64,000 nucleotides of DNA from a virus. Positions 1 to 64,000 of the stretch are shown here, piece by piece; position 1 is the first letter of the stretch, and each line of letters starts with the position of its first letter. Below the pieces are notes generated by a model, which saw only the letters and a list, made by a program, of their open reading frames with translations, was not told where the DNA came from and did not search any database. The stretch lies in IMG/VR virus record IMGVR_UViG_3300037461_001096, positions 64,001 to 128,000 of that record; one strand, written 5' to 3'. The translations under genes were made by a program, and so were the position numbers.

Positions 1-185
1 TCAGAATCATCCAGGTTTTTATCTGGATGGTTAGCTATCATGAGGTTTTTGGCCAGTTTTTTAGCCTCTTCAAGTAGCTTCTCAGCTTTTTCGACGCGGG
101 CAGCTATGCTTGAACAGGCTAAAATTTCTTCGGTGATGACCTTCCAGTCCTTGCCGAGGACTGTCCAAGCAGTGGACATATTCAT
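1..185 (-). CDS. J-domain-like protein (partial, runs off window start)
   Basis: Not in the ORF track; translated by hand: MNMSTAWTVLGKDWK...LLEEAKKLAKNLMIANHPDKNLDDS. It has the J-domain pattern (W.VLG ... helix-HPDK). The ATG at 185 overlaps the TGA of the upstream ORF (ATGA coupling). Confidence 0.7.
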   Translation of the reverse strand, partial: MNMSTAWTVLGKDWKVITEEILACSSIAARVEKAEKLLEEAKKLAKNLMIANHPDKNLDDS

Positions 186-349
186 ATATTAATCCCCTTG
201 AGTGACTTCAGACCTCTTGACAAGCGACGATTCTTACGTTCCAATAGATAATTTTCCAACTCAAAAACAGTCGACATTTCAAACCCCTTTATCCTTTTAA
301 ACTCTTCTTTAATCTCTTGGAATTTATCGGAGAATTCGTCATATGTCAT
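182..349 (-). CDS. small hypothetical protein
   Basis: ORF 182..376. The likely start is the ATG at 349 (MTYDEF), 6 nt after a G-TATAGT box. The stop overlaps the next start. Confidence 0.55.
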   Translation of the reverse strand: MTYDEFSDKFQEIKEEFKRIKGFEMSTVFELENYLLERKNRRLSRGLKSLKGINI

Positions 350-378
350 AATTATACTATACATAACAATTTTCAAAT

Positions 379-393
379 TGTAAAGTTTATCTT
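379..393 (+). promoter_or_regulatory. putative -10 element (G-TANNNT) 5-7 nt upstream of the start codon; leaderless-type promoter
   Basis: TG-TAAAGT-7nt-ATG. The same geometry occurs at starts 349(-), 4076(+), 8894(+), 34457(+), 36460(-) and 63107(+). Confidence 0.5.
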
Positions 394-648
394 ATGGGTC
401 GAAAGCAGCAAAGAATTGTCATTCTGCCTTCAGCGAACAAGAAAAAGTCTGTAAACTGGAATATTCTTTGGATGAAACTCCGTGTAGTATATGAAGCTGC
501 CGGCATGGATCGACACAAGGCTGTGCTCGACAATTTTCGAGATCAGAAAGAAGAAATTTGCCGGGTCCTAAACGTTGTAAGCGAAGCTGACCTGGCACGA
601 ATTCAACGTCAACTAACTGAACAAGTAAATCAAACGAAAGGAATATGA
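394..648 (+). CDS. hypothetical protein
   Basis: 84-aa ORF with G-TAAAGT 7 nt upstream of the ATG; first gene of a tightly packed + strand run. Confidence 0.6.
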   Translation: MGRKQQRIVILPSANKKKSVNWNILWMKLRVVYEAAGMDRHKAVLDNFRDQKEEICRVLNVVSEADLARIQRQLTEQVNQTKGI

Positions 649-649
649 T

Positions 650-1228
650 ATGAATGCGAAGACCCCAAAGCAAATGCTTGCTAGGGTACAAACCCTTCTC
701 AGGGGAATTGACAACTCAGTTCTAGCTATTGAAAAGCACAAGACTTTTGTCGATGACGCCGTTAAAGAAGTCAAGTCTCTTGTGGGGGGAATTGAAGATG
801 TTACTGACTGGGCTTCAGACAAGAGTCCAGAGTCTAAGCCCGTAGTCAATAAATTAGAATCGAAGAAGAAGCCAGAAATGGAACTTTGCCTTGGAAAGCC
901 AAAGTTAGAAAAGGCCACTAAAGTGGCGGTCCCAACGTCTGTTACGTCTACAAAGGTCAAGAAGGCCCCTGTGGATGGCCGTCCTTCCCTTAAGGAAGTT
1001 GTGCGTCAAATTGTTGCCAATGACTCTATGTCAGCAGCAGAGATCTGGAATCAAGCCACTGAAAAATGGGGGTACTGGTCTCGACAATCTCTGTATAATG
1101 TACTCAAGGACGGGAGACTGTTTTCCAAACAAGATGATAAATTTTCTCTGGCGAATCATTTTATGGACGAGGCAGAAAAATTTATCAAGCAGGTTGCAGA
1201 TAATCAAGTCGTTAAAAACGTTCAATAA
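650..1228 (+). CDS. putative winged-helix DNA-binding protein
   Basis: SD-like AAAGGA upstream. N-terminal coiled coil, Lys/Pro-rich linker, and a C-terminal SLKEVVRQIV...MSAAEIW...SRQSLYNVL...LFSK..DKFSL pattern resembling wHTH domains. Confidence 0.5.
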   Translation: MNAKTPKQMLARVQTLLRGIDNSVLAIEKHKTFVDDAVKEVKSLVGGIEDVTDWASDKSPESKPVVNKLESKKKPEMELCLGKPKLEKATKVAVPTSVTSTKVKKAPVDGRPSLKEVVRQIVANDSMSAAEIWNQATEKWGYWSRQSLYNVLKDGRLFSKQDDKFSLANHFMDEAEKFIKQVADNQVVKNVQ

Positions 1229-1239
1229 TAGATATTATT

Positions 1240-1560
1240 ATGTCGCAGTCACACAGCCACCATGATCCGCTTAGTCTATATGCAATGCGTTTTGCACGCC
1301 ATTGTTTACTTGAACACTTATGTTCACCAGATCACCCGATCTTAAATGTGGAAGCACAGCTTTTGGCCGAAGCCAAACAAATTCTTTACGAATTCTTATT
1401 ATTTAATCCGCAAAAGCGAGAAGATGTGGAAGCAGTCATTAAACGAATTGCTATAAATAAAGCAACTCAGATGACTGAAAATTCAGAGATGCGCAGGACA
1501 GTACTTGCAACTGTCTATAACAGACCATTAGATAATAACATATTTCCGAGCATAAACTGA
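1240..1560 (+). CDS. hypothetical protein
   Basis: 106-aa ORF; TGATG overlap with the next gene. Confidence 0.6.
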   Translation: MSQSHSHHDPLSLYAMRFARHCLLEHLCSPDHPILNVEAQLLAEAKQILYEFLLFNPQKREDVEAVIKRIAINKATQMTENSEMRRTVLATVYNRPLDNNIFPSIN

Positions 1561-2168
1561 TGGAAGTTGATCTGACTGCGTTCCTGGCGCCCATTAGGAC
1601 GGCCATGGTGGGCGCCGCGTATAAAGCTTCCAAATTCAGACTGAAGAATCCACAGATCTGCTGTCGGCCAAGGTGTATCGGTTGTTGTACTAGGTATATA
1701 ACGGTATCCCTTGCAGAAGCAGCAGTCATAATGATGTATTTGAAAGATCATTCAAAATGGTCGGAAGTGGAAAAACGAGCAGAAGACCTACAGAGGACAG
1801 TCATGCTCGCAAGTCCTGAAGCCTGGTTTAAAATGGGTATACCATGCCCAGTTTTATCAGTTGACGGCCTATGCGAAGCATATATGGTGAGACCGGTTAC
1901 GTGCTCTGCACATTTCGTTGAATTTAGTCCAGAAGCATGTGGAGCAGATTCAACATCTAGAGCGTCTTATGCTGGTAAGGACTATCCCGAAGCGTATTTA
2001 GACTTCATAAAGGCATTTGACGCTACCATTGGGCCGTCATCTTATTTTAGAGTAATGGCTCCTATGCCATTGGCTTTACTCTTTGCAAAAAAAGTGGCAT
2101 ATAAAAAAATAGAAGACCTCGATGCCCTAGTTAAAGTATTAGCGAAAGAGTCTCCGAAAAATGGATAA
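1560..2168 (+). CDS. YkgJ/UPF0153-family Cys-cluster (Zn or Fe-S) protein
   Basis: CCRPRCIGCC ... CPVL..DGLCEAYMVRPVTCSAHF matches the CxxxCxxCC...CPxL....CxxYxxRPxxC signature. Confidence 0.8.
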   Translation: MEVDLTAFLAPIRTAMVGAAYKASKFRLKNPQICCRPRCIGCCTRYITVSLAEAAVIMMYLKDHSKWSEVEKRAEDLQRTVMLASPEAWFKMGIPCPVLSVDGLCEAYMVRPVTCSAHFVEFSPEACGADSTSRASYAGKDYPEAYLDFIKAFDATIGPSSYFRVMAPMPLALLFAKKVAYKKIEDLDALVKVLAKESPKNG

Positions 2169-2403
2169 CTGTGTATACTGCAATACGCCGGGAAAAGTTA
2201 GAGTTATAAAAACGAGTGGTGTTGGCTCCGACATTTATGCATGTGATGGATGCTGGGAGCTTTTAAAAGACCCAAAGACAGCTTTGCCCCTAATCAGGGG
2301 ACATTTGACAATAACCTTGAGAGACACAGTGCCTAAAAGCACCCTCGATAGGGTGTTAAATGTTTTCATGGAAAAAATTTCCGCCTGGAAACAACAAAAC
2401 TAA
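2161..2403 (+). CDS. small zinc-finger protein
   Basis: CVYC...CDGC pair; overlaps the upstream stop. Confidence 0.6.
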   Translation: MDNCVYCNTPGKVRVIKTSGVGSDIYACDGCWELLKDPKTALPLIRGHLTITLRDTVPKSTLDRVLNVFMEKISAWKQQN

Positions 2404-3266
2404 TACACGCCAACCTGAGCACGCGCTGCGACAACTGTGTTTTTAAGTAAAAATGCAATTGTCAGTGGTCCAACACCGCCAGGAACCGGCGTAATCGCAA
2501 AAGCATTCAACCGCGCTGCTTCATAATCAACGTCACCCACTAGTGTACCATCGCCAATACGGTTGATCCCCACATCCACAACTACTGCCCCTGGCTTAAT
2601 CCAGCTGCCTTTAATCATTTTTGCTTGCCCAACTGCTGCCACTAAAACATCAGCCACTCGACACAGCGTGTCAAGATCTCGTGTTCGAGAATGTGCAATT
2701 GTAACTGTTGCATGCTGTGCTAGTAATAATTGTGCTACTGGTTTGCCAACCAGATTACTACGACCGACGACCACTGAATGCATCCCTTTCAGGCTCACCC
2801 CTGATTCTTGTATTATTCGCATGCAGCCTTGCGGTGTGCACGGAACTAACCTCGGGCTCCCATTTACAAGCAAACCCGCATTTGTTGGATGGAGCCCGTC
2901 TACGTCCTTTGACGGATCGAGTAGATCAATCACACGTTTTTCATACAGCCCATTAGGTAAGGGCAACTGCACCAAGATACCATCAACTGTGTCGTCAGTG
3001 TTTAATTTTTCGATCAGTGACAATAAATCCCTTTCACTTGTATTTGCAGGCAATCGATGGGTATAGCCCACTATTCCAACCTTGGCCGCTGCTTTTTCTT
3101 TATTTTGAACGTAAACACGAGAAGCTGGATCGTCCCCAACTAGCACAACGTGTAAGCCAGGAGCGCGTCCGTGGGCGGTTATAAACTGTTTTACTTCTGC
3201 TGAGACTTCGTCCTTCACCTTGGCGGCAATAGTTTTGCCATCAAGAATCTTTCCAGTATTACTCAT
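2400..3266 (-). CDS. folD: bifunctional methylenetetrahydrofolate dehydrogenase/cyclohydrolase
   Basis: Full-length with the hallmark motifs YVxxK, DGILVQLPLP, KDVDG, PCTPxG, GRSNLVGKP, DVGINR and TPVPGGVGPLT. Confidence 0.97.
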   Translation of the reverse strand: MSNTGKILDGKTIAAKVKDEVSAEVKQFITAHGRAPGLHVVLVGDDPASRVYVQNKEKAAAKVGIVGYTHRLPANTSERDLLSLIEKLNTDDTVDGILVQLPLPNGLYEKRVIDLLDPSKDVDGLHPTNAGLLVNGSPRLVPCTPQGCMRIIQESGVSLKGMHSVVVGRSNLVGKPVAQLLLAQHATVTIAHSRTRDLDTLCRVADVLVAAVGQAKMIKGSWIKPGAVVVDVGINRIGDGTLVGDVDYEAARLNAFAITPVPGGVGPLTIAFLLKNTVVAARAQVGVY

Positions 3267-3275
3267 ATGGTTATC

Positions 3276-3959
3276 CTATAAACGCCGCAGTTGGAAATGA
3301 CCGTTCTCGTTTGATTTATAAATATCTAGAACTAAAGTTTTGATCTGAAGCCGAAAGTTTATGATTGACTTATTTGAGATTTTATGACCGTACCAGCTTA
3401 AGGCTTCGCGAATAACATCAGGGCTCGCCCCACTACGCACAGCACGCATATACCTCGCTAAATCTCGATAACCACGCCGACGCATGACATTTTCAACATC
3501 CCGTAGATGACTATCCATTTCATCATCTTTTATATGATTTTCAAGAATATCGAGCATCGTTCGGAAGTCATCGGCGCCAATCGGTGCGTCAATCGAATCT
3601 TTCTCCCTATCATGTCGCTTTTTGCGGTGTACTAAATTTATGCATACGTTATTCGCAATCATGTAAACATAATGACCAAATGAGCTTTTACGGGGGTCAT
3701 GAGCTGATTTAGTGTGATTTTTATGGATAATAGCTACAAAGACCTCTTGTAATAACTCCTCCATTGAAATGTCTGCAACACGGAAGTATTTATGTACAAT
3801 TTTTGTGATATCCTGTATTTTATTTTCAACATCGACTCCGAGATGTATCGTAGGATCATCGGGGGATACACGAGGCCAGGGGAGCTTTTTCGGGGGTGCT
3901 TTTGCTGGTTTTAATGAAGTCTTTACCACCCGGACATGTTTGTTCTCACATATTCCCAT
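3276..3959 (-). CDS. sigma70-family (ECF-like/phage) sigma factor
   Basis: Region-2 pattern: EELLQEVFVAII...DPRKSSFGHYVYMIANNVCINLVHRKKR...SIDAP. The start is placed at 3959 because of the strong SD GGAGGT (the ORF track starts at 4013). Region 4 is divergent. Confidence 0.75.
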   Translation of the reverse strand: MGICENKHVRVVKTSLKPAKAPPKKLPWPRVSPDDPTIHLGVDVENKIQDITKIVHKYFRVADISMEELLQEVFVAIIHKNHTKSAHDPRKSSFGHYVYMIANNVCINLVHRKKRHDREKDSIDAPIGADDFRTMLDILENHIKDDEMDSHLRDVENVMRRRGYRDLARYMRAVRSGASPDVIREALSWYGHKISNKSIINFRLQIKTLVLDIYKSNENGHFQLRRL

Positions 3960-4075
3960 GCAGCACCTCCAGTGGACAATGTTTATTGTACCATGATAAT
4001 AAACATCATTCAAATATAATATACATTTACAAGAGCCCGAAGTTTAAAACTACTAACAATAGTATTGTCATTCAA

Positions 4076-4615
4076 ATGGGAAACACTAAGCCAGATTTTT
4101 TACAAGAGTGCATGTCAGAATTCAGGAGTGCACCAATTGACGCATTCAACAGAGAATTCTGTATGATGTGTTCAAACAGAGAGTGTGCAAGAAGCTGGGG
4201 AAATAACTCAGTATTCGATTTTAGGATAAAAAACTGGAGGTCTATCCTATTCGAGAATGTTCCAAGATTAAATGATCCAAATATGGCAAACAAAGGATTT
4301 GAGCCTGCAAATCTTGGAAGAATTCAAGAAATCCGGACATCGGTTTTTGAAACTTCTGAACCATCGTCTTATGACGATGCTCCGGATACAGATCCATCTC
4401 CCCCAATTTTTGACGAAGTTATTTCTTCTCTTCCGATTTCTGACGAGAAAGTATCCCAAGTGTCCCAAGTCTCTAATGAAAAGATAACTTCTACTTCTTT
4501 ACCTAAGACACCAGAAACGGTTAACACTCCGTTCAACCGTCCCATTATGCTTGGTGGGACGCCAAAAGAGGAGAAGACAGAACCGGGTTCTGTCTTTATT
4601 TTTGATGATGAGTGA
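4076..4615 (+). CDS. hypothetical protein (N-terminal Cys cluster, disordered C-terminus)
   Basis: ORF 3896..4615; likely start MGNTKP at 4076, 7 nt after G-TATTGT; contains C..CxxCxxxxC. Confidence 0.6.
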   Translation: MGNTKPDFLQECMSEFRSAPIDAFNREFCMMCSNRECARSWGNNSVFDFRIKNWRSILFENVPRLNDPNMANKGFEPANLGRIQEIRTSVFETSEPSSYDDAPDTDPSPPIFDEVISSLPISDEKVSQVSQVSNEKITSTSLPKTPETVNTPFNRPIMLGGTPKEEKTEPGSVFIFDDE

Positions 4616-5441
4616 TGAGTATAAATGGGGGGATGACCCCGTAGCAGCCATTCAAAAAGCGGCCGGGTCGTCGTTAGCTGTTCAAATCGAAGACGACATT
4701 GTAGCCGGTTATCTCATACTGCTTCGTAAAGAGATAGAAAGCAATTCAGAGCTATCTGAATTGATTGCAAAAGGTAACTCGGAAAATGTTGTAAAAACAG
4801 CTTTGACTTCGGCATGTAAACTCGTAAAACCGGGAACCGATTATTTGCTTGATAGAGTTATATCAATGCTTCTTGAAGAGCTTGAACAGCATAGACAAGC
4901 AAAGCCGAGCTTATACCTCATTAGCCAAAAAACCGGCCGTGCAATTATCCCCATAGAGGCTAAAGATGTATATACACCTCCAGACTATATTGGACTTGAT
5001 GGGAAAATTCACAAGTCCAACCCGATTGTCCACCCAAAATTATCTTCATCGTTAGCTATAGCCTCATATGAAGCAGCTAAACAAGAGTTAGTTCTTACTA
5101 AAATAACACCAAAGACACATATGGCACACACACATTTATCCACTCCAGAACAAATAGTGCAAAAGGCCAGGCAAAAACTTGCTGGGTTACCCCCATGCGA
5201 AAACGGAGAATGGAAAGACGTTGAATTTGGAAAAGAGCATGTCGCCGGGATGGAACAGTCGGTTAACCCGTCATTTCATCGGGTTGAACTGTTTTCATCC
5301 ATTCTTGCCAGGAAGGTGTTTGAATTGTGCGGAAAAGGAGGGCAGTATAACTTCGGATCCATCAGAAGCTGTCGTAATGCCAAGTTGCGCTGGTACGTGA
5401 TTCCCGTTGAATTCAAGCGAATGGATATCACCGGCATTTGA
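4608..5441 (+). CDS. hypothetical protein
   Basis: ORF 4551..5441; likely ATG at 4605 or 4608, overlapping the upstream stop. Confidence 0.65.
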   Translation: MSDEYKWGDDPVAAIQKAAGSSLAVQIEDDIVAGYLILLRKEIESNSELSELIAKGNSENVVKTALTSACKLVKPGTDYLLDRVISMLLEELEQHRQAKPSLYLISQKTGRAIIPIEAKDVYTPPDYIGLDGKIHKSNPIVHPKLSSSLAIASYEAAKQELVLTKITPKTHMAHTHLSTPEQIVQKARQKLAGLPPCENGEWKDVEFGKEHVAGMEQSVNPSFHRVELFSSILARKVFELCGKGGQYNFGSIRSCRNAKLRWYVIPVEFKRMDITGI

Positions 5442-5924
5442 GAGAATCTCAGCTAATACAACTGCCATAGCATACCGAAGTTCAGCAACCCCTGGGGTGT
5501 TAATAGGTTTAAATTCTTCCACAACAGCAGCAAATTTTTCATATGTGCTTCGGAATTGAAACTCAACATATACATTCATCGGCAAGATGCTGATGGCGTC
5601 ATCCGGATTTTTTAAAACATGAGACAGATCACAGAAGATCTGCAACATCTCCATTATACGCTCCCGTATAATGACCGTGGCTTTTTCGGCAAGATTGGGA
5701 ACCTGAGCTATTGCGGAGTCTAAAAATCGATCTTGAGCCAGAGGTGGGGTCCACGCTATAAGCGGGTTTTTCACTTTGAGCTGATCTATAAAACCACGCC
5801 CAAGAAGCAATGGCATAGCCGCTTGAACTATGCACCACGGCGCGCTTATTCGGAGAGCAACCTGGCGCGTTGAATTATCTGAACACACACACTCTACTTC
5901 GCCATGTTCAAGAAGTCTAGACAT
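5295..5924 (-). CDS. ThyX-fold-like protein lacking catalytic motif
   Basis: LLEHGEVECV, LRISAPW, DAISILPMNVYVEFQF and AELRYAMA are collinear with ThyX segments recalled from memory. The RHRxxSxxxxSxRY motif is absent. Confidence 0.5.
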   Translation of the reverse strand: MSRLLEHGEVECVCSDNSTRQVALRISAPWCIVQAAMPLLLGRGFIDQLKVKNPLIAWTPPLAQDRFLDSAIAQVPNLAEKATVIIRERIMEMLQIFCDLSHVLKNPDDAISILPMNVYVEFQFRSTYEKFAAVVEEFKPINTPGVAELRYAMAVVLAEILSNAGDIHSLEFNGNHVPAQLGITTASDGSEVILPSFSAQFKHLPGKNG

Positions 5925-5933
5925 TAGTTATAC

Positions 5934-8807
5934 CTAGAGTCCGAATAAATCTACTAAAATATTGAATCTAGTAGGATCTACAAGAATATCCTCAGATTCT
6001 GCCACAAGAATTTCCCCCTTTCGGTTAATGATTCGTATTGGAACCGATCCTTCAGCCAACACACAAATTGCATGAAGCTTACGCATTGTTGACTTTGATG
6101 GAATAGCCCCGAAGACCCATCGAAAAACCTCCCCCATGGGTGCTGGCGTAGGCGTAGGCGTAGGCGTAGGCGTAGGCGTAGGCGTAGGCGTAGGCGCTGG
6201 TGCGAGTGTGGATATGGGCGCGGGCGATTCTTCAAAATCTGATTTCGAATCCCGAATTTCAATTCCAAAAATTGGCCCGCTAGTCGAATCTAAACTAATG
6301 TCATCCATATCGATGGCAGAAACCGATTGGACTAGGGTTGTTTCAGTGGTTCCTTTCGGTTCAGACTTGACTTTTTCAATATGAGTATCTGCTATGGGTG
6401 GGACACTTACAGGGAGAAGTTCAGATTTTGGAGCGGTGGGGCTTGGTTGATACTGCGCCTCTCCCCCGTCATCCCGTTTGATTAATCCTTTTAAGAATTC
6501 TGGAATTTTCTGAAAAATTTTGCCATTGTCGAAGTATTCATCTTTTTTCAGTTTACCTTTAAAAACTCCGTCAGCTATGTCTTTAGGATTTGGTGGAACG
6601 CCATCGACCATTTTAAAATAATCAAACCGGGCCTTCCAATTAACATCAATCCCCGGCTCGGTCAATAATGGGACTTCCCATCTCCTTCCATGTGCTTTTT
6701 CGAGCTTCCATGGAAATGTCATCCATTCATCAAGTTTTCGAACTGCCTCCTGGAGAAGTTCTGGCTCAACTTCATAAACGACTTCATCATGAACAGTCAT
6801 GATATATTTAATTTTGTCATGCCATCCCATCTCGCGGATCTTCTTGTCGACAAAACACATCGCGAATTTCAAAATATCTGCTGACGTAGCTTGGATTGTG
6901 TAATTGATGGCACATCGTTCAGCCTTTGCCCTTATAGTCCGGATTGGGGAGTCAATTGTTGGGATCGGGATGCGCCTTCCAAATGCTGTAAAAATGCATT
7001 TGTTTTTACGGGCAAACTCTTTCTGATGTTCTACATATCCCATGAGCACTGGGACAGCTTGCCTCAAATTCGACATATGACGACTGCCGTCTTCTATTGA
7101 GCATTTAACATTCCTGGATATGGCGCCAGCGCCTCCACCGTATATGAACGCAAAATTGCAACGCTTTCCGCGGTTACGTTCATCTTTAGTGATTTCATTT
7201 TTACCAAAAAGGGTTCTTGATGTGATGCTATGAACGTCCCCGTCCTCGTTCAGAAAAGAATTCGTCCAAATTGGATCACCGGATAAATTAGTGACAACTC
7301 GCAATTCTTCTCCTGCATAGTCAAGTTTGACCAAAAATTTTCCAGGTCTAGGGATGATGCATGTCCGGATTTGCTTAAACAACTCTGGTTTATCGTCGTC
7401 TGAATCTCTGGGGATCCCCTGAAAACTAACACCGGAGAACCCGTCTGAAATCTTTCCAGCCTTGGACGACATACGAGTTGTGTCAGTTCCCATTTGATTG
7501 AACAAAGGTCTGACGTCCCCATATTTATCATGAGACTGCATGAACCTGTCAATATATGACCCCTTCATCTTCTGATAATGGCGATATTCGAGAATGAGGT
7601 CAAAAATACTTTCGGATCTCGGATTCCCATCTTTATCAAAGACGCCTTCACGTTGGACTCTAATATTCTTTCCATAAGCATCATCCATTGATTTTAGTGC
7701 TTCGTCTTTTAGCGTATATTGCTTCTGAGTAGGGTCCCCACCATTTTCACCGTCATTATCATCATCGTTTTCGTTGGAAAGAACATCTTCGTGTTGTTCA
7801 TCACCCAGCATGAACTTCGTTGGTTTTAGCATCAGACCCTCTGGATCTGTTAGCAATGCCATTGATAGCTGCTTCGGTGATCCAACGTTCAAAGTATTCC
7901 ATCTTCCAGTTTTTCCCGTTCTCCCCTCAATCATATCCCGGACAGTATCACCAGTCAATCTCAGCATGGCGTCGCATTCAGCTGAAAGTTGTTCCACACG
8001 GGCGACATCAATATGGACACGATTCCGCTCCATTTTTTGGACAATATTGCAGAATGATTTTTCAAGGCTATATAATTTCTGATCATTTCCTTGTATTTTA
8101 TCTTTTAGTGCAAACCACAGTTTATATGTAAAAATGCTATCCGAACAGCCATATTCAAGACCCTCTTTCGGATGTAGGAGAGCAAAATTATAACGCTTCT
8201 TCTCTTTCTGAAGTTGCTCTTTTTTCTCTTGAGTAAATAAGTCGTCAAGCTCGATCATTTCCACGCCAAAGTGGATCTTTGTTAAAGGCTTCAAGCCGGC
8301 AGGCGAACTCTTGATTGGGTTAATGATGCGGGCAAGAAGCATGGTATCCTCATTCTCATCAATTTTCCAATACTCCTTGTTCACGAGTGGTAAAAGTATC
8401 TCTTTGTCGTACTTACCATTATGGAATATAATTCGACAGTTATTCACAAGCCTAGTCAACTCATCACATATTGGATCCCATGGAAGGTTCCCGGAGTCTT
8501 CTGGCTCATGCGTTAGTGGCGCATAATACCCATGTTCTCCATCAAACGATATACATACTCCCACAACTCGGTCAATAGTTCGTATTCCATGACGAGTTGT
8601 TTTTCCATCTTCGAAAAATTCGTCCGAATAAATGCGGTTGTCCAGCCCCGTAGATTCTATGTCTAAAGCGCATAACCCACGCTTAATACATATATCAACA
8701 AGATTATGAAATTGACTAACACTCTGAATAAGAGTGAAGGAATACTGCTTGAACCAATCTTTTGAAATCTCAATACGATCGTCAGCTTGCTGCAATAACA
8801 TATTCAA
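5934..8807 (-). CDS. polA: family A DNA polymerase (3'-5' exonuclease + polymerase) with C-terminal extension
   Basis: ExoI ALDIESTG, ExoII FHNGKYD, ExoIII YGCSD, motif A DYAGEELRV, motif B RNRGKRCNFAFIYG, motif C TVHDEV. No 5'-3' exonuclease domain. The ATG at 8801 is an alternative start. Confidence 0.95.
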   Translation of the reverse strand: MNMLLQQADDRIEISKDWFKQYSFTLIQSVSQFHNLVDICIKRGLCALDIESTGLDNRIYSDEFFEDGKTTRHGIRTIDRVVGVCISFDGEHGYYAPLTHEPEDSGNLPWDPICDELTRLVNNCRIIFHNGKYDKEILLPLVNKEYWKIDENEDTMLLARIINPIKSSPAGLKPLTKIHFGVEMIELDDLFTQEKKEQLQKEKKRYNFALLHPKEGLEYGCSDSIFTYKLWFALKDKIQGNDQKLYSLEKSFCNIVQKMERNRVHIDVARVEQLSAECDAMLRLTGDTVRDMIEGRTGKTGRWNTLNVGSPKQLSMALLTDPEGLMLKPTKFMLGDEQHEDVLSNENDDDNDGENGGDPTQKQYTLKDEALKSMDDAYGKNIRVQREGVFDKDGNPRSESIFDLILEYRHYQKMKGSYIDRFMQSHDKYGDVRPLFNQMGTDTTRMSSKAGKISDGFSGVSFQGIPRDSDDDKPELFKQIRTCIIPRPGKFLVKLDYAGEELRVVTNLSGDPIWTNSFLNEDGDVHSITSRTLFGKNEITKDERNRGKRCNFAFIYGGGAGAISRNVKCSIEDGSRHMSNLRQAVPVLMGYVEHQKEFARKNKCIFTAFGRRIPIPTIDSPIRTIRAKAERCAINYTIQATSADILKFAMCFVDKKIREMGWHDKIKYIMTVHDEVVYEVEPELLQEAVRKLDEWMTFPWKLEKAHGRRWEVPLLTEPGIDVNWKARFDYFKMVDGVPPNPKDIADGVFKGKLKKDEYFDNGKIFQKIPEFLKGLIKRDDGGEAQYQPSPTAPKSELLPVSVPPIADTHIEKVKSEPKGTTETTLVQSVSAIDMDDISLDSTSGPIFGIEIRDSKSDFEESPAPISTLAPAPTPTPTPTPTPTPTPTPAPMGEVFRWVFGAIPSKSTMRKLHAICVLAEGSVPIRIINRKGEILVAESEDILVDPTRFNILVDLFGL
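6145..6196. repeat. perfect hexanucleotide tandem repeat (GGCGTA)x8 plus partial copy, encoding a Pro-Thr linker in the polymerase
   Basis: Read directly from the sequence; it translates as PTPTPT... on the minus strand. Confidence 0.95.
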
Positions 8808-8893
8808 CCTTTTTGGTGTACTGGTTTGTACACTTCTAAAAACATTACATTTTATCTAGCAGTGTTAACGGAGTGTGCTAGGTAACGTTCAGC

Positions 8894-9799
8894 GTGAATT
8901 TTGGAGACCCATATGAAATTCTCGGTGTATCTCTCGGAGCAAGCCTAGAAGAGATAAAAAAAGCATATAAGAGACTTGCAACTCAATTACATCCAGATGC
9001 GGGGGGCGACCCAGCTGAATTTAGAAAATTGACAGACGCGTATAACACGCTTCGAGAAAAAATCGAATCCAAAGAATCAGATCCGATTTTTTGCGAAGAT
9101 GCTTCTGTGACGTTAGAATTAACACTCGAAGAAATGGCTTTCGGATGTCAAAAGTATATTTCAGTAAAAATCGGGAAGATTTTATGCAAGACATGTTCTG
9201 GAAGCGGGGCCATGGCTGGGTCACCAATGATGCCTTGTATCTCATGTTTAGGAACTGGTAAAATTCCAAGTGCATGGGGGTTCAGAACTTCAGACAGAAG
9301 TTGTTCAACTTGTCGGGGTGCTGGCACAACTCCAGCACAGAAATGTCGATCGTGTCTTGGGAAGGGAACGACAGAAGGCGACGCTTCTGTACGTGTGAAT
9401 ATTCCGCCCGGGGTGGAACACGGACAGGGGTTATGCTTTTCTGGTAATTTAGGTGGATTCCAGGGTCGGCTTTTCGTGACCATTATCGGACTACCACATG
9501 ATAGGTTTGAACGAATTGGAAACGACATAGTTACCCAGCATAAAATTGGGGTATGTGAAGCAATAATCGGAGCTTCTGGCTCGACAACTGGACTAGATGG
9601 ACAAGGATTGGGTTTCAAAATTAGGCCGGGGACACAATCAGGAGAGCGTATAATTGTAACGGGGGCTGGGATTCGAAACTCCCAAACGGGTCAAATCGGT
9701 GATTTGATAATCATTGCCAAAATAGAGGTACCAAATAAACTGACACCGCGGGCTATGAAACTTGTTGAAGAGTTATCCGATGCGCTCACCCGCAAATAA
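8894..9799 (+). CDS. dnaJ: DnaJ-family chaperone
   Basis: N-terminal J-domain (DPYEILGV...LHPD), four CxxCxGxG repeats and a C-terminal substrate-binding domain; lacks the G/F-rich linker. Confidence 0.92.
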   Translation: MNFGDPYEILGVSLGASLEEIKKAYKRLATQLHPDAGGDPAEFRKLTDAYNTLREKIESKESDPIFCEDASVTLELTLEEMAFGCQKYISVKIGKILCKTCSGSGAMAGSPMMPCISCLGTGKIPSAWGFRTSDRSCSTCRGAGTTPAQKCRSCLGKGTTEGDASVRVNIPPGVEHGQGLCFSGNLGGFQGRLFVTIIGLPHDRFERIGNDIVTQHKIGVCEAIIGASGSTTGLDGQGLGFKIRPGTQSGERIIVTGAGIRNSQTGQIGDLIIIAKIEVPNKLTPRAMKLVEELSDALTRK

Positions 9800-10253
9800 C
9801 GACATACCGTGAATCACGCCAAGCCATCACTATATCTTTAACTAATTCTTGTGCTGCAGACATGCTGTTGGTGAAATTATCCGGGTCAGTGACATAATAG
9901 TCCCAACATTTTGGGAAACTTTTATTTTTGCCAACAAATTGTGTCGTGCAGCTGGCATTTGCTGACGCGCAGCTTTTAAAGCTAGAACAAATTGGCTTGT
10001 CGATTTTCATGAGTGCACCAATGGGGGGAGTCTTCAACAACTTTTCCAGGGGTTTGGTGTGTCCGATTTTGGCATCGTCCATGACGTTTGGTGGAGCCTT
10101 TGTACATAATGCTAAAATTGGGGCTATAGCACGTTTTGCGTTTGGGTCTGAAAAAGCCCTAGCACACCATGAGTCCAACGCTCCCACCACAACTTCTGAA
10201 ATTGCAAGTTTCTCGCCGGTTGATAAAACCAGTGAATATTCAAACGTATACAT
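9786..10253 (-). CDS. hypothetical Cys-containing protein
   Basis: 155-aa ORF coupled to the upstream CHC2 gene. Confidence 0.6.
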   Translation of the reverse strand: MYTFEYSLVLSTGEKLAISEVVVGALDSWCARAFSDPNAKRAIAPILALCTKAPPNVMDDAKIGHTKPLEKLLKTPPIGALMKIDKPICSSFKSCASANASCTTQFVGKNKSFPKCWDYYVTDPDNFTNSMSAAQELVKDIVMAWRDSRYVVICG

Positions 10254-10848
10254 CCTGTTTTACTCCGCCCATCATGTTTCTAAGCTTGGATAAGGCTATG
10301 GACATCTGAGGTAAAGGCTGGCCACCGTTATGATCCAAGTCCCACCTGATGGCATCAAGGATTCTACACCATTTTATGTAATCAGTCATGGGTACGCTGT
10401 TTCGTAAGCGCAATAATTTTGCTTCCAGCATATCCATGACTCGCGGAATGTCGTCCCATGCCTTTGATTGATACTGTCCGTTTCTATCTTCCGGGGCCTC
10501 AATATCAGTTTCTGGACGACGAGGAACTTTAATATTGAATCGGCGTTCAAGTTCAGACAAAGCCCCCATAAACTTCAGATTATGAAGTTTCCCAAAGATA
10601 TCAATCCCCCGCATATGAAGTTTGCATGTAAAACAATGAAAATGCGGGTCCTGACCGGCATAATACCTTGCCGACGGGGTGTTGTCCGGCCCATGCCATG
10701 GGCACCGTATTTGTAACTCTGTATCTTTATCTATCAGCTCGATCCCTGCTTCGAGCATAGCGTCGTATGTGGTGTACTTCTTAGACACTGCGTTTACACG
10801 TGCTTTTATCCATTCTCGATCGTCTATTGTAGACGGTCTGTTTCTCAT
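10240..10848 (-). CDS. stand-alone CHC2 zinc-finger (DnaG primase zinc-binding domain) protein
   Basis: CPWHGPDNTPS....HFHCFTC...GIDIF...LKFMGALSELERRFNI; no TOPRIM domain in the ORF. Confidence 0.85.
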   Translation of the reverse strand: MRNRPSTIDDREWIKARVNAVSKKYTTYDAMLEAGIELIDKDTELQIRCPWHGPDNTPSARYYAGQDPHFHCFTCKLHMRGIDIFGKLHNLKFMGALSELERRFNIKVPRRPETDIEAPEDRNGQYQSKAWDDIPRVMDMLEAKLLRLRNSVPMTDYIKWCRILDAIRWDLDHNGGQPLPQMSIALSKLRNMMGGVKQDVYV

Positions 10849-11459
10849 GGAAAAACAGCTGTTGGGAAGTTTCCCGTATAGTCAGCTTCAACAGTGTTAT
10901 AACTAACTGTTAGCTTTCCAAGCTCCCGGCAAGTTGGGCGTAGCTGGTGCATGCACCATCCTTGCTCTGGCTCTTGGACCTTAAGGGAGGATCGCCAAAA
11001 GCGTTCTATATGGGATAGGGTATACAGCATGTCTGCCGGAGGATCTGAAGCCCCAACATACAACCCCGGTGTATGGCCTTCCTGCTTAATAGCATAACTC
11101 CACGAGTCTACCCATTCACACGTCTTTTCGTTCGAAGCATTATGGCCGTTAAGGTTCAACCAAACTGTCATCGGGGGCAGCTTCAATTTATCGATTGTGA
11201 TTAGTGCAATGTTTGCGTCTTGAGCCCCAACACTTGAACTTGGAACCCAACCTGGGGCTCTAAATGGAGTAGAAATCATTAGCCCTAGGCCCGAGTTAAT
11301 AATCGTGGCAACTTCATCATTTGTTAGCCCGTACTTCCCATGAAGATGTCGTACAACAAAGGAAACATGTGAAACTCGAAGCATGTTACAGGCTGAAGCA
11401 TCGAGCCTGCACACTGTATCAATTCCAACTGACGGTGGATTTACTGGTTTAACTTGCAT
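10845..11459 (-). CDS. DUF1906/GH25-like TIM-barrel glycoside hydrolase-like protein
   Basis: GIDT...FVVRHL...LTNDEVATIINSGLGL...G..DA...VWLNL...GHTPGLYVG resembles Rv2525c-like muramidases. Confidence 0.6.
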   Translation of the reverse strand: MQVKPVNPPSVGIDTVCRLDASACNMLRVSHVSFVVRHLHGKYGLTNDEVATIINSGLGLMISTPFRAPGWVPSSSVGAQDANIALITIDKLKLPPMTVWLNLNGHNASNEKTCEWVDSWSYAIKQEGHTPGLYVGASDPPADMLYTLSHIERFWRSSLKVQEPEQGWCMHQLRPTCRELGKLTVSYNTVEADYTGNFPTAVFP

Positions 11460-11542
11460 GTTGTCTCCGTATTTCTAACGATTATGGTCACACTCCAGTG
11501 TAACTAAGCAATAACACAAGTCTACATTCCGTTTTTACAGCA

Positions 11543-11920
11543 TTAAGTTAGCATCACTTCTTCGATTAAAACAACCTCGCATCCATTCATCGGGTGTGAT
11601 CCTCCATATGTGATAGCCGAGCATTTTGGGCATCTATATACCATAACTGCCATGTGCTTACTAGGCCCTTTTGCACTTAATTTAAATTTATTCTTTGAGA
11701 CTAGACTAACCTCCACTTCGGCCAGATTGACAAAGTCTTCGACTGCCATACACGCATCGACAAATGCCTGCTTTAGTGGCGTATCGATACCGTTTCCAGT
11801 AAGACCTGGAGCGATGTCGATGTCTGATTTATACTTGCGATTCCAAAATTTACCGTTGAATTTCATGCCTCTGTCTACTTGTGATAGGCTAAAATTTACG
11901 GCTAAATCACGAGATCTCAA
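11543..11920 (-). CDS. hypothetical protein with C-terminal CxxC..H..C
   Basis: 125-aa ORF with a TTG start. Confidence 0.5.
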   Translation of the reverse strand: MRSRDLAVNFSLSQVDRGMKFNGKFWNRKYKSDIDIAPGLTGNGIDTPLKQAFVDACMAVEDFVNLAEVEVSLVSKNKFKLSAKGPSKHMAVMVYRCPKCSAITYGGSHPMNGCEVVLIEEVMLT

Positions 11921-11924
11921 ATTG

Positions 11925-13688
11925 TCATTTGTTCAGCAGATCACACCATCTCCATCTGGTTTTTCCATAATCCCAGATTTTTGTATATCCCTGGTTTCTT
12001 CTAAAACTGTTTTCAGTTTCATAACATCCTTCCGGCTTTCTAAGTGATGACTTGTGGTGTCTAACTCTATTTTTCACCCAATAGTAATCAGGACGTATTT
12101 GACCATCGTTACGAAATCCCATTAGCTCATAAACACGACCCGTAAACAGCCTGTTATCCGAAAATGTTATTATCGACTGTACGCCATTTGATTTCGTAAA
12201 CAATTGCAAAATTTTAGACCAAATACCATGTACATGATATTTGGGGTTCATAGCCATTCTTGAGATTTCATATTCGCCAAAGCATTTCTGGCGCACAGGC
12301 TTACGGAATGAAATACACCCTATCAACTCTTCGGCGTGAAAAACTCCGTAGTGAATCGAAGATGGTGCACCGCCAATATAATGGAATTGTTCATAAAACT
12401 CGAAGGCATACTTGGCAGAAAGTACTTTAATAACACAATTGTTTGGACGAATTTTCTTAGGTTTATTGCAGCCAAGTCTATTGGCTATGATTGACTTCAT
12501 TATATCGCATTTCTTTTCCCATTCATCTTCAAACAAAACGATTATGTTATATCCGTTTTCTTTCGCCAATGCGAATTTTCTGGCATCCCTTTGACGGGAT
12601 AAGACCCCGGAGTGCCATCTCAAACCATTGAGTTCTATAAGCAATTTTTTGTCTGGAATGGCTATATCGTACGGGACACCATTCACCAAAAATTCACATA
12701 TAACATTTTCCCCGATAGATTTTATGAACTCTGCCAACTGTCGATTCCACCTGGGAATCGTGTCATTCGTACACCCACATGTGAGTGAAATACCACGTTT
12801 TATGGAGTGAAGGTACGGACGATATGTGTTTGAACAAGCTGGACAGATTGCCTTAAATGAGTCCGTTGTGTTGAAAACCACTTCTAATGGAACAACACCT
12901 CCAGGAGGAAAATCAGCTTTTGAAGCCGGGCATTTTATACCACGGATCTTCTCTTTGTTTTCTTCATACCATAAATCAACCAGAGTATGACACAGCCCAC
13001 ACTTTGTGGTAACGCGTCTAGTTATACTACCTATTTGAATGTTCTTAACGACGCCACAACGACACTTAAAAGGAAGTTTTTTCTTGCTTCCTGGTGACAC
13101 AGTCGCTGATTCGCCATAATAAGTGAAATCAAAATACTCTTGACCGTGTTCGAGAAAGATTTCGTTGCATCTCCCACAAGTTTTGGCTAGTCCAGTAGTA
13201 ACTGTTCTTATCGATCTCTCACTAGACTTACCGCATTTACACTGAAACAATAGTTTATTCGGAGAATTTGCAAACACTTCAACAGTTTGACCTAGATACT
13301 TAAATCCAAAATATTCGTCGCCGTGTTTCAACGAGATTTTTGAACATTTACCACAGCTTCTGATTTTACCATTGAAAACGAGTTTTGCCTGGACTGTCTT
13401 ATCATTTCCACACGAACATCTGAACTGAATTAATTTATTACTACCAGCACTTATCTTGATATCCTGTCCGAGGTATGCCAGACTTCCGTACGTGTCTTTG
13501 TGTTTTAAAGTCACGTCATTGCAATGACCACATGTTTTCTGGCCATTTGATATATTGGCCACTTTTGCGGTAAACACGTGACCACACATACACTTAAATA
13601 ACAGTTTTTTAGAACTCTTCGGATTTATTTCTATCGGATCTCCAACATAGGAGAAGTTTCCATACGTTATACTATGAGTCAAACGCAC
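11925..13688 (-). CDS. Zn-ribbon repeats + Vsr/DUF559-type endonuclease + Mom-like GNAT domain (free-standing homing-endonuclease-like gene)
   Basis: Four ~59-aa CxCG...CGxC repeats plus a variant copy; nuclease motif YDIAIP...IELNGLRWHS...RDARK; GNAT motifs HYIG...EISRM...TFSDNRLFTGRVY. Likely GTG start at 13688 (the ORF track starts at 13763). Confidence 0.8.
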   Translation of the reverse strand: MRLTHSITYGNFSYVGDPIEINPKSSKKLLFKCMCGHVFTAKVANISNGQKTCGHCNDVTLKHKDTYGSLAYLGQDIKISAGSNKLIQFRCSCGNDKTVQAKLVFNGKIRSCGKCSKISLKHGDEYFGFKYLGQTVEVFANSPNKLLFQCKCGKSSERSIRTVTTGLAKTCGRCNEIFLEHGQEYFDFTYYGESATVSPGSKKKLPFKCRCGVVKNIQIGSITRRVTTKCGLCHTLVDLWYEENKEKIRGIKCPASKADFPPGGVVPLEVVFNTTDSFKAICPACSNTYRPYLHSIKRGISLTCGCTNDTIPRWNRQLAEFIKSIGENVICEFLVNGVPYDIAIPDKKLLIELNGLRWHSGVLSRQRDARKFALAKENGYNIIVLFEDEWEKKCDIMKSIIANRLGCNKPKKIRPNNCVIKVLSAKYAFEFYEQFHYIGGAPSSIHYGVFHAEELIGCISFRKPVRQKCFGEYEISRMAMNPKYHVHGIWSKILQLFTKSNGVQSIITFSDNRLFTGRVYELMGFRNDGQIRPDYYWVKNRVRHHKSSLRKPEGCYETENSFRRNQGYTKIWDYGKTRWRWCDLLNK

Positions 13689-13698
13689 GAGATCTCTT

Positions 13699-16600
13699 CT
13701 AGATAAATAGGTCTTGTGTTTGAAGAGTGGAAATGAAATTTGACGCTGACACAATGCTATCATTGTTTATATCGATGAGCATGGATTCAATAGCTCTCAT
13801 GCGTTTTGACATCCAAAAAATCTTGCCGATCATACGCTCGAATATGGGATTGTCTCTGTTTTTCAGATTACCCATGTAAAATTTCCCCTCCTTGCGGAGT
13901 TGATCATTTAGATAAGTCCAAGTAATGACATCAGCGCTTTTCTCACAGTTGTGGGAAAAGAAACCACCAGTCGAGTACTCATGATCGCCGGTCACTTCCA
14001 GGTCGAAAACTCGTCCGCTCCCAAATTTTTCAATGGAAGCAATTCGATGCGGTCTCATTTTGGTGGCCAGTGTCCGCAATTCTGAAACATCATTTCCGCC
14101 GACGTCATTTATGGTATTTAGTGTTTCCATGAAGGCATTGTGTGGAACATGATCATTGTCACTGTTCAAAACACGGTTGGTTTTCCTCGTGAACTGTCCT
14201 TGGTGCTTCGCACACACAGCACGTAGCGTTGATCCAACAGGCCATGATGTCGTGTTTTCAGCCTTGGTCAATGCTGAAAACTTATATACAAACTCCATCA
14301 GTTTTTCTTGTTTGCTTGGCTCAGTAAATCCAACTAACCTAGCAAACAACTCTCTCGAGTTGTGCGATCTGATTCTGAGACATGCTTCATCGGATTTTTT
14401 ACTATTTAAGGAGGCTCGTTTGTCATAAACGGTGGTTTCAATTCCAAGCTTGGCGAACAACAATTGCAGTTGCAACAGGGTGGGTTTCATTTCGTTTCTT
14501 AAACCAATATTCACAATTCCTTGTGAACTCACACACCCATAAGTATCCATGATGCCTTGAATGAAAGTAATTACCATCGACCTTGGCGCTTGCAGAATGA
14601 CCAAGGGAATGCCTGGTCGGCGGTTCACACTGCGCACAAACACCCCATCGCCTGCATGCGCACCCATCAGGTATGCAAGCTGTTCTGTAAGCTTGGACTG
14701 TGTAGAGAAAGAATGCTCGCCATGCTGGACTTCCAATGGCGGAAGGTCTGGTGATTCAATTGGGAATTGGTTGTTATCGAAATCTGTCAGAATCATGTCT
14801 CCCAGTTGCATATCACTTACCTGTGCCCAAACAATTTTGCCATTCACCAGAGACCTGAATCTGTGCGATCCTGTAACAACCGCTTCTTGACCTCTATTTG
14901 TTTTGAGTTTGAAAACTTCCCTAACTCCATTGTCGAAGCAATTCAAGACCTCTTTCCACCCTGTGGAACTCCACACTCGGTGGACCCCTGGCTTTATCCG
15001 CTCTATCGGCACAAGGCCAAGCTGCGTTTGCACAAGCGTTCCTTCAATGTTACATTCATTGGCGTAGCTTATGGCGGCCATATCATAACGACCGTCATTT
15101 TTGTCGGCCCTAAGTTTACCCTGCCGGTTCATTTGAAATAGAGCAAGGACTGGCACACCTCGACCTCTGGCAAAATTTAGAGCCATCAGACGTCCATCAC
15201 GCACAACAGCATTCTGGGTTGTCACAAAGTCTGATGTGCGATGGCGAGGTTTCACTAGCCCCAAGTGGTCAATAACCACTCCGTCGCAGCCCCATTTATT
15301 ATGAAACATTTCAGCTTTGCGTCGGATCTCTAATATTCCGGCTTCATCTGGAGGACGCCATACGAAAAGCTTTCCCTTGGACGTTGCTTTAAAATCTTGT
15401 GCTACCTTCTTTAAACGTTCTTTATCCCTTGGGGAGAGCTCACCATCCCGCACTCTCCTATAATCAAGGCCAGTATATCTACGTTCTGGAGGAATTCCAA
15501 TTCGTTCATCCTCCTTCCACCATTCTGTCACAAATTTTCCATGTGATGAATGGATAACATATAGCTGACGTCGAAGTTGCTTGTATGGCATTTCAAGAAT
15601 GGCATAAAAAATGTTTTTTCCATACACATATGCGTTATTATATGCATAGTTCAAAGCCAGGCTAGTGTTGTGAGTGATAATGTCGTCAACCACGAAAGAA
15701 TGATGTTCTGGCACAGACATATCATATGTCATTTGTCTGCCCTTAGAAGCTATCGTACGGATTCTTTCCCAGCAGATGTCATTGTCAGCAGCGTTGCATG
15801 ACTGCTGAGACACTGCAGGATGCATACCGGGCAAGGACGAGTGTGGGTTGTCATCCACAGAGTGTAGGCTGTTTGCTATTGAATCTGACTCATTTTGCTC
15901 GATTATATACGGTGTTAAAGTCAAAAACCTTCTTTTAGACTGTGTCTCAACTATTTTGACAATCCAAACTGGACAAGATTTCCCGTTATACTTAATCTTA
16001 TGACTTGTGATTGTCGATTTGATGCCTAAACGTAAAAGCAATGACTGTATGTCCACACATAGACCATGCGATGCAGAATAATATTTTAAACCATTACGTT
16101 TATTCAAACTGACACGAGACCATAGAGCTCTGAGTAACAATATCACCTGATGTTCTGGTAATCCAAAGAATTCATCTGGTACACGCCTAAGACATCCTCC
16201 AGTTATCTCCACTTCCATATCCGTAAATTGCTCATTTGGATCCGGGACTAACATACTGCATGGTACGGCCACCAAATCACCCGGAGACAATTTGCCCAGG
16301 TATTTCCACCCATCAGGCGTCCAGAAACCATGGTTATTTGTGACTGTTGTAGCACGCCCCGATTCCAGTTTCACTTCATACACGTGTCTCACGCCATTTT
16401 GTAATACATGAGACACACGCGCCTGAACAAGTTTTGGTTCAGCACCTTCCTTATATAATGCTGTAACGACAGGCATATCACCGGATTCAAACACCTCATC
16501 CATACGTCTACGCCGTTTAGCAGCATGATCGTAAATAATGGAAGATCCCGCTACGCATTTGAGCTCGCCTGCGAAAGCTGTGTGAATCCAGTATTCACCC

Positions 16601-17214
16601 TGACGGTGCCCCCGGCAAACCGCATCAACAGGTTCAAGACCGAATAGATTCCGACCCGCGTATTTGTCCGTCTTTTCTACAGTGTCGTATTCTTGAAGAA
16701 TTTCTTCGGCATCGTCTGTCACTACACCTTCAAGTTTTTCACCCCCTTCAACTCTGGTGAAATCATGAAGTTTATCATAGACAAACCCAACAGCGTCTGT
16801 TATACCTTTTAAGACCTTCTTTCCATTCACAGGTTTATCAAGATTTCGTCCATGTTCAGCAACAACCGAGGCGTCGCGCATGAGAAGCATGAAATTTTTT
16901 ACTTGTTGTTTATCCTCCTCGGCTCTGACAATGGCAAGATAATTTGTCCCAATAAATGGCTGGGCATTCTTAATCTCGTCAAGCCGTGTCACGGCTTCTA
17001 TGTTATCTTCTTTTTCGAAGAATTCACGGACGATCCCGAAATCTGGCGGGGCCGCCATTTGCCCATAAAATTTTCGAATATACTCCCAAATCGCTTTATC
17101 CTCAACAGAGGAAAAATCAATAACATGTTCTTGAAGTTTGTTCCAATTCTTCAAACAGTCTTCAGCATCTGGAACAGTTCCGACTTGCATTAAGCTTCTC
17201 AGTATTCGATCCAA
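13699..17214 (-). CDS. dnaB: DnaB-like replicative helicase containing two inteins
   Basis: After removing the inteins: Walker A AFAGELK|TS, ILEM, Walker B VVIDHLGL, LFQMNRQG, ANE|CEKSAD and LKNRD. The extein is about 505 aa. Confidence 0.9.
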   Translation of the reverse strand: MDRILRSLMQVGTVPDAEDCLKNWNKLQEHVIDFSSVEDKAIWEYIRKFYGQMAAPPDFGIVREFFEKEDNIEAVTRLDEIKNAQPFIGTNYLAIVRAEEDKQQVKNFMLLMRDASVVAEHGRNLDKPVNGKKVLKGITDAVGFVYDKLHDFTRVEGGEKLEGVVTDDAEEILQEYDTVEKTDKYAGRNLFGLEPVDAVCRGHRQGEYWIHTAFAGELKCVAGSSIIYDHAAKRRRRMDEVFESGDMPVVTALYKEGAEPKLVQARVSHVLQNGVRHVYEVKLESGRATTVTNNHGFWTPDGWKYLGKLSPGDLVAVPCSMLVPDPNEQFTDMEVEITGGCLRRVPDEFFGLPEHQVILLLRALWSRVSLNKRNGLKYYSASHGLCVDIQSLLLRLGIKSTITSHKIKYNGKSCPVWIVKIVETQSKRRFLTLTPYIIEQNESDSIANSLHSVDDNPHSSLPGMHPAVSQQSCNAADNDICWERIRTIASKGRQMTYDMSVPEHHSFVVDDIITHNTSLALNYAYNNAYVYGKNIFYAILEMPYKQLRRQLYVIHSSHGKFVTEWWKEDERIGIPPERRYTGLDYRRVRDGELSPRDKERLKKVAQDFKATSKGKLFVWRPPDEAGILEIRRKAEMFHNKWGCDGVVIDHLGLVKPRHRTSDFVTTQNAVVRDGRLMALNFARGRGVPVLALFQMNRQGKLRADKNDGRYDMAAISYANECNIEGTLVQTQLGLVPIERIKPGVHRVWSSTGWKEVLNCFDNGVREVFKLKTNRGQEAVVTGSHRFRSLVNGKIVWAQVSDMQLGDMILTDFDNNQFPIESPDLPPLEVQHGEHSFSTQSKLTEQLAYLMGAHAGDGVFVRSVNRRPGIPLVILQAPRSMVITFIQGIMDTYGCVSSQGIVNIGLRNEMKPTLLQLQLLFAKLGIETTVYDKRASLNSKKSDEACLRIRSHNSRELFARLVGFTEPSKQEKLMEFVYKFSALTKAENTTSWPVGSTLRAVCAKHQGQFTRKTNRVLNSDNDHVPHNAFMETLNTINDVGGNDVSELRTLATKMRPHRIASIEKFGSGRVFDLEVTGDHEYSTGGFFSHNCEKSADVITWTYLNDQLRKEGKFYMGNLKNRDNPIFERMIGKIFWMSKRMRAIESMLIDINNDSIVSASNFISTLQTQDLFI
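13948..15054 (-). mobile_element. intein 2 (369 aa) in helicase motif H4 region, with LAGLIDADG remnants
   Basis: Begins CNIEGT; block B TGSHRF; LAYLMGAHAGDG and FIQGIMDTYG; ends FDLEVTGDHEYSTGGFFSHN followed by +1 Cys. Confidence 0.92.
15667..16557 (-). mobile_element. intein 1 (297 aa) in the helicase Walker A, with degenerate LAGLIDADG endonuclease
   Basis: Begins CVAGSS; block B TNNHGF; ends YDMSVPEHHSFVVDDIITHN followed by +1 Thr. Confidence 0.92.
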
Positions 17215-17222
17215 ATTATCCC

Positions 17223-18026
17223 CTATTCTCTACCGAAATTTTTCTTTTTATTTATGCCTGACCCGTATATTGATAAGTTGAAATTATCGTCATTATCAAC
17301 GGTAGGTAGATCTTTTGGTTTAGGTTTTATCCGCTTTTTTGTGGAATCAGGTGTGGTAATAGGGCTTTCCGGTTCTGACTGACTAGACCCAACGGGGGCG
17401 AGGTCAAATAAACCAGTTGTTTGACCTCGTGGTAAAATTGGGGATATCCGAATTTTTGGGAAAATTTCGATTAGGTCCCACAGGGATTCTGAATAAGCTG
17501 GACTGTTAGATATGAAAGGTCTGTCCATATCAGACACAAGCCAAGTCGGTTTGTCCTGATCTGAACGAATAACCAGTGCTTCTTCAAGTGCGCCAGCGGC
17601 TGCCTTATTTGGCCTAGTTATAGCATTTAGACGAATTACAGCCAACCCGGGGGGCCCTATGAAGTCCCCAACATTCTCAAAAGAGACTTCGTTTTCACTC
17701 CTACTCTTTTTGGACATATTCCCAACATAAGCATGCAGAATTTCATTATCAGAAGTCACACGCACAAACAGATTCACATGACGAAGCATAACGGCCTTCA
17801 CAATTGCCTTCATATCCGCCCACATGGCCAGTATAAACAAAGACTTGCAAGTCTGGTCATGAAGCTTCGGTGTCAAATGCTCAGGACGAAGCTCGGCAAT
17901 TCTTATATAGGGAGGCATAGATGCAGCCCGACGCCGCAAAAGAGCACAAATACATTCATATAGCTTGCCGTCTTTTTCCAGAATCCCAGATCCATTGCAT
18001 TTGCACCCTTCCATATTAAATTTCAA
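17223..18026 (-). CDS. DnaC/IstB-like helicase-loader homolog lacking Walker motifs
   Basis: N-terminal CxCxGxG...ECIC zinc site; C-terminal L..AL..R....KPTWLVSD resembles the DnaC sensor region; lies directly upstream of the helicase. Confidence 0.5.
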   Translation of the reverse strand: MKFNMEGCKCNGSGILEKDGKLYECICALLRRRAASMPPYIRIAELRPEHLTPKLHDQTCKSLFILAMWADMKAIVKAVMLRHVNLFVRVTSDNEILHAYVGNMSKKSRSENEVSFENVGDFIGPPGLAVIRLNAITRPNKAAAGALEEALVIRSDQDKPTWLVSDMDRPFISNSPAYSESLWDLIEIFPKIRISPILPRGQTTGLFDLAPVGSSQSEPESPITTPDSTKKRIKPKPKDLPTVDNDDNFNLSIYGSGINKKKNFGRE

Positions 18027-20121
18027 TCTCTGACAAATCTACAGTTGCGGCTTTCGCTTCGAATGGGTCTTCCTGGGGCTCGGAAGGGGCTTTCCCGATG
18101 CTTTTTACCTTCGAAGCTGGTTTAGCCTTCGCTGAAAAATTTGGAAGCTTCGAGGGGTTTTTTTGACCTTCCTTTATCATAGATACTAACTCCATGGCGT
18201 CATCTTCGGGTACAAATTCAAGCCCTCCTTTTAGCCCCTCCCCGGCTACTTTGTCAGCTAATGCCTTCTTAGATTTGAGCTTCTTAATAACATAGTGATC
18301 TATGGTCTTACGGCCGTCTTTTCTCACCCCAACCAAATGTGTAGCAACTGTCATTGAGTGTTTACTTCCAATGCGGATCATACGACCAATGAGCTGCAAA
18401 TAAGTCCCCCATGACCATGGAGAATCCAATAGAACAAAATGCTCAGCTGCTTGTAGATTAATAGACTCCGATCCGGCTTCCGTAATTAGAATAACATCTA
18501 CTTCAGACTTTGGATCTTGAAAAATCTTCTTAGCCTTCTCTCGATCTGAGGATTGCTTTTCTTTTCCAGTAATCCTGACACACCGGATGCTTCTATCCTT
18601 CAAAGCCTGCTCAGTCAGAGAGATCATGCGCTCAAAACGGGAGAACACAATCACCTTTGCTCCATCGAGCTCATTTTCTAGCATCTCAAGCAGTGTTTGT
18701 ATCTTGGGTGACTTTCCTTCCCACGGTTTCCCGTCACTATCATTCAAAAGGTTTGGCGCATCCACTGCCTCCTGGACAAAAGTCATGGCGCCTAAGACAG
18801 CTGCTGGGGACTCGTCTGGATCAGCGTCTTTGGCAAGCAAACCGGCTTCAGTCAAATCATATAACTCTTCCTGCAAATCTGTCAATTCACATTGAAGTTC
18901 TCGAGTAACTAAACGTGGGAGTTCAGTGGCTACGTCGTATTTTCGTCGCGAAAGATAAAACGGCTCTATATTTCGTACGAATTTATCAAGATTCTTATAT
19001 CCAACTACAATCGGAACAGAACGGCCGCCCCCGATACGTTGAAGCTTAGTAATACAAAATTCATTTTGAAACCATGTAACTCTCGGAAATAACCCGGGAA
19101 CGACTATACGAAAAATGGAGAAGAACTCCATAAGACGATTCTTCACTGGAGTTGCCGTTAGGCCATACACGCGTTCACAACATTTAGCAAGGTCTGCCGC
19201 AGCAGTATGTATTTTGCCCCTGTGGTTCTTAACCACGTGAGCCTCGTCCATAACGAGCATGAGCTTGGCTTCTGGATGCTGAGCTTGAAAAGCGCGAATA
19301 TGACCAATAATACCCATAGAGATAACTGTGGGGTGTACAAGTTCTTCAAGTCTAGCAGCCTCTTTTTTCCAGATGGCTTCTGTACTAAGCAGCTTTGTCA
19401 TGCGCTCAACTTGTTGTTCATCTTTATCATTCCATCCATTAGGACAGGTTGGTCTTGATTTTATACCTATTGCAGTGGATGTTTTTGCATAGTCCCAAAT
19501 CTCAAAGGGTCTGGTATTGAACCAAGATTCAAAATCTGTATATGCTCCTGAGATTGCTGTCTTTGCTTCCTTCAAAATTTTGCGCAGCCTGGAAAGCTCT
19601 TTTTTATCTGCTACAGACGCCTTGTGATCAGATTTTCGAATCACAGATTCCTGCGCATCTTTTAGCAAGGCGTCGTATGTCATAATTAGGAGATGTTTTG
19701 CTGACCCATAACTTTCAAAAAATTTCGTATAAGTTTCATCTCGTTCATATGGCCCACCGTCTACCGTAACAGCCTCCATATCTTGAAGGAATTTTTTAGT
19801 CTCTGCTTCCCACTGATATAAAGAAGATTTCTTTGTTATAACAATTGGTACGTACTCGGGCTCTTTTAGCCACACATAACCTATTGCACCCAAAACTTCT
19901 AGCGTTTTACCCAGTCCAGTGTCGTCTGAGACTACCATGCGTGGCGACATCAGCAGGTTCATGATGCCGATTTTTTGATAATTTCTAACATTGACCGGAA
20001 TTTCGACACCGTCATCGTCTATGTACTTGCTCTTCAAGAACGGGGAAGGCTTTAGGTTGATGTCCTTCATACTGCGTAATTTACGCAGTTCTTCCAGCAT
20101 TTTAACTTCATTTGGCGTCAT
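18016..20121 (-). CDS. SNF2-family helicase
   Basis: Q-motif RNYQ, DDTGLGKT, MDEAHVVKN, LTATPVKN, VIVFSRF, AGSESINLQ and QLIGRMIRIG. Confidence 0.93.
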   Translation of the reverse strand: MTPNEVKMLEELRKLRSMKDINLKPSPFLKSKYIDDDGVEIPVNVRNYQKIGIMNLLMSPRMVVSDDTGLGKTLEVLGAIGYVWLKEPEYVPIVITKKSSLYQWEAETKKFLQDMEAVTVDGGPYERDETYTKFFESYGSAKHLLIMTYDALLKDAQESVIRKSDHKASVADKKELSRLRKILKEAKTAISGAYTDFESWFNTRPFEIWDYAKTSTAIGIKSRPTCPNGWNDKDEQQVERMTKLLSTEAIWKKEAARLEELVHPTVISMGIIGHIRAFQAQHPEAKLMLVMDEAHVVKNHRGKIHTAAADLAKCCERVYGLTATPVKNRLMEFFSIFRIVVPGLFPRVTWFQNEFCITKLQRIGGGRSVPIVVGYKNLDKFVRNIEPFYLSRRKYDVATELPRLVTRELQCELTDLQEELYDLTEAGLLAKDADPDESPAAVLGAMTFVQEAVDAPNLLNDSDGKPWEGKSPKIQTLLEMLENELDGAKVIVFSRFERMISLTEQALKDRSIRCVRITGKEKQSSDREKAKKIFQDPKSEVDVILITEAGSESINLQAAEHFVLLDSPWSWGTYLQLIGRMIRIGSKHSMTVATHLVGVRKDGRKTIDHYVIKKLKSKKALADKVAGEGLKGGLEFVPEDDAMELVSMIKEGQKNPSKLPNFSAKAKPASKVKSIGKAPSEPQEDPFEAKAATVDLSEIEI

Positions 20122-20219
20122 ATTAGTCTTTGGTTGTATTTTATGAACGCAAAACCAAACATAAGGTCAAGCATCAAATGATAATTAAACATGAGGCATA
20201 GACAGCCCCTGGGGAACAT

Positions 20220-20441
20220 TCACATCATACGCTGTTCATTTATCAATTCATTACACAAAAGACATAGGTCACAATCAATATCACACCACGCTGTGGCCCC
20301 ACATTTCGGGCAGGTTATTATATATCTGGCCACAAACGCTGCAATCTCATGTGCCGTTATGTCTGCGATGAGCTGCGCATCTGGTGCATTGGATAAAGCG
20401 TGTTTCAATATTTTTATTGCAGTTTTCTCTGGGTCATTCAT
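20220..20441 (-). CDS. small Cys-rich (zinc-finger) protein
   Basis: CPKC..C...CDLCLLC; SD-like AAGGGA upstream. Confidence 0.55.
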   Translation of the reverse strand: MNDPEKTAIKILKHALSNAPDAQLIADITAHEIAAFVARYIITCPKCGATAWCDIDCDLCLLCNELINEQRMM

Positions 20442-20541
20442 GGATCTATCCCTTGTTACACTAGGCTTTGCTTATTCCCGTGCAGTATCGTAACAGACCT
20501 GACCGTTTTATGCCAGGATCCCGTGTTGAACGTATTAATGC

Positions 20542-21168
20542 TCAGTTAAAGCTAAAATAAGCTGCGAAGCTTACACTTGATTTAAATCCATCATATAGCA
20601 TGGAGTACCCGGTATATAAACCAAAATTTTTTGTTAAGTCCAAACCGGGACCAGCACCAACACTTCGAATTCCTGTGAATGCGGACAGGTTTAAGGTTCC
20701 TAAATGGAAGAAATCCCATGATAGACCGGCGTCTAAAGGATAAACAACACCATCATCCCCTTTAATTTTTTGAATTAGCTCTGGGGCAAGAACCCCAGCC
20801 TGTGCCCGAATCCGAAGTCTAAACATAGGTTCGGGAGGCTCTGGTCTGTACCAAACATGAGGATTCAGTGTAACCCTCATATCTCTGTCTATATGCTTAC
20901 CTATTCTGATTTTTGCTCGCAACGGTGAATTGACGCCACCGTTCACATACACACGTCCGTTCCAATCTCTTGTTACAATGAGGGAGTCTTGAAATTCAAT
21001 TACGGCAGGAGACTTATGGATGTCGTCAAGCTCGTCAACCATTTTCCTTAATATATCAACCTGCTCTTTAGTGAGACATTTTCCACTACATGGCTCTGGA
21101 TTTTGTGCAAATGCATCAATTGATAAGGTCATCAGCACTGTGAGAATGATGTAGAAGATGGATTTCAT
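20542..21168 (-). CDS. exported protein with C-terminal amphipathic beta strands (outer-membrane-like)
   Basis: SPase I-type signal (MKSIFYIILTVLMTLSIDAFA|Q), a short coiled coil, and alternating beta strands ending YFSFN. Confidence 0.6.
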   Translation of the reverse strand: MKSIFYIILTVLMTLSIDAFAQNPEPCSGKCLTKEQVDILRKMVDELDDIHKSPAVIEFQDSLIVTRDWNGRVYVNGGVNSPLRAKIRIGKHIDRDMRVTLNPHVWYRPEPPEPMFRLRIRAQAGVLAPELIQKIKGDDGVVYPLDAGLSWDFFHLGTLNLSAFTGIRSVGAGPGLDLTKNFGLYTGYSMLYDGFKSSVSFAAYFSFN

Positions 21169-21647
21169 TGCAAAATGTCCTTTACTTTATCAATATTTAC
21201 ACCACTATCGTTGTTTTTTAATTGATATACGTCCGGTGTTACTTCGATAACCTCAGATATATCGGTATTTTTAATCCCAGTTGGTAAAGGTAAAATTACT
21301 TCCGTTTTATCCGGCTTAATAACTGTTATTGTATCAGGGTTGCTGAAGATACCAGGCTTTTTGATTTCAGTGCTCACTGGAGATTGTATGTATCCCCTGT
21401 CATCAGACTGTCCAGGTTGGATTGGGTCTCCTTTATCATTGACCCGTCCAGGTGGTGGAATAACTCTCACGCCCGGAGACGGTTTCTTACCAAATAATTT
21501 GTCTAGTAAGCCTCCAATTTGAACGTCATGGCCGAGAAATTTCATTGCCACTGCAGCAATGATTATAAAAACCGCCGCAGCTGTGGCAAGCGGATATTTC
21601 ACCATAAGTTCATACAGACGTTTAAAAAAATTTTTTAGGTATTTCAT
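21165..21647 (-). CDS. single-pass membrane protein
   Basis: N-terminal TM helix (PLATAAAVFIIIAAVAM) and a Pro-rich soluble part; ATGA overlap with the next gene. Confidence 0.65.
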   Translation of the reverse strand: MKYLKNFFKRLYELMVKYPLATAAAVFIIIAAVAMKFLGHDVQIGGLLDKLFGKKPSPGVRVIPPPGRVNDKGDPIQPGQSDDRGYIQSPVSTEIKKPGIFSNPDTITVIKPDKTEVILPLPTGIKNTDISEVIEVTPDVYQLKNNDSGVNIDKVKDILQ

Positions 21648-21657
21648 CTTAACAACC

Positions 21658-24600
21658 TCATAATGCTGTTGATGGGGTCTTCAGACATGCCTGATTTCTG
21701 ACCATCAGATCCTCGTCTACATATTTATATGTTGCTGGAGTTGCATTAAGACCTGTTTCAGCTCCATAAAGCATTCCTAAATAAGATCCAGAACCAGGAA
21801 TGGGGCCCGGTGTTGTTGGATGTTCTGGGGTACCAGTCCCATCAGTAAGTGATATACCGATATACCCAAAATCATCAAGAATACTCCAAAAAGAACAGCA
21901 GTTTCTGTCAAGAAATACAGCAGGAATTAAATTTTCATATCCAGTTCCTGTCCCTGCTGGGAAAATGTGAATCTGCCTTTTTCCATTTGACGGAGACGTA
22001 TCCGCAGAGAAATTTTTCTTCAAAAGATTATCGACAATGTTTACTGAACAGAAATGATTTGCAGACTTATAATAATAAATAATCCCTGGTTTAGTACAAT
22101 ATCCTATATTATTTGCTGATATAAGGCCGCTTCTCTTAAGGTAAACGGTGGTAAGGTGGATACCACCGTATTTACAGTATTCAATATTATTTCTGGATAT
22201 CTCGAACCCACCGGCACCGTCTGTTTCTTCTAGAAGATCAACTTCTATTCCATTGTTAGTGTACTGTATGGTACAATCTGTAATTTTGAAATTGGTGTTA
22301 TACCACGGGGCGTCCCAATTTCCGTCAACATAACACATAAATCCAGACCCGTCGTCTGCTGTAGACCCATCATTGAGTTTGAAGTCAATAATTGATGAGT
22401 TTTTGACGTGAATGTCACTAGCATTAAGCCTAACATGACCAATAGAAGACCACCCAGAACCGGATTTAATCGCATTGCGTCCCTGTAATATCATATGATC
22501 AATAACCCCGCTCGGTTTATATGTAAGACCGTTCCCAGTCATTGATTCCTGCCCAAGATTAAAAATGTGCCATCTATACCTTGGTAGATATCTGGATGAC
22601 CCAGCATGCCCAGAATAATCATGACAGTTAACATTTCTTACGTCAAGTATATGACAGTATAATAAATATACGTCTCCTTCGCATATAGGGTTTCCGCCGC
22701 TATAACTTGCGCTCAGTTGCAACAGTCCAGTCATTTCAAGTCCATCGATCTTGATATCATCAGCCATGACGGCCATACTACCCCATGGTTTGATGCCCAC
22801 CCAGCTCCCATTAGGGGTACCACTAACACCGCCCTCATATAAACCGGCGTGCATAGCCCATGCTACATCATAAGTTGGAGTTCCGTGAACTGACAACCCG
22901 GATGGGCCTGTAAGGTCATACTTACAGTTTTTAACTGTAACGCTCCTAGCACCATAAGCAATGGTGAAGGCATTTGTGTGTCCAACAGTGGTAGGCGGTT
23001 GATGTGTGAATGTTGTATTTTCAAAAGTAAGTGAGTCTATGTACATGTATGCGCCAGTTGTATCAGCGTTAGTTCCGTTTGCAGTTGGAAGAAGATGAAG
23101 CAAAACATTCATCCCACCTGCTGGTGTGTGGCATGCCACCGAGCAATCAGAATATGATACTTTGTCAATAATTAGTCCATTCCCAGCCCGAACATCGTTT
23201 CCATTAGGATCTAAGTCCAAAATGCCAGTATTTGCATTCAAATTATTTCCGGACATTGTTGCAGTTCCTAATTGGAACAGACATCTATTGAATAAAACCC
23301 CAGCCATATGATAAACGCCACTGATGCCTGACACTGCTTTAATGAAAAAAGTTTGGATGCCAGTATTAGAGAAAAATCCACAATCTTCAAATACCAATGG
23401 TACGGCAGCGTTTGCCACATCAAGAATTGATACAGTAGGACCTATAACGTTAACATTGTTGAGTTGGCATCTTTTTATGAGTACTTGAACATTATCAGAA
23501 TTTGAAAATGTCGCTGGTGCACGAATACACAGTTGTTCTATGGTGCAGTTGTCCGCATGTAATAGGGCACCTGACGTTGTTTCAACACCGTAAAACCCAC
23601 TATTTGCTGTGATGCTAAGGTTCTCAAGTCTGAGACGACCGCCGTTACCATCTCTAGTGAAGGTTATGGTGTTACCAGTTGATGGTTTTTGAATGGTGCA
23701 AACGGCCCCGGTCACCTGTCGACCGGTTCCTATAACAGTCAAATCCATACCTGAAACCGAGATGGTGCTGGTTGCTGTGTACGTCCCAGGCTTTACATAT
23801 ATGACAGCGCCTTTTACGCTTTTTAATACGAGAAATGCTATGGCATCCTGTACCGCTGTCGTGCCGTTGAAATCCCCAAATGTAGTAGACCCATTACCAC
23901 AAGTCACATAGGCTCTGGCGTTTAAACTGCGGAGGATTGAATACTCCCCATCTATTTCAAAGGCATCTTTATCTGCCACACGAGGGATGAAGTCACCATT
24001 CAATGCTGTAGCTGAGGTGAGTTGGAGACGCTCACCAGAACCGCTACCTATAATGTTTTCATCTGAAAACATCATAGTACCAGCACTAGACAGCCAACCG
24101 TTATTTGCTATCTGAAATGTTGGCCCGTTGTCTGAGTTATCGGATGACACTGAAATCAAATCACTAAAGTCAGACCAAGGCGTGTTGTCTATATTAGACT
24201 GAAAACCAAGTCTAAGGCTTCCATCCTCCCCATGGGAAATTAACGTTGCCGCCTTACCTGAAATATCTTTGTTCCATTTTGAAGTGGACGAATTCCACCA
24301 AGCATTCCATGTCGAAACATATTTTCCAACAGCAGTTGACGAGTCAGCATAGTTTCGAAGGGAATACGTGTTCTTTGTAGAAGACGGTGGATCTGTAATT
24401 GGGATTCCGTCTGATTTAAATAGCAAAGTTTTAACAGATGTGGCACCCTGTATATACGGAATGTTTAATCTAGACGAGGACGGGTTCTCAATTCCACTGC
24501 CGATATTCATCACTCCAGTGGATAAATGCGGCAAGAAACTTGGAAATACGGTTGGTGTGATGAGGCCGTGTTTATCTAATAGCACTGGTTTATTGGAATT

Positions 24601-26211
24601 TTCGATACCATTATATATGGTATCAATTTGAGACACTGTGTCTTGATTCATAAATTCTTGTAGAGTCGTCGACTCAGCGTTTGGTACATCACCGAATTCC
24701 AGAGACTCTGGAATCAACATAACGATTGGCATGCCATACGCCCCAACCGGCCATGCGGGGGGAACTACCGGGTGTTCCTCAATTGGGGCATACTTGGTAG
24801 TGTCTGGAACTAATCCCATTTTTGCGCACGTACCCGCAACGACATCCTCAATTTTAACAAAGAAATTCTCCATTTCTTCTGAAGATGAGTCGCAGAACGG
24901 ATTAAAGATCTTAATCTCGGTACTTCCACTGACACTGCAGGTATTAGCGCCAGTTACAGTGCCGATTTGCATACCAAGCTTTGCTAGAGTTGTTTTGTTG
25001 GAACCAGACCCAATTTGCACCAAAGCAGATGGGCCAGTGGTTGACGATTTAACTTGAATATAATTTGCACTACCAACTTGGTGTACATATGCAACAATGC
25101 TACCGAACGCGGCATTGATTATATCAACAACACTTTGAGTAGATGATTCATTTGCATGAGCGGAAAACGTAATGGTATGACTGGTTGCGTCAACCTTCAA
25201 AACAATTGAATCGGAATCATTAAGTTGGTACGGCTCAGGCACTTTGGCCGTTATACGAGGCGACGCGTCAGATGTGTTGAAGGCTGTGTTAATCGCATTC
25301 ACCACATCAGTAACAGAGTTAATCGTTCCAAATGTAGTTTCGAAAGACCTTTCAGCACCATCAGCCAACCCGTGAGTTATACGTAACTTGTATGTTCCTA
25401 AAGCAGAGAAATCCCCACTGCTACTTATTAGAGCCGGCTGGGTTAGCCCAAATGCAAAAAATGACAGAGTGATCGATGTTCCATTTGAACTAAGTCTTCC
25501 ATACACTGTTTGTCCACCAACAGTGTTAACATACGAACCATCTTCTGCATATAAACCTGTGCTGGTTTGTGTAAGCACAGTTTCGCCGTTGGCGTATCGG
25601 AGCGGGAAGTACCCACCTCTCCCATCAAGGGAAGAAGTAATTATTCCACGTTTCTTAGCAGCGACCCCATACGCCGTTTTAGTACTAGCACCAAATTCGA
25701 GTCTCGAAAGCGTATTTTCTGTGTACCCAACATCTGTAATGATTGCCCAGGCCCCAGATCCAACATCAGCAGATGTTGGACCGACACTTGAAATTTGTAC
25801 ACTCCCATTGTTATCCGATGCGGCAACCTGATTGGTATACGTTGGGTTCAAAGCTCTATTAATCGCGCCTGAAACCTTGGCCGCGGTTAAAGATAGATCG
25901 CCGTCTATTGTTACAAAATCACCTGTTATGAATGTAACGACAATCGGGTTCCCACCGTTCAAACTCCGCATTTTGACGGCAAACGAGTCGCCTGCGTTTA
26001 TATTAATGAATGGGCCGGGACTGTCTCCAATTAAAACTGCTGGACAGTTTTCTTCGGCTCCACCAACAACACCCGTAACTGATGCATTTTTAAAATTTGT
26101 AAAATCACTGCCACTCAGCACCATCGTTGTGTCGTTCGGCTGTGATGGAAGTTGGTACTTGACGTAGTTTGTCCGCGGTTCGTTTACCTGAAATCCTCGA
26201 AGCCTTGCCAT
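21658..26211 (-). CDS. tail fibre/tailspike with C-terminal right-handed beta-helix (pectin-lyase-like)
   Basis: AVQDAI....GAVIYVKPGTY beta-helix cap followed by Asn/Cys-rich coils (ISRNNIEYC, ISANNIGYC); SD GGAG upstream. Confidence 0.75.
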   Translation of the reverse strand: MARLRGFQVNEPRTNYVKYQLPSQPNDTTMVLSGSDFTNFKNASVTGVVGGAEENCPAVLIGDSPGPFININAGDSFAVKMRSLNGGNPIVVTFITGDFVTIDGDLSLTAAKVSGAINRALNPTYTNQVAASDNNGSVQISSVGPTSADVGSGAWAIITDVGYTENTLSRLEFGASTKTAYGVAAKKRGIITSSLDGRGGYFPLRYANGETVLTQTSTGLYAEDGSYVNTVGGQTVYGRLSSNGTSITLSFFAFGLTQPALISSSGDFSALGTYKLRITHGLADGAERSFETTFGTINSVTDVVNAINTAFNTSDASPRITAKVPEPYQLNDSDSIVLKVDATSHTITFSAHANESSTQSVVDIINAAFGSIVAYVHQVGSANYIQVKSSTTGPSALVQIGSGSNKTTLAKLGMQIGTVTGANTCSVSGSTEIKIFNPFCDSSSEEMENFFVKIEDVVAGTCAKMGLVPDTTKYAPIEEHPVVPPAWPVGAYGMPIVMLIPESLEFGDVPNAESTTLQEFMNQDTVSQIDTIYNGIENSNKPVLLDKHGLITPTVFPSFLPHLSTGVMNIGSGIENPSSSRLNIPYIQGATSVKTLLFKSDGIPITDPPSSTKNTYSLRNYADSSTAVGKYVSTWNAWWNSSTSKWNKDISGKAATLISHGEDGSLRLGFQSNIDNTPWSDFSDLISVSSDNSDNGPTFQIANNGWLSSAGTMMFSDENIIGSGSGERLQLTSATALNGDFIPRVADKDAFEIDGEYSILRSLNARAYVTCGNGSTTFGDFNGTTAVQDAIAFLVLKSVKGAVIYVKPGTYTATSTISVSGMDLTVIGTGRQVTGAVCTIQKPSTGNTITFTRDGNGGRLRLENLSITANSGFYGVETTSGALLHADNCTIEQLCIRAPATFSNSDNVQVLIKRCQLNNVNVIGPTVSILDVANAAVPLVFEDCGFFSNTGIQTFFIKAVSGISGVYHMAGVLFNRCLFQLGTATMSGNNLNANTGILDLDPNGNDVRAGNGLIIDKVSYSDCSVACHTPAGGMNVLLHLLPTANGTNADTTGAYMYIDSLTFENTTFTHQPPTTVGHTNAFTIAYGARSVTVKNCKYDLTGPSGLSVHGTPTYDVAWAMHAGLYEGGVSGTPNGSWVGIKPWGSMAVMADDIKIDGLEMTGLLQLSASYSGGNPICEGDVYLLYCHILDVRNVNCHDYSGHAGSSRYLPRYRWHIFNLGQESMTGNGLTYKPSGVIDHMILQGRNAIKSGSGWSSIGHVRLNASDIHVKNSSIIDFKLNDGSTADDGSGFMCYVDGNWDAPWYNTNFKITDCTIQYTNNGIEVDLLEETDGAGGFEISRNNIEYCKYGGIHLTTVYLKRSGLISANNIGYCTKPGIIYYYKSANHFCSVNIVDNLLKKNFSADTSPSNGKRQIHIFPAGTGTGYENLIPAVFLDRNCCSFWSILDDFGYIGISLTDGTGTPEHPTTPGPIPGSGSYLGMLYGAETGLNATPATYKYVDEDLMVRNQACLKTPSTAL

Positions 26212-26342
26212 TCGAAATCTCCAGCAGAAGATTGAACAAAAAGATTATCTGTCTCTTAGGTAACAATCTCTGCAAACTGGCATACGTTGTAACAATTCAA
26301 GTATGTCAACACACTTTACGGAAAAACCTGACATAATTAGTC

Positions 26343-29300
26343 TTACTTAAGAGCGTAAAAAACCTCAAGAACATCTGATGTAATCAGAGAAGGAAAAGAC
26401 GTTAAGTATGTGATATCTCGATTTAGAGGTGGTCCACCGACAGTATAATCAACGCCATACTGAAGTTTAGATCCATTCAGCCAAGCCTGCACGGTGGCCG
26501 GGTCTAGAGGTGACCCACTCAATGCATCTGGAAAAAGTGTTTGCCCATCTGACGAAATAGTGATCGTTTCTTGTCGGAATGAACCCAAGTTTGGATCACT
26601 CGATCCAAAGAATATTGGATCGTCCCACACATCATTAACAAACATAGGCTTTGCAGTGGGTACAATGTCCATGTCAACACCACTCCTGCGCTTCTCAAGC
26701 GGTCGTCCCCAAATCCGGAATCTATCAGCAGCTGTGTACCCCTCGTTTACACCGGATGCGGAATGGGAAACCTCTGTCCCCCTGAAATAGGAAGGGGACG
26801 CGTGTGTAACGATGAACATCTGCAGTTCATGTCCCGGGTGGACTTCACTGGAGTTCACAACTTCTGGTTGAGAACGTACGAGATACGCGACACCAGACAT
26901 AACAGCGCCAACTTCAAAGTTGGGTTTTGCCTTAGTTAGTTTAGCAACGATCCCAGATCCGGCCCATGGAGACGTAACTGAGTATGCGGCTCCTCCCCTT
27001 GTTGTCTTAAAATTATACACATCAGTCGTAGAGCCAGTCCCATCAACGCGAATCAAAGCTTCGCCACCATTTCCAGTGATGTTTGACGCGTTCCCGCAAA
27101 CAAACTCGGTCCCTTCCCATCGTGGAATGCCGGCAACTGATGGGTCTTGAGCAGATTGAAACGGCTGGAACGAAAGCGTTCCAAGGGGAATCAACGCGGC
27201 ATTTGATGCAGACCTTGTTTGGTATAAAGTTTTTCCAATGAAATCCTTATCCCGGAAATAAATTCCAAGAGGAAGATTGCTAACACATCCAGCGAACTCT
27301 GGATGTAAATCTCGGTCGTACGCTTCAGACATGGCCCCACGTTTCACTGCTGGTCTTGACGCAACTGAGGCGGCAGTCACTGGGAATTTTGGTGTTGCCC
27401 AGTCTTCATATCCGACACGATTAAGTGAAAACCTTCGATCCAGGTCAACTAAAGTTCCGGCATAGTCAGGAACCCCGTTAGGATTACTAACTGTGCTGAG
27501 CATTGGGATAGGTGTTGACCCGGATAGACGGCCAGTCCCAAGAGATGTCACAAACGGTAGGGATGTTAGAATTTCAAAACCGGCTTTATTTTTTAGGGTT
27601 AACGTATTCGGAGGTCCAAGTGGATGGTTAAAAATTGCCTGCGCTTCTCCAACCGATAGAGGTCCAATTCTTTGTAGATCATCAGAGTGTGACCCCTGGG
27701 TCCCGAAGACATCACCTTGATACGGCATCCTACTATAATATACTGTGACTTCGTTATTGACGTAATTCAACGACATTGGAGCAGGCACAATGACTCCAAC
27801 GGTGTTATCGCTAGATGTCGTGAAATTATTGACATCGACACTGATTGATCCGCCACTTATCATTTTGCATATCAGTAAACGAGCGTTCGTCTGCAAGAAT
27901 CCCCTGTCAAAAGCAAATAGCGTGCATTCAACAAGGAAGTTTGAGTTATCAAATGTCGTTCCTGCCGGAGCTTTACTAAAATCGAGGGCGTCTGCACTTA
28001 AAACAAAAGTTAAGTCCCCGTTTGCATCAACACTGAGTAGGACTGTGGCAGCGTCACAGTCATCACGGAGCAGGTTTATACTCGTCCCAACACCACCAAC
28101 GTATATCCTATTGTTGTCGAATGGACTCGCCGGGGATGGTACAACTGGATCTGTAATTGGATCTCTCAGATATACCCCTGTTATCCTGGCTGGAGCCAAA
28201 AATGGTGGGAATTGTATGCCCTTAAATGATCCACCAGAAGCAGAGCTAACTGTTGAATTGATATACTTTTGACCAAAAATAGACATACTTCCACTAGCTT
28301 GTCCGTATGTCTCGGACGGTACAGGCGTAACAATATAAAATCCTGGAGCCCCTGACGGGTAACAGACGAGATTCCTGTTCCAATCTGATGTATTTGTAGC
28401 GGCAAATGGACCTTCTTTCGACATAAGTAAGAAGTTAAGTCCAGATGGAAAAATGCCGTTAGTGACTGGAATAATTGGGATATGATGCAATCCTGGCCGT
28501 GGCATCCACTCCATCGGCAGTTCGACATACCTCGTGTCAGCATAGTTTGCCGTACCAGAAGCTCGTTGACTATAAAATAAACTCAGTGGATCAGTAACTG
28601 AATAAACAGTTGTTAGTCCATCCTGGCTGAGTTTTGGCATGGGTCCTTGAAACGACGGTGAAAGTTGCGTCCCATACCAATTCAATCGGTATCCACTACG
28701 AACAAGCAATTTTGGGGTAAGCATATTTCGATATGGGGCTACATACACAGTCTTAGACCCCGGATCGATCATAACCTCAGAAGTTATAGCTAGTGTTCTA
28801 TTACGCCCGGTCTGAACGAGCGGAGAATCCCCAAGATAAGTTGGGATCATCCTGTTCATTGTGGGTAGACCAGGTCTTGTCATAACCTTTGATGAATTAC
28901 TCGGGCTTCCAAGCCAATTCACAGCATGGATATGCTTCGGCTTATGGGACAAACCCCTCCCAGCACCATATACAACGGCAAACTGGATGTGTAAGACCGT
29001 CGCTATAGCCAAATCCGTAGATGGAGATGTGAATCCATACATCGCGTCATCAAATTCAGTTAACTTTGTGCTGTCTGTACCTGAATTGAACTTGATCACA
29101 AGATCCCCAGAAGAATTAATTGAAACATCAATACCCTGACCATGCTTCATTATATGATTGCCAATCAGATCATATTCAACTAGGCCGTTTAGCATTGTTG
29201 GGTAACTAACGGTTGGAGCTGTATCTGGGTTAATTATATCCGGACCTTGTACAGGTGGGGGACCTGGGTCAGTAATATTTAATAACATCCCACCGTTTGG

Positions 29301-31079
29301 ATCTGTTGTCATTCCTTCAAAGCGGAGTAAAACAGCATCCGGGTCTTCGCTTGGCAAAACAAACCTGACTTGGTCTGCATCTGTTAATGGAAGGCCGGCC
29401 TGAAAGTCGGATAGTTTGATAGTAATTTCATCTCCGTTCCACCACCAGTCAACTCCGCCTTGCTGCCTATTACCTCCACCAGGTGTTTTGGTAGCTGCTG
29501 TCCAGCTGACAGTTGTGTTATACGGAGTAACGCCAATGGATAGGAGGTCACCGACGGTGCCAGCGTCCGATGGGATTCTCGCAACCGCTGAATAACGTTC
29601 TGTTACGACCGCGTCAGAAAAAGCTCTTCGGTTCCCGTTTGGTGCATCAAGGCGAGACAGTCCACCAACGAAAGTGGTTGAATCAGTAATTCTGTCTCCA
29701 TACAAAACAATCGATCCAGAAGAATTTGTTGACCCATAACGCTTCCAAGTAGTACGCAGGTTTCCTTTCAAAAGCTCAACCAAATTGGTCTTAAGCAATG
29801 TCCCATAGTCATAACTATCCAAGACAACATGTCGCATGTCGAGGATGTCAGTTAACGCGACCTGATCAGCAAATAAGCCGTCCGGCCTTGTTGTAACAAG
29901 AGTCAATGAGGCCCCCATTTTGTGATCTCGAATCACAGTTTGAAGGGCTCCGCGACTAATGTTTACAACATATGCAGTCGGACTTGTCTGAACAATGCTG
30001 TCAACCTTAATGACCTCATCATCGATCTTAAAATACGCCTCACCAAAGTTTGTCATAGTGGTGAGAACTGTCCCAACAATGCTTGTCAGAGTGAACGAAA
30101 AATCGGTGGCGAGCAGATCTGATGGTAGAGATACGCCTGTTGTATAAATAGTCACCCCGTTTCTATCAGAAGCTTGGCTATTTCTATTGAAGGCTCCAGA
30201 AAGATTCCCAATGTCAGAAAACCCAGCGGAGTTTCGCCGGAATACCGTGCAAAGTGGAATTGCGTACACATATCCGTCTACAGTTCCAAATGTAGACGGA
30301 TCCCCCGTCCCAGCCCTCCACAACCCTGGGTCTCCAAGAGTTTGGCGCATGTTCTGAAATGCTGTAGAACTTGGAGACGATAGCATGCCTTGGGCAAAAA
30401 CAAGGGTTGGGTCAAATCCCTCCGGATTCTGCGCCATGTTAACATCTGCAACGACTCGAATCCTATATTGGATTTGAACACGTCCAGTTGTCTCATAATT
30501 AAGATCTGGATCAACAATGCCGTCCGGCAAAAATGAGAAACCACCCTCAACGTTCCCAAAGCGCCACACATATCCGCGCTGGGGTTTGCCTGGAGCGACA
30601 GCCGAAGTAGGGTCTGAATCAATTCTAGCAAGCCATACCTCAAGAAACACAAATTCAGCGCGGTTACCACCTGTAGATGTGTTCGGAGGATTAAGAGCAA
30701 TTTTATTCCATGTATCAACATCATTTGGGACAAGGGGAGGGCTTCCAGTGCGTGTTCCAGCCACCGGGACCATCCACCCGTTTACGACTGCCCAAGCAAG
30801 ATTTCTAATCTCAGTTGATGAATTTCGTCCGAAATAAAACTGATTTGAATATGAAGCATCAGTTTTGAAATCCCCATATGGATTTGATAAATCCGCTAAC
30901 CAACCAGACGGATACCTCGACCTCATGGTTTCGGCCCGAGCCTCGAGGTCCATAAGAGAGATTAAATTTAATTCAGCATCACAAGGTGGCTTTGTCTTTC
31001 GAAAGACAACGGTCGCAAACTGGCGATCCCTATCGTCAATATATCGTGAAACGCCTGGTCCAAGAGGATTCGTCGGCAT
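26343..31079 (-). CDS. large virion structural (tail/baseplate) protein
   Basis: 1578 aa, beta-rich. The N-terminal ~400 aa are paralogous to 31829..34393. C-terminal NGSKLQYGVDYTV module. Confidence 0.7.
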   Translation of the reverse strand: MPTNPLGPGVSRYIDDRDRQFATVVFRKTKPPCDAELNLISLMDLEARAETMRSRYPSGWLADLSNPYGDFKTDASYSNQFYFGRNSSTEIRNLAWAVVNGWMVPVAGTRTGSPPLVPNDVDTWNKIALNPPNTSTGGNRAEFVFLEVWLARIDSDPTSAVAPGKPQRGYVWRFGNVEGGFSFLPDGIVDPDLNYETTGRVQIQYRIRVVADVNMAQNPEGFDPTLVFAQGMLSSPSSTAFQNMRQTLGDPGLWRAGTGDPSTFGTVDGYVYAIPLCTVFRRNSAGFSDIGNLSGAFNRNSQASDRNGVTIYTTGVSLPSDLLATDFSFTLTSIVGTVLTTMTNFGEAYFKIDDEVIKVDSIVQTSPTAYVVNISRGALQTVIRDHKMGASLTLVTTRPDGLFADQVALTDILDMRHVVLDSYDYGTLLKTNLVELLKGNLRTTWKRYGSTNSSGSIVLYGDRITDSTTFVGGLSRLDAPNGNRRAFSDAVVTERYSAVARIPSDAGTVGDLLSIGVTPYNTTVSWTAATKTPGGGNRQQGGVDWWWNGDEITIKLSDFQAGLPLTDADQVRFVLPSEDPDAVLLRFEGMTTDPNGGMLLNITDPGPPPVQGPDIINPDTAPTVSYPTMLNGLVEYDLIGNHIMKHGQGIDVSINSSGDLVIKFNSGTDSTKLTEFDDAMYGFTSPSTDLAIATVLHIQFAVVYGAGRGLSHKPKHIHAVNWLGSPSNSSKVMTRPGLPTMNRMIPTYLGDSPLVQTGRNRTLAITSEVMIDPGSKTVYVAPYRNMLTPKLLVRSGYRLNWYGTQLSPSFQGPMPKLSQDGLTTVYSVTDPLSLFYSQRASGTANYADTRYVELPMEWMPRPGLHHIPIIPVTNGIFPSGLNFLLMSKEGPFAATNTSDWNRNLVCYPSGAPGFYIVTPVPSETYGQASGSMSIFGQKYINSTVSSASGGSFKGIQFPPFLAPARITGVYLRDPITDPVVPSPASPFDNNRIYVGGVGTSINLLRDDCDAATVLLSVDANGDLTFVLSADALDFSKAPAGTTFDNSNFLVECTLFAFDRGFLQTNARLLICKMISGGSISVDVNNFTTSSDNTVGVIVPAPMSLNYVNNEVTVYYSRMPYQGDVFGTQGSHSDDLQRIGPLSVGEAQAIFNHPLGPPNTLTLKNKAGFEILTSLPFVTSLGTGRLSGSTPIPMLSTVSNPNGVPDYAGTLVDLDRRFSLNRVGYEDWATPKFPVTAASVASRPAVKRGAMSEAYDRDLHPEFAGCVSNLPLGIYFRDKDFIGKTLYQTRSASNAALIPLGTLSFQPFQSAQDPSVAGIPRWEGTEFVCGNASNITGNGGEALIRVDGTGSTTDVYNFKTTRGGAAYSVTSPWAGSGIVAKLTKAKPNFEVGAVMSGVAYLVRSQPEVVNSSEVHPGHELQMFIVTHASPSYFRGTEVSHSASGVNEGYTAADRFRIWGRPLEKRRSGVDMDIVPTAKPMFVNDVWDDPIFFGSSDPNLGSFRQETITISSDGQTLFPDALSGSPLDPATVQAWLNGSKLQYGVDYTVGGPPLNRDITYLTSFPSLITSDVLEVFYALK

Positions 31080-31178
31080 TCGTACAGCTCCGTATTAGTC
31101 AAACGCAATAACCACCAAAAGGTCGCATAAGTGGCCTAGTTGAACCATACCCGAAAATTTAACAGCCAGACAGAAGGG

Positions 31179-31832
31179 TTATTCTCCCGTCTTAAACATC
31201 ATCATCCAATCTGACAAGTAGACTGTGTATGAAGAACCGTTATAAAATCCAACAACGAAATCATCCGGTAACGCCAGTGTTCTAAGTTCATCCGGAACAA
31301 CATCTTCGATGAGCACAAGAGCGTCGGTATACAAACTAACTTGAACATTTAACAGAGAAGGATCGATAAAATTTTGTCCTCCTTCATCGAAATTATAAAA
31401 TCTACAACTGTAATCAATGTTATTGTAGCTTGTTTCCTTAGAGCCATAAATAAACGTATTGAAGTGAAAAACGTATTTGGAAACATTAGAGACTGAATGA
31501 ACTTGTGTGTATAATTCCCCTCCAGGACGGATTGATGTGGTCTTTGCAACCCCTCCACATGTGATCAAAGTCGAGTTAACAGTATCACAGTCACTTCCAT
31601 CAATAAATTCTTCAGCAACCGGGGAGGTATCTATATATGGTTGATATAATAACTTGAGCGCTTCGAATTTAGCGTTAATGAATTGATTAATGGTAGACCC
31701 ATTCGGAAGAATAGATTCCGGAATGTCGATTGGACAGTCACATACAATAATGTCTGAAGGTATCGGAAAGACAAGCTTGGAATTTGCGACACGCCCGATG
31801 ATTGTTCCATCTGATTTGGCCAGAAACTTCAT
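31179..31832 (-). CDS. hypothetical virion-region protein
   Basis: 217-aa ORF; ATGA overlap with the upstream gene. Confidence 0.65.
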   Translation of the reverse strand: MKFLAKSDGTIIGRVANSKLVFPIPSDIIVCDCPIDIPESILPNGSTINQFINAKFEALKLLYQPYIDTSPVAEEFIDGSDCDTVNSTLITCGGVAKTTSIRPGGELYTQVHSVSNVSKYVFHFNTFIYGSKETSYNNIDYSCRFYNFDEGGQNFIDPSLLNVQVSLYTDALVLIEDVVPDELRTLALPDDFVVGFYNGSSYTVYLSDWMMMFKTGE

Positions 31833-34393
31833 TGAGTGAGTCTCCTGGAATTTATAAGATTTCCACGTGTCCTATAAATTGACACACATCCTGAACTTGA
31901 TGTTGGTAAAACCGAAATTGACGACAACGAATCCGTCCCATAGGTTGTAAACAATGCAAGGACCAAAGTTCCTGGTCGGATTTGATTTGTATCCGTTGAC
32001 ACAACTTCCATAAGTGCTGGGTAAACAGCACGATGAGGAAAATCTGAACCCATGTCTTCAATACCTCTAAACTCCACCACGTCGTTTACACCAATCCGGG
32101 GCCAGAAGTACCTTCCATCACTGTCAACAACTGTGTCCCCAACATTCCGAAGTAAAACTTCACTATTTTTCAGATAGGTAAATTTTGAGGGAACATAAGC
32201 AAAACCGCTGTTAACCGGTGCAGAGTCTGGCATGATTACACCAACAGGACTGCTTCCAACACTCCCCTCTCCATCACCATTAGCCATTGGAATTTGACTA
32301 ATTCCGTTTAAATCCCAGTCAGGAGTGTCAGGACTTGCCGACGATCCTGTCACCATTAGCATATGCGGAGATATGGCTCTAAGTCGAAGTTTCATTTGGT
32401 AAGTTCCGCTGGGAACTTCCACTGACTGATTGGCTCTAGCAGTATAAAAGACGTCATACCAAGTTCCGGGTCCAGCTGGTAGGGGAGGGGACGGAATAAG
32501 CTGAGTGTATGTAACATTTACGACTGTGTTTGCCGGAACTGTATGAGACAGTTGAATTTTTGTATATGTAGTATTGATAGTGTAGTTTGTTGTTCCATAT
32601 GATGGATTAATTCCATCATCTATTGTAACTGAACCGGACAGTCGATTAGGCAACATGACATAGTCACCAGTCGATGAGGCAAACACGTTGTCTGACTCCG
32701 ATTCACAAAGAAGAGATAGAGACAACTCCCTATGGAACCACTGTATCGACCATAGAGAACTATCCAAAAGAAGTCGTGATAAATCTGGGAGAGCCTCAAC
32801 ATAAGCCGGATCAATCCATGCATCCAACGATTCAGGCATCCATACCTGTCCGTCTTCCACGGGTGTTCTCTCGAGCCCACAGTCCCCTGGGTACCCGATC
32901 GCTAATTCAACATAGGCATACACATCTCCGGACGCGGATATGTCTGTGAAATTTATTGTGACTTCATCAGAACTCAAGTCGATAACATCTGCATAAATTA
33001 CTCCATTCGTTGGGTCAAGCCCATCCACTTCTTGGGTTGAATTTACCGTCAGTCTAAGTTTTCTGACTTCTAGAAATTTAGTCCCTGAAGGAACTAATGA
33101 TGATAAATCGACTGAGGATCCATACCAAACAATAGGCATGTCATCCATGCCTATAACTACTGTTGAATAAGGGGACATGACCTGCTTTTTGCAAACAATT
33201 GTCTCGGTCACAGCGCGATCAGAAAACAAACGCCTGACGCCGTCTGGTGTTTGACGTCCTGACGGAGCTAGCGTATTGTGAACAAATACTGAGGTTCCGC
33301 CGCAATTGCTTGGCGAAAGAATTTCTGATTGAGTCGCTAGCTGGTTTTGAATCAGATAATTGAAATTTCGAGTAAGAGCTTCTTGAAAATTACTGGTCGC
33401 GGCTTTACGTAAATCTTTCACATCTTTATCAACGATTTGGTCAGCAAATAGCCCATCAGGCCTGTCAGATGTTCCGACTGCTATTAAGACTCCACCGTTT
33501 AAATTTATGCTTCTATCAAATCCATCACTGTTTCGTCTATATACCGCGCACAATGGGATAGCATACACATAACCGTCAACTGTTCCAAGGTCAGAGGCCG
33601 ACGTAGAATCACCGTCTCCAGCTCTCCATAAACCCGGATCCCCAGTGACTCTCTCGTATGGGTATGACGTAGAATCACCGTCAACATCGCTACTATTCAA
33701 GTATGGAACTGTGTTGGCCATAACGCCATCTGGCGCTTCTGGATAAGTTCCTTCTATACTTCCCCATGAAATTACCCTGTACCTATATTGGATCTGAACT
33801 CGAGCTTGAGTTTCATCAAGATACGTCGGATCGATTAAGTCGTCAACAAGATTCCTGTTTCCAACGGAGTCTGGGGCTTTTGCGTTACCATGCCGTAGAA
33901 TTTGTCCGGATACGCTTTTGTTATCCCCAGACCCAGCTGTAACCAAAGCCCTCCAAACTTCGAGTATCACAAGTTCTGAATCTCTACCGGTTGAAGGAGG
34001 CCCAGATAGCTGGATTTTATTCCAACCATTAGTTTCAGTGTCAGAATATTCAAATCTGACACTCCATCCATTTACAACCAAATCGGATGCGGCCATCATG
34101 AACGCATTTTCATATCCAGGACTTATGGAGAACATGAAGTCTGGGCCGACAGCCGAATACTCGTAAAAATCCCCACTTAAAAAACCAGACGGGACTGTTT
34201 GACGCACATGCTGGCCGAGGCCATAAGCTGAAGTAATCTCATTCTGAAGATTTAACTCCCAGTCATTAACTGGTTTATTGAACTGGAATACGACTCCTTC
34301 CCAAGAATGATCTTCAGCCGTGTAAGCACCGGCTCCGGCAACAATGGTCTGTGGGTTTTGGCTTACACCTGGGCCAAGCTGTTTATATGCCAT
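31829..34393 (-). CDS. virion structural protein, paralog of 26343..31079
   Basis: Shares LGPGVS, ELNL, VNGW, LEVW, RVQIQYR, DPGLWRAG.GD, GTVDGYVYAIPLC.V.RRNS and RPDGLFADQ. Confidence 0.75.
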   Translation of the reverse strand: MAYKQLGPGVSQNPQTIVAGAGAYTAEDHSWEGVVFQFNKPVNDWELNLQNEITSAYGLGQHVRQTVPSGFLSGDFYEYSAVGPDFMFSISPGYENAFMMAASDLVVNGWSVRFEYSDTETNGWNKIQLSGPPSTGRDSELVILEVWRALVTAGSGDNKSVSGQILRHGNAKAPDSVGNRNLVDDLIDPTYLDETQARVQIQYRYRVISWGSIEGTYPEAPDGVMANTVPYLNSSDVDGDSTSYPYERVTGDPGLWRAGDGDSTSASDLGTVDGYVYAIPLCAVYRRNSDGFDRSINLNGGVLIAVGTSDRPDGLFADQIVDKDVKDLRKAATSNFQEALTRNFNYLIQNQLATQSEILSPSNCGGTSVFVHNTLAPSGRQTPDGVRRLFSDRAVTETIVCKKQVMSPYSTVVIGMDDMPIVWYGSSVDLSSLVPSGTKFLEVRKLRLTVNSTQEVDGLDPTNGVIYADVIDLSSDEVTINFTDISASGDVYAYVELAIGYPGDCGLERTPVEDGQVWMPESLDAWIDPAYVEALPDLSRLLLDSSLWSIQWFHRELSLSLLCESESDNVFASSTGDYVMLPNRLSGSVTIDDGINPSYGTTNYTINTTYTKIQLSHTVPANTVVNVTYTQLIPSPPLPAGPGTWYDVFYTARANQSVEVPSGTYQMKLRLRAISPHMLMVTGSSASPDTPDWDLNGISQIPMANGDGEGSVGSSPVGVIMPDSAPVNSGFAYVPSKFTYLKNSEVLLRNVGDTVVDSDGRYFWPRIGVNDVVEFRGIEDMGSDFPHRAVYPALMEVVSTDTNQIRPGTLVLALFTTYGTDSLSSISVLPTSSSGCVSIYRTRGNLINSRRLTQ

Positions 34394-34549
34394 TTCTCAG
34401 ATCGATCCAATAAGAGGGTTGTGGATTGTTTCAACAATACCGGTGTAAATTAACATATGCAACAAATAAATTTGGAGATAATAAGATGGACCTGACCTGT
34501 GCTGCTAACATTGATGAATGCCTAATAAGATTTCATATTTTCCAAACGT

Positions 34550-36460
34550 CTACGCCTGAGTTATTTGGTTATATTTACGTTTAGATGGACTTGCAAATAA
34601 AACAAATTTCTTTTTTTCTTTACCCCAAACTTTAGTATAATTATTTTCCTCTGCGTATTGACGTTCAGTTCTTCCCATTTTTACAGCGTGATTATATAAA
34701 GTTTTCTTGTGTAAAACAAACCCTTGATCGTTGACATAGCAATAATCAGGTTGCACAGTTCCGATACATAGCCAATTTGAGACTGAGTATATAGTTCCGA
34801 TATGACCATATGTCATATCGGCAAATGATACAAAAGCTTTTATGTTAGTAAAGCTAGATGATGCCAGCTTCACCGCTCTACAAATAAACCACGAAGCAAG
34901 ATTCTTTTTATGGAAATTTGGATGAATACAAAATCTGTCTAGCTCAAGCAATGAGTTTGGTTCCATTTCCATAGAAGTAGCCACTTCTTTACGTATAATT
35001 GGAGTAAACTTACATACAGCAATGAGTTCATTGTCCAAAAACGCGCCATATGAAATTTTATTGTGTCTACCAAACCCAGCATAATGGTAAGCATTTAGAA
35101 AATTTGCAGCCTCTTTTGATTCCAATGATCGAATGCTGAGTTGAGAAAAAGAAAATGAAACTGGTTCAATAACTGGTATATCACCAGTTATAAAATTTTT
35201 TATCTTATCTGCTACACATTCCGGATTTATGAAATCACGTTCAAGTAAGTATAACAACCTTGCCTGTGGTTTAGACCTTTCTAGATAGGCAAGTTTAGCC
35301 GAATCACGAGATTGTCTACCCGGTAAAGAGTGCCAGTACTCACCTTGACATTCTATGAATATATCTAAATCTGGTAAAACAAAATCAAATATCCATGGAC
35401 CAGTTGGAACTTGACTTTGATAATTCAATTGCATGGCACTCAATATTGTAGCGGTGATTTTCTCTAAAGATGATAAACGACGAATTTGCATAGAACGGTG
35501 TATGCCCATTTTATGCTGATATTTAGGGTCAAGCCACATTTCTTTGCTTTGACATGAACGTGTGTGCCTATATGCTGGATCATGCCACAATTTACAAATT
35601 GATTCAATCATACGGCGTTTGTACTCTGCATCTTGCCATCTTGCTTTAGCTGCAGCAGATGCTTTCGCCCTGTACTCAGGTTGCTTCCACTTTTCAGTAA
35701 TTATGGCCGCCAGTTGTTGGCGATATTCAGGGCTTGCCCACATCTTTTCATATTTGGCTCTAAAATCTGGGTTCAGCCACAGTTTACTTTGTGCTAACTT
35801 GCTCGCTTGTCGACGTTCTGGTGTCCAGGTTTCACGTTGTTTAATTGACTGGTTTAACCTGTAAGCCGGGTCTAGCCATTTGGCTGTCATTGCAGCAGAA
35901 ATTGCGGACCGGCGTGCTGGGTCAGCCATAACAGTAGTTTGAATAGCTGCTGCTTTGAGTCGAAATTCTGGTGTTTTGAAATCTGCTTGAGCTTGTCTAA
36001 ACTCAGGCTTACGCCAAAGTTCAAGTTTGGCTTCTCTTTGTTTCTCTGCGTATTGAGGATCTTCCCATAGTTGTTTACTAGTTTTAGACAGCTGCTCCCG
36101 CCTGGCGGGAGTTTGTGCTCGCAAACATCTCTCAATATGTTTGCGAGCAAATTCTGTATCCTTCCATAAATTCTTGCGAATGGTAATCTGCTGTTCACGA
36201 AATTGTTCATTTTGCCACATGGACTTATAAAATGAACGTTTTTCTTCAGTCCACGACCGTTTAACAACGCATGAATTACATATAACAACACCTTGCTTTC
36301 GTAAGCGTGCCTTCAGGTTGATTATTTTTATATGTAATTCACAGCCACAGTCTACACATGTAGACACCACCATTGACGCATTGTTTATTGGCTGTCCGTA
36401 TCTATTAGTAGTTTTAGTTAAGTCCAATGAAGGTAGTAATATACTAATATCAGATCGCAT
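34550..36460 (-). CDS. WxxPExR helical repeats + Vsr/DUF559-type endonuclease + Mom-like GNAT domain (free-standing)
   Basis: N-terminal CxxC..CxxC; about 16 short W-x-[DN]-P-x-[YF]-R repeats; FDFVLP...IECQGEYWHS...RDSAK; HYAG...ELDRF...SFADMTYGHIGTIYSVSNW. Confidence 0.8.
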   Translation of the reverse strand: MRSDISILLPSLDLTKTTNRYGQPINNASMVVSTCVDCGCELHIKIINLKARLRKQGVVICNSCVVKRSWTEEKRSFYKSMWQNEQFREQQITIRKNLWKDTEFARKHIERCLRAQTPARREQLSKTSKQLWEDPQYAEKQREAKLELWRKPEFRQAQADFKTPEFRLKAAAIQTTVMADPARRSAISAAMTAKWLDPAYRLNQSIKQRETWTPERRQASKLAQSKLWLNPDFRAKYEKMWASPEYRQQLAAIITEKWKQPEYRAKASAAAKARWQDAEYKRRMIESICKLWHDPAYRHTRSCQSKEMWLDPKYQHKMGIHRSMQIRRLSSLEKITATILSAMQLNYQSQVPTGPWIFDFVLPDLDIFIECQGEYWHSLPGRQSRDSAKLAYLERSKPQARLLYLLERDFINPECVADKIKNFITGDIPVIEPVSFSFSQLSIRSLESKEAANFLNAYHYAGFGRHNKISYGAFLDNELIAVCKFTPIIRKEVATSMEMEPNSLLELDRFCIHPNFHKKNLASWFICRAVKLASSSFTNIKAFVSFADMTYGHIGTIYSVSNWLCIGTVQPDYCYVNDQGFVLHKKTLYNHAVKMGRTERQYAEENNYTKVWGKEKKKFVLFASPSKRKYNQITQA

Positions 36461-36474
36461 CCCAATACATTACA

Positions 36475-37137
36475 TTAAGTGGTCAAGCGCCACGTCCATG
36501 ATAACGTGCTACTGGGTGGTTTGTTTATTGAAGGAAATGTTACATAGTTCACCAGGATATCTTTCCCGGTTACGTCAACAGTTGGATCGTACGTTCCATT
36601 TGGAGGTAAAATTGGATTCCGGAGTGCCATATTCGTATCAATATCACCACCAAGTAAACCCATTTCCGTGATGGCCCCAACTGCCTCAGATTCGGTGAAA
36701 GTGGTTGTGAAATCAACAATGTGTGTTCGAACTCCAGAAATTGACCCTCCAGCATCGATGAAATTTGTTGACGCAATGGCCTTTCTTCCTAATTCATTAT
36801 ATAATGAGCGTTGTGCAGAATTAGCTGGGGGTGGATTCATTGGGTCCCATGAAATATCCCCGGTCCCAACAGCTAGGGCGTATACACCAAAATTCGGAAT
36901 GCATTGATTTGGCGTCGCCGTTCCAGTCCCCTTCAAAAATGTGGCTAGAAGAATTCCGGCGTCCAGAGTCACAACATTTTTGTGATGACCGCGAGTCTCC
37001 TCTCCAGTTTCCGAGTTCCTAAGGACCCAAAAAACCTCGCCATTCAAATATCGCCGTGGATATTTATCAACAGAAAGACTCGACAAAGCAAACCTGGTGG
37101 GTCTGTCTTTTGCTCTCTTGAAGACTTCTCGGATCAT
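36475..37137 (-). CDS. tail-collar/baseplate-associated structural protein
   Basis: KNVVT...AVGTG...LYNELGRK...TF...EAVGAITEMGL...F..INK....WRLT pattern typical of tail-collar fibre-like domains. Confidence 0.65.
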   Translation of the reverse strand: MIREVFKRAKDRPTRFALSSLSVDKYPRRYLNGEVFWVLRNSETGEETRGHHKNVVTLDAGILLATFLKGTGTATPNQCIPNFGVYALAVGTGDISWDPMNPPPANSAQRSLYNELGRKAIASTNFIDAGGSISGVRTHIVDFTTTFTESEAVGAITEMGLLGGDIDTNMALRNPILPPNGTYDPTVDVTGKDILVNYVTFPSINKPPSSTLSWTWRLTT

Positions 37138-37146
37138 CTTGAGCTC

Positions 37147-37548
37147 CTAGACAAGAACAATTTGCGTCTCCATTGTACCAGTATCGGTAAGTATGCCGCG
37201 AATAGCGTACCCTGTCTTGTTATTTGTAAGGCCAAACCAGCTGCTATTCAGCACGGGTTTATATGAGGTGGAAAAATCTGGTGGCCAAGCCCTTCCAGAG
37301 GGTGAAGCCGGTTCAGGACCGAGAACAAATGGACGCAGCCCATTTTTGACAGATGGGCTGCGATATCTATTAGCTGTGTAAGAAACAATTGAAACTGATG
37401 AAACGTCTATCTGAACACCGTTATTTGGTCTAACGGCCGGTGAGAAAAAAACAAATCCTGGGGTTGTATCAGCTGATACAGCAGGCGTAGACGGCAGCAA
37501 ACGGAATTTCAGTATTGATACAGGATTGCCGAACCGTTCAGTACTCAT
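37147..37548 (-). CDS. hypothetical virion-region protein
   Basis: 133-aa ORF; ATGA overlap with the upstream gene. Confidence 0.6.
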   Translation of the reverse strand: MSTERFGNPVSILKFRLLPSTPAVSADTTPGFVFFSPAVRPNNGVQIDVSSVSIVSYTANRYRSPSVKNGLRPFVLGPEPASPSGRAWPPDFSTSYKPVLNSSWFGLTNNKTGYAIRGILTDTGTMETQIVLV

Positions 37549-40500
37549 GGGTCCTCGATAACCGACAGTCGCAGTGTTTGATCTGCTTCATCGTATACTA
37601 AATTATACGTGTGAAATTCTCCATCATCCCAGTTAAATGAAATCTTATCCAACACAGTTCCAGATACCATATCTTGTAGTTTAACATATTTATACGATCC
37701 GCCATCCCCCCACCCAATAGCAGCAACAAAACCCGGGGCACCCTCATTATTTGCAGCACAACACACCCCAACAAAGATCCCAGAATCTTCTCCATCAAGA
37801 ATTCCTGTTGCATTAATTCTAATTCTGGTGGTTACATTGAACCCAGTGGATGGGAGTACCGGGTACCCGGCTTTACTTGCGTACATTGTTTTGGATGACC
37901 CGGAAACGCCATATCGTAGAAAATCTTCCCCACCAATTTCCATCTGAGATATTGTTACTTGGGATGGGTCATCTGATGTCACAAACCATGAGGAATGATG
38001 CGGGATCTCGAACCCGAGTTTATATAATGCGGTTCCACCGTTAACTAAAATTGACGAAGCCGTGCCAGAAGTCGGACTTGTCAGTCTGATTTCGGTTCCA
38101 GTAACATATGCCAGACTTGGAACAAAGCTGTTAATTCTAGAAACAACTGCTGAAACACTGGTGTCTGATGAGTCAAAAACTACTTTTACAGGAGGAGTGT
38201 GGTCAACCTCCAAAATGAGCGTATCCTCGTCAACAATCAACGCAGCGTTTGCACCTTCACTAACAAGGGTTGCTTTTTCTGGTAGAAGCGTTCCATCGTA
38301 TAGCAAGGATTTGTTCGACTGATTTTGGATAGATCCGATATGCCACGTCTCCCCATCTGAAAATGGACTAACCAAACCTTCTGTTCCTGTTTCTTCCTTC
38401 CAAAATTTCATTCCTTCGTACAAGATGCCATCTGGAGGTTCAATTCTGATCAATGCCGCTGATCCATGAACCCCGGATTGATCCCTATGGTTATCATAAC
38501 AAAGTTTGATCTGATTCAGAAGATCAGTGCCTGACTCCAAATCTGTTGCATCAGCTATAGTGACAACATTAACCGAATCATTTGAAACATGAACATTGCA
38601 AGTGCGTAGAATAGATGTTCTATGCGCATTGAAATGCACCTTGAGCTCGTTTGCAAGCACAATCAAAGTAGAAAGATCGGTTGCATCTTCTGACGTAACT
38701 ATATTTTGTTCATCGATTTCAACATGGGAAATCTTATAAACAAGGTGGGCGTTCAATTTAGCTTTAATATCGTTAGCCAAATTGATTGCCATGTTCAATT
38801 GATATGGAATAAGATCTTGATCTATCACATCTTCTTTTTCTTTTGTTGTTGAGTCTCGAGCGATAACTGGATGCACATAATAACCGGCAATATGTGCATT
38901 ATACATTGCTTTAACATCATTCACCAAAGAGCAGCAACTGGGAACGTCATAAGCTGTTCCCTTTGTAACAAGGTTATACTGGTCGTCGAATTGATGAGTT
39001 TCCGAAGCTGTTATGTGTTGATTAAACAGAGACTTCAGTTCATTTGCCAACGAAACAATGTATGAAACATTGAGGGTAACTGAGTATTTGGCAGTTTTTC
39101 CATGCCACTTGTCTGAAGCTGCATGAAGTGCGAATTTACCCTTCAGGCTATTAAGCAAAACTTGACATGAAGTCAAATCAGACGCGTCAGGATTTGTTTC
39201 AAGATTTGTGTCAAAATATGGCGCAGCGTCTGGAATGAAATGGAAGCATCCCTTATCCAGATGCTGGTTGTACTTAACAAGTATCTCATTTGCAAGATCT
39301 GTGCAGGTTGAAACATCCACGGGATCTGGAGAAGTTAAAACAGTCAGCAAATCTTTGGGATCATGATATAACCCAACCGTGCTGGTGACATGTGCATTAA
39401 ATACTGACTTAAACTCGGTTAATCTATTTACAAGGGTTGTCAAATCGGTTGCATCAGGTGTAGTTATAACATTGACCGTATCGTTTGATATATGAACATC
39501 TCCAATAAGTGGAATATTTCTGACTCTATGCGATTCATACAGTGACCCAGAGTCGTTGGCTGCTGCCAACAGCAAACCGAGTATTGAAGTATACCCCGAG
39601 GCGTTCGGTACCACAGTATAATTCACAAGATCGTTTTCATAACCTCCTAAAAAGCCATTCGTATTCATGAAGTTATCGGCTGAAATTGTTCCGGCCGCAG
39701 TAACTCTCTTAATAAATCCTCCTTGTGATTCTAAATCCTGAGACATTGGAACAGGAGGCACTCCCTCCCCAAGAATCGTAAACGCTGGAACTGATATGTC
39801 TGACATAAAGTCATCTTCTGGAGTCCCACCGGAGTAAACTGAAAAGCCATAATGTGGATGACTAACTTGAGTTTCGATATGCTCTGGGGAGGCCATAACA
39901 TTGGCCCGGTTCAAAGTATGATGGGACGGAACAAGTCTATCAGTCAAAGTAAGCTTTCCTAGCGAATAATTTAAAAGCGACCACTTTCCTCTGCTAATCT
40001 CTGTCGGGTCTAAGGCCCCCCACGCGATCACCGACCTTCCATTGGAAATATTTTTTAAAAAACTAGATGAAGTTGGCGGAAGGGTAATTGGGTTGTAACT
40101 CATCGAAATAGACGGGACACTAGACCCGTTTATATAGACAGCTACAGATCCAACTGGATCTCGTACAATTCTATATGTTGTCGGAATTGTCCAGTCCAAA
40201 TTCGAAACAGCCCACGATCCGAAAAGTGTTGGGTCCCCTCCTTTATAAATGCCAACATACATATTATTCGTGTATGCAGGGATAGCAAGCTTGCTATCCC
40301 GAAACACAGCAACTGAACTCCAATCTGTGACTGACATGGACGTTTTCATATCCACATTTGATACGGCTTCTCCGCCCGATCCAAACACAATTGATGGCGT
40401 TCCACTAGATGCAGAGCCAAGTGCTGAATACGTTGGGGTTCCAGCAGAAGGAGATAGTATGGAACCATCAGCGTATATAAATAACTGATCAGCTGTTTTA

Positions 40501-43500
40501 TTTGTGAATATGTTGAAACTGTGTGGTTTTTCATCGTTCCAAGTGAATGCGTATTGGGCTATTGGAACGAGGGAACCTGTTCCTGAAAAATACGAAACAA
40601 GATTTAGAAATGGCAGTCCTTGTGAGTCCACCGAAAGGTGTAACTCAACATTTTTACCTCCGTACCCCTCATCAATGTTCGCCAATGCTCCGCAAAAACG
40701 AAGATCAATCATCGGACCAACACCGGGAACGGCATCCCCCGGAGTATAACTAATAACAGCAACTCTGAAGTCTAGTTTCCAATCGGAAGACGGGTCAACT
40801 GACCCGAATATAATTGTCTTATTGTCCATAGTGAAAACAGCATAGTCAGCTGATTCATCTGTAATACGCATAACCGGCGCATATGCTGTCCCAATCATAG
40901 ACGTTTCGGCAGCACCTGATTTTTTCCACGGCACAGTTTCAGAATCTGGAGGGTTATCACCAAACCACGAAACTCTTGGTTCCGGGTTAGAATCTTTACC
41001 AAAATGTCTTCCAACACTAAGGCCTAGTTTGGTGGCGGCATTGCCTGCAGAAGATCCTCCAACTATCGTTATATAAGAAGATGACCCACTTCCCCAAATT
41101 AGCTGAACATGATTTGATCCATCGTCACTGGCTATATCCTCCCCCATAGCTGCGTTGATAACAGAAGAAACGTCTGAAGCCAGAGTCATTACAGAACTGA
41201 AAGTGATGACTTTAGGTGTGTTACCATTGAGTCCAATGAGAATTTTGTCCCCTGAAGATATAGAGAAAGAGCTAGCAGTCCCAACGACTTTTGCCGGCAT
41301 AGGATTGAAGTACAGAAATGCAAAATGCACTGATTGCTGACCGTCATCGATATATAATCCGTGACCTTTCTCACTCATGCTGAATGTGAAATATTCTATC
41401 GAAGCATCAAATTCCACAACACTTAACGTTGAAGGAGAAAGCATGGGTTCAAATCTCATGTAGCCACGGAAGGCACCAGAACTAGCTCCCATGGCAACCA
41501 GTTCAGTTGAATCAGCCGTACAAGTTGACTCAACTTGAACCCCACCTCCCGAAACAACTCGCTCCGTCCCACCATGCCCGAGTGTAATCCAAGGAGCTAC
41601 AGGATCGGATTCCGGTACAGTATTCACATCTAAAACGACCGATTTATTGTCCTCTATGAGATTTGAGTCTAACGGGTTGATATTCGCTCGAATTAATCCC
41701 CAGTAATTATTCGATGTTGCTTCTCTGCTAATAGACCCGAAAAAGACTTGTTGAACCGAGTCAAATTTCCCACCAAAGTCAGATATTGACGGAAGCAAAT
41801 TCTTCGAAACAGAAACCAACGGTTCAGTATCTCCGCTCATATATAGATGGATATCACCAGATGGATCTCTGTATAGTCGATATGTGCTCAAAATTTCCCA
41901 ATTGACAGCCGCAGATTCCCAATTCTCTTGAAATTCGTAAGCGCCCAAGTTAGTAAGTATTCCAACTTGTTGGACTTGATGAACCTCATTATAGATGTCA
42001 TTTACAAAATGAATGTCATCTGCCGTTCTATGTAAATTGAAATTATATTTCAGACTGTTTACAAGCAAAATCGCTGAGTCTAGATCCGAAGCGTCAGGAT
42101 TTGACTCTATACTCGTTGTGTCTATAGCTTTATGAACACCGGCAGTAGCCAGTGTTGGATCTGCCTTAGAGAGATGAAGGTTGAATTTCAGTTTGATTGC
42201 GTTGAGTAGAATGATCAAAGACTCAAGGCTGGTTGCGTCAACTATTTCAATGGCATCAGCGCTATCATTGGGATTGTGAACTGTTGGCTGAATAAGATGT
42301 GTGTTGAAGCTAGCCTTGACGCTGTTTGCCAACACAACCGCAGACGTCAAATTTGTCGCATCAGTAATGACAAATCCAACGAGAGCAACACGATATCCGT
42401 CAGAAAGACCGAAGCCAACACCAGTGAAAGCACCGTCGGGTGTGTAGTCATTTTCAACGCGAACCCTGAAAGCTGCTGATACAATGCTGTCTGATATTAT
42501 ATCAGAATTATGTGTATAAAACGGGGGGCGATTGATAATACCGGACTGGAAATCCTGATCTGAAATAAGTAACAAATTATTGGAGAGGGTCGTAGTGCCA
42601 ACCCCTTCTAAAACCCACGGGTCCGGGGCATTTTGTGGTAAAACATTCGGATCCCACGAAATAGTTGTTTCCTTAACAACCGTGCTTAGGACTGGATACT
42701 TGATCTTCGTAACTGGGGAATTTGTTAACAGCTTTTTCGGATCATTTATAGTGGCAGAATACGCCCTCTCATACGCTTTATATTTCCACCCAATTTTTGC
42801 CGGAGAGACCGCAGAAATCAAATCCGGGGTGTTTCCTGGGTCAATTAAATAAGAACGAGCCTTATATCTATGAGACGGGAACCCCATGATGCCATTGTTG
42901 GCGTCCTGATTTAGAACAAACTCTGGTGAGTTCAATCTGAGAAAACGAGCTGGTGGATTATTTAGGTAATTATAGTCTATGAGTACACTGTCCCCGGAAG
43001 AGGGCTTATATGGAAGAACTACGGCACCGATCATACCAAAGACGGCGTCAGCAGTGACGAGGTTTCCATTTACACGAACGGTCACATCATCCGGAGAGTC
43101 TGCTACTGTTCCAAGTCTAGGGTCAAGAAGCGTCCAAACAAACGGCCCGACAAGCGACCCGGGAGACGACTGAACAGCTACTTTTATAGCCGAGGTACCG
43201 ACGCGACTATCCGAATCACCAAGATAATGGGATCTTCTTTCAAGTCTGTGACTTTCATAAGCTACGCGTAGTTGATTTGCTAGTGTAATAGCATCCGACT
43301 CTGATTGAGCGTCTGCAATCGTGATCGGATTCCAAATATCAGCATTAGTATGAAAATCGTCACCAACGTTTGCCATATGGTTAACAAGGCAAGATTTAAT
43401 CTGATTCAGCAGTGTTATAGATGTCGACAAGTCTGAAGCAACCGCGCTGGATATGTTCACAACGTCGTTCACAACATGCGTCAAATATGGGGACGGTAAA

Positions 43501-43877
43501 CGCATATCTCTATGAACAAGATGCTGGTTGAAAGCCGACTTCAAAGCATTTGCAAGAGTTATGATCCTTTGAAGTGTCAACATCGGGTCATATGTTTTAA
43601 AATTCGCCCCCTCCAATTCAGCTGTTACAGAATTCAAGACTTTGGATATTAAGAATGTTCCATCATTTCTTCCACCACTGCTTCCGGAAAAAGACAAAAG
43701 TCTCCCCTCATCTGATGAAGTCAGACTAACTGACAAGATTCGCACAGTTGTGGGAGATAGGATTATGAGGTCAGATCCGGTAAGGAGCGCAAGTGGGCTC
43801 TTCACTATCGGAGCTCGACGCGTGAATAAAATCCGATCCGCGACTGAGCTGATTCCAGACAACGAAACGGATGTCAC
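37545..43877 (-). CDS. very large virion protein with 15 His-pair helical repeats and beta-rich domains
   Basis: 2110 aa, GTG start with SD GAGGAGG; repeat LxNxxKxxFNxH-x(5-14)-H..D..N...DAxDL. Confidence 0.75.
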   Translation of the reverse strand: MTSVSLSGISSVADRILFTRRAPIVKSPLALLTGSDLIILSPTTVRILSVSLTSSDEGRLLSFSGSSGGRNDGTFLISKVLNSVTAELEGANFKTYDPMLTLQRIITLANALKSAFNQHLVHRDMRLPSPYLTHVVNDVVNISSAVASDLSTSITLLNQIKSCLVNHMANVGDDFHTNADIWNPITIADAQSESDAITLANQLRVAYESHRLERRSHYLGDSDSRVGTSAIKVAVQSSPGSLVGPFVWTLLDPRLGTVADSPDDVTVRVNGNLVTADAVFGMIGAVVLPYKPSSGDSVLIDYNYLNNPPARFLRLNSPEFVLNQDANNGIMGFPSHRYKARSYLIDPGNTPDLISAVSPAKIGWKYKAYERAYSATINDPKKLLTNSPVTKIKYPVLSTVVKETTISWDPNVLPQNAPDPWVLEGVGTTTLSNNLLLISDQDFQSGIINRPPFYTHNSDIISDSIVSAAFRVRVENDYTPDGAFTGVGFGLSDGYRVALVGFVITDATNLTSAVVLANSVKASFNTHLIQPTVHNPNDSADAIEIVDATSLESLIILLNAIKLKFNLHLSKADPTLATAGVHKAIDTTSIESNPDASDLDSAILLVNSLKYNFNLHRTADDIHFVNDIYNEVHQVQQVGILTNLGAYEFQENWESAAVNWEILSTYRLYRDPSGDIHLYMSGDTEPLVSVSKNLLPSISDFGGKFDSVQQVFFGSISREATSNNYWGLIRANINPLDSNLIEDNKSVVLDVNTVPESDPVAPWITLGHGGTERVVSGGGVQVESTCTADSTELVAMGASSGAFRGYMRFEPMLSPSTLSVVEFDASIEYFTFSMSEKGHGLYIDDGQQSVHFAFLYFNPMPAKVVGTASSFSISSGDKILIGLNGNTPKVITFSSVMTLASDVSSVINAAMGEDIASDDGSNHVQLIWGSGSSSYITIVGGSSAGNAATKLGLSVGRHFGKDSNPEPRVSWFGDNPPDSETVPWKKSGAAETSMIGTAYAPVMRITDESADYAVFTMDNKTIIFGSVDPSSDWKLDFRVAVISYTPGDAVPGVGPMIDLRFCGALANIDEGYGGKNVELHLSVDSQGLPFLNLVSYFSGTGSLVPIAQYAFTWNDEKPHSFNIFTNKTADQLFIYADGSILSPSAGTPTYSALGSASSGTPSIVFGSGGEAVSNVDMKTSMSVTDWSSVAVFRDSKLAIPAYTNNMYVGIYKGGDPTLFGSWAVSNLDWTIPTTYRIVRDPVGSVAVYINGSSVPSISMSYNPITLPPTSSSFLKNISNGRSVIAWGALDPTEISRGKWSLLNYSLGKLTLTDRLVPSHHTLNRANVMASPEHIETQVSHPHYGFSVYSGGTPEDDFMSDISVPAFTILGEGVPPVPMSQDLESQGGFIKRVTAAGTISADNFMNTNGFLGGYENDLVNYTVVPNASGYTSILGLLLAAANDSGSLYESHRVRNIPLIGDVHISNDTVNVITTPDATDLTTLVNRLTEFKSVFNAHVTSTVGLYHDPKDLLTVLTSPDPVDVSTCTDLANEILVKYNQHLDKGCFHFIPDAAPYFDTNLETNPDASDLTSCQVLLNSLKGKFALHAASDKWHGKTAKYSVTLNVSYIVSLANELKSLFNQHITASETHQFDDQYNLVTKGTAYDVPSCCSLVNDVKAMYNAHIAGYYVHPVIARDSTTKEKEDVIDQDLIPYQLNMAINLANDIKAKLNAHLVYKISHVEIDEQNIVTSEDATDLSTLIVLANELKVHFNAHRTSILRTCNVHVSNDSVNVVTIADATDLESGTDLLNQIKLCYDNHRDQSGVHGSAALIRIEPPDGILYEGMKFWKEETGTEGLVSPFSDGETWHIGSIQNQSNKSLLYDGTLLPEKATLVSEGANAALIVDEDTLILEVDHTPPVKVVFDSSDTSVSAVVSRINSFVPSLAYVTGTEIRLTSPTSGTASSILVNGGTALYKLGFEIPHHSSWFVTSDDPSQVTISQMEIGGEDFLRYGVSGSSKTMYASKAGYPVLPSTGFNVTTRIRINATGILDGEDSGIFVGVCCAANNEGAPGFVAAIGWGDGGSYKYVKLQDMVSGTVLDKISFNWDDGEFHTYNLVYDEADQTLRLSVIEDP

Positions 43878-43890
43878 TTTTCCTCCTCAA

Positions 43891-46281
43891 TTACACAAGC
43901 AAATTTCCAGCCAGGTCTTGGAAACCAAAAGCCTCGACAGAATAACTGGCTGTGTTCATTCTTGAAACGCGAACCGAAGCCACACGACTGTTTAACCAAC
44001 TAGCCTCAAGTAGAAATGGGTTTGGACTTCCAGTGATTGACACATACGGCATGCTAGGATCTGATTCTAGCATGATAACCAACGATTGCATTGGTTTAGA
44101 CATATAAAGCTCAACAGAATCCGATAAAATATATGGGTCTAGGTTTTCTGGGTTAATCCCTGGTCTAGAAACAGCAGACACCAAAACGGGGGGCGTATCT
44201 ATGCCAGTGAAATTCGTTGTGATCCTTCCAGGAACAACTCGAACTGATGTATTTGTGTAATTATCCCACCAGATTTTTGAGACAGGCATTGTTAAAGAAA
44301 CCGAAACATCATTCTTGAAGCCTGAAGCCTCGATCATAATCATATCCTTTACTCCTACAGACACAACTCCCTTTCCAGGAAAGTCATGATATATAGGAAG
44401 ATCAGGAGATGTAGAACCATTTGGATACAACCCGGAAGAGTTGTGATTTGTTAGCCGGTTTTGCATGACTTCTATAAGATTCGATAAGCTATCCAAGTCT
44501 GATGCAACAGGTGCGTCAATAGCCTCATCGTTACCATAATGGAAGGGAGTGGATATCATATGAGAACTTAATTTCTCTTTAAATGCATTCGCTTTATCGA
44601 TAATATCAGATAGGTTCATAACCTGGGCGAAATCGGAGATTGATACAGTATTTACTGTATCAAGAATTGGGTGCCCCGCTCCAGTGTATGGAGATAAACT
44701 TGGATCACTAATATGCATGCTATATGCTTGAATGGCGTTATTCAACGCCCAAAGAGCGTTTGGTAAAGATGACATAGTGCGTATCTGTGCAAGTAAGCGG
44801 GAGTTCGTTTGTGTCAGAAGTGCTGAATCAGCATAACAAATTTCAACGCCAGACTGCATTCTGACTGCAGCTCCCCTAACCAACGGAGAAACTGACAACA
44901 AAGACGGGTCACTAGCCGCTGATAAAATCTGAATGCCAGGAGGGTAACTAACACTTAGAGAACTTCCTGCATCTTCACTGCTGATAGTGTCCACAGACAA
45001 AAAGAAATCGGCGTGGGTCACATTAGTCGAAAAGTGCAAATCAGCATACCATGTATACGGATCAGACACAGCCGCGGCATTCGAAGAAGACGCAAAATTT
45101 GAAATTTTATCAAGTGGAGTGTATGAGTTTGATAAACTCAAAATATAATTTGACTGAATGTGATTATTAAACTTAGCCTTTATAAGATTCGCTATACTTA
45201 TTGCAGATGCTAGATCTGGGAGGCTCACTTTGTTGATCTGATTCAAATAATCTTGATACTTGTGCTCCGGGATTTGTTCAAGATGACTAATTAGAATGTC
45301 TTCCTCATCTAGCAGAAGAGTGCACACAGTGTCAAGATCAGTTGCCGTCGGTTCAGTCACAATGTTTTTTGTATCTGTGACAGTGTGGGCATGAGACAAA
45401 AAATGGGCGTTTAGTCTGGTCTTTATCTCATTTGCCAGAATGAGTAAAGAACTCAAGTCGGATGCATCTGATGACGTGACCTCATTATCTAGATCAGCAG
45501 CAGCATGAGCCCCATCTTGATAACAGTGCCACTTAGATTCGTTCAAAACGTCCGACTCAAGCATCGGACAGTTGAAAAAAACTCTCATTGTGGCGACGGA
45601 AAACTCTGCAGCATTGCTTACATCAACCACATGAGCGTGTGTGATTGTTGCCTGTTTTAGATCGCTAAATGTTGACGCGTCATATGCTAAAGACAGCCCA
45701 ATGGTTCCAGAACTTAAATTCCCTGAGGCGTCATATACGTCGTCAAAATCAACGCTCCATGGCCCCGATGGCCCTGATGGCTCAGAAACAAAAGTCATCC
45801 TTATGGCTTTTTCGGGGCGTCCTACGGCCCATGGAACCAAAGTCATCAACAGACTTTCAGTTGGGCCAGTCAATGTAGCAGTTGCAGACGAAGACGTTTG
45901 AGCAACGTCTCTGTCAAAAATTAAGTCCACACAGCCACGAAGAGACTGATACGCCCCGAGAATAATCGGAGCATTAACATCAGTTGCATAAAAAACAAAT
46001 GGTTGATCAGTAACCGGTTGACCCCCATCGGAAAACAGACCAGTAACCAAACAACTATATGTAGCCCCGAGGGTAAGAGACGCAGAAAGAGTTAAAGCGA
46101 CAGATAGACGGTCCGAGTCATAGTATTCAGCTGCAATGATGGTGGGAACAGGAGAAGCGCCTCCAACAACTGAAGTTAGTTCATACGCCCCAACGTCGTC
46201 GGCTGAAGCCATCGGGGCATTGAATTTGACCCTGATTTGCTTAGAGCCAATATCATGAACGAATATTCCAACTCCTGTCAT
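43891..46281 (-). CDS. virion protein with Ig-like domains and 6 His-pair helical repeats
   Basis: IRVKFNAPM, VDLIFDRDV and VELYMSKPM...DLAGN Ig-like (Big) motifs plus the same His repeat as the neighbouring gene. Confidence 0.7.
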   Translation of the reverse strand: MTGVGIFVHDIGSKQIRVKFNAPMASADDVGAYELTSVVGGASPVPTIIAAEYYDSDRLSVALTLSASLTLGATYSCLVTGLFSDGGQPVTDQPFVFYATDVNAPIILGAYQSLRGCVDLIFDRDVAQTSSSATATLTGPTESLLMTLVPWAVGRPEKAIRMTFVSEPSGPSGPWSVDFDDVYDASGNLSSGTIGLSLAYDASTFSDLKQATITHAHVVDVSNAAEFSVATMRVFFNCPMLESDVLNESKWHCYQDGAHAAADLDNEVTSSDASDLSSLLILANEIKTRLNAHFLSHAHTVTDTKNIVTEPTATDLDTVCTLLLDEEDILISHLEQIPEHKYQDYLNQINKVSLPDLASAISIANLIKAKFNNHIQSNYILSLSNSYTPLDKISNFASSSNAAAVSDPYTWYADLHFSTNVTHADFFLSVDTISSEDAGSSLSVSYPPGIQILSAASDPSLLSVSPLVRGAAVRMQSGVEICYADSALLTQTNSRLLAQIRTMSSLPNALWALNNAIQAYSMHISDPSLSPYTGAGHPILDTVNTVSISDFAQVMNLSDIIDKANAFKEKLSSHMISTPFHYGNDEAIDAPVASDLDSLSNLIEVMQNRLTNHNSSGLYPNGSTSPDLPIYHDFPGKGVVSVGVKDMIMIEASGFKNDVSVSLTMPVSKIWWDNYTNTSVRVVPGRITTNFTGIDTPPVLVSAVSRPGINPENLDPYILSDSVELYMSKPMQSLVIMLESDPSMPYVSITGSPNPFLLEASWLNSRVASVRVSRMNTASYSVEAFGFQDLAGNLLV

Positions 46282-46310
46282 TGCTTGCCTTTCCGACTAC
46301 AATTTTAGCA

Positions 46311-47114
46311 TTACCAATCAGCGCTGTGATCTTCTCCAGAAACGGAAACCGACTTTTTTGTTCCCAGTAAATCAATACCATCTATTCCATCAACGAACCT
46401 TCGGAAATCTTCGTACCCATAATTCGATAAAGCAAAGCTGAAAGCATCTTTTATTTTTACTGGTTCAATGGACGTCTGGTTCCCAGTATACTCGTCTTGG
46501 AGAACAAATTTCAATCTATATAAAGTGTGGGCCGGTCGGATAATATCCAATAAAATTCTCACATTCTTTTCGGCAAGAAAAACGTCGATTGATCCAGGGG
46601 ATGTAAGCAAAACATCAACGTTAAAAGTATTTTCGTCGGAAATATCAAAGCCAGACCCTGACTTTCGCGCTTCCGCATAGTTTTCTGTAACTATAACTTG
46701 CATGCCATTTGTGACAAGTTCCACGGCTCTTTGCATGCTCGTTGGAACACTTCCTGCGAAATAAACACTAACGAGATTTCTAAGAAAATTAGCAAAGTCT
46801 ATGTCTGCCAATCCAGGATTTGCCATTTCTTTGGGAAATAGCATAGATCCAAGAACCTGATATAAAAACTCGGCACGAGTTGTTCTATAATCAGTATCAG
46901 CACGAATGTCATCCATAGCTATTCGGATTCTAGCCATAGACAAAGCCATCGCCTTAATTTCTCTGGCATAGTTTGGGCCGTCAACAGTCGACTGCCAGTA
47001 AGACGATAGCATTGCAAGAAGAACACGGAAATTGTTTTCAGCTTCTTGATTCAGGCGATTTAAATACTCTTCGCCTGCTTCATAAGCATTTAGATTTGCG
47101 CGCACTATCGGCAT
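46311..47114 (-). CDS. baseplate wedge protein (gpI/gp7-like)
   Basis: Lies downstream of the J-like gene; GS.P.SMQRAVEL...IIRPAHTL pattern of baseplate I-type proteins. Confidence 0.6.
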   Translation of the reverse strand: MPIVRANLNAYEAGEEYLNRLNQEAENNFRVLLAMLSSYWQSTVDGPNYAREIKAMALSMARIRIAMDDIRADTDYRTTRAEFLYQVLGSMLFPKEMANPGLADIDFANFLRNLVSVYFAGSVPTSMQRAVELVTNGMQVIVTENYAEARKSGSGFDISDENTFNVDVLLTSPGSIDVFLAEKNVRILLDIIRPAHTLYRLKFVLQDEYTGNQTSIEPVKIKDAFSFALSNYGYEDFRRFVDGIDGIDLLGTKKSVSVSGEDHSADW

Positions 47115-47122
47115 GAAGCCTC

Positions 47123-50100
47123 CTATGCCGATTTATACGTCAGTACGACGTCACCAGGTGTCAAATACTCAATTGGGGAAACAGTGACATCTCGTACGCC
47201 ACGATCTCCAAAAACAACATACGTGGCAGCAAAGGAATGGTTGGATGGAGTATCGTACGGAGTGGTGCTAGCGTCGAGTGACACAAGAACTTTATTCGCT
47301 GTCCTACTCAATCTCTCTGAAACGATCTCATCTGCTGGGAATAACGCCGCCAGAGTGATATCATCGGAATATCCTTGGATAACAGCTCCAGTAGACCCGA
47401 TGATCCACCACCTATTTAGCCCACGACCTACATCATAGAGTGACGGTGATTTTTCCATCACAAGCTCATCTTTATATACGCCAGTGTGTAGATAGTCTGG
47501 TCCGCCTCCATCGATGGTATTGAACGGAAGGGGTTGGGTCATAATGTAAACGGCGTTAGCTCCATAACTAAGAGACGACAAGAATTTACTGTCAGAATAA
47601 ACCTTCTCTCTAATACGATACGCCCCATCTTTTAGTGTAAACCTCGTTAAAGGTTGAACGAGATAATCAACCCCGTTTATGGTCTCCATGGATCCAGTAG
47701 CATCTGATTGATGGATTGGATTTCCGAGACCTCGGATGTTTACAAGGTTAGTTAAGGATGTTCTTATATTTGAATCAACATAAAATTGAACAGCGTTCGG
47801 CATTAATTGAATTGTCGCGGCCAAAGACAATGGATTTTCAAGGGATTGTTTAACGGCTACATCAGCTGTCACATGCTTCGTTGCTGACACCGCTGAGTTT
47901 ACACGTTGTAGCACATCATTGATAACATAAGTCATCACGAAATTTTCATCATGTTGATAGTCAACCGATACAGTGTCACCACTATTAATGTTAGAAGCCG
48001 CTGTTCTTACAATTTTAACCGAAGTTGTCTGGGTTCCTTCAACAACTAGATAATCCGGATTTGCTGACAACGGACCTTCATATTTAATTAGACGATCCTG
48101 ACTATATACAACGAGTGTGTAAGTATTAATGCCTACTGATCTAAGAGACTCTTCAAATTCAGCAATCAACACGTGTTGTTCATCATTCACTTGAACTGCT
48201 TGACCTGGTGGGATGCCCCCGACTTGGTTAACTGACACATAATCCTGTGCTAGGGTGCTTTCCCCCTCAAGTAGGGGGTCCTGGGTCTTGTAAAGTGAAT
48301 ATCCTTCAGTCGAGTCTAAAGTTCCAGAAAGTTCACCAACTACGGATGTAACTCTGTTTATTGGCTGCAACGACGCAATAAATTTATTGTTGCTGCGATA
48401 TCTATAATCTCCCTCCACAAAATCATCGAACATTGTTGTGGGCTGTGGTATCGCAGTATTGATTTGGATCGTGTTATAATCAATAATTGTCACACCCGTC
48501 AAGTCGTATGCTTGGGTTGGCGTGACTGAGTGATTACGAAATCCAAGCCCCTGTGAAGGATTATTGAGCATTTCTTGGACTGGATTTGAAATGTTTAGTC
48601 TCGAATCTTTTGCTCGGAATATTAAGGCGGCGGCATCGACAACTTCAAATCTCATGTTTTGAGCAACAGTAAACTGGAATGCGAAACTTTCACTTACTGT
48701 CTGCTCGATGACTCCCTTTACATATATGTCTACTTTTCCTCCAGTATGCTTCTTCCGAATTGGGTCCCAGTCTCTCATCATGAAAGGATCGCCGGATTTT
48801 ACGATCTTTGTTTCAATGACCCCTGGAACCCCAACGGAAACTTTATAATATCCACCTTCAGTTCCAGTATCAAGAGCTAGCAGAGATTTCATTGCATATT
48901 CTGCAAGTTCTGTGTTAGTTTGTGTATCTCTGCCGAAGCTGGAAGCCGTTGTATTTATGGTCTTAAATCCAGTAGCCCCGGAAACTACCGTGTCAAGTGT
49001 TCCTGCTGAAATATTCCCAATGGACCCGGGCACCTCAGCAATCATTTCAACTTGAACTTCATACCGTGAAGTTTTGACATTCCAATATTGTCCAGCCGTG
49101 CTTGCATACATGAAAACAGCCCCGCGGGACACAAATCTCGGGGCAGACGTATTCGTCGATGACGAAACCACTGCATTTTGTGACACAAGCATGTCTTGTA
49201 CTGGTGTCGTTGTGGTATAGAAAGTTTGGACGACAGTAGCACTTCTAGGTCCGAGTCTTGGGGAGCCAAAATTTTGTGCTAAAGAATCGAAGGCACCATC
49301 AATTAAATTCTGAGTTGTGACGTTGTCGGCCAGATTCAAAGCTGATCGCAAAGCTGTCTTATACTGAGAACTGTCAACGTTGATGCTAGACCCTATCATA
49401 TTTGGATCGTCAATAGCAAGCAAGGCCGTGAACGACTTAGCCCTGTGAACAAAGTCCAAAAGAAAATAGACACGCTGTACTTCATTAGCAAACGGTTCAA
49501 TATGGACTTCGCGAACTGTTGAACCTGGAATCAGTGATAGGGATGGTTCAACAGATTGAATTTCCCCGATGTACTCTTGAGCAATTTTAGACTGAGTTCT
49601 TATATTTAAGCCTCGAACCACTTGATTAAGGGGGAGAGGGGCTGCCGAAAGTTCAGAAGAAAAACGGCTTTCTATATAATCCCCAGTTGTCTTGTCGAAA
49701 TATAAAGCAGTTACGACATAGAATAACGGATCTTCTATCCCAACCACTCCAAATGTATCGGAGTTCAAAATGCCAGAACCAATACTAGACGCTCTGTTGT
49801 GGCTGAAGACAAATCGTTTGACCGGAATTCTAGATGATATATTTACAGATAGCTTGTAATTCTTGTTCCCTAGAAGAGGGACCCAGTTTACTGATTTTCT
49901 AGCTACAACTAAGCCGGTCGCTGGACTGGTGGCGTCTGTAACAATCTGAAGATCACTGCTACCGTCTATGTCAGATAAGTCATACTCAAATGACCCAATC
50001 GGATCTTCTATAAAATCCGAAATAGTCGGAGAACTCGACTGAATCATATAAGCATTAACCCTGAGATACCCAGACCCGGTTCCTCCGGTTCCGGTCGATG

Positions 50101-50548
50101 CATATATGTTATATCCGCTTGCTGTATCCGTAGACACATCAGACCAAAGTATGTCAACGGATTTGGCACGTCTATTGACCGAAACACCAGTTGGAGACTG
50201 AACAATCATTTCAAGATCGGCATCAGTCATCATATCCACTGTAATCATGGCTGGGGAACTGACCCCGCCAGCCATATCAACAGCTCTGAGCCGAATTGTA
50301 TTGGTTCCGTACTCTAAAGAGAGTCCGTCTGGGAAACTTGATAAATTCGGGATTGTGAAAGATCCCGGAAGAATTTCTATGAGTGTTGGATCCGAAATGA
50401 ATCCAGCCCCATTCATATCAATTTGGATGTCAACCGTATTTGTGTCAATAGTACCTGTAAACACCAGCCCGCTTACATTCGACGTTATGCTAAGCGAGGC
50501 AGTTGTTCCGGAACCGTCCGGATAATTCAGTTTCGGGGTGGTGGCCAT
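47123..50548 (-). CDS. baseplate J-like (gp6-like) wedge protein with N-terminal Ig/Fn3 extension
   Basis: PGSTVREV..EP, DSLAQNFG..R, AEVPGSIGNI, GRDTQTN.EL, GTEGGY and GGKVDIYV. Likely start MATTPK at 50548 (the ORF track starts at 50614). Confidence 0.75.
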   Translation of the reverse strand: MATTPKLNYPDGSGTTASLSITSNVSGLVFTGTIDTNTVDIQIDMNGAGFISDPTLIEILPGSFTIPNLSSFPDGLSLEYGTNTIRLRAVDMAGGVSSPAMITVDMMTDADLEMIVQSPTGVSVNRRAKSVDILWSDVSTDTASGYNIYASTGTGGTGSGYLRVNAYMIQSSSPTISDFIEDPIGSFEYDLSDIDGSSDLQIVTDATSPATGLVVARKSVNWVPLLGNKNYKLSVNISSRIPVKRFVFSHNRASSIGSGILNSDTFGVVGIEDPLFYVVTALYFDKTTGDYIESRFSSELSAAPLPLNQVVRGLNIRTQSKIAQEYIGEIQSVEPSLSLIPGSTVREVHIEPFANEVQRVYFLLDFVHRAKSFTALLAIDDPNMIGSSINVDSSQYKTALRSALNLADNVTTQNLIDGAFDSLAQNFGSPRLGPRSATVVQTFYTTTTPVQDMLVSQNAVVSSSTNTSAPRFVSRGAVFMYASTAGQYWNVKTSRYEVQVEMIAEVPGSIGNISAGTLDTVVSGATGFKTINTTASSFGRDTQTNTELAEYAMKSLLALDTGTEGGYYKVSVGVPGVIETKIVKSGDPFMMRDWDPIRKKHTGGKVDIYVKGVIEQTVSESFAFQFTVAQNMRFEVVDAAALIFRAKDSRLNISNPVQEMLNNPSQGLGFRNHSVTPTQAYDLTGVTIIDYNTIQINTAIPQPTTMFDDFVEGDYRYRSNNKFIASLQPINRVTSVVGELSGTLDSTEGYSLYKTQDPLLEGESTLAQDYVSVNQVGGIPPGQAVQVNDEQHVLIAEFEESLRSVGINTYTLVVYSQDRLIKYEGPLSANPDYLVVEGTQTTSVKIVRTAASNINSGDTVSVDYQHDENFVMTYVINDVLQRVNSAVSATKHVTADVAVKQSLENPLSLAATIQLMPNAVQFYVDSNIRTSLTNLVNIRGLGNPIHQSDATGSMETINGVDYLVQPLTRFTLKDGAYRIREKVYSDSKFLSSLSYGANAVYIMTQPLPFNTIDGGGPDYLHTGVYKDELVMEKSPSLYDVGRGLNRWWIIGSTGAVIQGYSDDITLAALFPADEIVSERLSRTANKVLVSLDASTTPYDTPSNHSFAATYVVFGDRGVRDVTVSPIEYLTPGDVVLTYKSA

Positions 50549-50576
50549 GCACCAACAATACCTATAAAAATTGGCT

Positions 50577-51716
50577 TCAACCGCGCAATAGGAAACTGGA
50601 CTCAGAACCCCCAAGTGTGTAGGGATTTGGGTTTCCTATAATCCTTTTCAGTGGAACTAAAACTCGACTTCTGCACGCTATTGTGATGTTTATCAATGCT
50701 ACTGTCGGATCATTCGGAAGAACGGAAACACCGATAGACTTGATTGACATTGGATACTCGGCATCTGTGACTTGTTGATTTGGGTTCTGATTTTGCTGCA
50801 TTTTAATGTTTTGGTAAGCCGCAAAAGCTTGACTGGCATCCATTGTCAACATGGAATTGACAGTGTTCTTAGCAGTCGATCCTTTTCCACCAATTCTATC
50901 GATAAGTTTTGAGCCGAGCCATGGCCATTTCCAATGTGATCCAAGTCTAGTAAATAAGAATTTGTCCAGTTCTTGGGACAGTAAATCAGTGTCCCTTACA
51001 GTTTCATAAGACCCGTTTTTTACGCTATAATCGAATTCTATTCTTGTTCCACCGCATCTCCTACAAAAATTGGCATATGTCACATAACTCAAGTGTATGG
51101 TGGGTTTCTTGTTCGGAACGACACCATGAAATTTGATAACTTTTTCCAAAGGAAGAAACTCGGAAAATTTTTCTATTGTCCATGGGGGAAATAAGACCTT
51201 CCCTGAAACAACCCTTCCAGGGGCAATCCCAAGTCTTGAATATGCTCCTAATGTCCGTCCAGTCGTTGGGAGTGACTGGGTCTTGTCAGTCCATCTAGGA
51301 TCAACAAAAGAAAAAGCTGCCCCATTAATCGGGTTCTTCGACTGGACGACTACCCTATTATTCATCACGGAAAATGCTAAAAGCGGGATTTTCCTGGAAA
51401 GATCTTCAGCAAGATCCTGAGCCTTTACATTTCCAGTAATAAGTTGGACAAACGTAGGAAGGTCTTTACCTATTTTAACATATATGAGATCGTTCAAATC
51501 GCGCTTGATCCGATATGGACCTGGATTCAAAAAAGCAACAGAAGCATACGAAACTAAACCTGATGGTGGAATCTCGACACCGTCAACCCATAAAGTTACT
51601 TTTTGATTTACAGGCGGGGCCCTGAATCTGACCATTCCAGATATACCATCGTAGGTACCGGTCTCTCTACGAATTTCGTGGCTACATATTTTTTGTAACG
51701 CAAAATCGTAGCTCAT
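50577..51716 (-). CDS. baseplate gp25/W-like protein with N-terminal extension
   Basis: C-terminal LLSQELDKFLFTRLGSHWKWPWLGSKL resembles the gp25 L.T..GE....P.FG motif; directly upstream of the J-like gene. Confidence 0.6.
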   Translation of the reverse strand: MSYDFALQKICSHEIRRETGTYDGISGMVRFRAPPVNQKVTLWVDGVEIPPSGLVSYASVAFLNPGPYRIKRDLNDLIYVKIGKDLPTFVQLITGNVKAQDLAEDLSRKIPLLAFSVMNNRVVVQSKNPINGAAFSFVDPRWTDKTQSLPTTGRTLGAYSRLGIAPGRVVSGKVLFPPWTIEKFSEFLPLEKVIKFHGVVPNKKPTIHLSYVTYANFCRRCGGTRIEFDYSVKNGSYETVRDTDLLSQELDKFLFTRLGSHWKWPWLGSKLIDRIGGKGSTAKNTVNSMLTMDASQAFAAYQNIKMQQNQNPNQQVTDAEYPMSIKSIGVSVLPNDPTVALINITIACRSRVLVPLKRIIGNPNPYTLGGSESSFLLRG

Positions 51717-52417
51717 AGCCCACCATGTCCACCACGTTGATGCCCACTTGCAGCAACCTCGACAGCGTCTACCATGGTCGGGTCGACAATATTCCCAATC
51801 TGGAGTCCGTGTCTATCTCCTTCTCGAATTGGGACATTCATTCTTCCAGGTTCAAACATAGTTGTTTCTACATCAACAATTTGCTCATCGATAACAAAGC
51901 CGTTGATGAGTCCGTCTATCATATCATATTCTTGTTGAAGCTGGTCGGCATAATCCATGGCTCTTTTGATTTTAAACTCTAGGTGCTCCCTCTTTGATTT
52001 TATAACCTCAAGTTGCCATTTTTTCAACGCTTCCACGGCTAAACCAAGAGATCTATCAAAACGTTGAGACCCCCGGTCAAGCCTTCCGTTTGAATACGAT
52101 GGGGAGCTGCTCATGTCCACCCCACGATGTAAAAAGACCGGTTTGTCTCGAATTCTTAACAACATATCATTTTCTGGCACACCACCGAGCATTCTATACG
52201 CCAAAAGAAGCTTCCCTATATACGTTCTGGGGGCGGCAGTAAAAGAAATTGGTGTCATGTTATCGTCATCATAGACACATGACACCTGACCGGTCCGCGC
52301 AATTTCCGCTTTGAGCCACGTCAAACGGGCTCCCAACTCTTCTCTTTGAACGACTGTAAAATCCTTAAAGTCGTCCCACTGAGCTTTGGTAAAAGTTCCG
52401 AAAAAGTTATAAGCCAT
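51713..52417 (-). CDS. hypothetical virion-region protein
   Basis: 234-aa ORF with helical content; ATGA overlap with the next gene. Confidence 0.65.
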   Translation of the reverse strand: MAYNFFGTFTKAQWDDFKDFTVVQREELGARLTWLKAEIARTGQVSCVYDDDNMTPISFTAAPRTYIGKLLLAYRMLGGVPENDMLLRIRDKPVFLHRGVDMSSSPSYSNGRLDRGSQRFDRSLGLAVEALKKWQLEVIKSKREHLEFKIKRAMDYADQLQQEYDMIDGLINGFVIDEQIVDVETTMFEPGRMNVPIREGDRHGLQIGNIVDPTMVDAVEVAASGHQRGGHGGL

Positions 52418-52456
52418 AAATATCTACCTTGCTTGAGTATAGAGGTCTTTGGCTAT

Positions 52457-52490
52457 CATAGTTCACATAATGATTGAAAAGTGAACTATG
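52457..52490. other. intergenic inverted repeat (10-bp stem, 14-nt loop)
   Basis: CATAGTTCAC ... GTGAACTATG between 52505 and 52417. There is no U-tract, so it is not a clear intrinsic terminator. Confidence 0.5.
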
Positions 52491-52504
52491 GCCGTGATAA
52501 ACCT

Positions 52505-54751
52505 TCATTTTGAACCAACCGTTAGAAGAAATTTCAAAGCCTCCAGTGCTTTTGTAAACCCAGGACCAGGGCCACCGGCTGTCATTATAAGACCTGAATG
52601 TAAGCCGAATGGCTTATCCCCTGGTTTATTCTGTGAGTCCATCAATCCTTGAATGAGACTGTTTACCCCATCAGTTCCTGACACCCATAAGGAACTGACT
52701 GACACTTCAATATTTAGCATTTCAATTAAGGCGATTATGGCCCTAACAAGTTGTTCTAAGTCTCGAATTCTTTGAATAAGCGTTTCAATGATATCTGTTA
52801 TTTCTTTCAGGGCACTTTCTATAGCCTTTAAAAGCGCCAGAATCCACTGCTCAAAATCATATAAGAATGGAACAATTGCAGGGAATAAGTCCCCAATGGT
52901 TACTGAGTACCATTGAAGATAGTTAACTGGCCCAATAGACAGGGCTAGACGCAAAAAATCGGCTAAGTCATTTCGCTCATCAACGCTAACACTTATTCCG
53001 GCCGAAGCTGGCCCTGGCAATAACGGAAGTGGGCCGTCATACGCTTTTCCTGGAATCTCGGCATATCTTGGATTTTCTTTTTCAAGATAACTGAGTATTT
53101 CTTCATTAGTTTTATCAGTCACATCTCCAAGAACGCCAAACAGCCCCCAATGAGACTTCACCGTTCCTGTTGTTTGATTATCCGGCGAGTATGACTTAAC
53201 GCCTCCCATGCCAGCAACAGTGAACTCGTATCCAACTGCTCCAAGGATTTTTTCAACTGTTCCTTTGACGCCAGCGGCCCATAATTTTCCAAGCCTCATC
53301 ATTAACTGTGGCTTTGTCCGAATTTTTTCGACTATCGGATTTACGATTCTTCTAATTGTTGGTTTTAGAAATGGAAATTTAACAAAAGAATCGGATGTAT
53401 TGTTATCATATTTAATTACCCCAATTTGACCAGCAATGACTGACAAAGTGCCCCAACCCGTTTTCTGATAAATGACAGTAGAGTTATCATCTGCCGTAGG
53501 ATATGGAAGTTCAAAATTCAAGAGGAGAGCGGCAAGAACAGAATTAAGCAAATCCTTATATAAATCAAATATGTCCGAATCAGACATACTCAGTGGAACA
53601 AATCCTTTAACAGTAGCACTGGGCTTTCCCATAACTACATTTTTGCCATAGTTGACAACCCAGCCATACTGTGAATCTTGTTTTACAAAATTTTCTCGGG
53701 CGTCGTCCGGTGTTGTTATATAGTCATTTCGAACATATAAATCATTCAGTTTACCCATATAGGTTCGAACTCTATAATAATAAATTTTTCCTTCTTCTAC
53801 ATCTGTGTCAATATATCGATACGTTCCAGTCACCCCACCAAGATAAGTAATATTATCAGCCTTTCTTCGTGTACGGAAGAATTTATAAGCCCCTCCCCCA
53901 CGTTCTTTCACAGCTATCTTTGTTGACACAGATGGGATGTTATATTTCGCTGCCATTCTTGCAACGCGGGTCCCCTGAGTCTTGGAATCGAATTTAGCGT
54001 ATACATATTCTCCTGTTGGATGCGTAGCGTCAGTTCGTTCAATGATAAATTTTTGTCCAAGATTATAACTCGGTAAAGATGCAGCTATTTGTCCAACAAG
54101 AGTTGGAGACCCGATTCCAGCTGCAGATGTTGGCATCTTCCATTCTAGAACAAGCTTTGGGGTTGTTGTTCCTGTCACTTTTTGGTATAACTGCCAAAAC
54201 TGGGTAGCAGGGCCTCCATTTTGCGTTGGAGTACTAACCTTTAGATCGACAGGGGCAGCAAGCCCAACATCGTCCATCGGGTGCTTTATTAAATCCAACA
54301 GGGCAATTACTTCACTGAGCAGGTCCGCTGGGGACTCGGCCCCAATATATAAAATACTCATCATCGCATTCATGCCGGCGGTATACTGCGGCCTGAAAGG
54401 ATCAGTTTCGTCATAAAATTTTCCGATTACTTTTGCCTCGAAACCTTTGTATCCACCAGATACCGAATTAAACACAGCGCGAAGATCAGATCGTCGAAAA
54501 TCGGGACGGACAAGCAAAACTGCAAATCCAGTGGATTTTATTTGATTAATGATCGCTCTAATTGACGCTAGCAGTAAGGCTATGATTGCCCTAAGTGGGT
54601 TCAACAAATCCAGTGAGAATACTTTAATTAAAGCAAGCAAAGCCTCCAGGATAGCCTCAACCGATTCTAAAACAGTTAATAAGCTCTGTAGTGGAGGCTT
54701 AAGCTTCCCTAGTGGGTCTATATTTATTTTCAGGCTGGACCAGTCAGACAT
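52505..54751 (-). CDS. hypothetical virion-region protein (helical termini, Fn3-like middle)
   Basis: 748 aa; YIDTDVEEGKIYYYRVR Fn3-like motif; amphipathic helical N- and C-termini. Confidence 0.65.
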   Translation of the reverse strand: MSDWSSLKINIDPLGKLKPPLQSLLTVLESVEAILEALLALIKVFSLDLLNPLRAIIALLLASIRAIINQIKSTGFAVLLVRPDFRRSDLRAVFNSVSGGYKGFEAKVIGKFYDETDPFRPQYTAGMNAMMSILYIGAESPADLLSEVIALLDLIKHPMDDVGLAAPVDLKVSTPTQNGGPATQFWQLYQKVTGTTTPKLVLEWKMPTSAAGIGSPTLVGQIAASLPSYNLGQKFIIERTDATHPTGEYVYAKFDSKTQGTRVARMAAKYNIPSVSTKIAVKERGGGAYKFFRTRRKADNITYLGGVTGTYRYIDTDVEEGKIYYYRVRTYMGKLNDLYVRNDYITTPDDARENFVKQDSQYGWVVNYGKNVVMGKPSATVKGFVPLSMSDSDIFDLYKDLLNSVLAALLLNFELPYPTADDNSTVIYQKTGWGTLSVIAGQIGVIKYDNNTSDSFVKFPFLKPTIRRIVNPIVEKIRTKPQLMMRLGKLWAAGVKGTVEKILGAVGYEFTVAGMGGVKSYSPDNQTTGTVKSHWGLFGVLGDVTDKTNEEILSYLEKENPRYAEIPGKAYDGPLPLLPGPASAGISVSVDERNDLADFLRLALSIGPVNYLQWYSVTIGDLFPAIVPFLYDFEQWILALLKAIESALKEITDIIETLIQRIRDLEQLVRAIIALIEMLNIEVSVSSLWVSGTDGVNSLIQGLMDSQNKPGDKPFGLHSGLIMTAGGPGPGFTKALEALKFLLTVGSK

Positions 54752-55041
54752 TATTTTCCACCCATTCGCTGCCTTGCCTGTAAGTGTTCTTCAAGCTTTG
54801 CCTTCTCAAAGTCGATCATCTTTTCAACCCCATCTTTCAATAATTTCAAAAATTCAACAAGAGTTGGATTTGGCTGAAATTTCTGGTTATGAGCCCACGC
54901 TGGACTTATGCTATCGCATCCAAGGTCAGAGCTTTCCGTTGATTGTCTGTTATTTTCGTCAGTATGTCCAACGCTTGAGCAGTCGCTCTCGTCTGGAGTT
55001 GAAGAAGACCTGTCTCTTTGTTGGTTCTCTGATCTATCCAT
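54751..55041 (-). CDS. small hypothetical protein overlapping the upstream gene
   Basis: 96 aa; GAGGT upstream of the ATG; TAATG coupling to the next gene; 136-nt overlap with 54906..60230. Confidence 0.45.
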   Translation of the reverse strand: MDRSENQQRDRSSSTPDESDCSSVGHTDENNRQSTESSDLGCDSISPAWAHNQKFQPNPTLVEFLKLLKDGVEKMIDFEKAKLEEHLQARQRMGGK

Positions 55042-58000
55042 AGATACCTCATGTCATAAAGATTGTCACCGTCTCGAAGAAGGCTGGTCAGACTTGGAAT
55101 ATTTCCGCCAGACCCCAGCATCCCAGAGAGATCTTTTTGTCTCTGTTGGACCACTGTTGCTCTTGCAACAACGTCATCGTATGTTGGAGAAAATGACTGC
55201 GTAAGCTTCAAGAATGTCAGGGTATTTCGATAAAAGCACGCAACAAATTTGAATTCCAACTCTTGTAGGAATGCCCACGGGTTGATAATTGAATATTGTC
55301 CAGTAGCCCCAGCAATCAAAGGTGGATATGGAGACGAGTTAACTGTAACTGTGTTTCCAGACGCTGAAGAAATTTTCCATAGACCTCGGCTCAGTCCACT
55401 TTTCACCCAAAGAAGTTTTCCTTCTGTTCCAGAAAGACTGGACGACGACGTCCATACAGACTCCGAAGTGGAGGTTCCATAACCGGATGATATTTGTTCC
55501 CCAAACATTGTTACAGCATTGTCTAAGCAAGCCAGCTCAAAGTTCAAAAACTTAATTTCATCATTCAATGTATACTGAATATTTGTTACAGATCCAACAA
55601 TAAAACTACTTCCGGTTAAGTCCAACCCCGTTAAATGACTGTTCAATACGACATAAGTTGGGAAAATTTTAGAAACTGTAGCAACTTGTCCGCTGTTTGG
55701 TCCATCAACAAATTGAATGACATCTCCAATGGCAAGATTTTTTCCGAAGATACTAACGACTGTGATATTTGGTCCAACAAATTCATGCTTTGCAATCCCA
55801 GCTCGAAGTAAGGAAAGCTCCTTTAACAGCATATTCAATTCACAGTTTAAACGCGTTCTAGGGATTGAAAGTCGCCCGGAGTCATTTGCCTCCGAGCCGT
55901 CTAATGCAGGGACACGTTTTGGTTTCATGTCAACATTTGAAAATGAAACCGAGGCTTCTACAATTTCATTTCCGACAAGTGGGTTGTTTTTAAACGGGAA
56001 ACCAGACGGCATTTTGAAATATAGAATTTGCCCATTATCCGGAGTATAAGTATAATCAATTCCCGGAACATACATATTTTGCATGTTTTTGTCACCACTA
56101 AAATCAGGAGGGTCTGGGGGGACTTGGGCTAAGCCTCCAATTTGTGGCATGGGTGTGGAAATATTTGTGTGCACAATATAAGGATTCACTAGATCAATGG
56201 ATAAGATCTCTCCGTCAGCAAGCTTGTTCCCCTCGAGGTCAAACACTTGAATTTTTTGATCATTTAAAAATGGTGATACCAGATTTGTTGGGTCCCCATT
56301 CGTTCCAGACGACGGGGAACTTCCTCCTCTAAGAATTTCAGCAAAATTTATGGCATCCGCAGTTGAATCAATAGTAAACCAAGTTCCGCTGGGCGTTACA
56401 GTCGATGATGTAAAGAAAGCCGACGCTCTTGATGTTGTGGTTGTTCCGACTGATGTTATATTCTTAATTTTATAACTTCCAACTTGATCCCCATTTTTAG
56501 AAGAGATTATATCCTGAATGTAAGCAGCCCCAATGGAAACTGTTGGGAACAGTCTCGACAGGACGTTTGGATCCGACATCTTTCCATATACGGGAATTAA
56601 AACAGTTCTTAACGGGAATGATGAACTCATCGAAATTGTGTCGTAAAGCTTCACCTCATCATCTATGTCATTTTTGATTGACTGATAATCTGTTACTTTA
56701 TGTACGATTCCATCGTACCGGAATCGACCGGAGCTCCCACCGACAATTCTTCCATCAACAAAAGATAAAATATCTTCGTATATGTTTATAACATCATGGT
56801 AGAATTTGAGAAATCTACTGGCCACCACGTCCATACTCTGGTAAAAAGTAGAGAAATACCAAGGGCTAGGAAGTCCAGCATCTTTTGTCTGTTGTGATGA
56901 TATACTTACGACATTCGGGCCTGAGCTCAATATCGATGTGTTACTCGTGGCAAGAGATTTCGCTTCCGGCAAGAGAGAAACGATAGTCTCAACACGATAG
57001 AAGAATGAATCTGGCGCATGTAAGTCATAATCCATCCTAAGCTGTTGCGAAATCAGTCCATTTGAGTTATCGGGGGCAATCTCATAAGCAAAATTGACCT
57101 CAAATTTAGTGCCTATTGGTTGGAATACTCTAGCCACATACATGACACGAAGTATATCCCCAAAAGTAACAGGGGCCCGAAGTTTGAAAATGCCATCATC
57201 ACCAAGGGAATAGTCAATATCTTTCTGTAAAACAGATGAAGACGTTTTCCCCATTTTTGCCAGGACGAATCCTCGCGATATATGAGCCGATCTCAGCGTG
57301 GAGAAATCGCCCAATGGATCTGCAATCGGGCGAATTGTCCGTTTAACTATTGGGGTTATATAATTTCTACGTGCAGATCCGGCAGTGCTAACAGTTGTTA
57401 TGTTAGAGGCAGCGTCATAGGATGACCCTAAGACCCAGTATGGGTCATCGTCAAAGTCTATAACTGTTCCAATTCTATAATTCGAAGTTGAATTTCCATG
57501 AATTCTAACACTATTGGTTCCAAATACGAAGATCTCAACAGTGTTTGTTTCCTCGATCATATATGACGGCGTATGCATTGGAGCAATGAAAGAAAGCGCG
57601 TGCCGCTGATTAATCACATCACAAACTTTGATCGATGACCCGTCCGCGACTGACGCTTGTGCAAATGAAATAGTTGTGATATCTGAAGTTAAATCATATA
57701 CTGATGACGTAGTATAAAGTATATCCTTGTTTTCTATCAAAATAGCGCCACCAGGCTTAAAAATGTTAGTTTGATTTCCACTTACTGTGAGTGTTCGCTG
57801 CCCCGAAGAGCCACCAGGCACAGGTCCCAGTATTTTAAGCGAGTCGTTCTCTATCGGAGAATATAGTAAATTAAACGATAACTCTCCACCATTTGCTTCT
57901 TTGACCCAGTAATCAATCGTTACAGGCCCACTTGTTAATGCATTTTGCAATGTGATAACGCCAGGAGAAGAAAGAGAATAAGTCGTTGGATCCTGGGTTA

Positions 58001-60230
58001 TACCCTGGATATATAAAGACACTGGACTATCTAGACTAAGTGTCTTTCCGGCAGAATTGAATATAATTGTTCTAGACCCAACAGTATAAGCAGGAACCTC
58101 TTGACTAATTTTAAACGATGCCGTCTCTGTTCTTTGTGTGGATGTAACAGTGACACCATCATCTGATGTGTCAAGAGATACATAATTAACCCGAAAAACT
58201 TCTCCTGGCCTGGCTGCAAGAGAAAAACCAACTTGCCCAACATTTTCTTTCACTGAATATTGACCGACGTCAACTTTAGTGAATGGGCCTGACAGTCCAG
58301 TTGGGCTCCTATATAAGGAAAACCTTTTAGGTACCGACGAGACCGGAGCCCAGATTCTGTCTGCAATGATTTCATCCGTAGCTCTAACGGAAGCGGACAC
58401 GGTCTCTGCGCTGAGAAACGGTGGATCTACAGTTATAACTGTAGATGACTTGACTCCAATTATATCCCGAATACCAGAGTTAGACCCGGTTAGAATGAGG
58501 AGTCGCTTATTAATATCTGAAGCGTTGAACGATGGAGACGTTGCGGTGAATGTGCTGTTATAAGCAGATCCAGAAATATCTCTCGAATTAGCATCACCTT
58601 CCCCAATGGGCTCAACAAATTCAATTACCCCCGCCGAAGCATTCAAATCGAAGTCTGACATAGACAAAAGAACATCATTCATCTTTATTTGAACACCACG
58701 AGTGCTCAAAGCCGCGTTATCAAGCTTGATAAATGACTGACTCTGCGGGAGGGTGAATGCTCTCGGGTGCGCACGATATGTGAATTTAAGTCTTTTTGTA
58801 TCCAAATCTAGAAGATACCCCAACCCGGGTAATGACGGGTTAGTGGCGTCAACAAGATTTCCAACATATTTACCAGTCCCCATCTCGACCTTCAGCTTAA
58901 GATTCGAGTTAACGGTAGGAACTGTCGGGAGCATCATGAATGGAAACCCAGGAATATTATCGGTTAAAAGTTGAGAAACTTTATATATGACCGTGAAATC
59001 TGGTGCTACAGATGGTCCTGGGCCGTTAGCCCCAGATCTCCTCATCCGAACGGCGACACCAGGGGCCCCCACAGACAGCAATGCATCAACATATCCAAAG
59101 GTCCACAAACGAAAACTGGTGACATCAGACGCCGACAGAAAAACGTTTCCAGTGTCTTTATCTAGATAAAACCACCCAGCAGACGGAGGATTGGATGGAT
59201 ACCCATTAGAGGATTGAAAAATCTGTGCACACGAAAAATAGTTTCTGATATTTCCACTTTTTTCGGCAAATACAATAAACTTGACAGAATCATCGCTACC
59301 AATTGCCACAGGAATGTTGAACGATGGATTCGGCCATCCAGACGATAAAGTTATCCCACTTTGTCTTGATAAAGCAGCCGATCCAATAAACAAACCGTCA
59401 TAATAGACAGTCTCTTCAGGATTTGCTGTTATATCAGCTGCAGAGAACTTTAGCTTTCCGGTATCAGCCGACCACAATACCGTTCCAATAGAGACGGATC
59501 CCATAGAACTCTCTGTTGGAACTTCGATCGGGGTTAAATATGGTCCGTATCCGATCCGGATTCTCGGGGTCTGACCCGAAGCTGGCCTCGGATTCATGAA
59601 AATGCGGTAATCTGTTGTAGAAAAAGCTGGTAACGACCCGATTGCTCCCTTACTTTGCATTCTCGAAACAAATGACTGTCCCGTGAACAGGACTGGTTTA
59701 TTCTGATGTAAAACTGTGTCAACAGCACTAAAATTTAGCTGTCCGCTACTATTCACTTCAACAGTGAGAGATGGTAGACTGGATGGATCTGAAAAAGCTC
59801 CGGATCCTACAAAAACTAATGAAAAGGAAATGCGCGGAGTTTCATCAATATATAAATCGAATGGGGCGGAGCTTTTTTTTGAAGGATCCGGAACTGGAAT
59901 TGTTAGACGAGTGCTGTTTGATAGATCCCCAACGGCACGTGGAGCCATCCCTGGCATTGATAGCCATCTACCAGAAAAGGTGTCATAGTCAAATCTCACA
60001 ATTCCTGGGTCATTCCTTGTCCAATAAAACAGCAAACTCGGATCTGCAATGTCCAATTCATTTTTAGCTGGGTCCAATGAGCCGGCAATGACAGCATACT
60101 CGGCCCGTTCAGTCATTGTATTTAAAATGTTTTGACTAATTAAGACACTGTCTGGAGGATGTGTATAAACATTGTTACCAGTACTATAGCGAATACCTTC
60201 TAACAGAATACCACTCATATCAAGAGTCAT
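54906..60230 (-). CDS. large virion structural protein
   Basis: 1774 aa, beta-rich, within the tail/baseplate operon. Confidence 0.7.
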   Translation of the reverse strand: MTLDMSGILLEGIRYSTGNNVYTHPPDSVLISQNILNTMTERAEYAVIAGSLDPAKNELDIADPSLLFYWTRNDPGIVRFDYDTFSGRWLSMPGMAPRAVGDLSNSTRLTIPVPDPSKKSSAPFDLYIDETPRISFSLVFVGSGAFSDPSSLPSLTVEVNSSGQLNFSAVDTVLHQNKPVLFTGQSFVSRMQSKGAIGSLPAFSTTDYRIFMNPRPASGQTPRIRIGYGPYLTPIEVPTESSMGSVSIGTVLWSADTGKLKFSAADITANPEETVYYDGLFIGSAALSRQSGITLSSGWPNPSFNIPVAIGSDDSVKFIVFAEKSGNIRNYFSCAQIFQSSNGYPSNPPSAGWFYLDKDTGNVFLSASDVTSFRLWTFGYVDALLSVGAPGVAVRMRRSGANGPGPSVAPDFTVIYKVSQLLTDNIPGFPFMMLPTVPTVNSNLKLKVEMGTGKYVGNLVDATNPSLPGLGYLLDLDTKRLKFTYRAHPRAFTLPQSQSFIKLDNAALSTRGVQIKMNDVLLSMSDFDLNASAGVIEFVEPIGEGDANSRDISGSAYNSTFTATSPSFNASDINKRLLILTGSNSGIRDIIGVKSSTVITVDPPFLSAETVSASVRATDEIIADRIWAPVSSVPKRFSLYRSPTGLSGPFTKVDVGQYSVKENVGQVGFSLAARPGEVFRVNYVSLDTSDDGVTVTSTQRTETASFKISQEVPAYTVGSRTIIFNSAGKTLSLDSPVSLYIQGITQDPTTYSLSSPGVITLQNALTSGPVTIDYWVKEANGGELSFNLLYSPIENDSLKILGPVPGGSSGQRTLTVSGNQTNIFKPGGAILIENKDILYTTSSVYDLTSDITTISFAQASVADGSSIKVCDVINQRHALSFIAPMHTPSYMIEETNTVEIFVFGTNSVRIHGNSTSNYRIGTVIDFDDDPYWVLGSSYDAASNITTVSTAGSARRNYITPIVKRTIRPIADPLGDFSTLRSAHISRGFVLAKMGKTSSSVLQKDIDYSLGDDGIFKLRAPVTFGDILRVMYVARVFQPIGTKFEVNFAYEIAPDNSNGLISQQLRMDYDLHAPDSFFYRVETIVSLLPEAKSLATSNTSILSSGPNVVSISSQQTKDAGLPSPWYFSTFYQSMDVVASRFLKFYHDVINIYEDILSFVDGRIVGGSSGRFRYDGIVHKVTDYQSIKNDIDDEVKLYDTISMSSSFPLRTVLIPVYGKMSDPNVLSRLFPTVSIGAAYIQDIISSKNGDQVGSYKIKNITSVGTTTTSRASAFFTSSTVTPSGTWFTIDSTADAINFAEILRGGSSPSSGTNGDPTNLVSPFLNDQKIQVFDLEGNKLADGEILSIDLVNPYIVHTNISTPMPQIGGLAQVPPDPPDFSGDKNMQNMYVPGIDYTYTPDNGQILYFKMPSGFPFKNNPLVGNEIVEASVSFSNVDMKPKRVPALDGSEANDSGRLSIPRTRLNCELNMLLKELSLLRAGIAKHEFVGPNITVVSIFGKNLAIGDVIQFVDGPNSGQVATVSKIFPTYVVLNSHLTGLDLTGSSFIVGSVTNIQYTLNDEIKFLNFELACLDNAVTMFGEQISSGYGTSTSESVWTSSSSLSGTEGKLLWVKSGLSRGLWKISSASGNTVTVNSSPYPPLIAGATGQYSIINPWAFLQELEFKFVACFYRNTLTFLKLTQSFSPTYDDVVARATVVQQRQKDLSGMLGSGGNIPSLTSLLRDGDNLYDMRYLWIDQRTNKETGLLQLQTRATAQALDILTKITDNQRKALTLDAIA

Positions 60231-60253
60231 GTTGGACGATACTCACAAGGGAG

Positions 60254-60835
60254 TTATAATAACTTACCAGATCCAATACCTGAAGAGGGTATTATACTTG
60301 GCGGTCCAGCGATAGCTATTATCCCAATAGCCGTTGGCAGGACAGAGTCTAATGCTTTAGCTATGGCCGTCGCTAATCGGGGGGCGGCCGTACCGGTCAT
60401 TCCGGCACTAAGAAAAGCTGCCGTGAATATTCCAACAGCTGCTGTAGTATTAGGTGTAATCTGCAGTTTTCCGGTCCCAACCCCGACAGATGGGTGTAAC
60501 GTGTTTATTATAGCTGTCGATAAAGCTGTCGAGTATCCAATAGATACCCCAAGCGCGATCTGTGGCATTGAAAGTCCGGAAATTCCGTGTCCAGGCAAAA
60601 ATCCAGAGAGCGCAGTAAACAAAATTGACTGTGGGATTAACACGCCAATGCCGATTCCCTTACCAGCACCGGCAGTCCCAATATCAATCGTCCCTACATT
60701 CATGGCGGTTTTGCCATATGTACATAAAGCATTTGTCAGGCCAAGTGTTAACCTACCACTTCCAGTACCGATAGCCCCAGCCGACAGAAGCCCAGTCCTG
60801 ACAAGAGCACCAACGGAAATAGGGTCAAGTGGCAT
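60254..60835 (-). CDS. Gly/Ala-rich hydrophobic virion protein
   Basis: Likely start MPLDP at 60835 (TGATG overlap with the spike gene); internal two-fold repeat (LxxG/AxxxA...G.G.G). Confidence 0.65.
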   Translation of the reverse strand: MPLDPISVGALVRTGLLSAGAIGTGSGRLTLGLTNALCTYGKTAMNVGTIDIGTAGAGKGIGIGVLIPQSILFTALSGFLPGHGISGLSMPQIALGVSIGYSTALSTAIINTLHPSVGVGTGKLQITPNTTAAVGIFTAAFLSAGMTGTAAPRLATAIAKALDSVLPTAIGIIAIAGPPSIIPSSGIGSGKLL

Positions 60836-63072
60836 CAGGGGCCTATGAGACATGTTGGCATACCCATTAAGGGTATACCGGTAATGTAATCCAGAGATGG
60901 AATCGGGGGCCCCATAACCCCAGTCACCACATTCCCAACAACAGACATCCCGATTTTCACCATGGGGGCTTGGACCAAGGCCATTGACCCAGAAGCCATC
61001 ATGTTTACCCCAGCTGCAAGTGAAGAAATAGCTCCAGTTGCATTCATGGTTATCGCCCCGCCAGAAGTTATCGCCGTAGCCCCACCTGATGTAACTGATA
61101 CGGCTCCGCCAGCGGTCATGGTTAGCGTACCAGCTCCAACTGTTACTGCGTAAGCACCAGCCACCACAGTAGTGCTATGTGTACCAGCAACAACGGTTGT
61201 TGAATCGACGCCGGCTACTGTCATCTTTGTACAACCTGTATAAGTCGTTGTTATTCGTAGTCTAGCAAACGACTCAGAAGCTTTATCCAAACATGTAATG
61301 TCATAAGAACCAAGACTACGAAGTACGTATCCACCAGTGCCAATATTTCTACGGGCCCCTTCAGCTTCAAGTGCTGAAACACCCCCACACATAATAACCT
61401 GGCCACTTCCTGCGCTGATGACATGTGACCCGCCGACCGAAACATACTCAGTTCCAGAAATCACTGTTTCTCGACCCTGAAGGCCAGCGTAGGTTGTTTT
61501 GACCTTGCCACGATAAGTGACATCTACAGATACAGAGTCTTCACCGTCAGATGAATCGTCTTTAAATGATCCAAGATCAAGCTTCACCCCTCCAAGCGTC
61601 CTTAGATTTAAACTGACCCTATCAGAATTCGCCCCAAGAAAAGCTTTTACCCCTCCAATCGTGTTGACATCAACCGATTGCATGGACCCCCTGGCAGCAG
61701 GCACATTCCAAAATACACGTCCCTCCTTTGTAACGGCAAAGACGTATTCTACAGCATCATCTATTGGGGGGCTTATCCTAAAAAGTCTGGCTAAAGCAAT
61801 TGTATCTGCTTGAGACGGTTCTTGTGCTGTGTCAACAGCAAAAAGTTCTGCCTGTGGACTTTCCATGTCATCATTTGATTTGAACATCGACATGGATAAA
61901 ATTCTGGAGTATAAAGCCCGGCCGGCGTCCGAAAATGGATCGTTTCCTACAACAGTTCCTTTCACGTCCTCAATGAAAACACGTTTCAAAAGATTATCTA
62001 CTTGTATCCCATCGCCCTCCTCCGTAACAGACATCACCCCATTGTGAGTATGAAAGATGTCGGAACGGTCTTCAACATAGCATTCGTCTGTTTCATCAAA
62101 ACGTTTGTCATGGGTTCCATGAACTATATAGCTTTGACGACGACCATCCGACGTGACAACAAATGGATATATAGGGTCAGTTTGGTCTGGTAGGGTCACC
62201 TTGCCAGTGGAGTCAATAAACCCGAAGTTTGTAAGAATTGAAAAAGCAGAGCTTGCTGGGTCTATTTGGTCAACCAGAACAGTTGACCAAATACCGTCTT
62301 CATTCTGAATATCCTTAGTCTTTTCATATAAAACGTCTTCTATTGTCTTTGACCCAATCATACCTGGCTCTCTGTCTTTAACAGAGAGAAGTAAGTCTGG
62401 AAGTAGATTAAAGGCATTCCTACGAATTAAACCACGTCTATAAAATCCGGCCCCACTGCTGACGAATTCATTTATAGTCTGTAGTATAGACGTTTGATCC
62501 GAATCTCTTAGTTTAAATTCATTTCCAGCTCTATTTTGGAGGGTTGAGTCCCTATCAAGAATAAAATCGGCTCCCTGGCTCGATGATGCCAGAAAATCTC
62601 CGCTATAGGCCTTTCTGGCTTTTAGACGAATCGTATCGAGGTTATATCTTGGATCTTTTGCTAAATCAGGTATGATTCTAATGGCTTCTTTGGCTTCCTG
62701 CGGATCACATACTGAAAACGGTTCATATTGCCTGGCCGGAAACGTCCCAGTCGTTAAAAAAGCAACAATTTGTGGTCTAAAGTTTCGGTTACCAAATTCT
62801 GCCCATTCAACCAACACCTTTGTCCCGGGCTCTGGTATGCACCCCGCCCAAGATCGTGGCCCACTTCCAGCTGGAGCCGGAAGTGGTACATCATGCCATT
62901 CTTTAGCTGCTCCAAGATGGAGAGCGACAGAACAAACCATCGTCTCAACATCCACATGAATTATATGTCCAGTCCAAAGAAATGTATGCGCGTCCCTGGA
63001 CTGAAGTGATCTCTGTCGTACTCCGCCAATATTCGGATCTGGAACTGGAGGGCCAAAATCTTTCGGGGGCAT
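60835..63072 (-). CDS. baseplate central spike (gp5/gpV/VgrG-like)
   Basis: N-terminal OB-fold pattern (GHIIHVD...V.L...P.PGTKVLV) and C-terminal ~8-residue beta-helix repeats (TTVVAG, VTVGAG, ITSGGA). Confidence 0.7.
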   Translation of the reverse strand: MPPKDFGPPVPDPNIGGVRQRSLQSRDAHTFLWTGHIIHVDVETMVCSVALHLGAAKEWHDVPLPAPAGSGPRSWAGCIPEPGTKVLVEWAEFGNRNFRPQIVAFLTTGTFPARQYEPFSVCDPQEAKEAIRIIPDLAKDPRYNLDTIRLKARKAYSGDFLASSSQGADFILDRDSTLQNRAGNEFKLRDSDQTSILQTINEFVSSGAGFYRRGLIRRNAFNLLPDLLLSVKDREPGMIGSKTIEDVLYEKTKDIQNEDGIWSTVLVDQIDPASSAFSILTNFGFIDSTGKVTLPDQTDPIYPFVVTSDGRRQSYIVHGTHDKRFDETDECYVEDRSDIFHTHNGVMSVTEEGDGIQVDNLLKRVFIEDVKGTVVGNDPFSDAGRALYSRILSMSMFKSNDDMESPQAELFAVDTAQEPSQADTIALARLFRISPPIDDAVEYVFAVTKEGRVFWNVPAARGSMQSVDVNTIGGVKAFLGANSDRVSLNLRTLGGVKLDLGSFKDDSSDGEDSVSVDVTYRGKVKTTYAGLQGRETVISGTEYVSVGGSHVISAGSGQVIMCGGVSALEAEGARRNIGTGGYVLRSLGSYDITCLDKASESFARLRITTTYTGCTKMTVAGVDSTTVVAGTHSTTVVAGAYAVTVGAGTLTMTAGGAVSVTSGGATAITSGGAITMNATGAISSLAAGVNMMASGSMALVQAPMVKIGMSVVGNVVTGVMGPPIPSLDYITGIPLMGMPTCLIGP

Positions 63073-63106
63073 GCGTCACTCTAACCTTACTATTGTAATA
63101 TCAATC

Positions 63107-63481
63107 GTGTTGATTATCCAAGCCGTAACAATAAACGGGGAAATCCTAGAAAAAGGGAAATGGAATATAGAGACGCTAAACAACGTCCCTATCAATACTG
63201 GTCACAGTGTTTGCATTAGTTTATACACATCAGATAAAGATTTACTGAATTATATACAAAGACAAAACAAAAGCGAATGCTGTTTAGATAAGTCAAAAAA
63301 CGGAGAAATATCTATCATTGCAACTTTCATAGTAAAAGAAATACGTCATATGATAGATAGGTATACATTTCAATCATTATGCACTATTGAACCGATCAAT
63401 AGATTTGTGGAACAGGCGGTCCTGTTTTTACTAAATCCAGGAAAATGTGATAAACGTTTTGTTGAAACAGTTCACGGTTAG
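63107..63481 (+). CDS. hypothetical protein on the opposite strand within the structural operon
   Basis: AT-rich ORF 63071..63481. Likely GTG (63107) or TTG (63110) start after G-TAATAT; it fills the gap between minus-strand genes. Confidence 0.5.
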   Translation: MLIIQAVTINGEILEKGKWNIETLNNVPINTGHSVCISLYTSDKDLLNYIQRQNKSECCLDKSKNGEISIIATFIVKEIRHMIDRYTFQSLCTIEPINRFVEQAVLFLLNPGKCDKRFVETVHG

Positions 63482-64000
63482 GGGTTAGTCTTCGGAGAAC
63501 GTGGACTTGGTGGAACTTCTCCGCTATCATGAACAGTTTCATAAACTGGATTTGTTGGGCCTGCAAATTCAAATGGATCGGTTATGACGACCGGTGGTGT
63601 TGTGAATGGGGCGGGGGTTATTGGCTGTGGCTGACCTGGAGGTGGCTTCCCGCTAGTTTCATTAGTGGTAGAACCTATGGGTTCTGGCTGATTTGTGAAT
63701 GTTTCCCCTCCTCCAAAAAAGCCGGTACCACTGGTGCTTATGCCTACCCCGTGCTGTGCAACACTGCTTGCCAAACTTCTAGTAAAACCTTGTTGACTTA
63801 GATTTCTTTTCCATTGTTTAAAATCATCTTCGACTTGCGCGAGACGTTTGTTCTGTTCATCTGCTGTTTTAGCAAAGTCATCATAAGCTGCCTCTGTATT
63901 GCTCCAGTCCCAATTAATTTGATCTTGAAGAGTTTGCAAAGCTTGAGGGTCCCCCAATGAGACTCTGTCAAACAAGGATCCGCCAGAAGCTCCCAAAACG
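63478..64000 (-). CDS. C-terminal part of a protein running off the window end
   Basis: The frame is open to the window edge; Pro/Thr-rich tail; upstream of the spike gene. Confidence 0.6.
   Translation of the reverse strand, partial: VLGASGGSLFDRVSLGDPQALQTLQDQINWDWSNTEAAYDDFAKTADEQNKRLAQVEDDFKQWKRNLSQQGFTRSLASSVAQHGVGISTSGTGFFGGGETFTNQPEPIGSTTNETSGKPPPGQPQPITPAPFTTPPVVITDPFEFAGPTNPVYETVHDSGEVPPSPRSPKTNP

Follow-up and report, generated by a model that had tools for sequence, protein, structure and literature searches.

Two genes of a jumbo phage, here called P0001 and P0002, each encode a nuclease and a Mom-like GNAT domain in one polypeptide, behind a long N-terminal repeat array. The first-pass annotation presented them as two fusion genes whose N-terminal arrays are swapped on a shared C-terminal core, and as a candidate modular restriction/modification-type element. 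They raise the question of what kind of element these genes are, and what the GNAT domain does for them.

The two genes and their loci

The DNA analysed is a 139-kb (139,067-bp) jumbo-phage fragment, the record being rated 33% complete. Coordinates are those of the window, a 64-kb stretch of this record, in which no tRNA genes were found. Both ORFs lie between intact ORFs, as first described.

11925..13763, minus strand: P0001, gene assigned to the Hef-like (phrog_559) homing endonucleases; 612-aa ORF with an alternative GTG start at 13688
13686..13696, minus strand: upstream member of a pair of exact 11-bp direct repeats, starting 2 nt past the helicase stop codon; it contains the GTG start candidate of P0001
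11908..11918, minus strand: downstream copy of the same exact 11-bp direct repeat, 6 nt past the P0001 stop codon
34550..36460, minus strand: P0002, 636 aa; zinc ribbon, W-PEYR helical array, Vsr/EDxHD nuclease and Mom-family GNAT

The longest P0001 ORF (612 aa, ATG at 13763) begins inside the helicase ORF (13699-17214), whose end it overlaps. The GTG at 13688, from which the gene was first taken to run, lies 10 nt past the helicase stop codon; either codon is a possible start, and the public gene call is 554 aa long. The repeat flanking P0001 occurs at these two places and nowhere else in the 139,067-bp record. One gene caller gives P0002 as a 556-aa form, but the 636-aa form is the real one, because orthologues align from residue 5-17 onwards.

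The shared two-domain C-terminal core of the earlier reading is borne out by BLASTP (25% identity over 255 aa, E 5e-18), and both proteins pass the 27.1-bit cut-off of the Pfam Mom family (PF25680). The idea of a swapped pair is not, because the Mom parts are only 24-25% identical and belong to different subclades, and the two genes are members of a set of at least eight in the 139-kb fragment. In three related complete jumbo phages, with genomes of 242-427 kb, each genome has 5-8 matches to Pfam Mom and 8-16 protein matches.

The genes are patchily present at their loci, as had been anticipated. A P0002 orthologue follows the p220 gene in five of six related loci and is absent from the closest one; a P0001-like gene stands beside the helicase in none of three relatives. 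Patchy presence and spread in many copies are indirect evidence of homing, and the sharing of the P0002 array type with GIY-YIG enzymes, described below, also fits a selfish element. Distant relatives have P0002 in the same gene order at 42-47% identity, which to judge from the sequences speaks for a long stay of the gene and against a recent invasion. Four public runs, in which cover was thin, showed no empty-site allele.

Family, nuclease and N-terminal arrays

P0001 and P0002 very probably belong to the EDxHD (Vsr-fold) family, as free-standing homing endonuclease genes of its Hef-like branch. P0001 matches phrog_559 with an E-value of 7.1e-72, residues 49-607 aligning to positions 21-600 of the 607-position profile. 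This profile is named 'Hef-like homing endonuclease', as hundreds of phage records are annotated, and some annotators label such genes 'nuclease/acetyltransferase'. In tblastn searches the genes so named in Campylobacter phages have 26-27% identity over 90-95% of P0001, and these phages have 8-11 P0001-like places per genome. Hef-type enzymes have been placed in the EDxHD family (Taylor et al. 2011, PMC3239194). The AR9 gene for RNA polymerase beta' has an intron that contains a 494-aa homologue, and in a T-even phage a 522-aa homologue separates nrdA from nrdB, which is the reported position of hef. The family also includes enzymes that contain no GNAT domain at all, such as AR9 g147 (302 aa). 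In place of the proposed restriction/modification-type element, the two genes are ordinary Hef-like/EDxHD homing endonucleases, a family that has an intron-encoded member.

Hef of phage U5 and the Hef-like proteins (PHROG 559, 3339) have the same architecture as P0001, a zinc-ribbon array followed by a Vsr-type nuclease and a C-terminal GNAT-like domain. They are found in Campylobacter, Acinetobacter, Proteus, Dickeya LIMEstone, Klebsiella RaK2 and Bacillus AR9/PBS1 phages and, like the present genes, are multi-copy, free-standing and adjoin conserved genes. P0002 differs from them in having a W-PEYR helical array in place of the zinc-ribbon array, and a Mom domain of another subclade that is nearer to canonical Mom (81 vs 31 bits). 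Two of the paralogues outside the window differ in having tandem HNH domains in place of the Vsr domain.

12489..12746, minus strand: P0001 nuclease, residues 340-425, Vsr/EDxHD type, with D366, E377, H384, D393 and E412-D413-E414
35186..35473, minus strand: P0002 nuclease, residues 330-425, Vsr/EDxHD type, with D359, E370, H377, D386, K389 and E407

The Vsr-type nuclease and Mom-family GNAT first proposed are supported by sequence and profile for both genes and by fold for P0002. The Pfam nuclease models MTES_1575 and DUF559 remain below their cut-offs in both proteins. The P0002 family profile matches the catalytic domain of I-Bth0305I, the EDxHD prototype (PDB 3R3P), with an E-value of 2.1e-13, and P0001 matches it as a single sequence only, at 0.0046. 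The folds were compared for P0002, using an AlphaFold model of its core (pLDDT 92.3). This model aligns to 3r3p over 92 of 98 residues (Z 13.9, rmsd 2.1 Å) and to Vsr (1cw0) over 97 residues (Z 12.3, rmsd 1.9). In the alignment with 3r3p, P0002 D359, H377 and D386 fall on the positions of its D196A and H213A mutations and on its KD; they are conserved in 121, 119 and 121 of 124 sequences. In 73 sequences of the P0001 type, D366, E377 and H384 are each conserved in 71, D393 in 59, and E412/D413/E414 in 70-72. I-Bth0305I shares with the present genes a DNA-binding region, putative in P0001 and P0002, N-terminal to the nuclease; it differs, as described in PMC3239194, in being an intron-encoded protein of 266 aa with NUMOD/HTH motifs, the nuclease at its end and no GNAT.

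The arrays precede the nuclease in both proteins (residues 36-331 in P0001, 35-326 in P0002).

12990..13658, minus strand: P0001 zinc-ribbon array, residues 36-258; four tandem 58-59-aa CxCG...CGxC units of the DUF4379 treble-clef type
12771..12845, minus strand: P0001 fifth, degenerate zinc ribbon, residues 307-331, CPAC...CGC
36269..36358, minus strand: P0002 single N-terminal zinc ribbon, residues 35-64, CxxC...CxxC
35483..36256, minus strand: P0002 W-PEYR array, residues 69-326; about 16 units of W-x-x-P-E-[YF]-R, forming helices of 12-16 residues each

The P0001 units start at residues 36, 94, 153 and 212, with a period of 58-59 aa, and match Pfam PF14311 with 40.9 bits (cut-off 24.5). 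The arrays are unrelated, as had been described, with four clean 59-aa ribbons and one degenerate ribbon in P0001 set against one zinc ribbon and roughly 16 W-helices in P0002. C35, C38, C61 and C64 of the P0002 ribbon are invariant in 42 aligned sequences. The number of W-motifs depends on how they are counted, with seven found by a strict regular expression, ten by a loose one and 16 by eye when degenerate units are included. AlphaFold predicts the P0002 array as 17 consecutive helices over residues 62-326 (pLDDT 94.9, pTM 0.48), for which Foldseek returned no PDB fold match. P0002 has no match to Pfam NUMOD3 (PF07460) at E-values up to 1. Its only repeat match, to GerD (32.3 bits), was read as a repeat artefact.

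The W-PEYR array is also found on GIY-YIG homing endonucleases (GIY-YIG+NUMOD3) in the related phage G003, where its units alternate with true NUMOD3 motifs; it may therefore work in a NUMOD-like manner without being a member of NUMOD3. The expectation that N-terminal arrays vary on a conserved core is supported, the N-terminus ranging from 83 to 577 aa in 125 tabulated proteins and the zinc-ribbon units from 0 to 7 in 73 proteins of group A, the Hef type. We infer that the arrays of P0001 and P0002 bind DNA.

The Mom-family domain

11943..12446, minus strand: P0001 Mom-family GNAT, group A (Hef type), residues 440-607; PF25680, 31.2 bits
34568..35161, minus strand: P0002 Mom-family GNAT, group B, residues 434-631; PF25680, 81.1 bits

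The Mom part of P0001 alone matches 214 phage records. P0002 matches phage Mu Mom (8bv8) with an E-value of 9.5e-7, and its family profile with 2.8e-9. The AlphaFold comparison with Mom suggested in the first pass gives the same answer. Mu Mom is the top Foldseek match of the P0002 Mom part (E 3.5e-12, next GNAT 4e-7) and the best match of the P0002 model by VIA-align (Z 16.8 with 165 aligned residues, next GNAT 14.3). The latter alignment spans 106..305 of the model on 20..232 of the 8bv8 chain, running through the Mom-specific insertion, where model residues 244-293 form two helices with flanking strands. The motifs HY.G, EL.R, SFAD...G..Y, PDY and HK, noted at the outset, are all present.

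The activity of Mu Mom depends on H58, Y59, R111, S124, D149, R151 and Y159 (PMC13219725). All seven are kept in P0001 and six in P0002, where R151 is replaced by Thr. In group B (124 sequences) H58, Y59 and R111 are present in all, S124 in 119 (with Thr in the other five), and D149 and Y159 in 123 each. In group A (73 sequences) the counts are H 73, Y 67, R111 73, D149 69, R151 70 and Y159 72; the S124 equivalent, Ser516, is kept in 59 of 73, a count based on a small alignment, the larger one having misaligned S124. Because the pocket residues are under strong purifying selection, the Mom GNAT looks like a working enzyme, and as far as conservation can tell the domain is probably catalytically competent in P0001 and P0002. 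The Mu enzyme modifies N6 of adenine in double-stranded DNA with glycine, for which Gly-tRNAGly and not acyl-CoA is the donor (PMC13219725), so that the absence of acyl-CoA binding, earlier named as a refutation, is outdated as a test.

The domain also differs from Mu Mom, which makes up a whole protein of about 240 aa, dimerises through W48 and modifies many sites genome-wide against host restriction (PMC13219725). Here it is always C-terminal in a nuclease fusion of 540-640 aa, all 23 Pfam Mom matches in four phages lying in open frames of 487-659 aa and none in a Mom-sized gene. Neither W48 nor W181 is kept in P0001 or P0002, W48 being Lys in both.

In one alternative the Mom domain is catalytically dead and acts as a DNA-binding, base-flipping or dimerisation module, its residues being kept for DNA binding. 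The R151 position, essential in Mu Mom (PMC13219725), is Thr in 113 of the 124 sequences of the P0002 clade, and the chemistry there may therefore differ or be lost. In the T-even homologue D149 is replaced by Asn and Y59 by Leu, so that in some lineages the domain is dispensable or inactive, and the intron-encoded AR9 copy retains it without a need for self-protection. Mu Mom binds double-stranded DNA through an HTH-like insertion (PMC13219725), and the corresponding segment is conserved here and contains a nearly invariant HKK motif. Against this, six of the seven pocket residues are 96-100% conserved in group B at an overall identity of 37-57%, which is tighter than is typical of a binding surface and more typical of an active site. 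The conserved set includes the Ser and Asp whose alanine mutants kill Mu Mom (PMC13219725), and group A keeps R151. We therefore regard a dead domain as unlikely.

Proposed homing and possible protection of the carrier genome

The fusion of a REase-fold nuclease to Mom in jumbo phages has been described by Iyer, Anantharaman, Krishnan, Burroughs and Aravind (2021, Viruses 13:63; PMC7824862) with the same cut-and-protect logic, and the present genes share this feature. P0001 and P0002 are thus new members of an already known gene type, of which both the fusion design and the cut-and-protect idea have been published. Iyer et al. treat the fusions as restriction-like, directed against host or superinfecting DNA. 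The terms 'homing endonuclease', 'Vsr' and 'treble clef' do not occur in their text, and its passages on the fusions connect them neither with homing endonucleases of the Hef-like/EDxHD kind nor with arrays that read DNA.

If the genes were weapons of this kind (PMC7824862) and not homing elements, Mom would modify adenine throughout the phage genome and the fused nuclease would degrade unmodified host or superinfecting phage DNA. The retained catalytic residues of both domains and the lack of a stand-alone Mom gene in the four phages would suit such a system. The long, variable arrays, with four to five zinc ribbons or about 16 helices, imply long and rare sites, which are a poor fit to a general attack on host DNA, and among characterised nucleases the nearest one is an enzyme of homing with a footprint of about 60 bp (PMC3239194). 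Homologues occur in introns and in classic homing positions, and the presence of eight diverged paralogues in 139 kb, all with arrays of their own, is better explained by many separate selfish elements than by a single defence system. This explanation is decidedly unlikely.

It is very improbable that the GNAT is active on another substrate (cleaved DNA ends, tRNA or protein), biasing repair to recombination or disabling a host factor; such GNATs include tRNA-acetylating toxins, Mom substrates are not predictable from structure (both PMC13219725), and altered chemistry is hinted at by the P0002-clade motif D-x-T-x-G-H, in which 122 of 124 sequences have His where Mu Mom has R154. Against this, Mom itself is the closest match in sequence and in structure, the latter by both Z-score and Foldseek E-value, and a domain that is constantly fused to nucleases and DNA-reading arrays probably has DNA as its substrate.

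The best overall explanation, and a probable one, is that P0001 and P0002 are Hef-like homing endonucleases, with an array-targeted Mom GNAT that may shield the carrier genome. The N-terminal array, made of zinc ribbons in P0001 and of one ribbon and about 16 W-PEYR helices in P0002, would read a long DNA site. The Vsr-type domain, with its D/E/H/D residues intact, would by analogy with its family cut the genome of a related phage that is without the gene, and recombinational repair would then copy the gene into the cut genome. Judging from its position, the most likely target of P0001 would be the neighbouring dnaB-like helicase gene. In the preferred reading the array would also bring the Mom GNAT to the site of the nuclease, where it may acylate adenine, probably from aminoacyl-tRNA as in Mu Mom, and the acylated adenine would keep the nuclease from cutting the genome that carries it.

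The protective role of the Mom domain, a hypothesis already in print, is possible rather than probable when taken by itself. The insertion of an intron already destroys the target of the element that it carries. The AR9 intron copy retains the Mom domain despite this, which weakens self-protection as the reason for the domain.

Campylobacter phages carry about ten such genes each, and a passage on their DNA in PMC8713573 mentions guanine replacements only. This was counted against the adenine-shielding explanation.

A bolder proposal is a single-chain cut-and-protect element, in which an exchangeable array directs two activities to one long site, cutting by the nuclease and modification of adenine by an active, aminoacyl-tRNA-dependent enzyme, and in which W-PEYR is a new modular DNA-reading code common to Vsr, GIY-YIG and Mom modules. 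We consider this unlikely. If it is true, the target of a free-standing homing endonuclease could be a sequence that is still present, and unaltered, in the endonuclease's own genome, and immunity of the carrier would come from site-specific momylation and not from mutation of the target.

Domain architecture of the two fusion genes

P0001 and P0002 are the two genes in the window that encode a nuclease fused to a Mom-family GNAT domain. The 139,067-bp record that carries them is rated 33% complete by CheckV. Both ORFs lie on the minus strand, in the same direction as the neighbouring genes.

Positions of the two genes (window coordinates)
11925-13763, minus strand: P0001, 612 aa, comes after a dnaB-like helicase ORF of 1171 aa
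34550-36460, minus strand: P0002, 636 aa, between a 220-aa gene (p220; phrog_5417, unknown function) and an 854-aa gene

The first-pass annotation had started P0001 at 13688. A GTG codon is present there, 10 nt past the helicase stop codon, but the longest ORF begins at an upstream ATG at 13763. Megablast with the two genes as queries returned no match from a collection of 50,697 phage records, which includes no close sequenced relative of this phage. Within the window, Rfam at gathering thresholds and ARAGORN identified no group I introns or tRNAs around either gene.

The two proteins share a two-domain core (25% identity over 255 residues, E 5e-18) that ends in a Mom-family GNAT domain, as originally proposed; Pfam Mom scores 31.2 bits in P0001 and 81.1 bits in P0002, with a cut-off of 27.1. 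The Pfam nuclease models MTES_1575 and DUF559 fall below their own cut-offs in both proteins. A profile of 75 P0002-type proteins matches the catalytic domain of I-Bth0305I (3r3p) at E 2.1e-13 and Mu Mom (8bv8) at E 2.8e-9. For the AlphaFold model of P0002 residues 330-636 (pLDDT 92.3, pTM 0.76), Foldseek ranks Mu Mom first (E 3.5e-12), with the next GNAT at 4e-7. In an all-against-representatives search the same model matches 8bv8 with a Z-score of 16.8 (165 residues aligned), 3r3p with a Z-score of 13.9 (rmsd 2.1, 92/98 aligned) and E. coli Vsr (1cw0) with a Z-score of 12.3. Fold comparison was made for P0002; the P0001 nuclease matches 3r3p by sequence at E 0.0046.

The N-terminal arrays are as first described. 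The four to five zinc ribbons of P0001 comprise four clean units of 58-59 aa and a degenerate fifth (PF14311, 40.9 bits). P0002 begins with one zinc ribbon followed by a run of W-x-x-P-E-[YF]-R units, the W-PEYR array; the count of about 16 helices is reproduced by eye (16), and pattern searches find 7 under strict and 10 under loose criteria. The AlphaFold model of residues 1-330 (pLDDT 94.9, pTM 0.48) contains 17 consecutive helices of 8-16 residues, most of 12-16, with the helix breaks at the W..P positions. A Foldseek search of the PDB with this predicted array gave 0 matches at E <= 0.001, which does not show a new fold, since long helical repeats are hard to match. Pfam matches to GerD, Med15 and STI1 on the repeat arrays were read as low-complexity or repeat artefacts.

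A known family with exchangeable parts

P0001 aligns from end to end with phrog_559 (E 7.1e-72). With P0001 as query, tblastn found matches in 401 phage records, 38 of which have a single place covering at least 80% of the protein. Searched part by part, the GNAT domain is found in 214 phage records and the nuclease in 277. The best matches are Campylobacter phage genes annotated as 'Hef-like homing endonuclease', at 8-11 places per genome; other matches are annotated as 'homing endonuclease EDxHD' or 'putative nuclease/acetyltransferase protein'. The EDxHD family has been described as taking in Hef-type enzymes (Taylor et al. 2011, PMC3239194). One T-even phage encodes a 522-aa homologue between nrdA and nrdB, where hef is placed by a review and by the title of Sandegren et al. 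2005. We read P0001 and P0002 as homing endonuclease genes; for the window itself the outcome is chiefly annotation, adding two members of this known family in a phage clade rich in such genes. Their long arrays suggest long, rare targets rather than general restriction.

Our literature search on Hef-like genes and acetyltransferases in phage found no report, and the sole relevant work found on Mom or GNAT domains fused to homing or Vsr endonucleases is Iyer 2021; the supplements of PMC13219725, PMC7261163, PMC7824862 and PMC11878797 may already list such fusions.

A phmmer scan across all ORFs of the record identified eight nuclease-Mom genes in two groups, P0001 and P0002 included.

Nuclease-Mom genes of the record (genome coordinates)
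34398, 55485, 59860, 75925: group A (P0001-like), four genes
27372: group B copy, zinc ribbons, DUF559 and Mom
48207-49835 (minus strand) and 51039-52742 (plus strand): group B copies L002 and L003, outside the window, two HNH domains and Mom
98550: group B copy, P0002

In L002 and L003 tandem HNH/EndoVII-type domains take the place of Vsr. The N-terminus of one of them also matches a 'Lar-like restriction alleviation' PHROG (phrog_5558, E 2.1e-15).

The proposal of one core with swapped arrays does not describe P0001 and P0002. Across its C-terminal 195 residues, P0002 shares 45-49% identity with the HNH-linked copies but just 31% with the other Vsr-linked group B copy and 24-25% with group A. 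Relative to the Mom lineage, the nuclease partner has thus changed.

The arrays also vary across the wider family. The N-terminus ranges from 83 to 577 aa among 125 tabulated proteins (120 listed homologues of the P0002 core, one of them the window's own gene call, and five paralogues of the record), and the zinc-ribbon count ranges from 0 to 7 among 73 P0001-type proteins. Compared with P0002, eight homologues (P0008-P0013, P0015 and P0017) show 35-41% identity in the array and 53-57% in the core. In G003, one of three related jumbo-phage records (G001-G003), the W-PEYR array is joined to catalytic domains of the GIY-YIG type and to NUMOD3 motifs, Pfam-confirmed for those proteins tested. Five G003 ORFs (L028, L029, L031, L033 and L034) are GIY-YIG homing endonucleases of 275-443 aa, with W-x-x-P-E-[YF]-R units interleaved with NUMOD3.

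Occupied and unoccupied sites

The three related records comprise two complete genomes with terminal repeats (362 and 427 kb) and a third of 242 kb. They contain 8, 5 and 5 Pfam Mom matches respectively, all in open frames of 487-659 aa; their P0002 matches number 16, 8 and 14. Four of the 18 Mom matches are interrupted by in-frame TAG or TGA stops, which could reflect copies in decay or matches extending beyond the end of the gene.

An orthologue of P0002 (42-47% identity over nearly the full length) directly follows the p220 homologue at five of six related loci. At the closest p220 locus (L007 in G001, p220 76% identical) it is missing and two small unrelated ORFs are found instead; G001 has a P0002-like gene elsewhere. 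These ORFs are on the opposite strand at L007 8675-9557, and the 140-aa one looks, by eye, like a putative nucleoside diphosphate kinase.

In all three relatives the helicase lacks a P0001-like neighbour. P0001 is flanked by an exact 11-bp direct repeat; the upstream copy (13686-13696) begins 2 nt past the helicase stop and the downstream copy (11908-11918) 6 nt past the P0001 stop. The record contains no further copy, and the first 8 bases form a palindrome. The repeat may be a scar left by insertion, or a microhomology junction. Bracketing repeats of at least 9 bp are absent from the other seven nuclease-Mom genes. No empty site alignable at the nucleotide level was found for P0001 in IMG/VR or at the helicase loci of G001-G003, since the small protein downstream of P0001 has no relatives in IMG/VR and the helicase-downstream genes of the three relatives are unrelated to those in the window.

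The helicase ORF (window 13699-17214, minus strand) encodes 1171 aa, whereas the open frames in the relatives measure 496, 526 and 879 aa, and its DnaB PHROG match is confined to residues 517-700. We take the approximately 650 extra residues to be two putative intein-like insertions, which would make the helicase gene a hotspot for selfish elements; the helicase genes of G002 and G003 are regarded as intein-free.

Contigs from four public runs of other studies (two metatranscriptome and two DNA; wetland and sediment samples) were placed on window 10800-14800 in 30 bins. All 22 placed contigs are at least 99% alike to the window, with no joint skipping P0001 and no variant letters, cover being thin in X3, X5 and X6. 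The RNA library X2 has depth in 30/30 bins, and a single X2 contig (11796-12278) spans the P0001 stop and the downstream 11-bp repeat. X3, X5 and X6 cover 10, 4 and 5 of the 30 bins and are uninformative on the absence of a gene-less allele. The contigs show presence in RNA libraries, not proof of transcription.

State and possible role of the Mom domain

In Mu Mom, the residues reported to matter are H58, Y59, R111, S124, D149, R151 and Y159 (PMC13219725). All seven are found in P0001 and six in P0002, which has Thr at R151.

Residues at Mu Mom pocket positions
Group A (n=73): H 73, Y 67, R111 73, D149 69, R151 70, Y159 72; serine equated with S124 59, an equivalence taken from a small alignment, the large one misplacing S124
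Group B (n=124): H 124, Y 124, R111 124, S124 119 (and 5 Thr), D149 123, Y159 123; R151 to Thr 113; Mu R154 to His 122

This conservation is consistent with an active pocket, whose chemistry may be altered in group B. Counting against activity, the R151A mutant of Mu Mom is reported to be dead (PMC13219725) and the 522-aa T-even homologue has Asn in place of D149. Acyl-CoA binding, earlier suggested as a test of this domain, is not the appropriate assay, the relevant chemistry reported for Mu Mom being aminoacyl-tRNA transfer (PMC13219725).

Modification by the Mom domain may shield the carrier genome from its own nuclease. Such self-protection is the most parsimonious proposal and has been published before; Iyer et al. 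(PMC7824862) predicted that the phage is shielded by momylation and that its nuclease is directed at other DNA. It is weakened because an intron-encoded copy in phage AR9 keeps the domain: g146 (494 aa, 'Hef-like'), located within an intron in the gene for virion RNA polymerase beta', has the C-terminal domain. The adjacent g147 (302 aa, 'group I intron VSR') is without it. A consistent absence of GNAT from intron-encoded EDxHD enzymes, which would back self-protection, is ruled out by g146.

Hef-like genes are among the commonest selfish genes of large phages, occurring in hundreds of records with up to about ten copies per genome, and almost all carry a Mom-related domain. If this domain is inert, an enzyme fold would here have been taken over for DNA binding. 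Active, site-directed modification of adenine by the domain would account for how free-standing homing endonucleases spare their own genome, and would make the Mom fusion a naturally programmable DNA-modifying enzyme.
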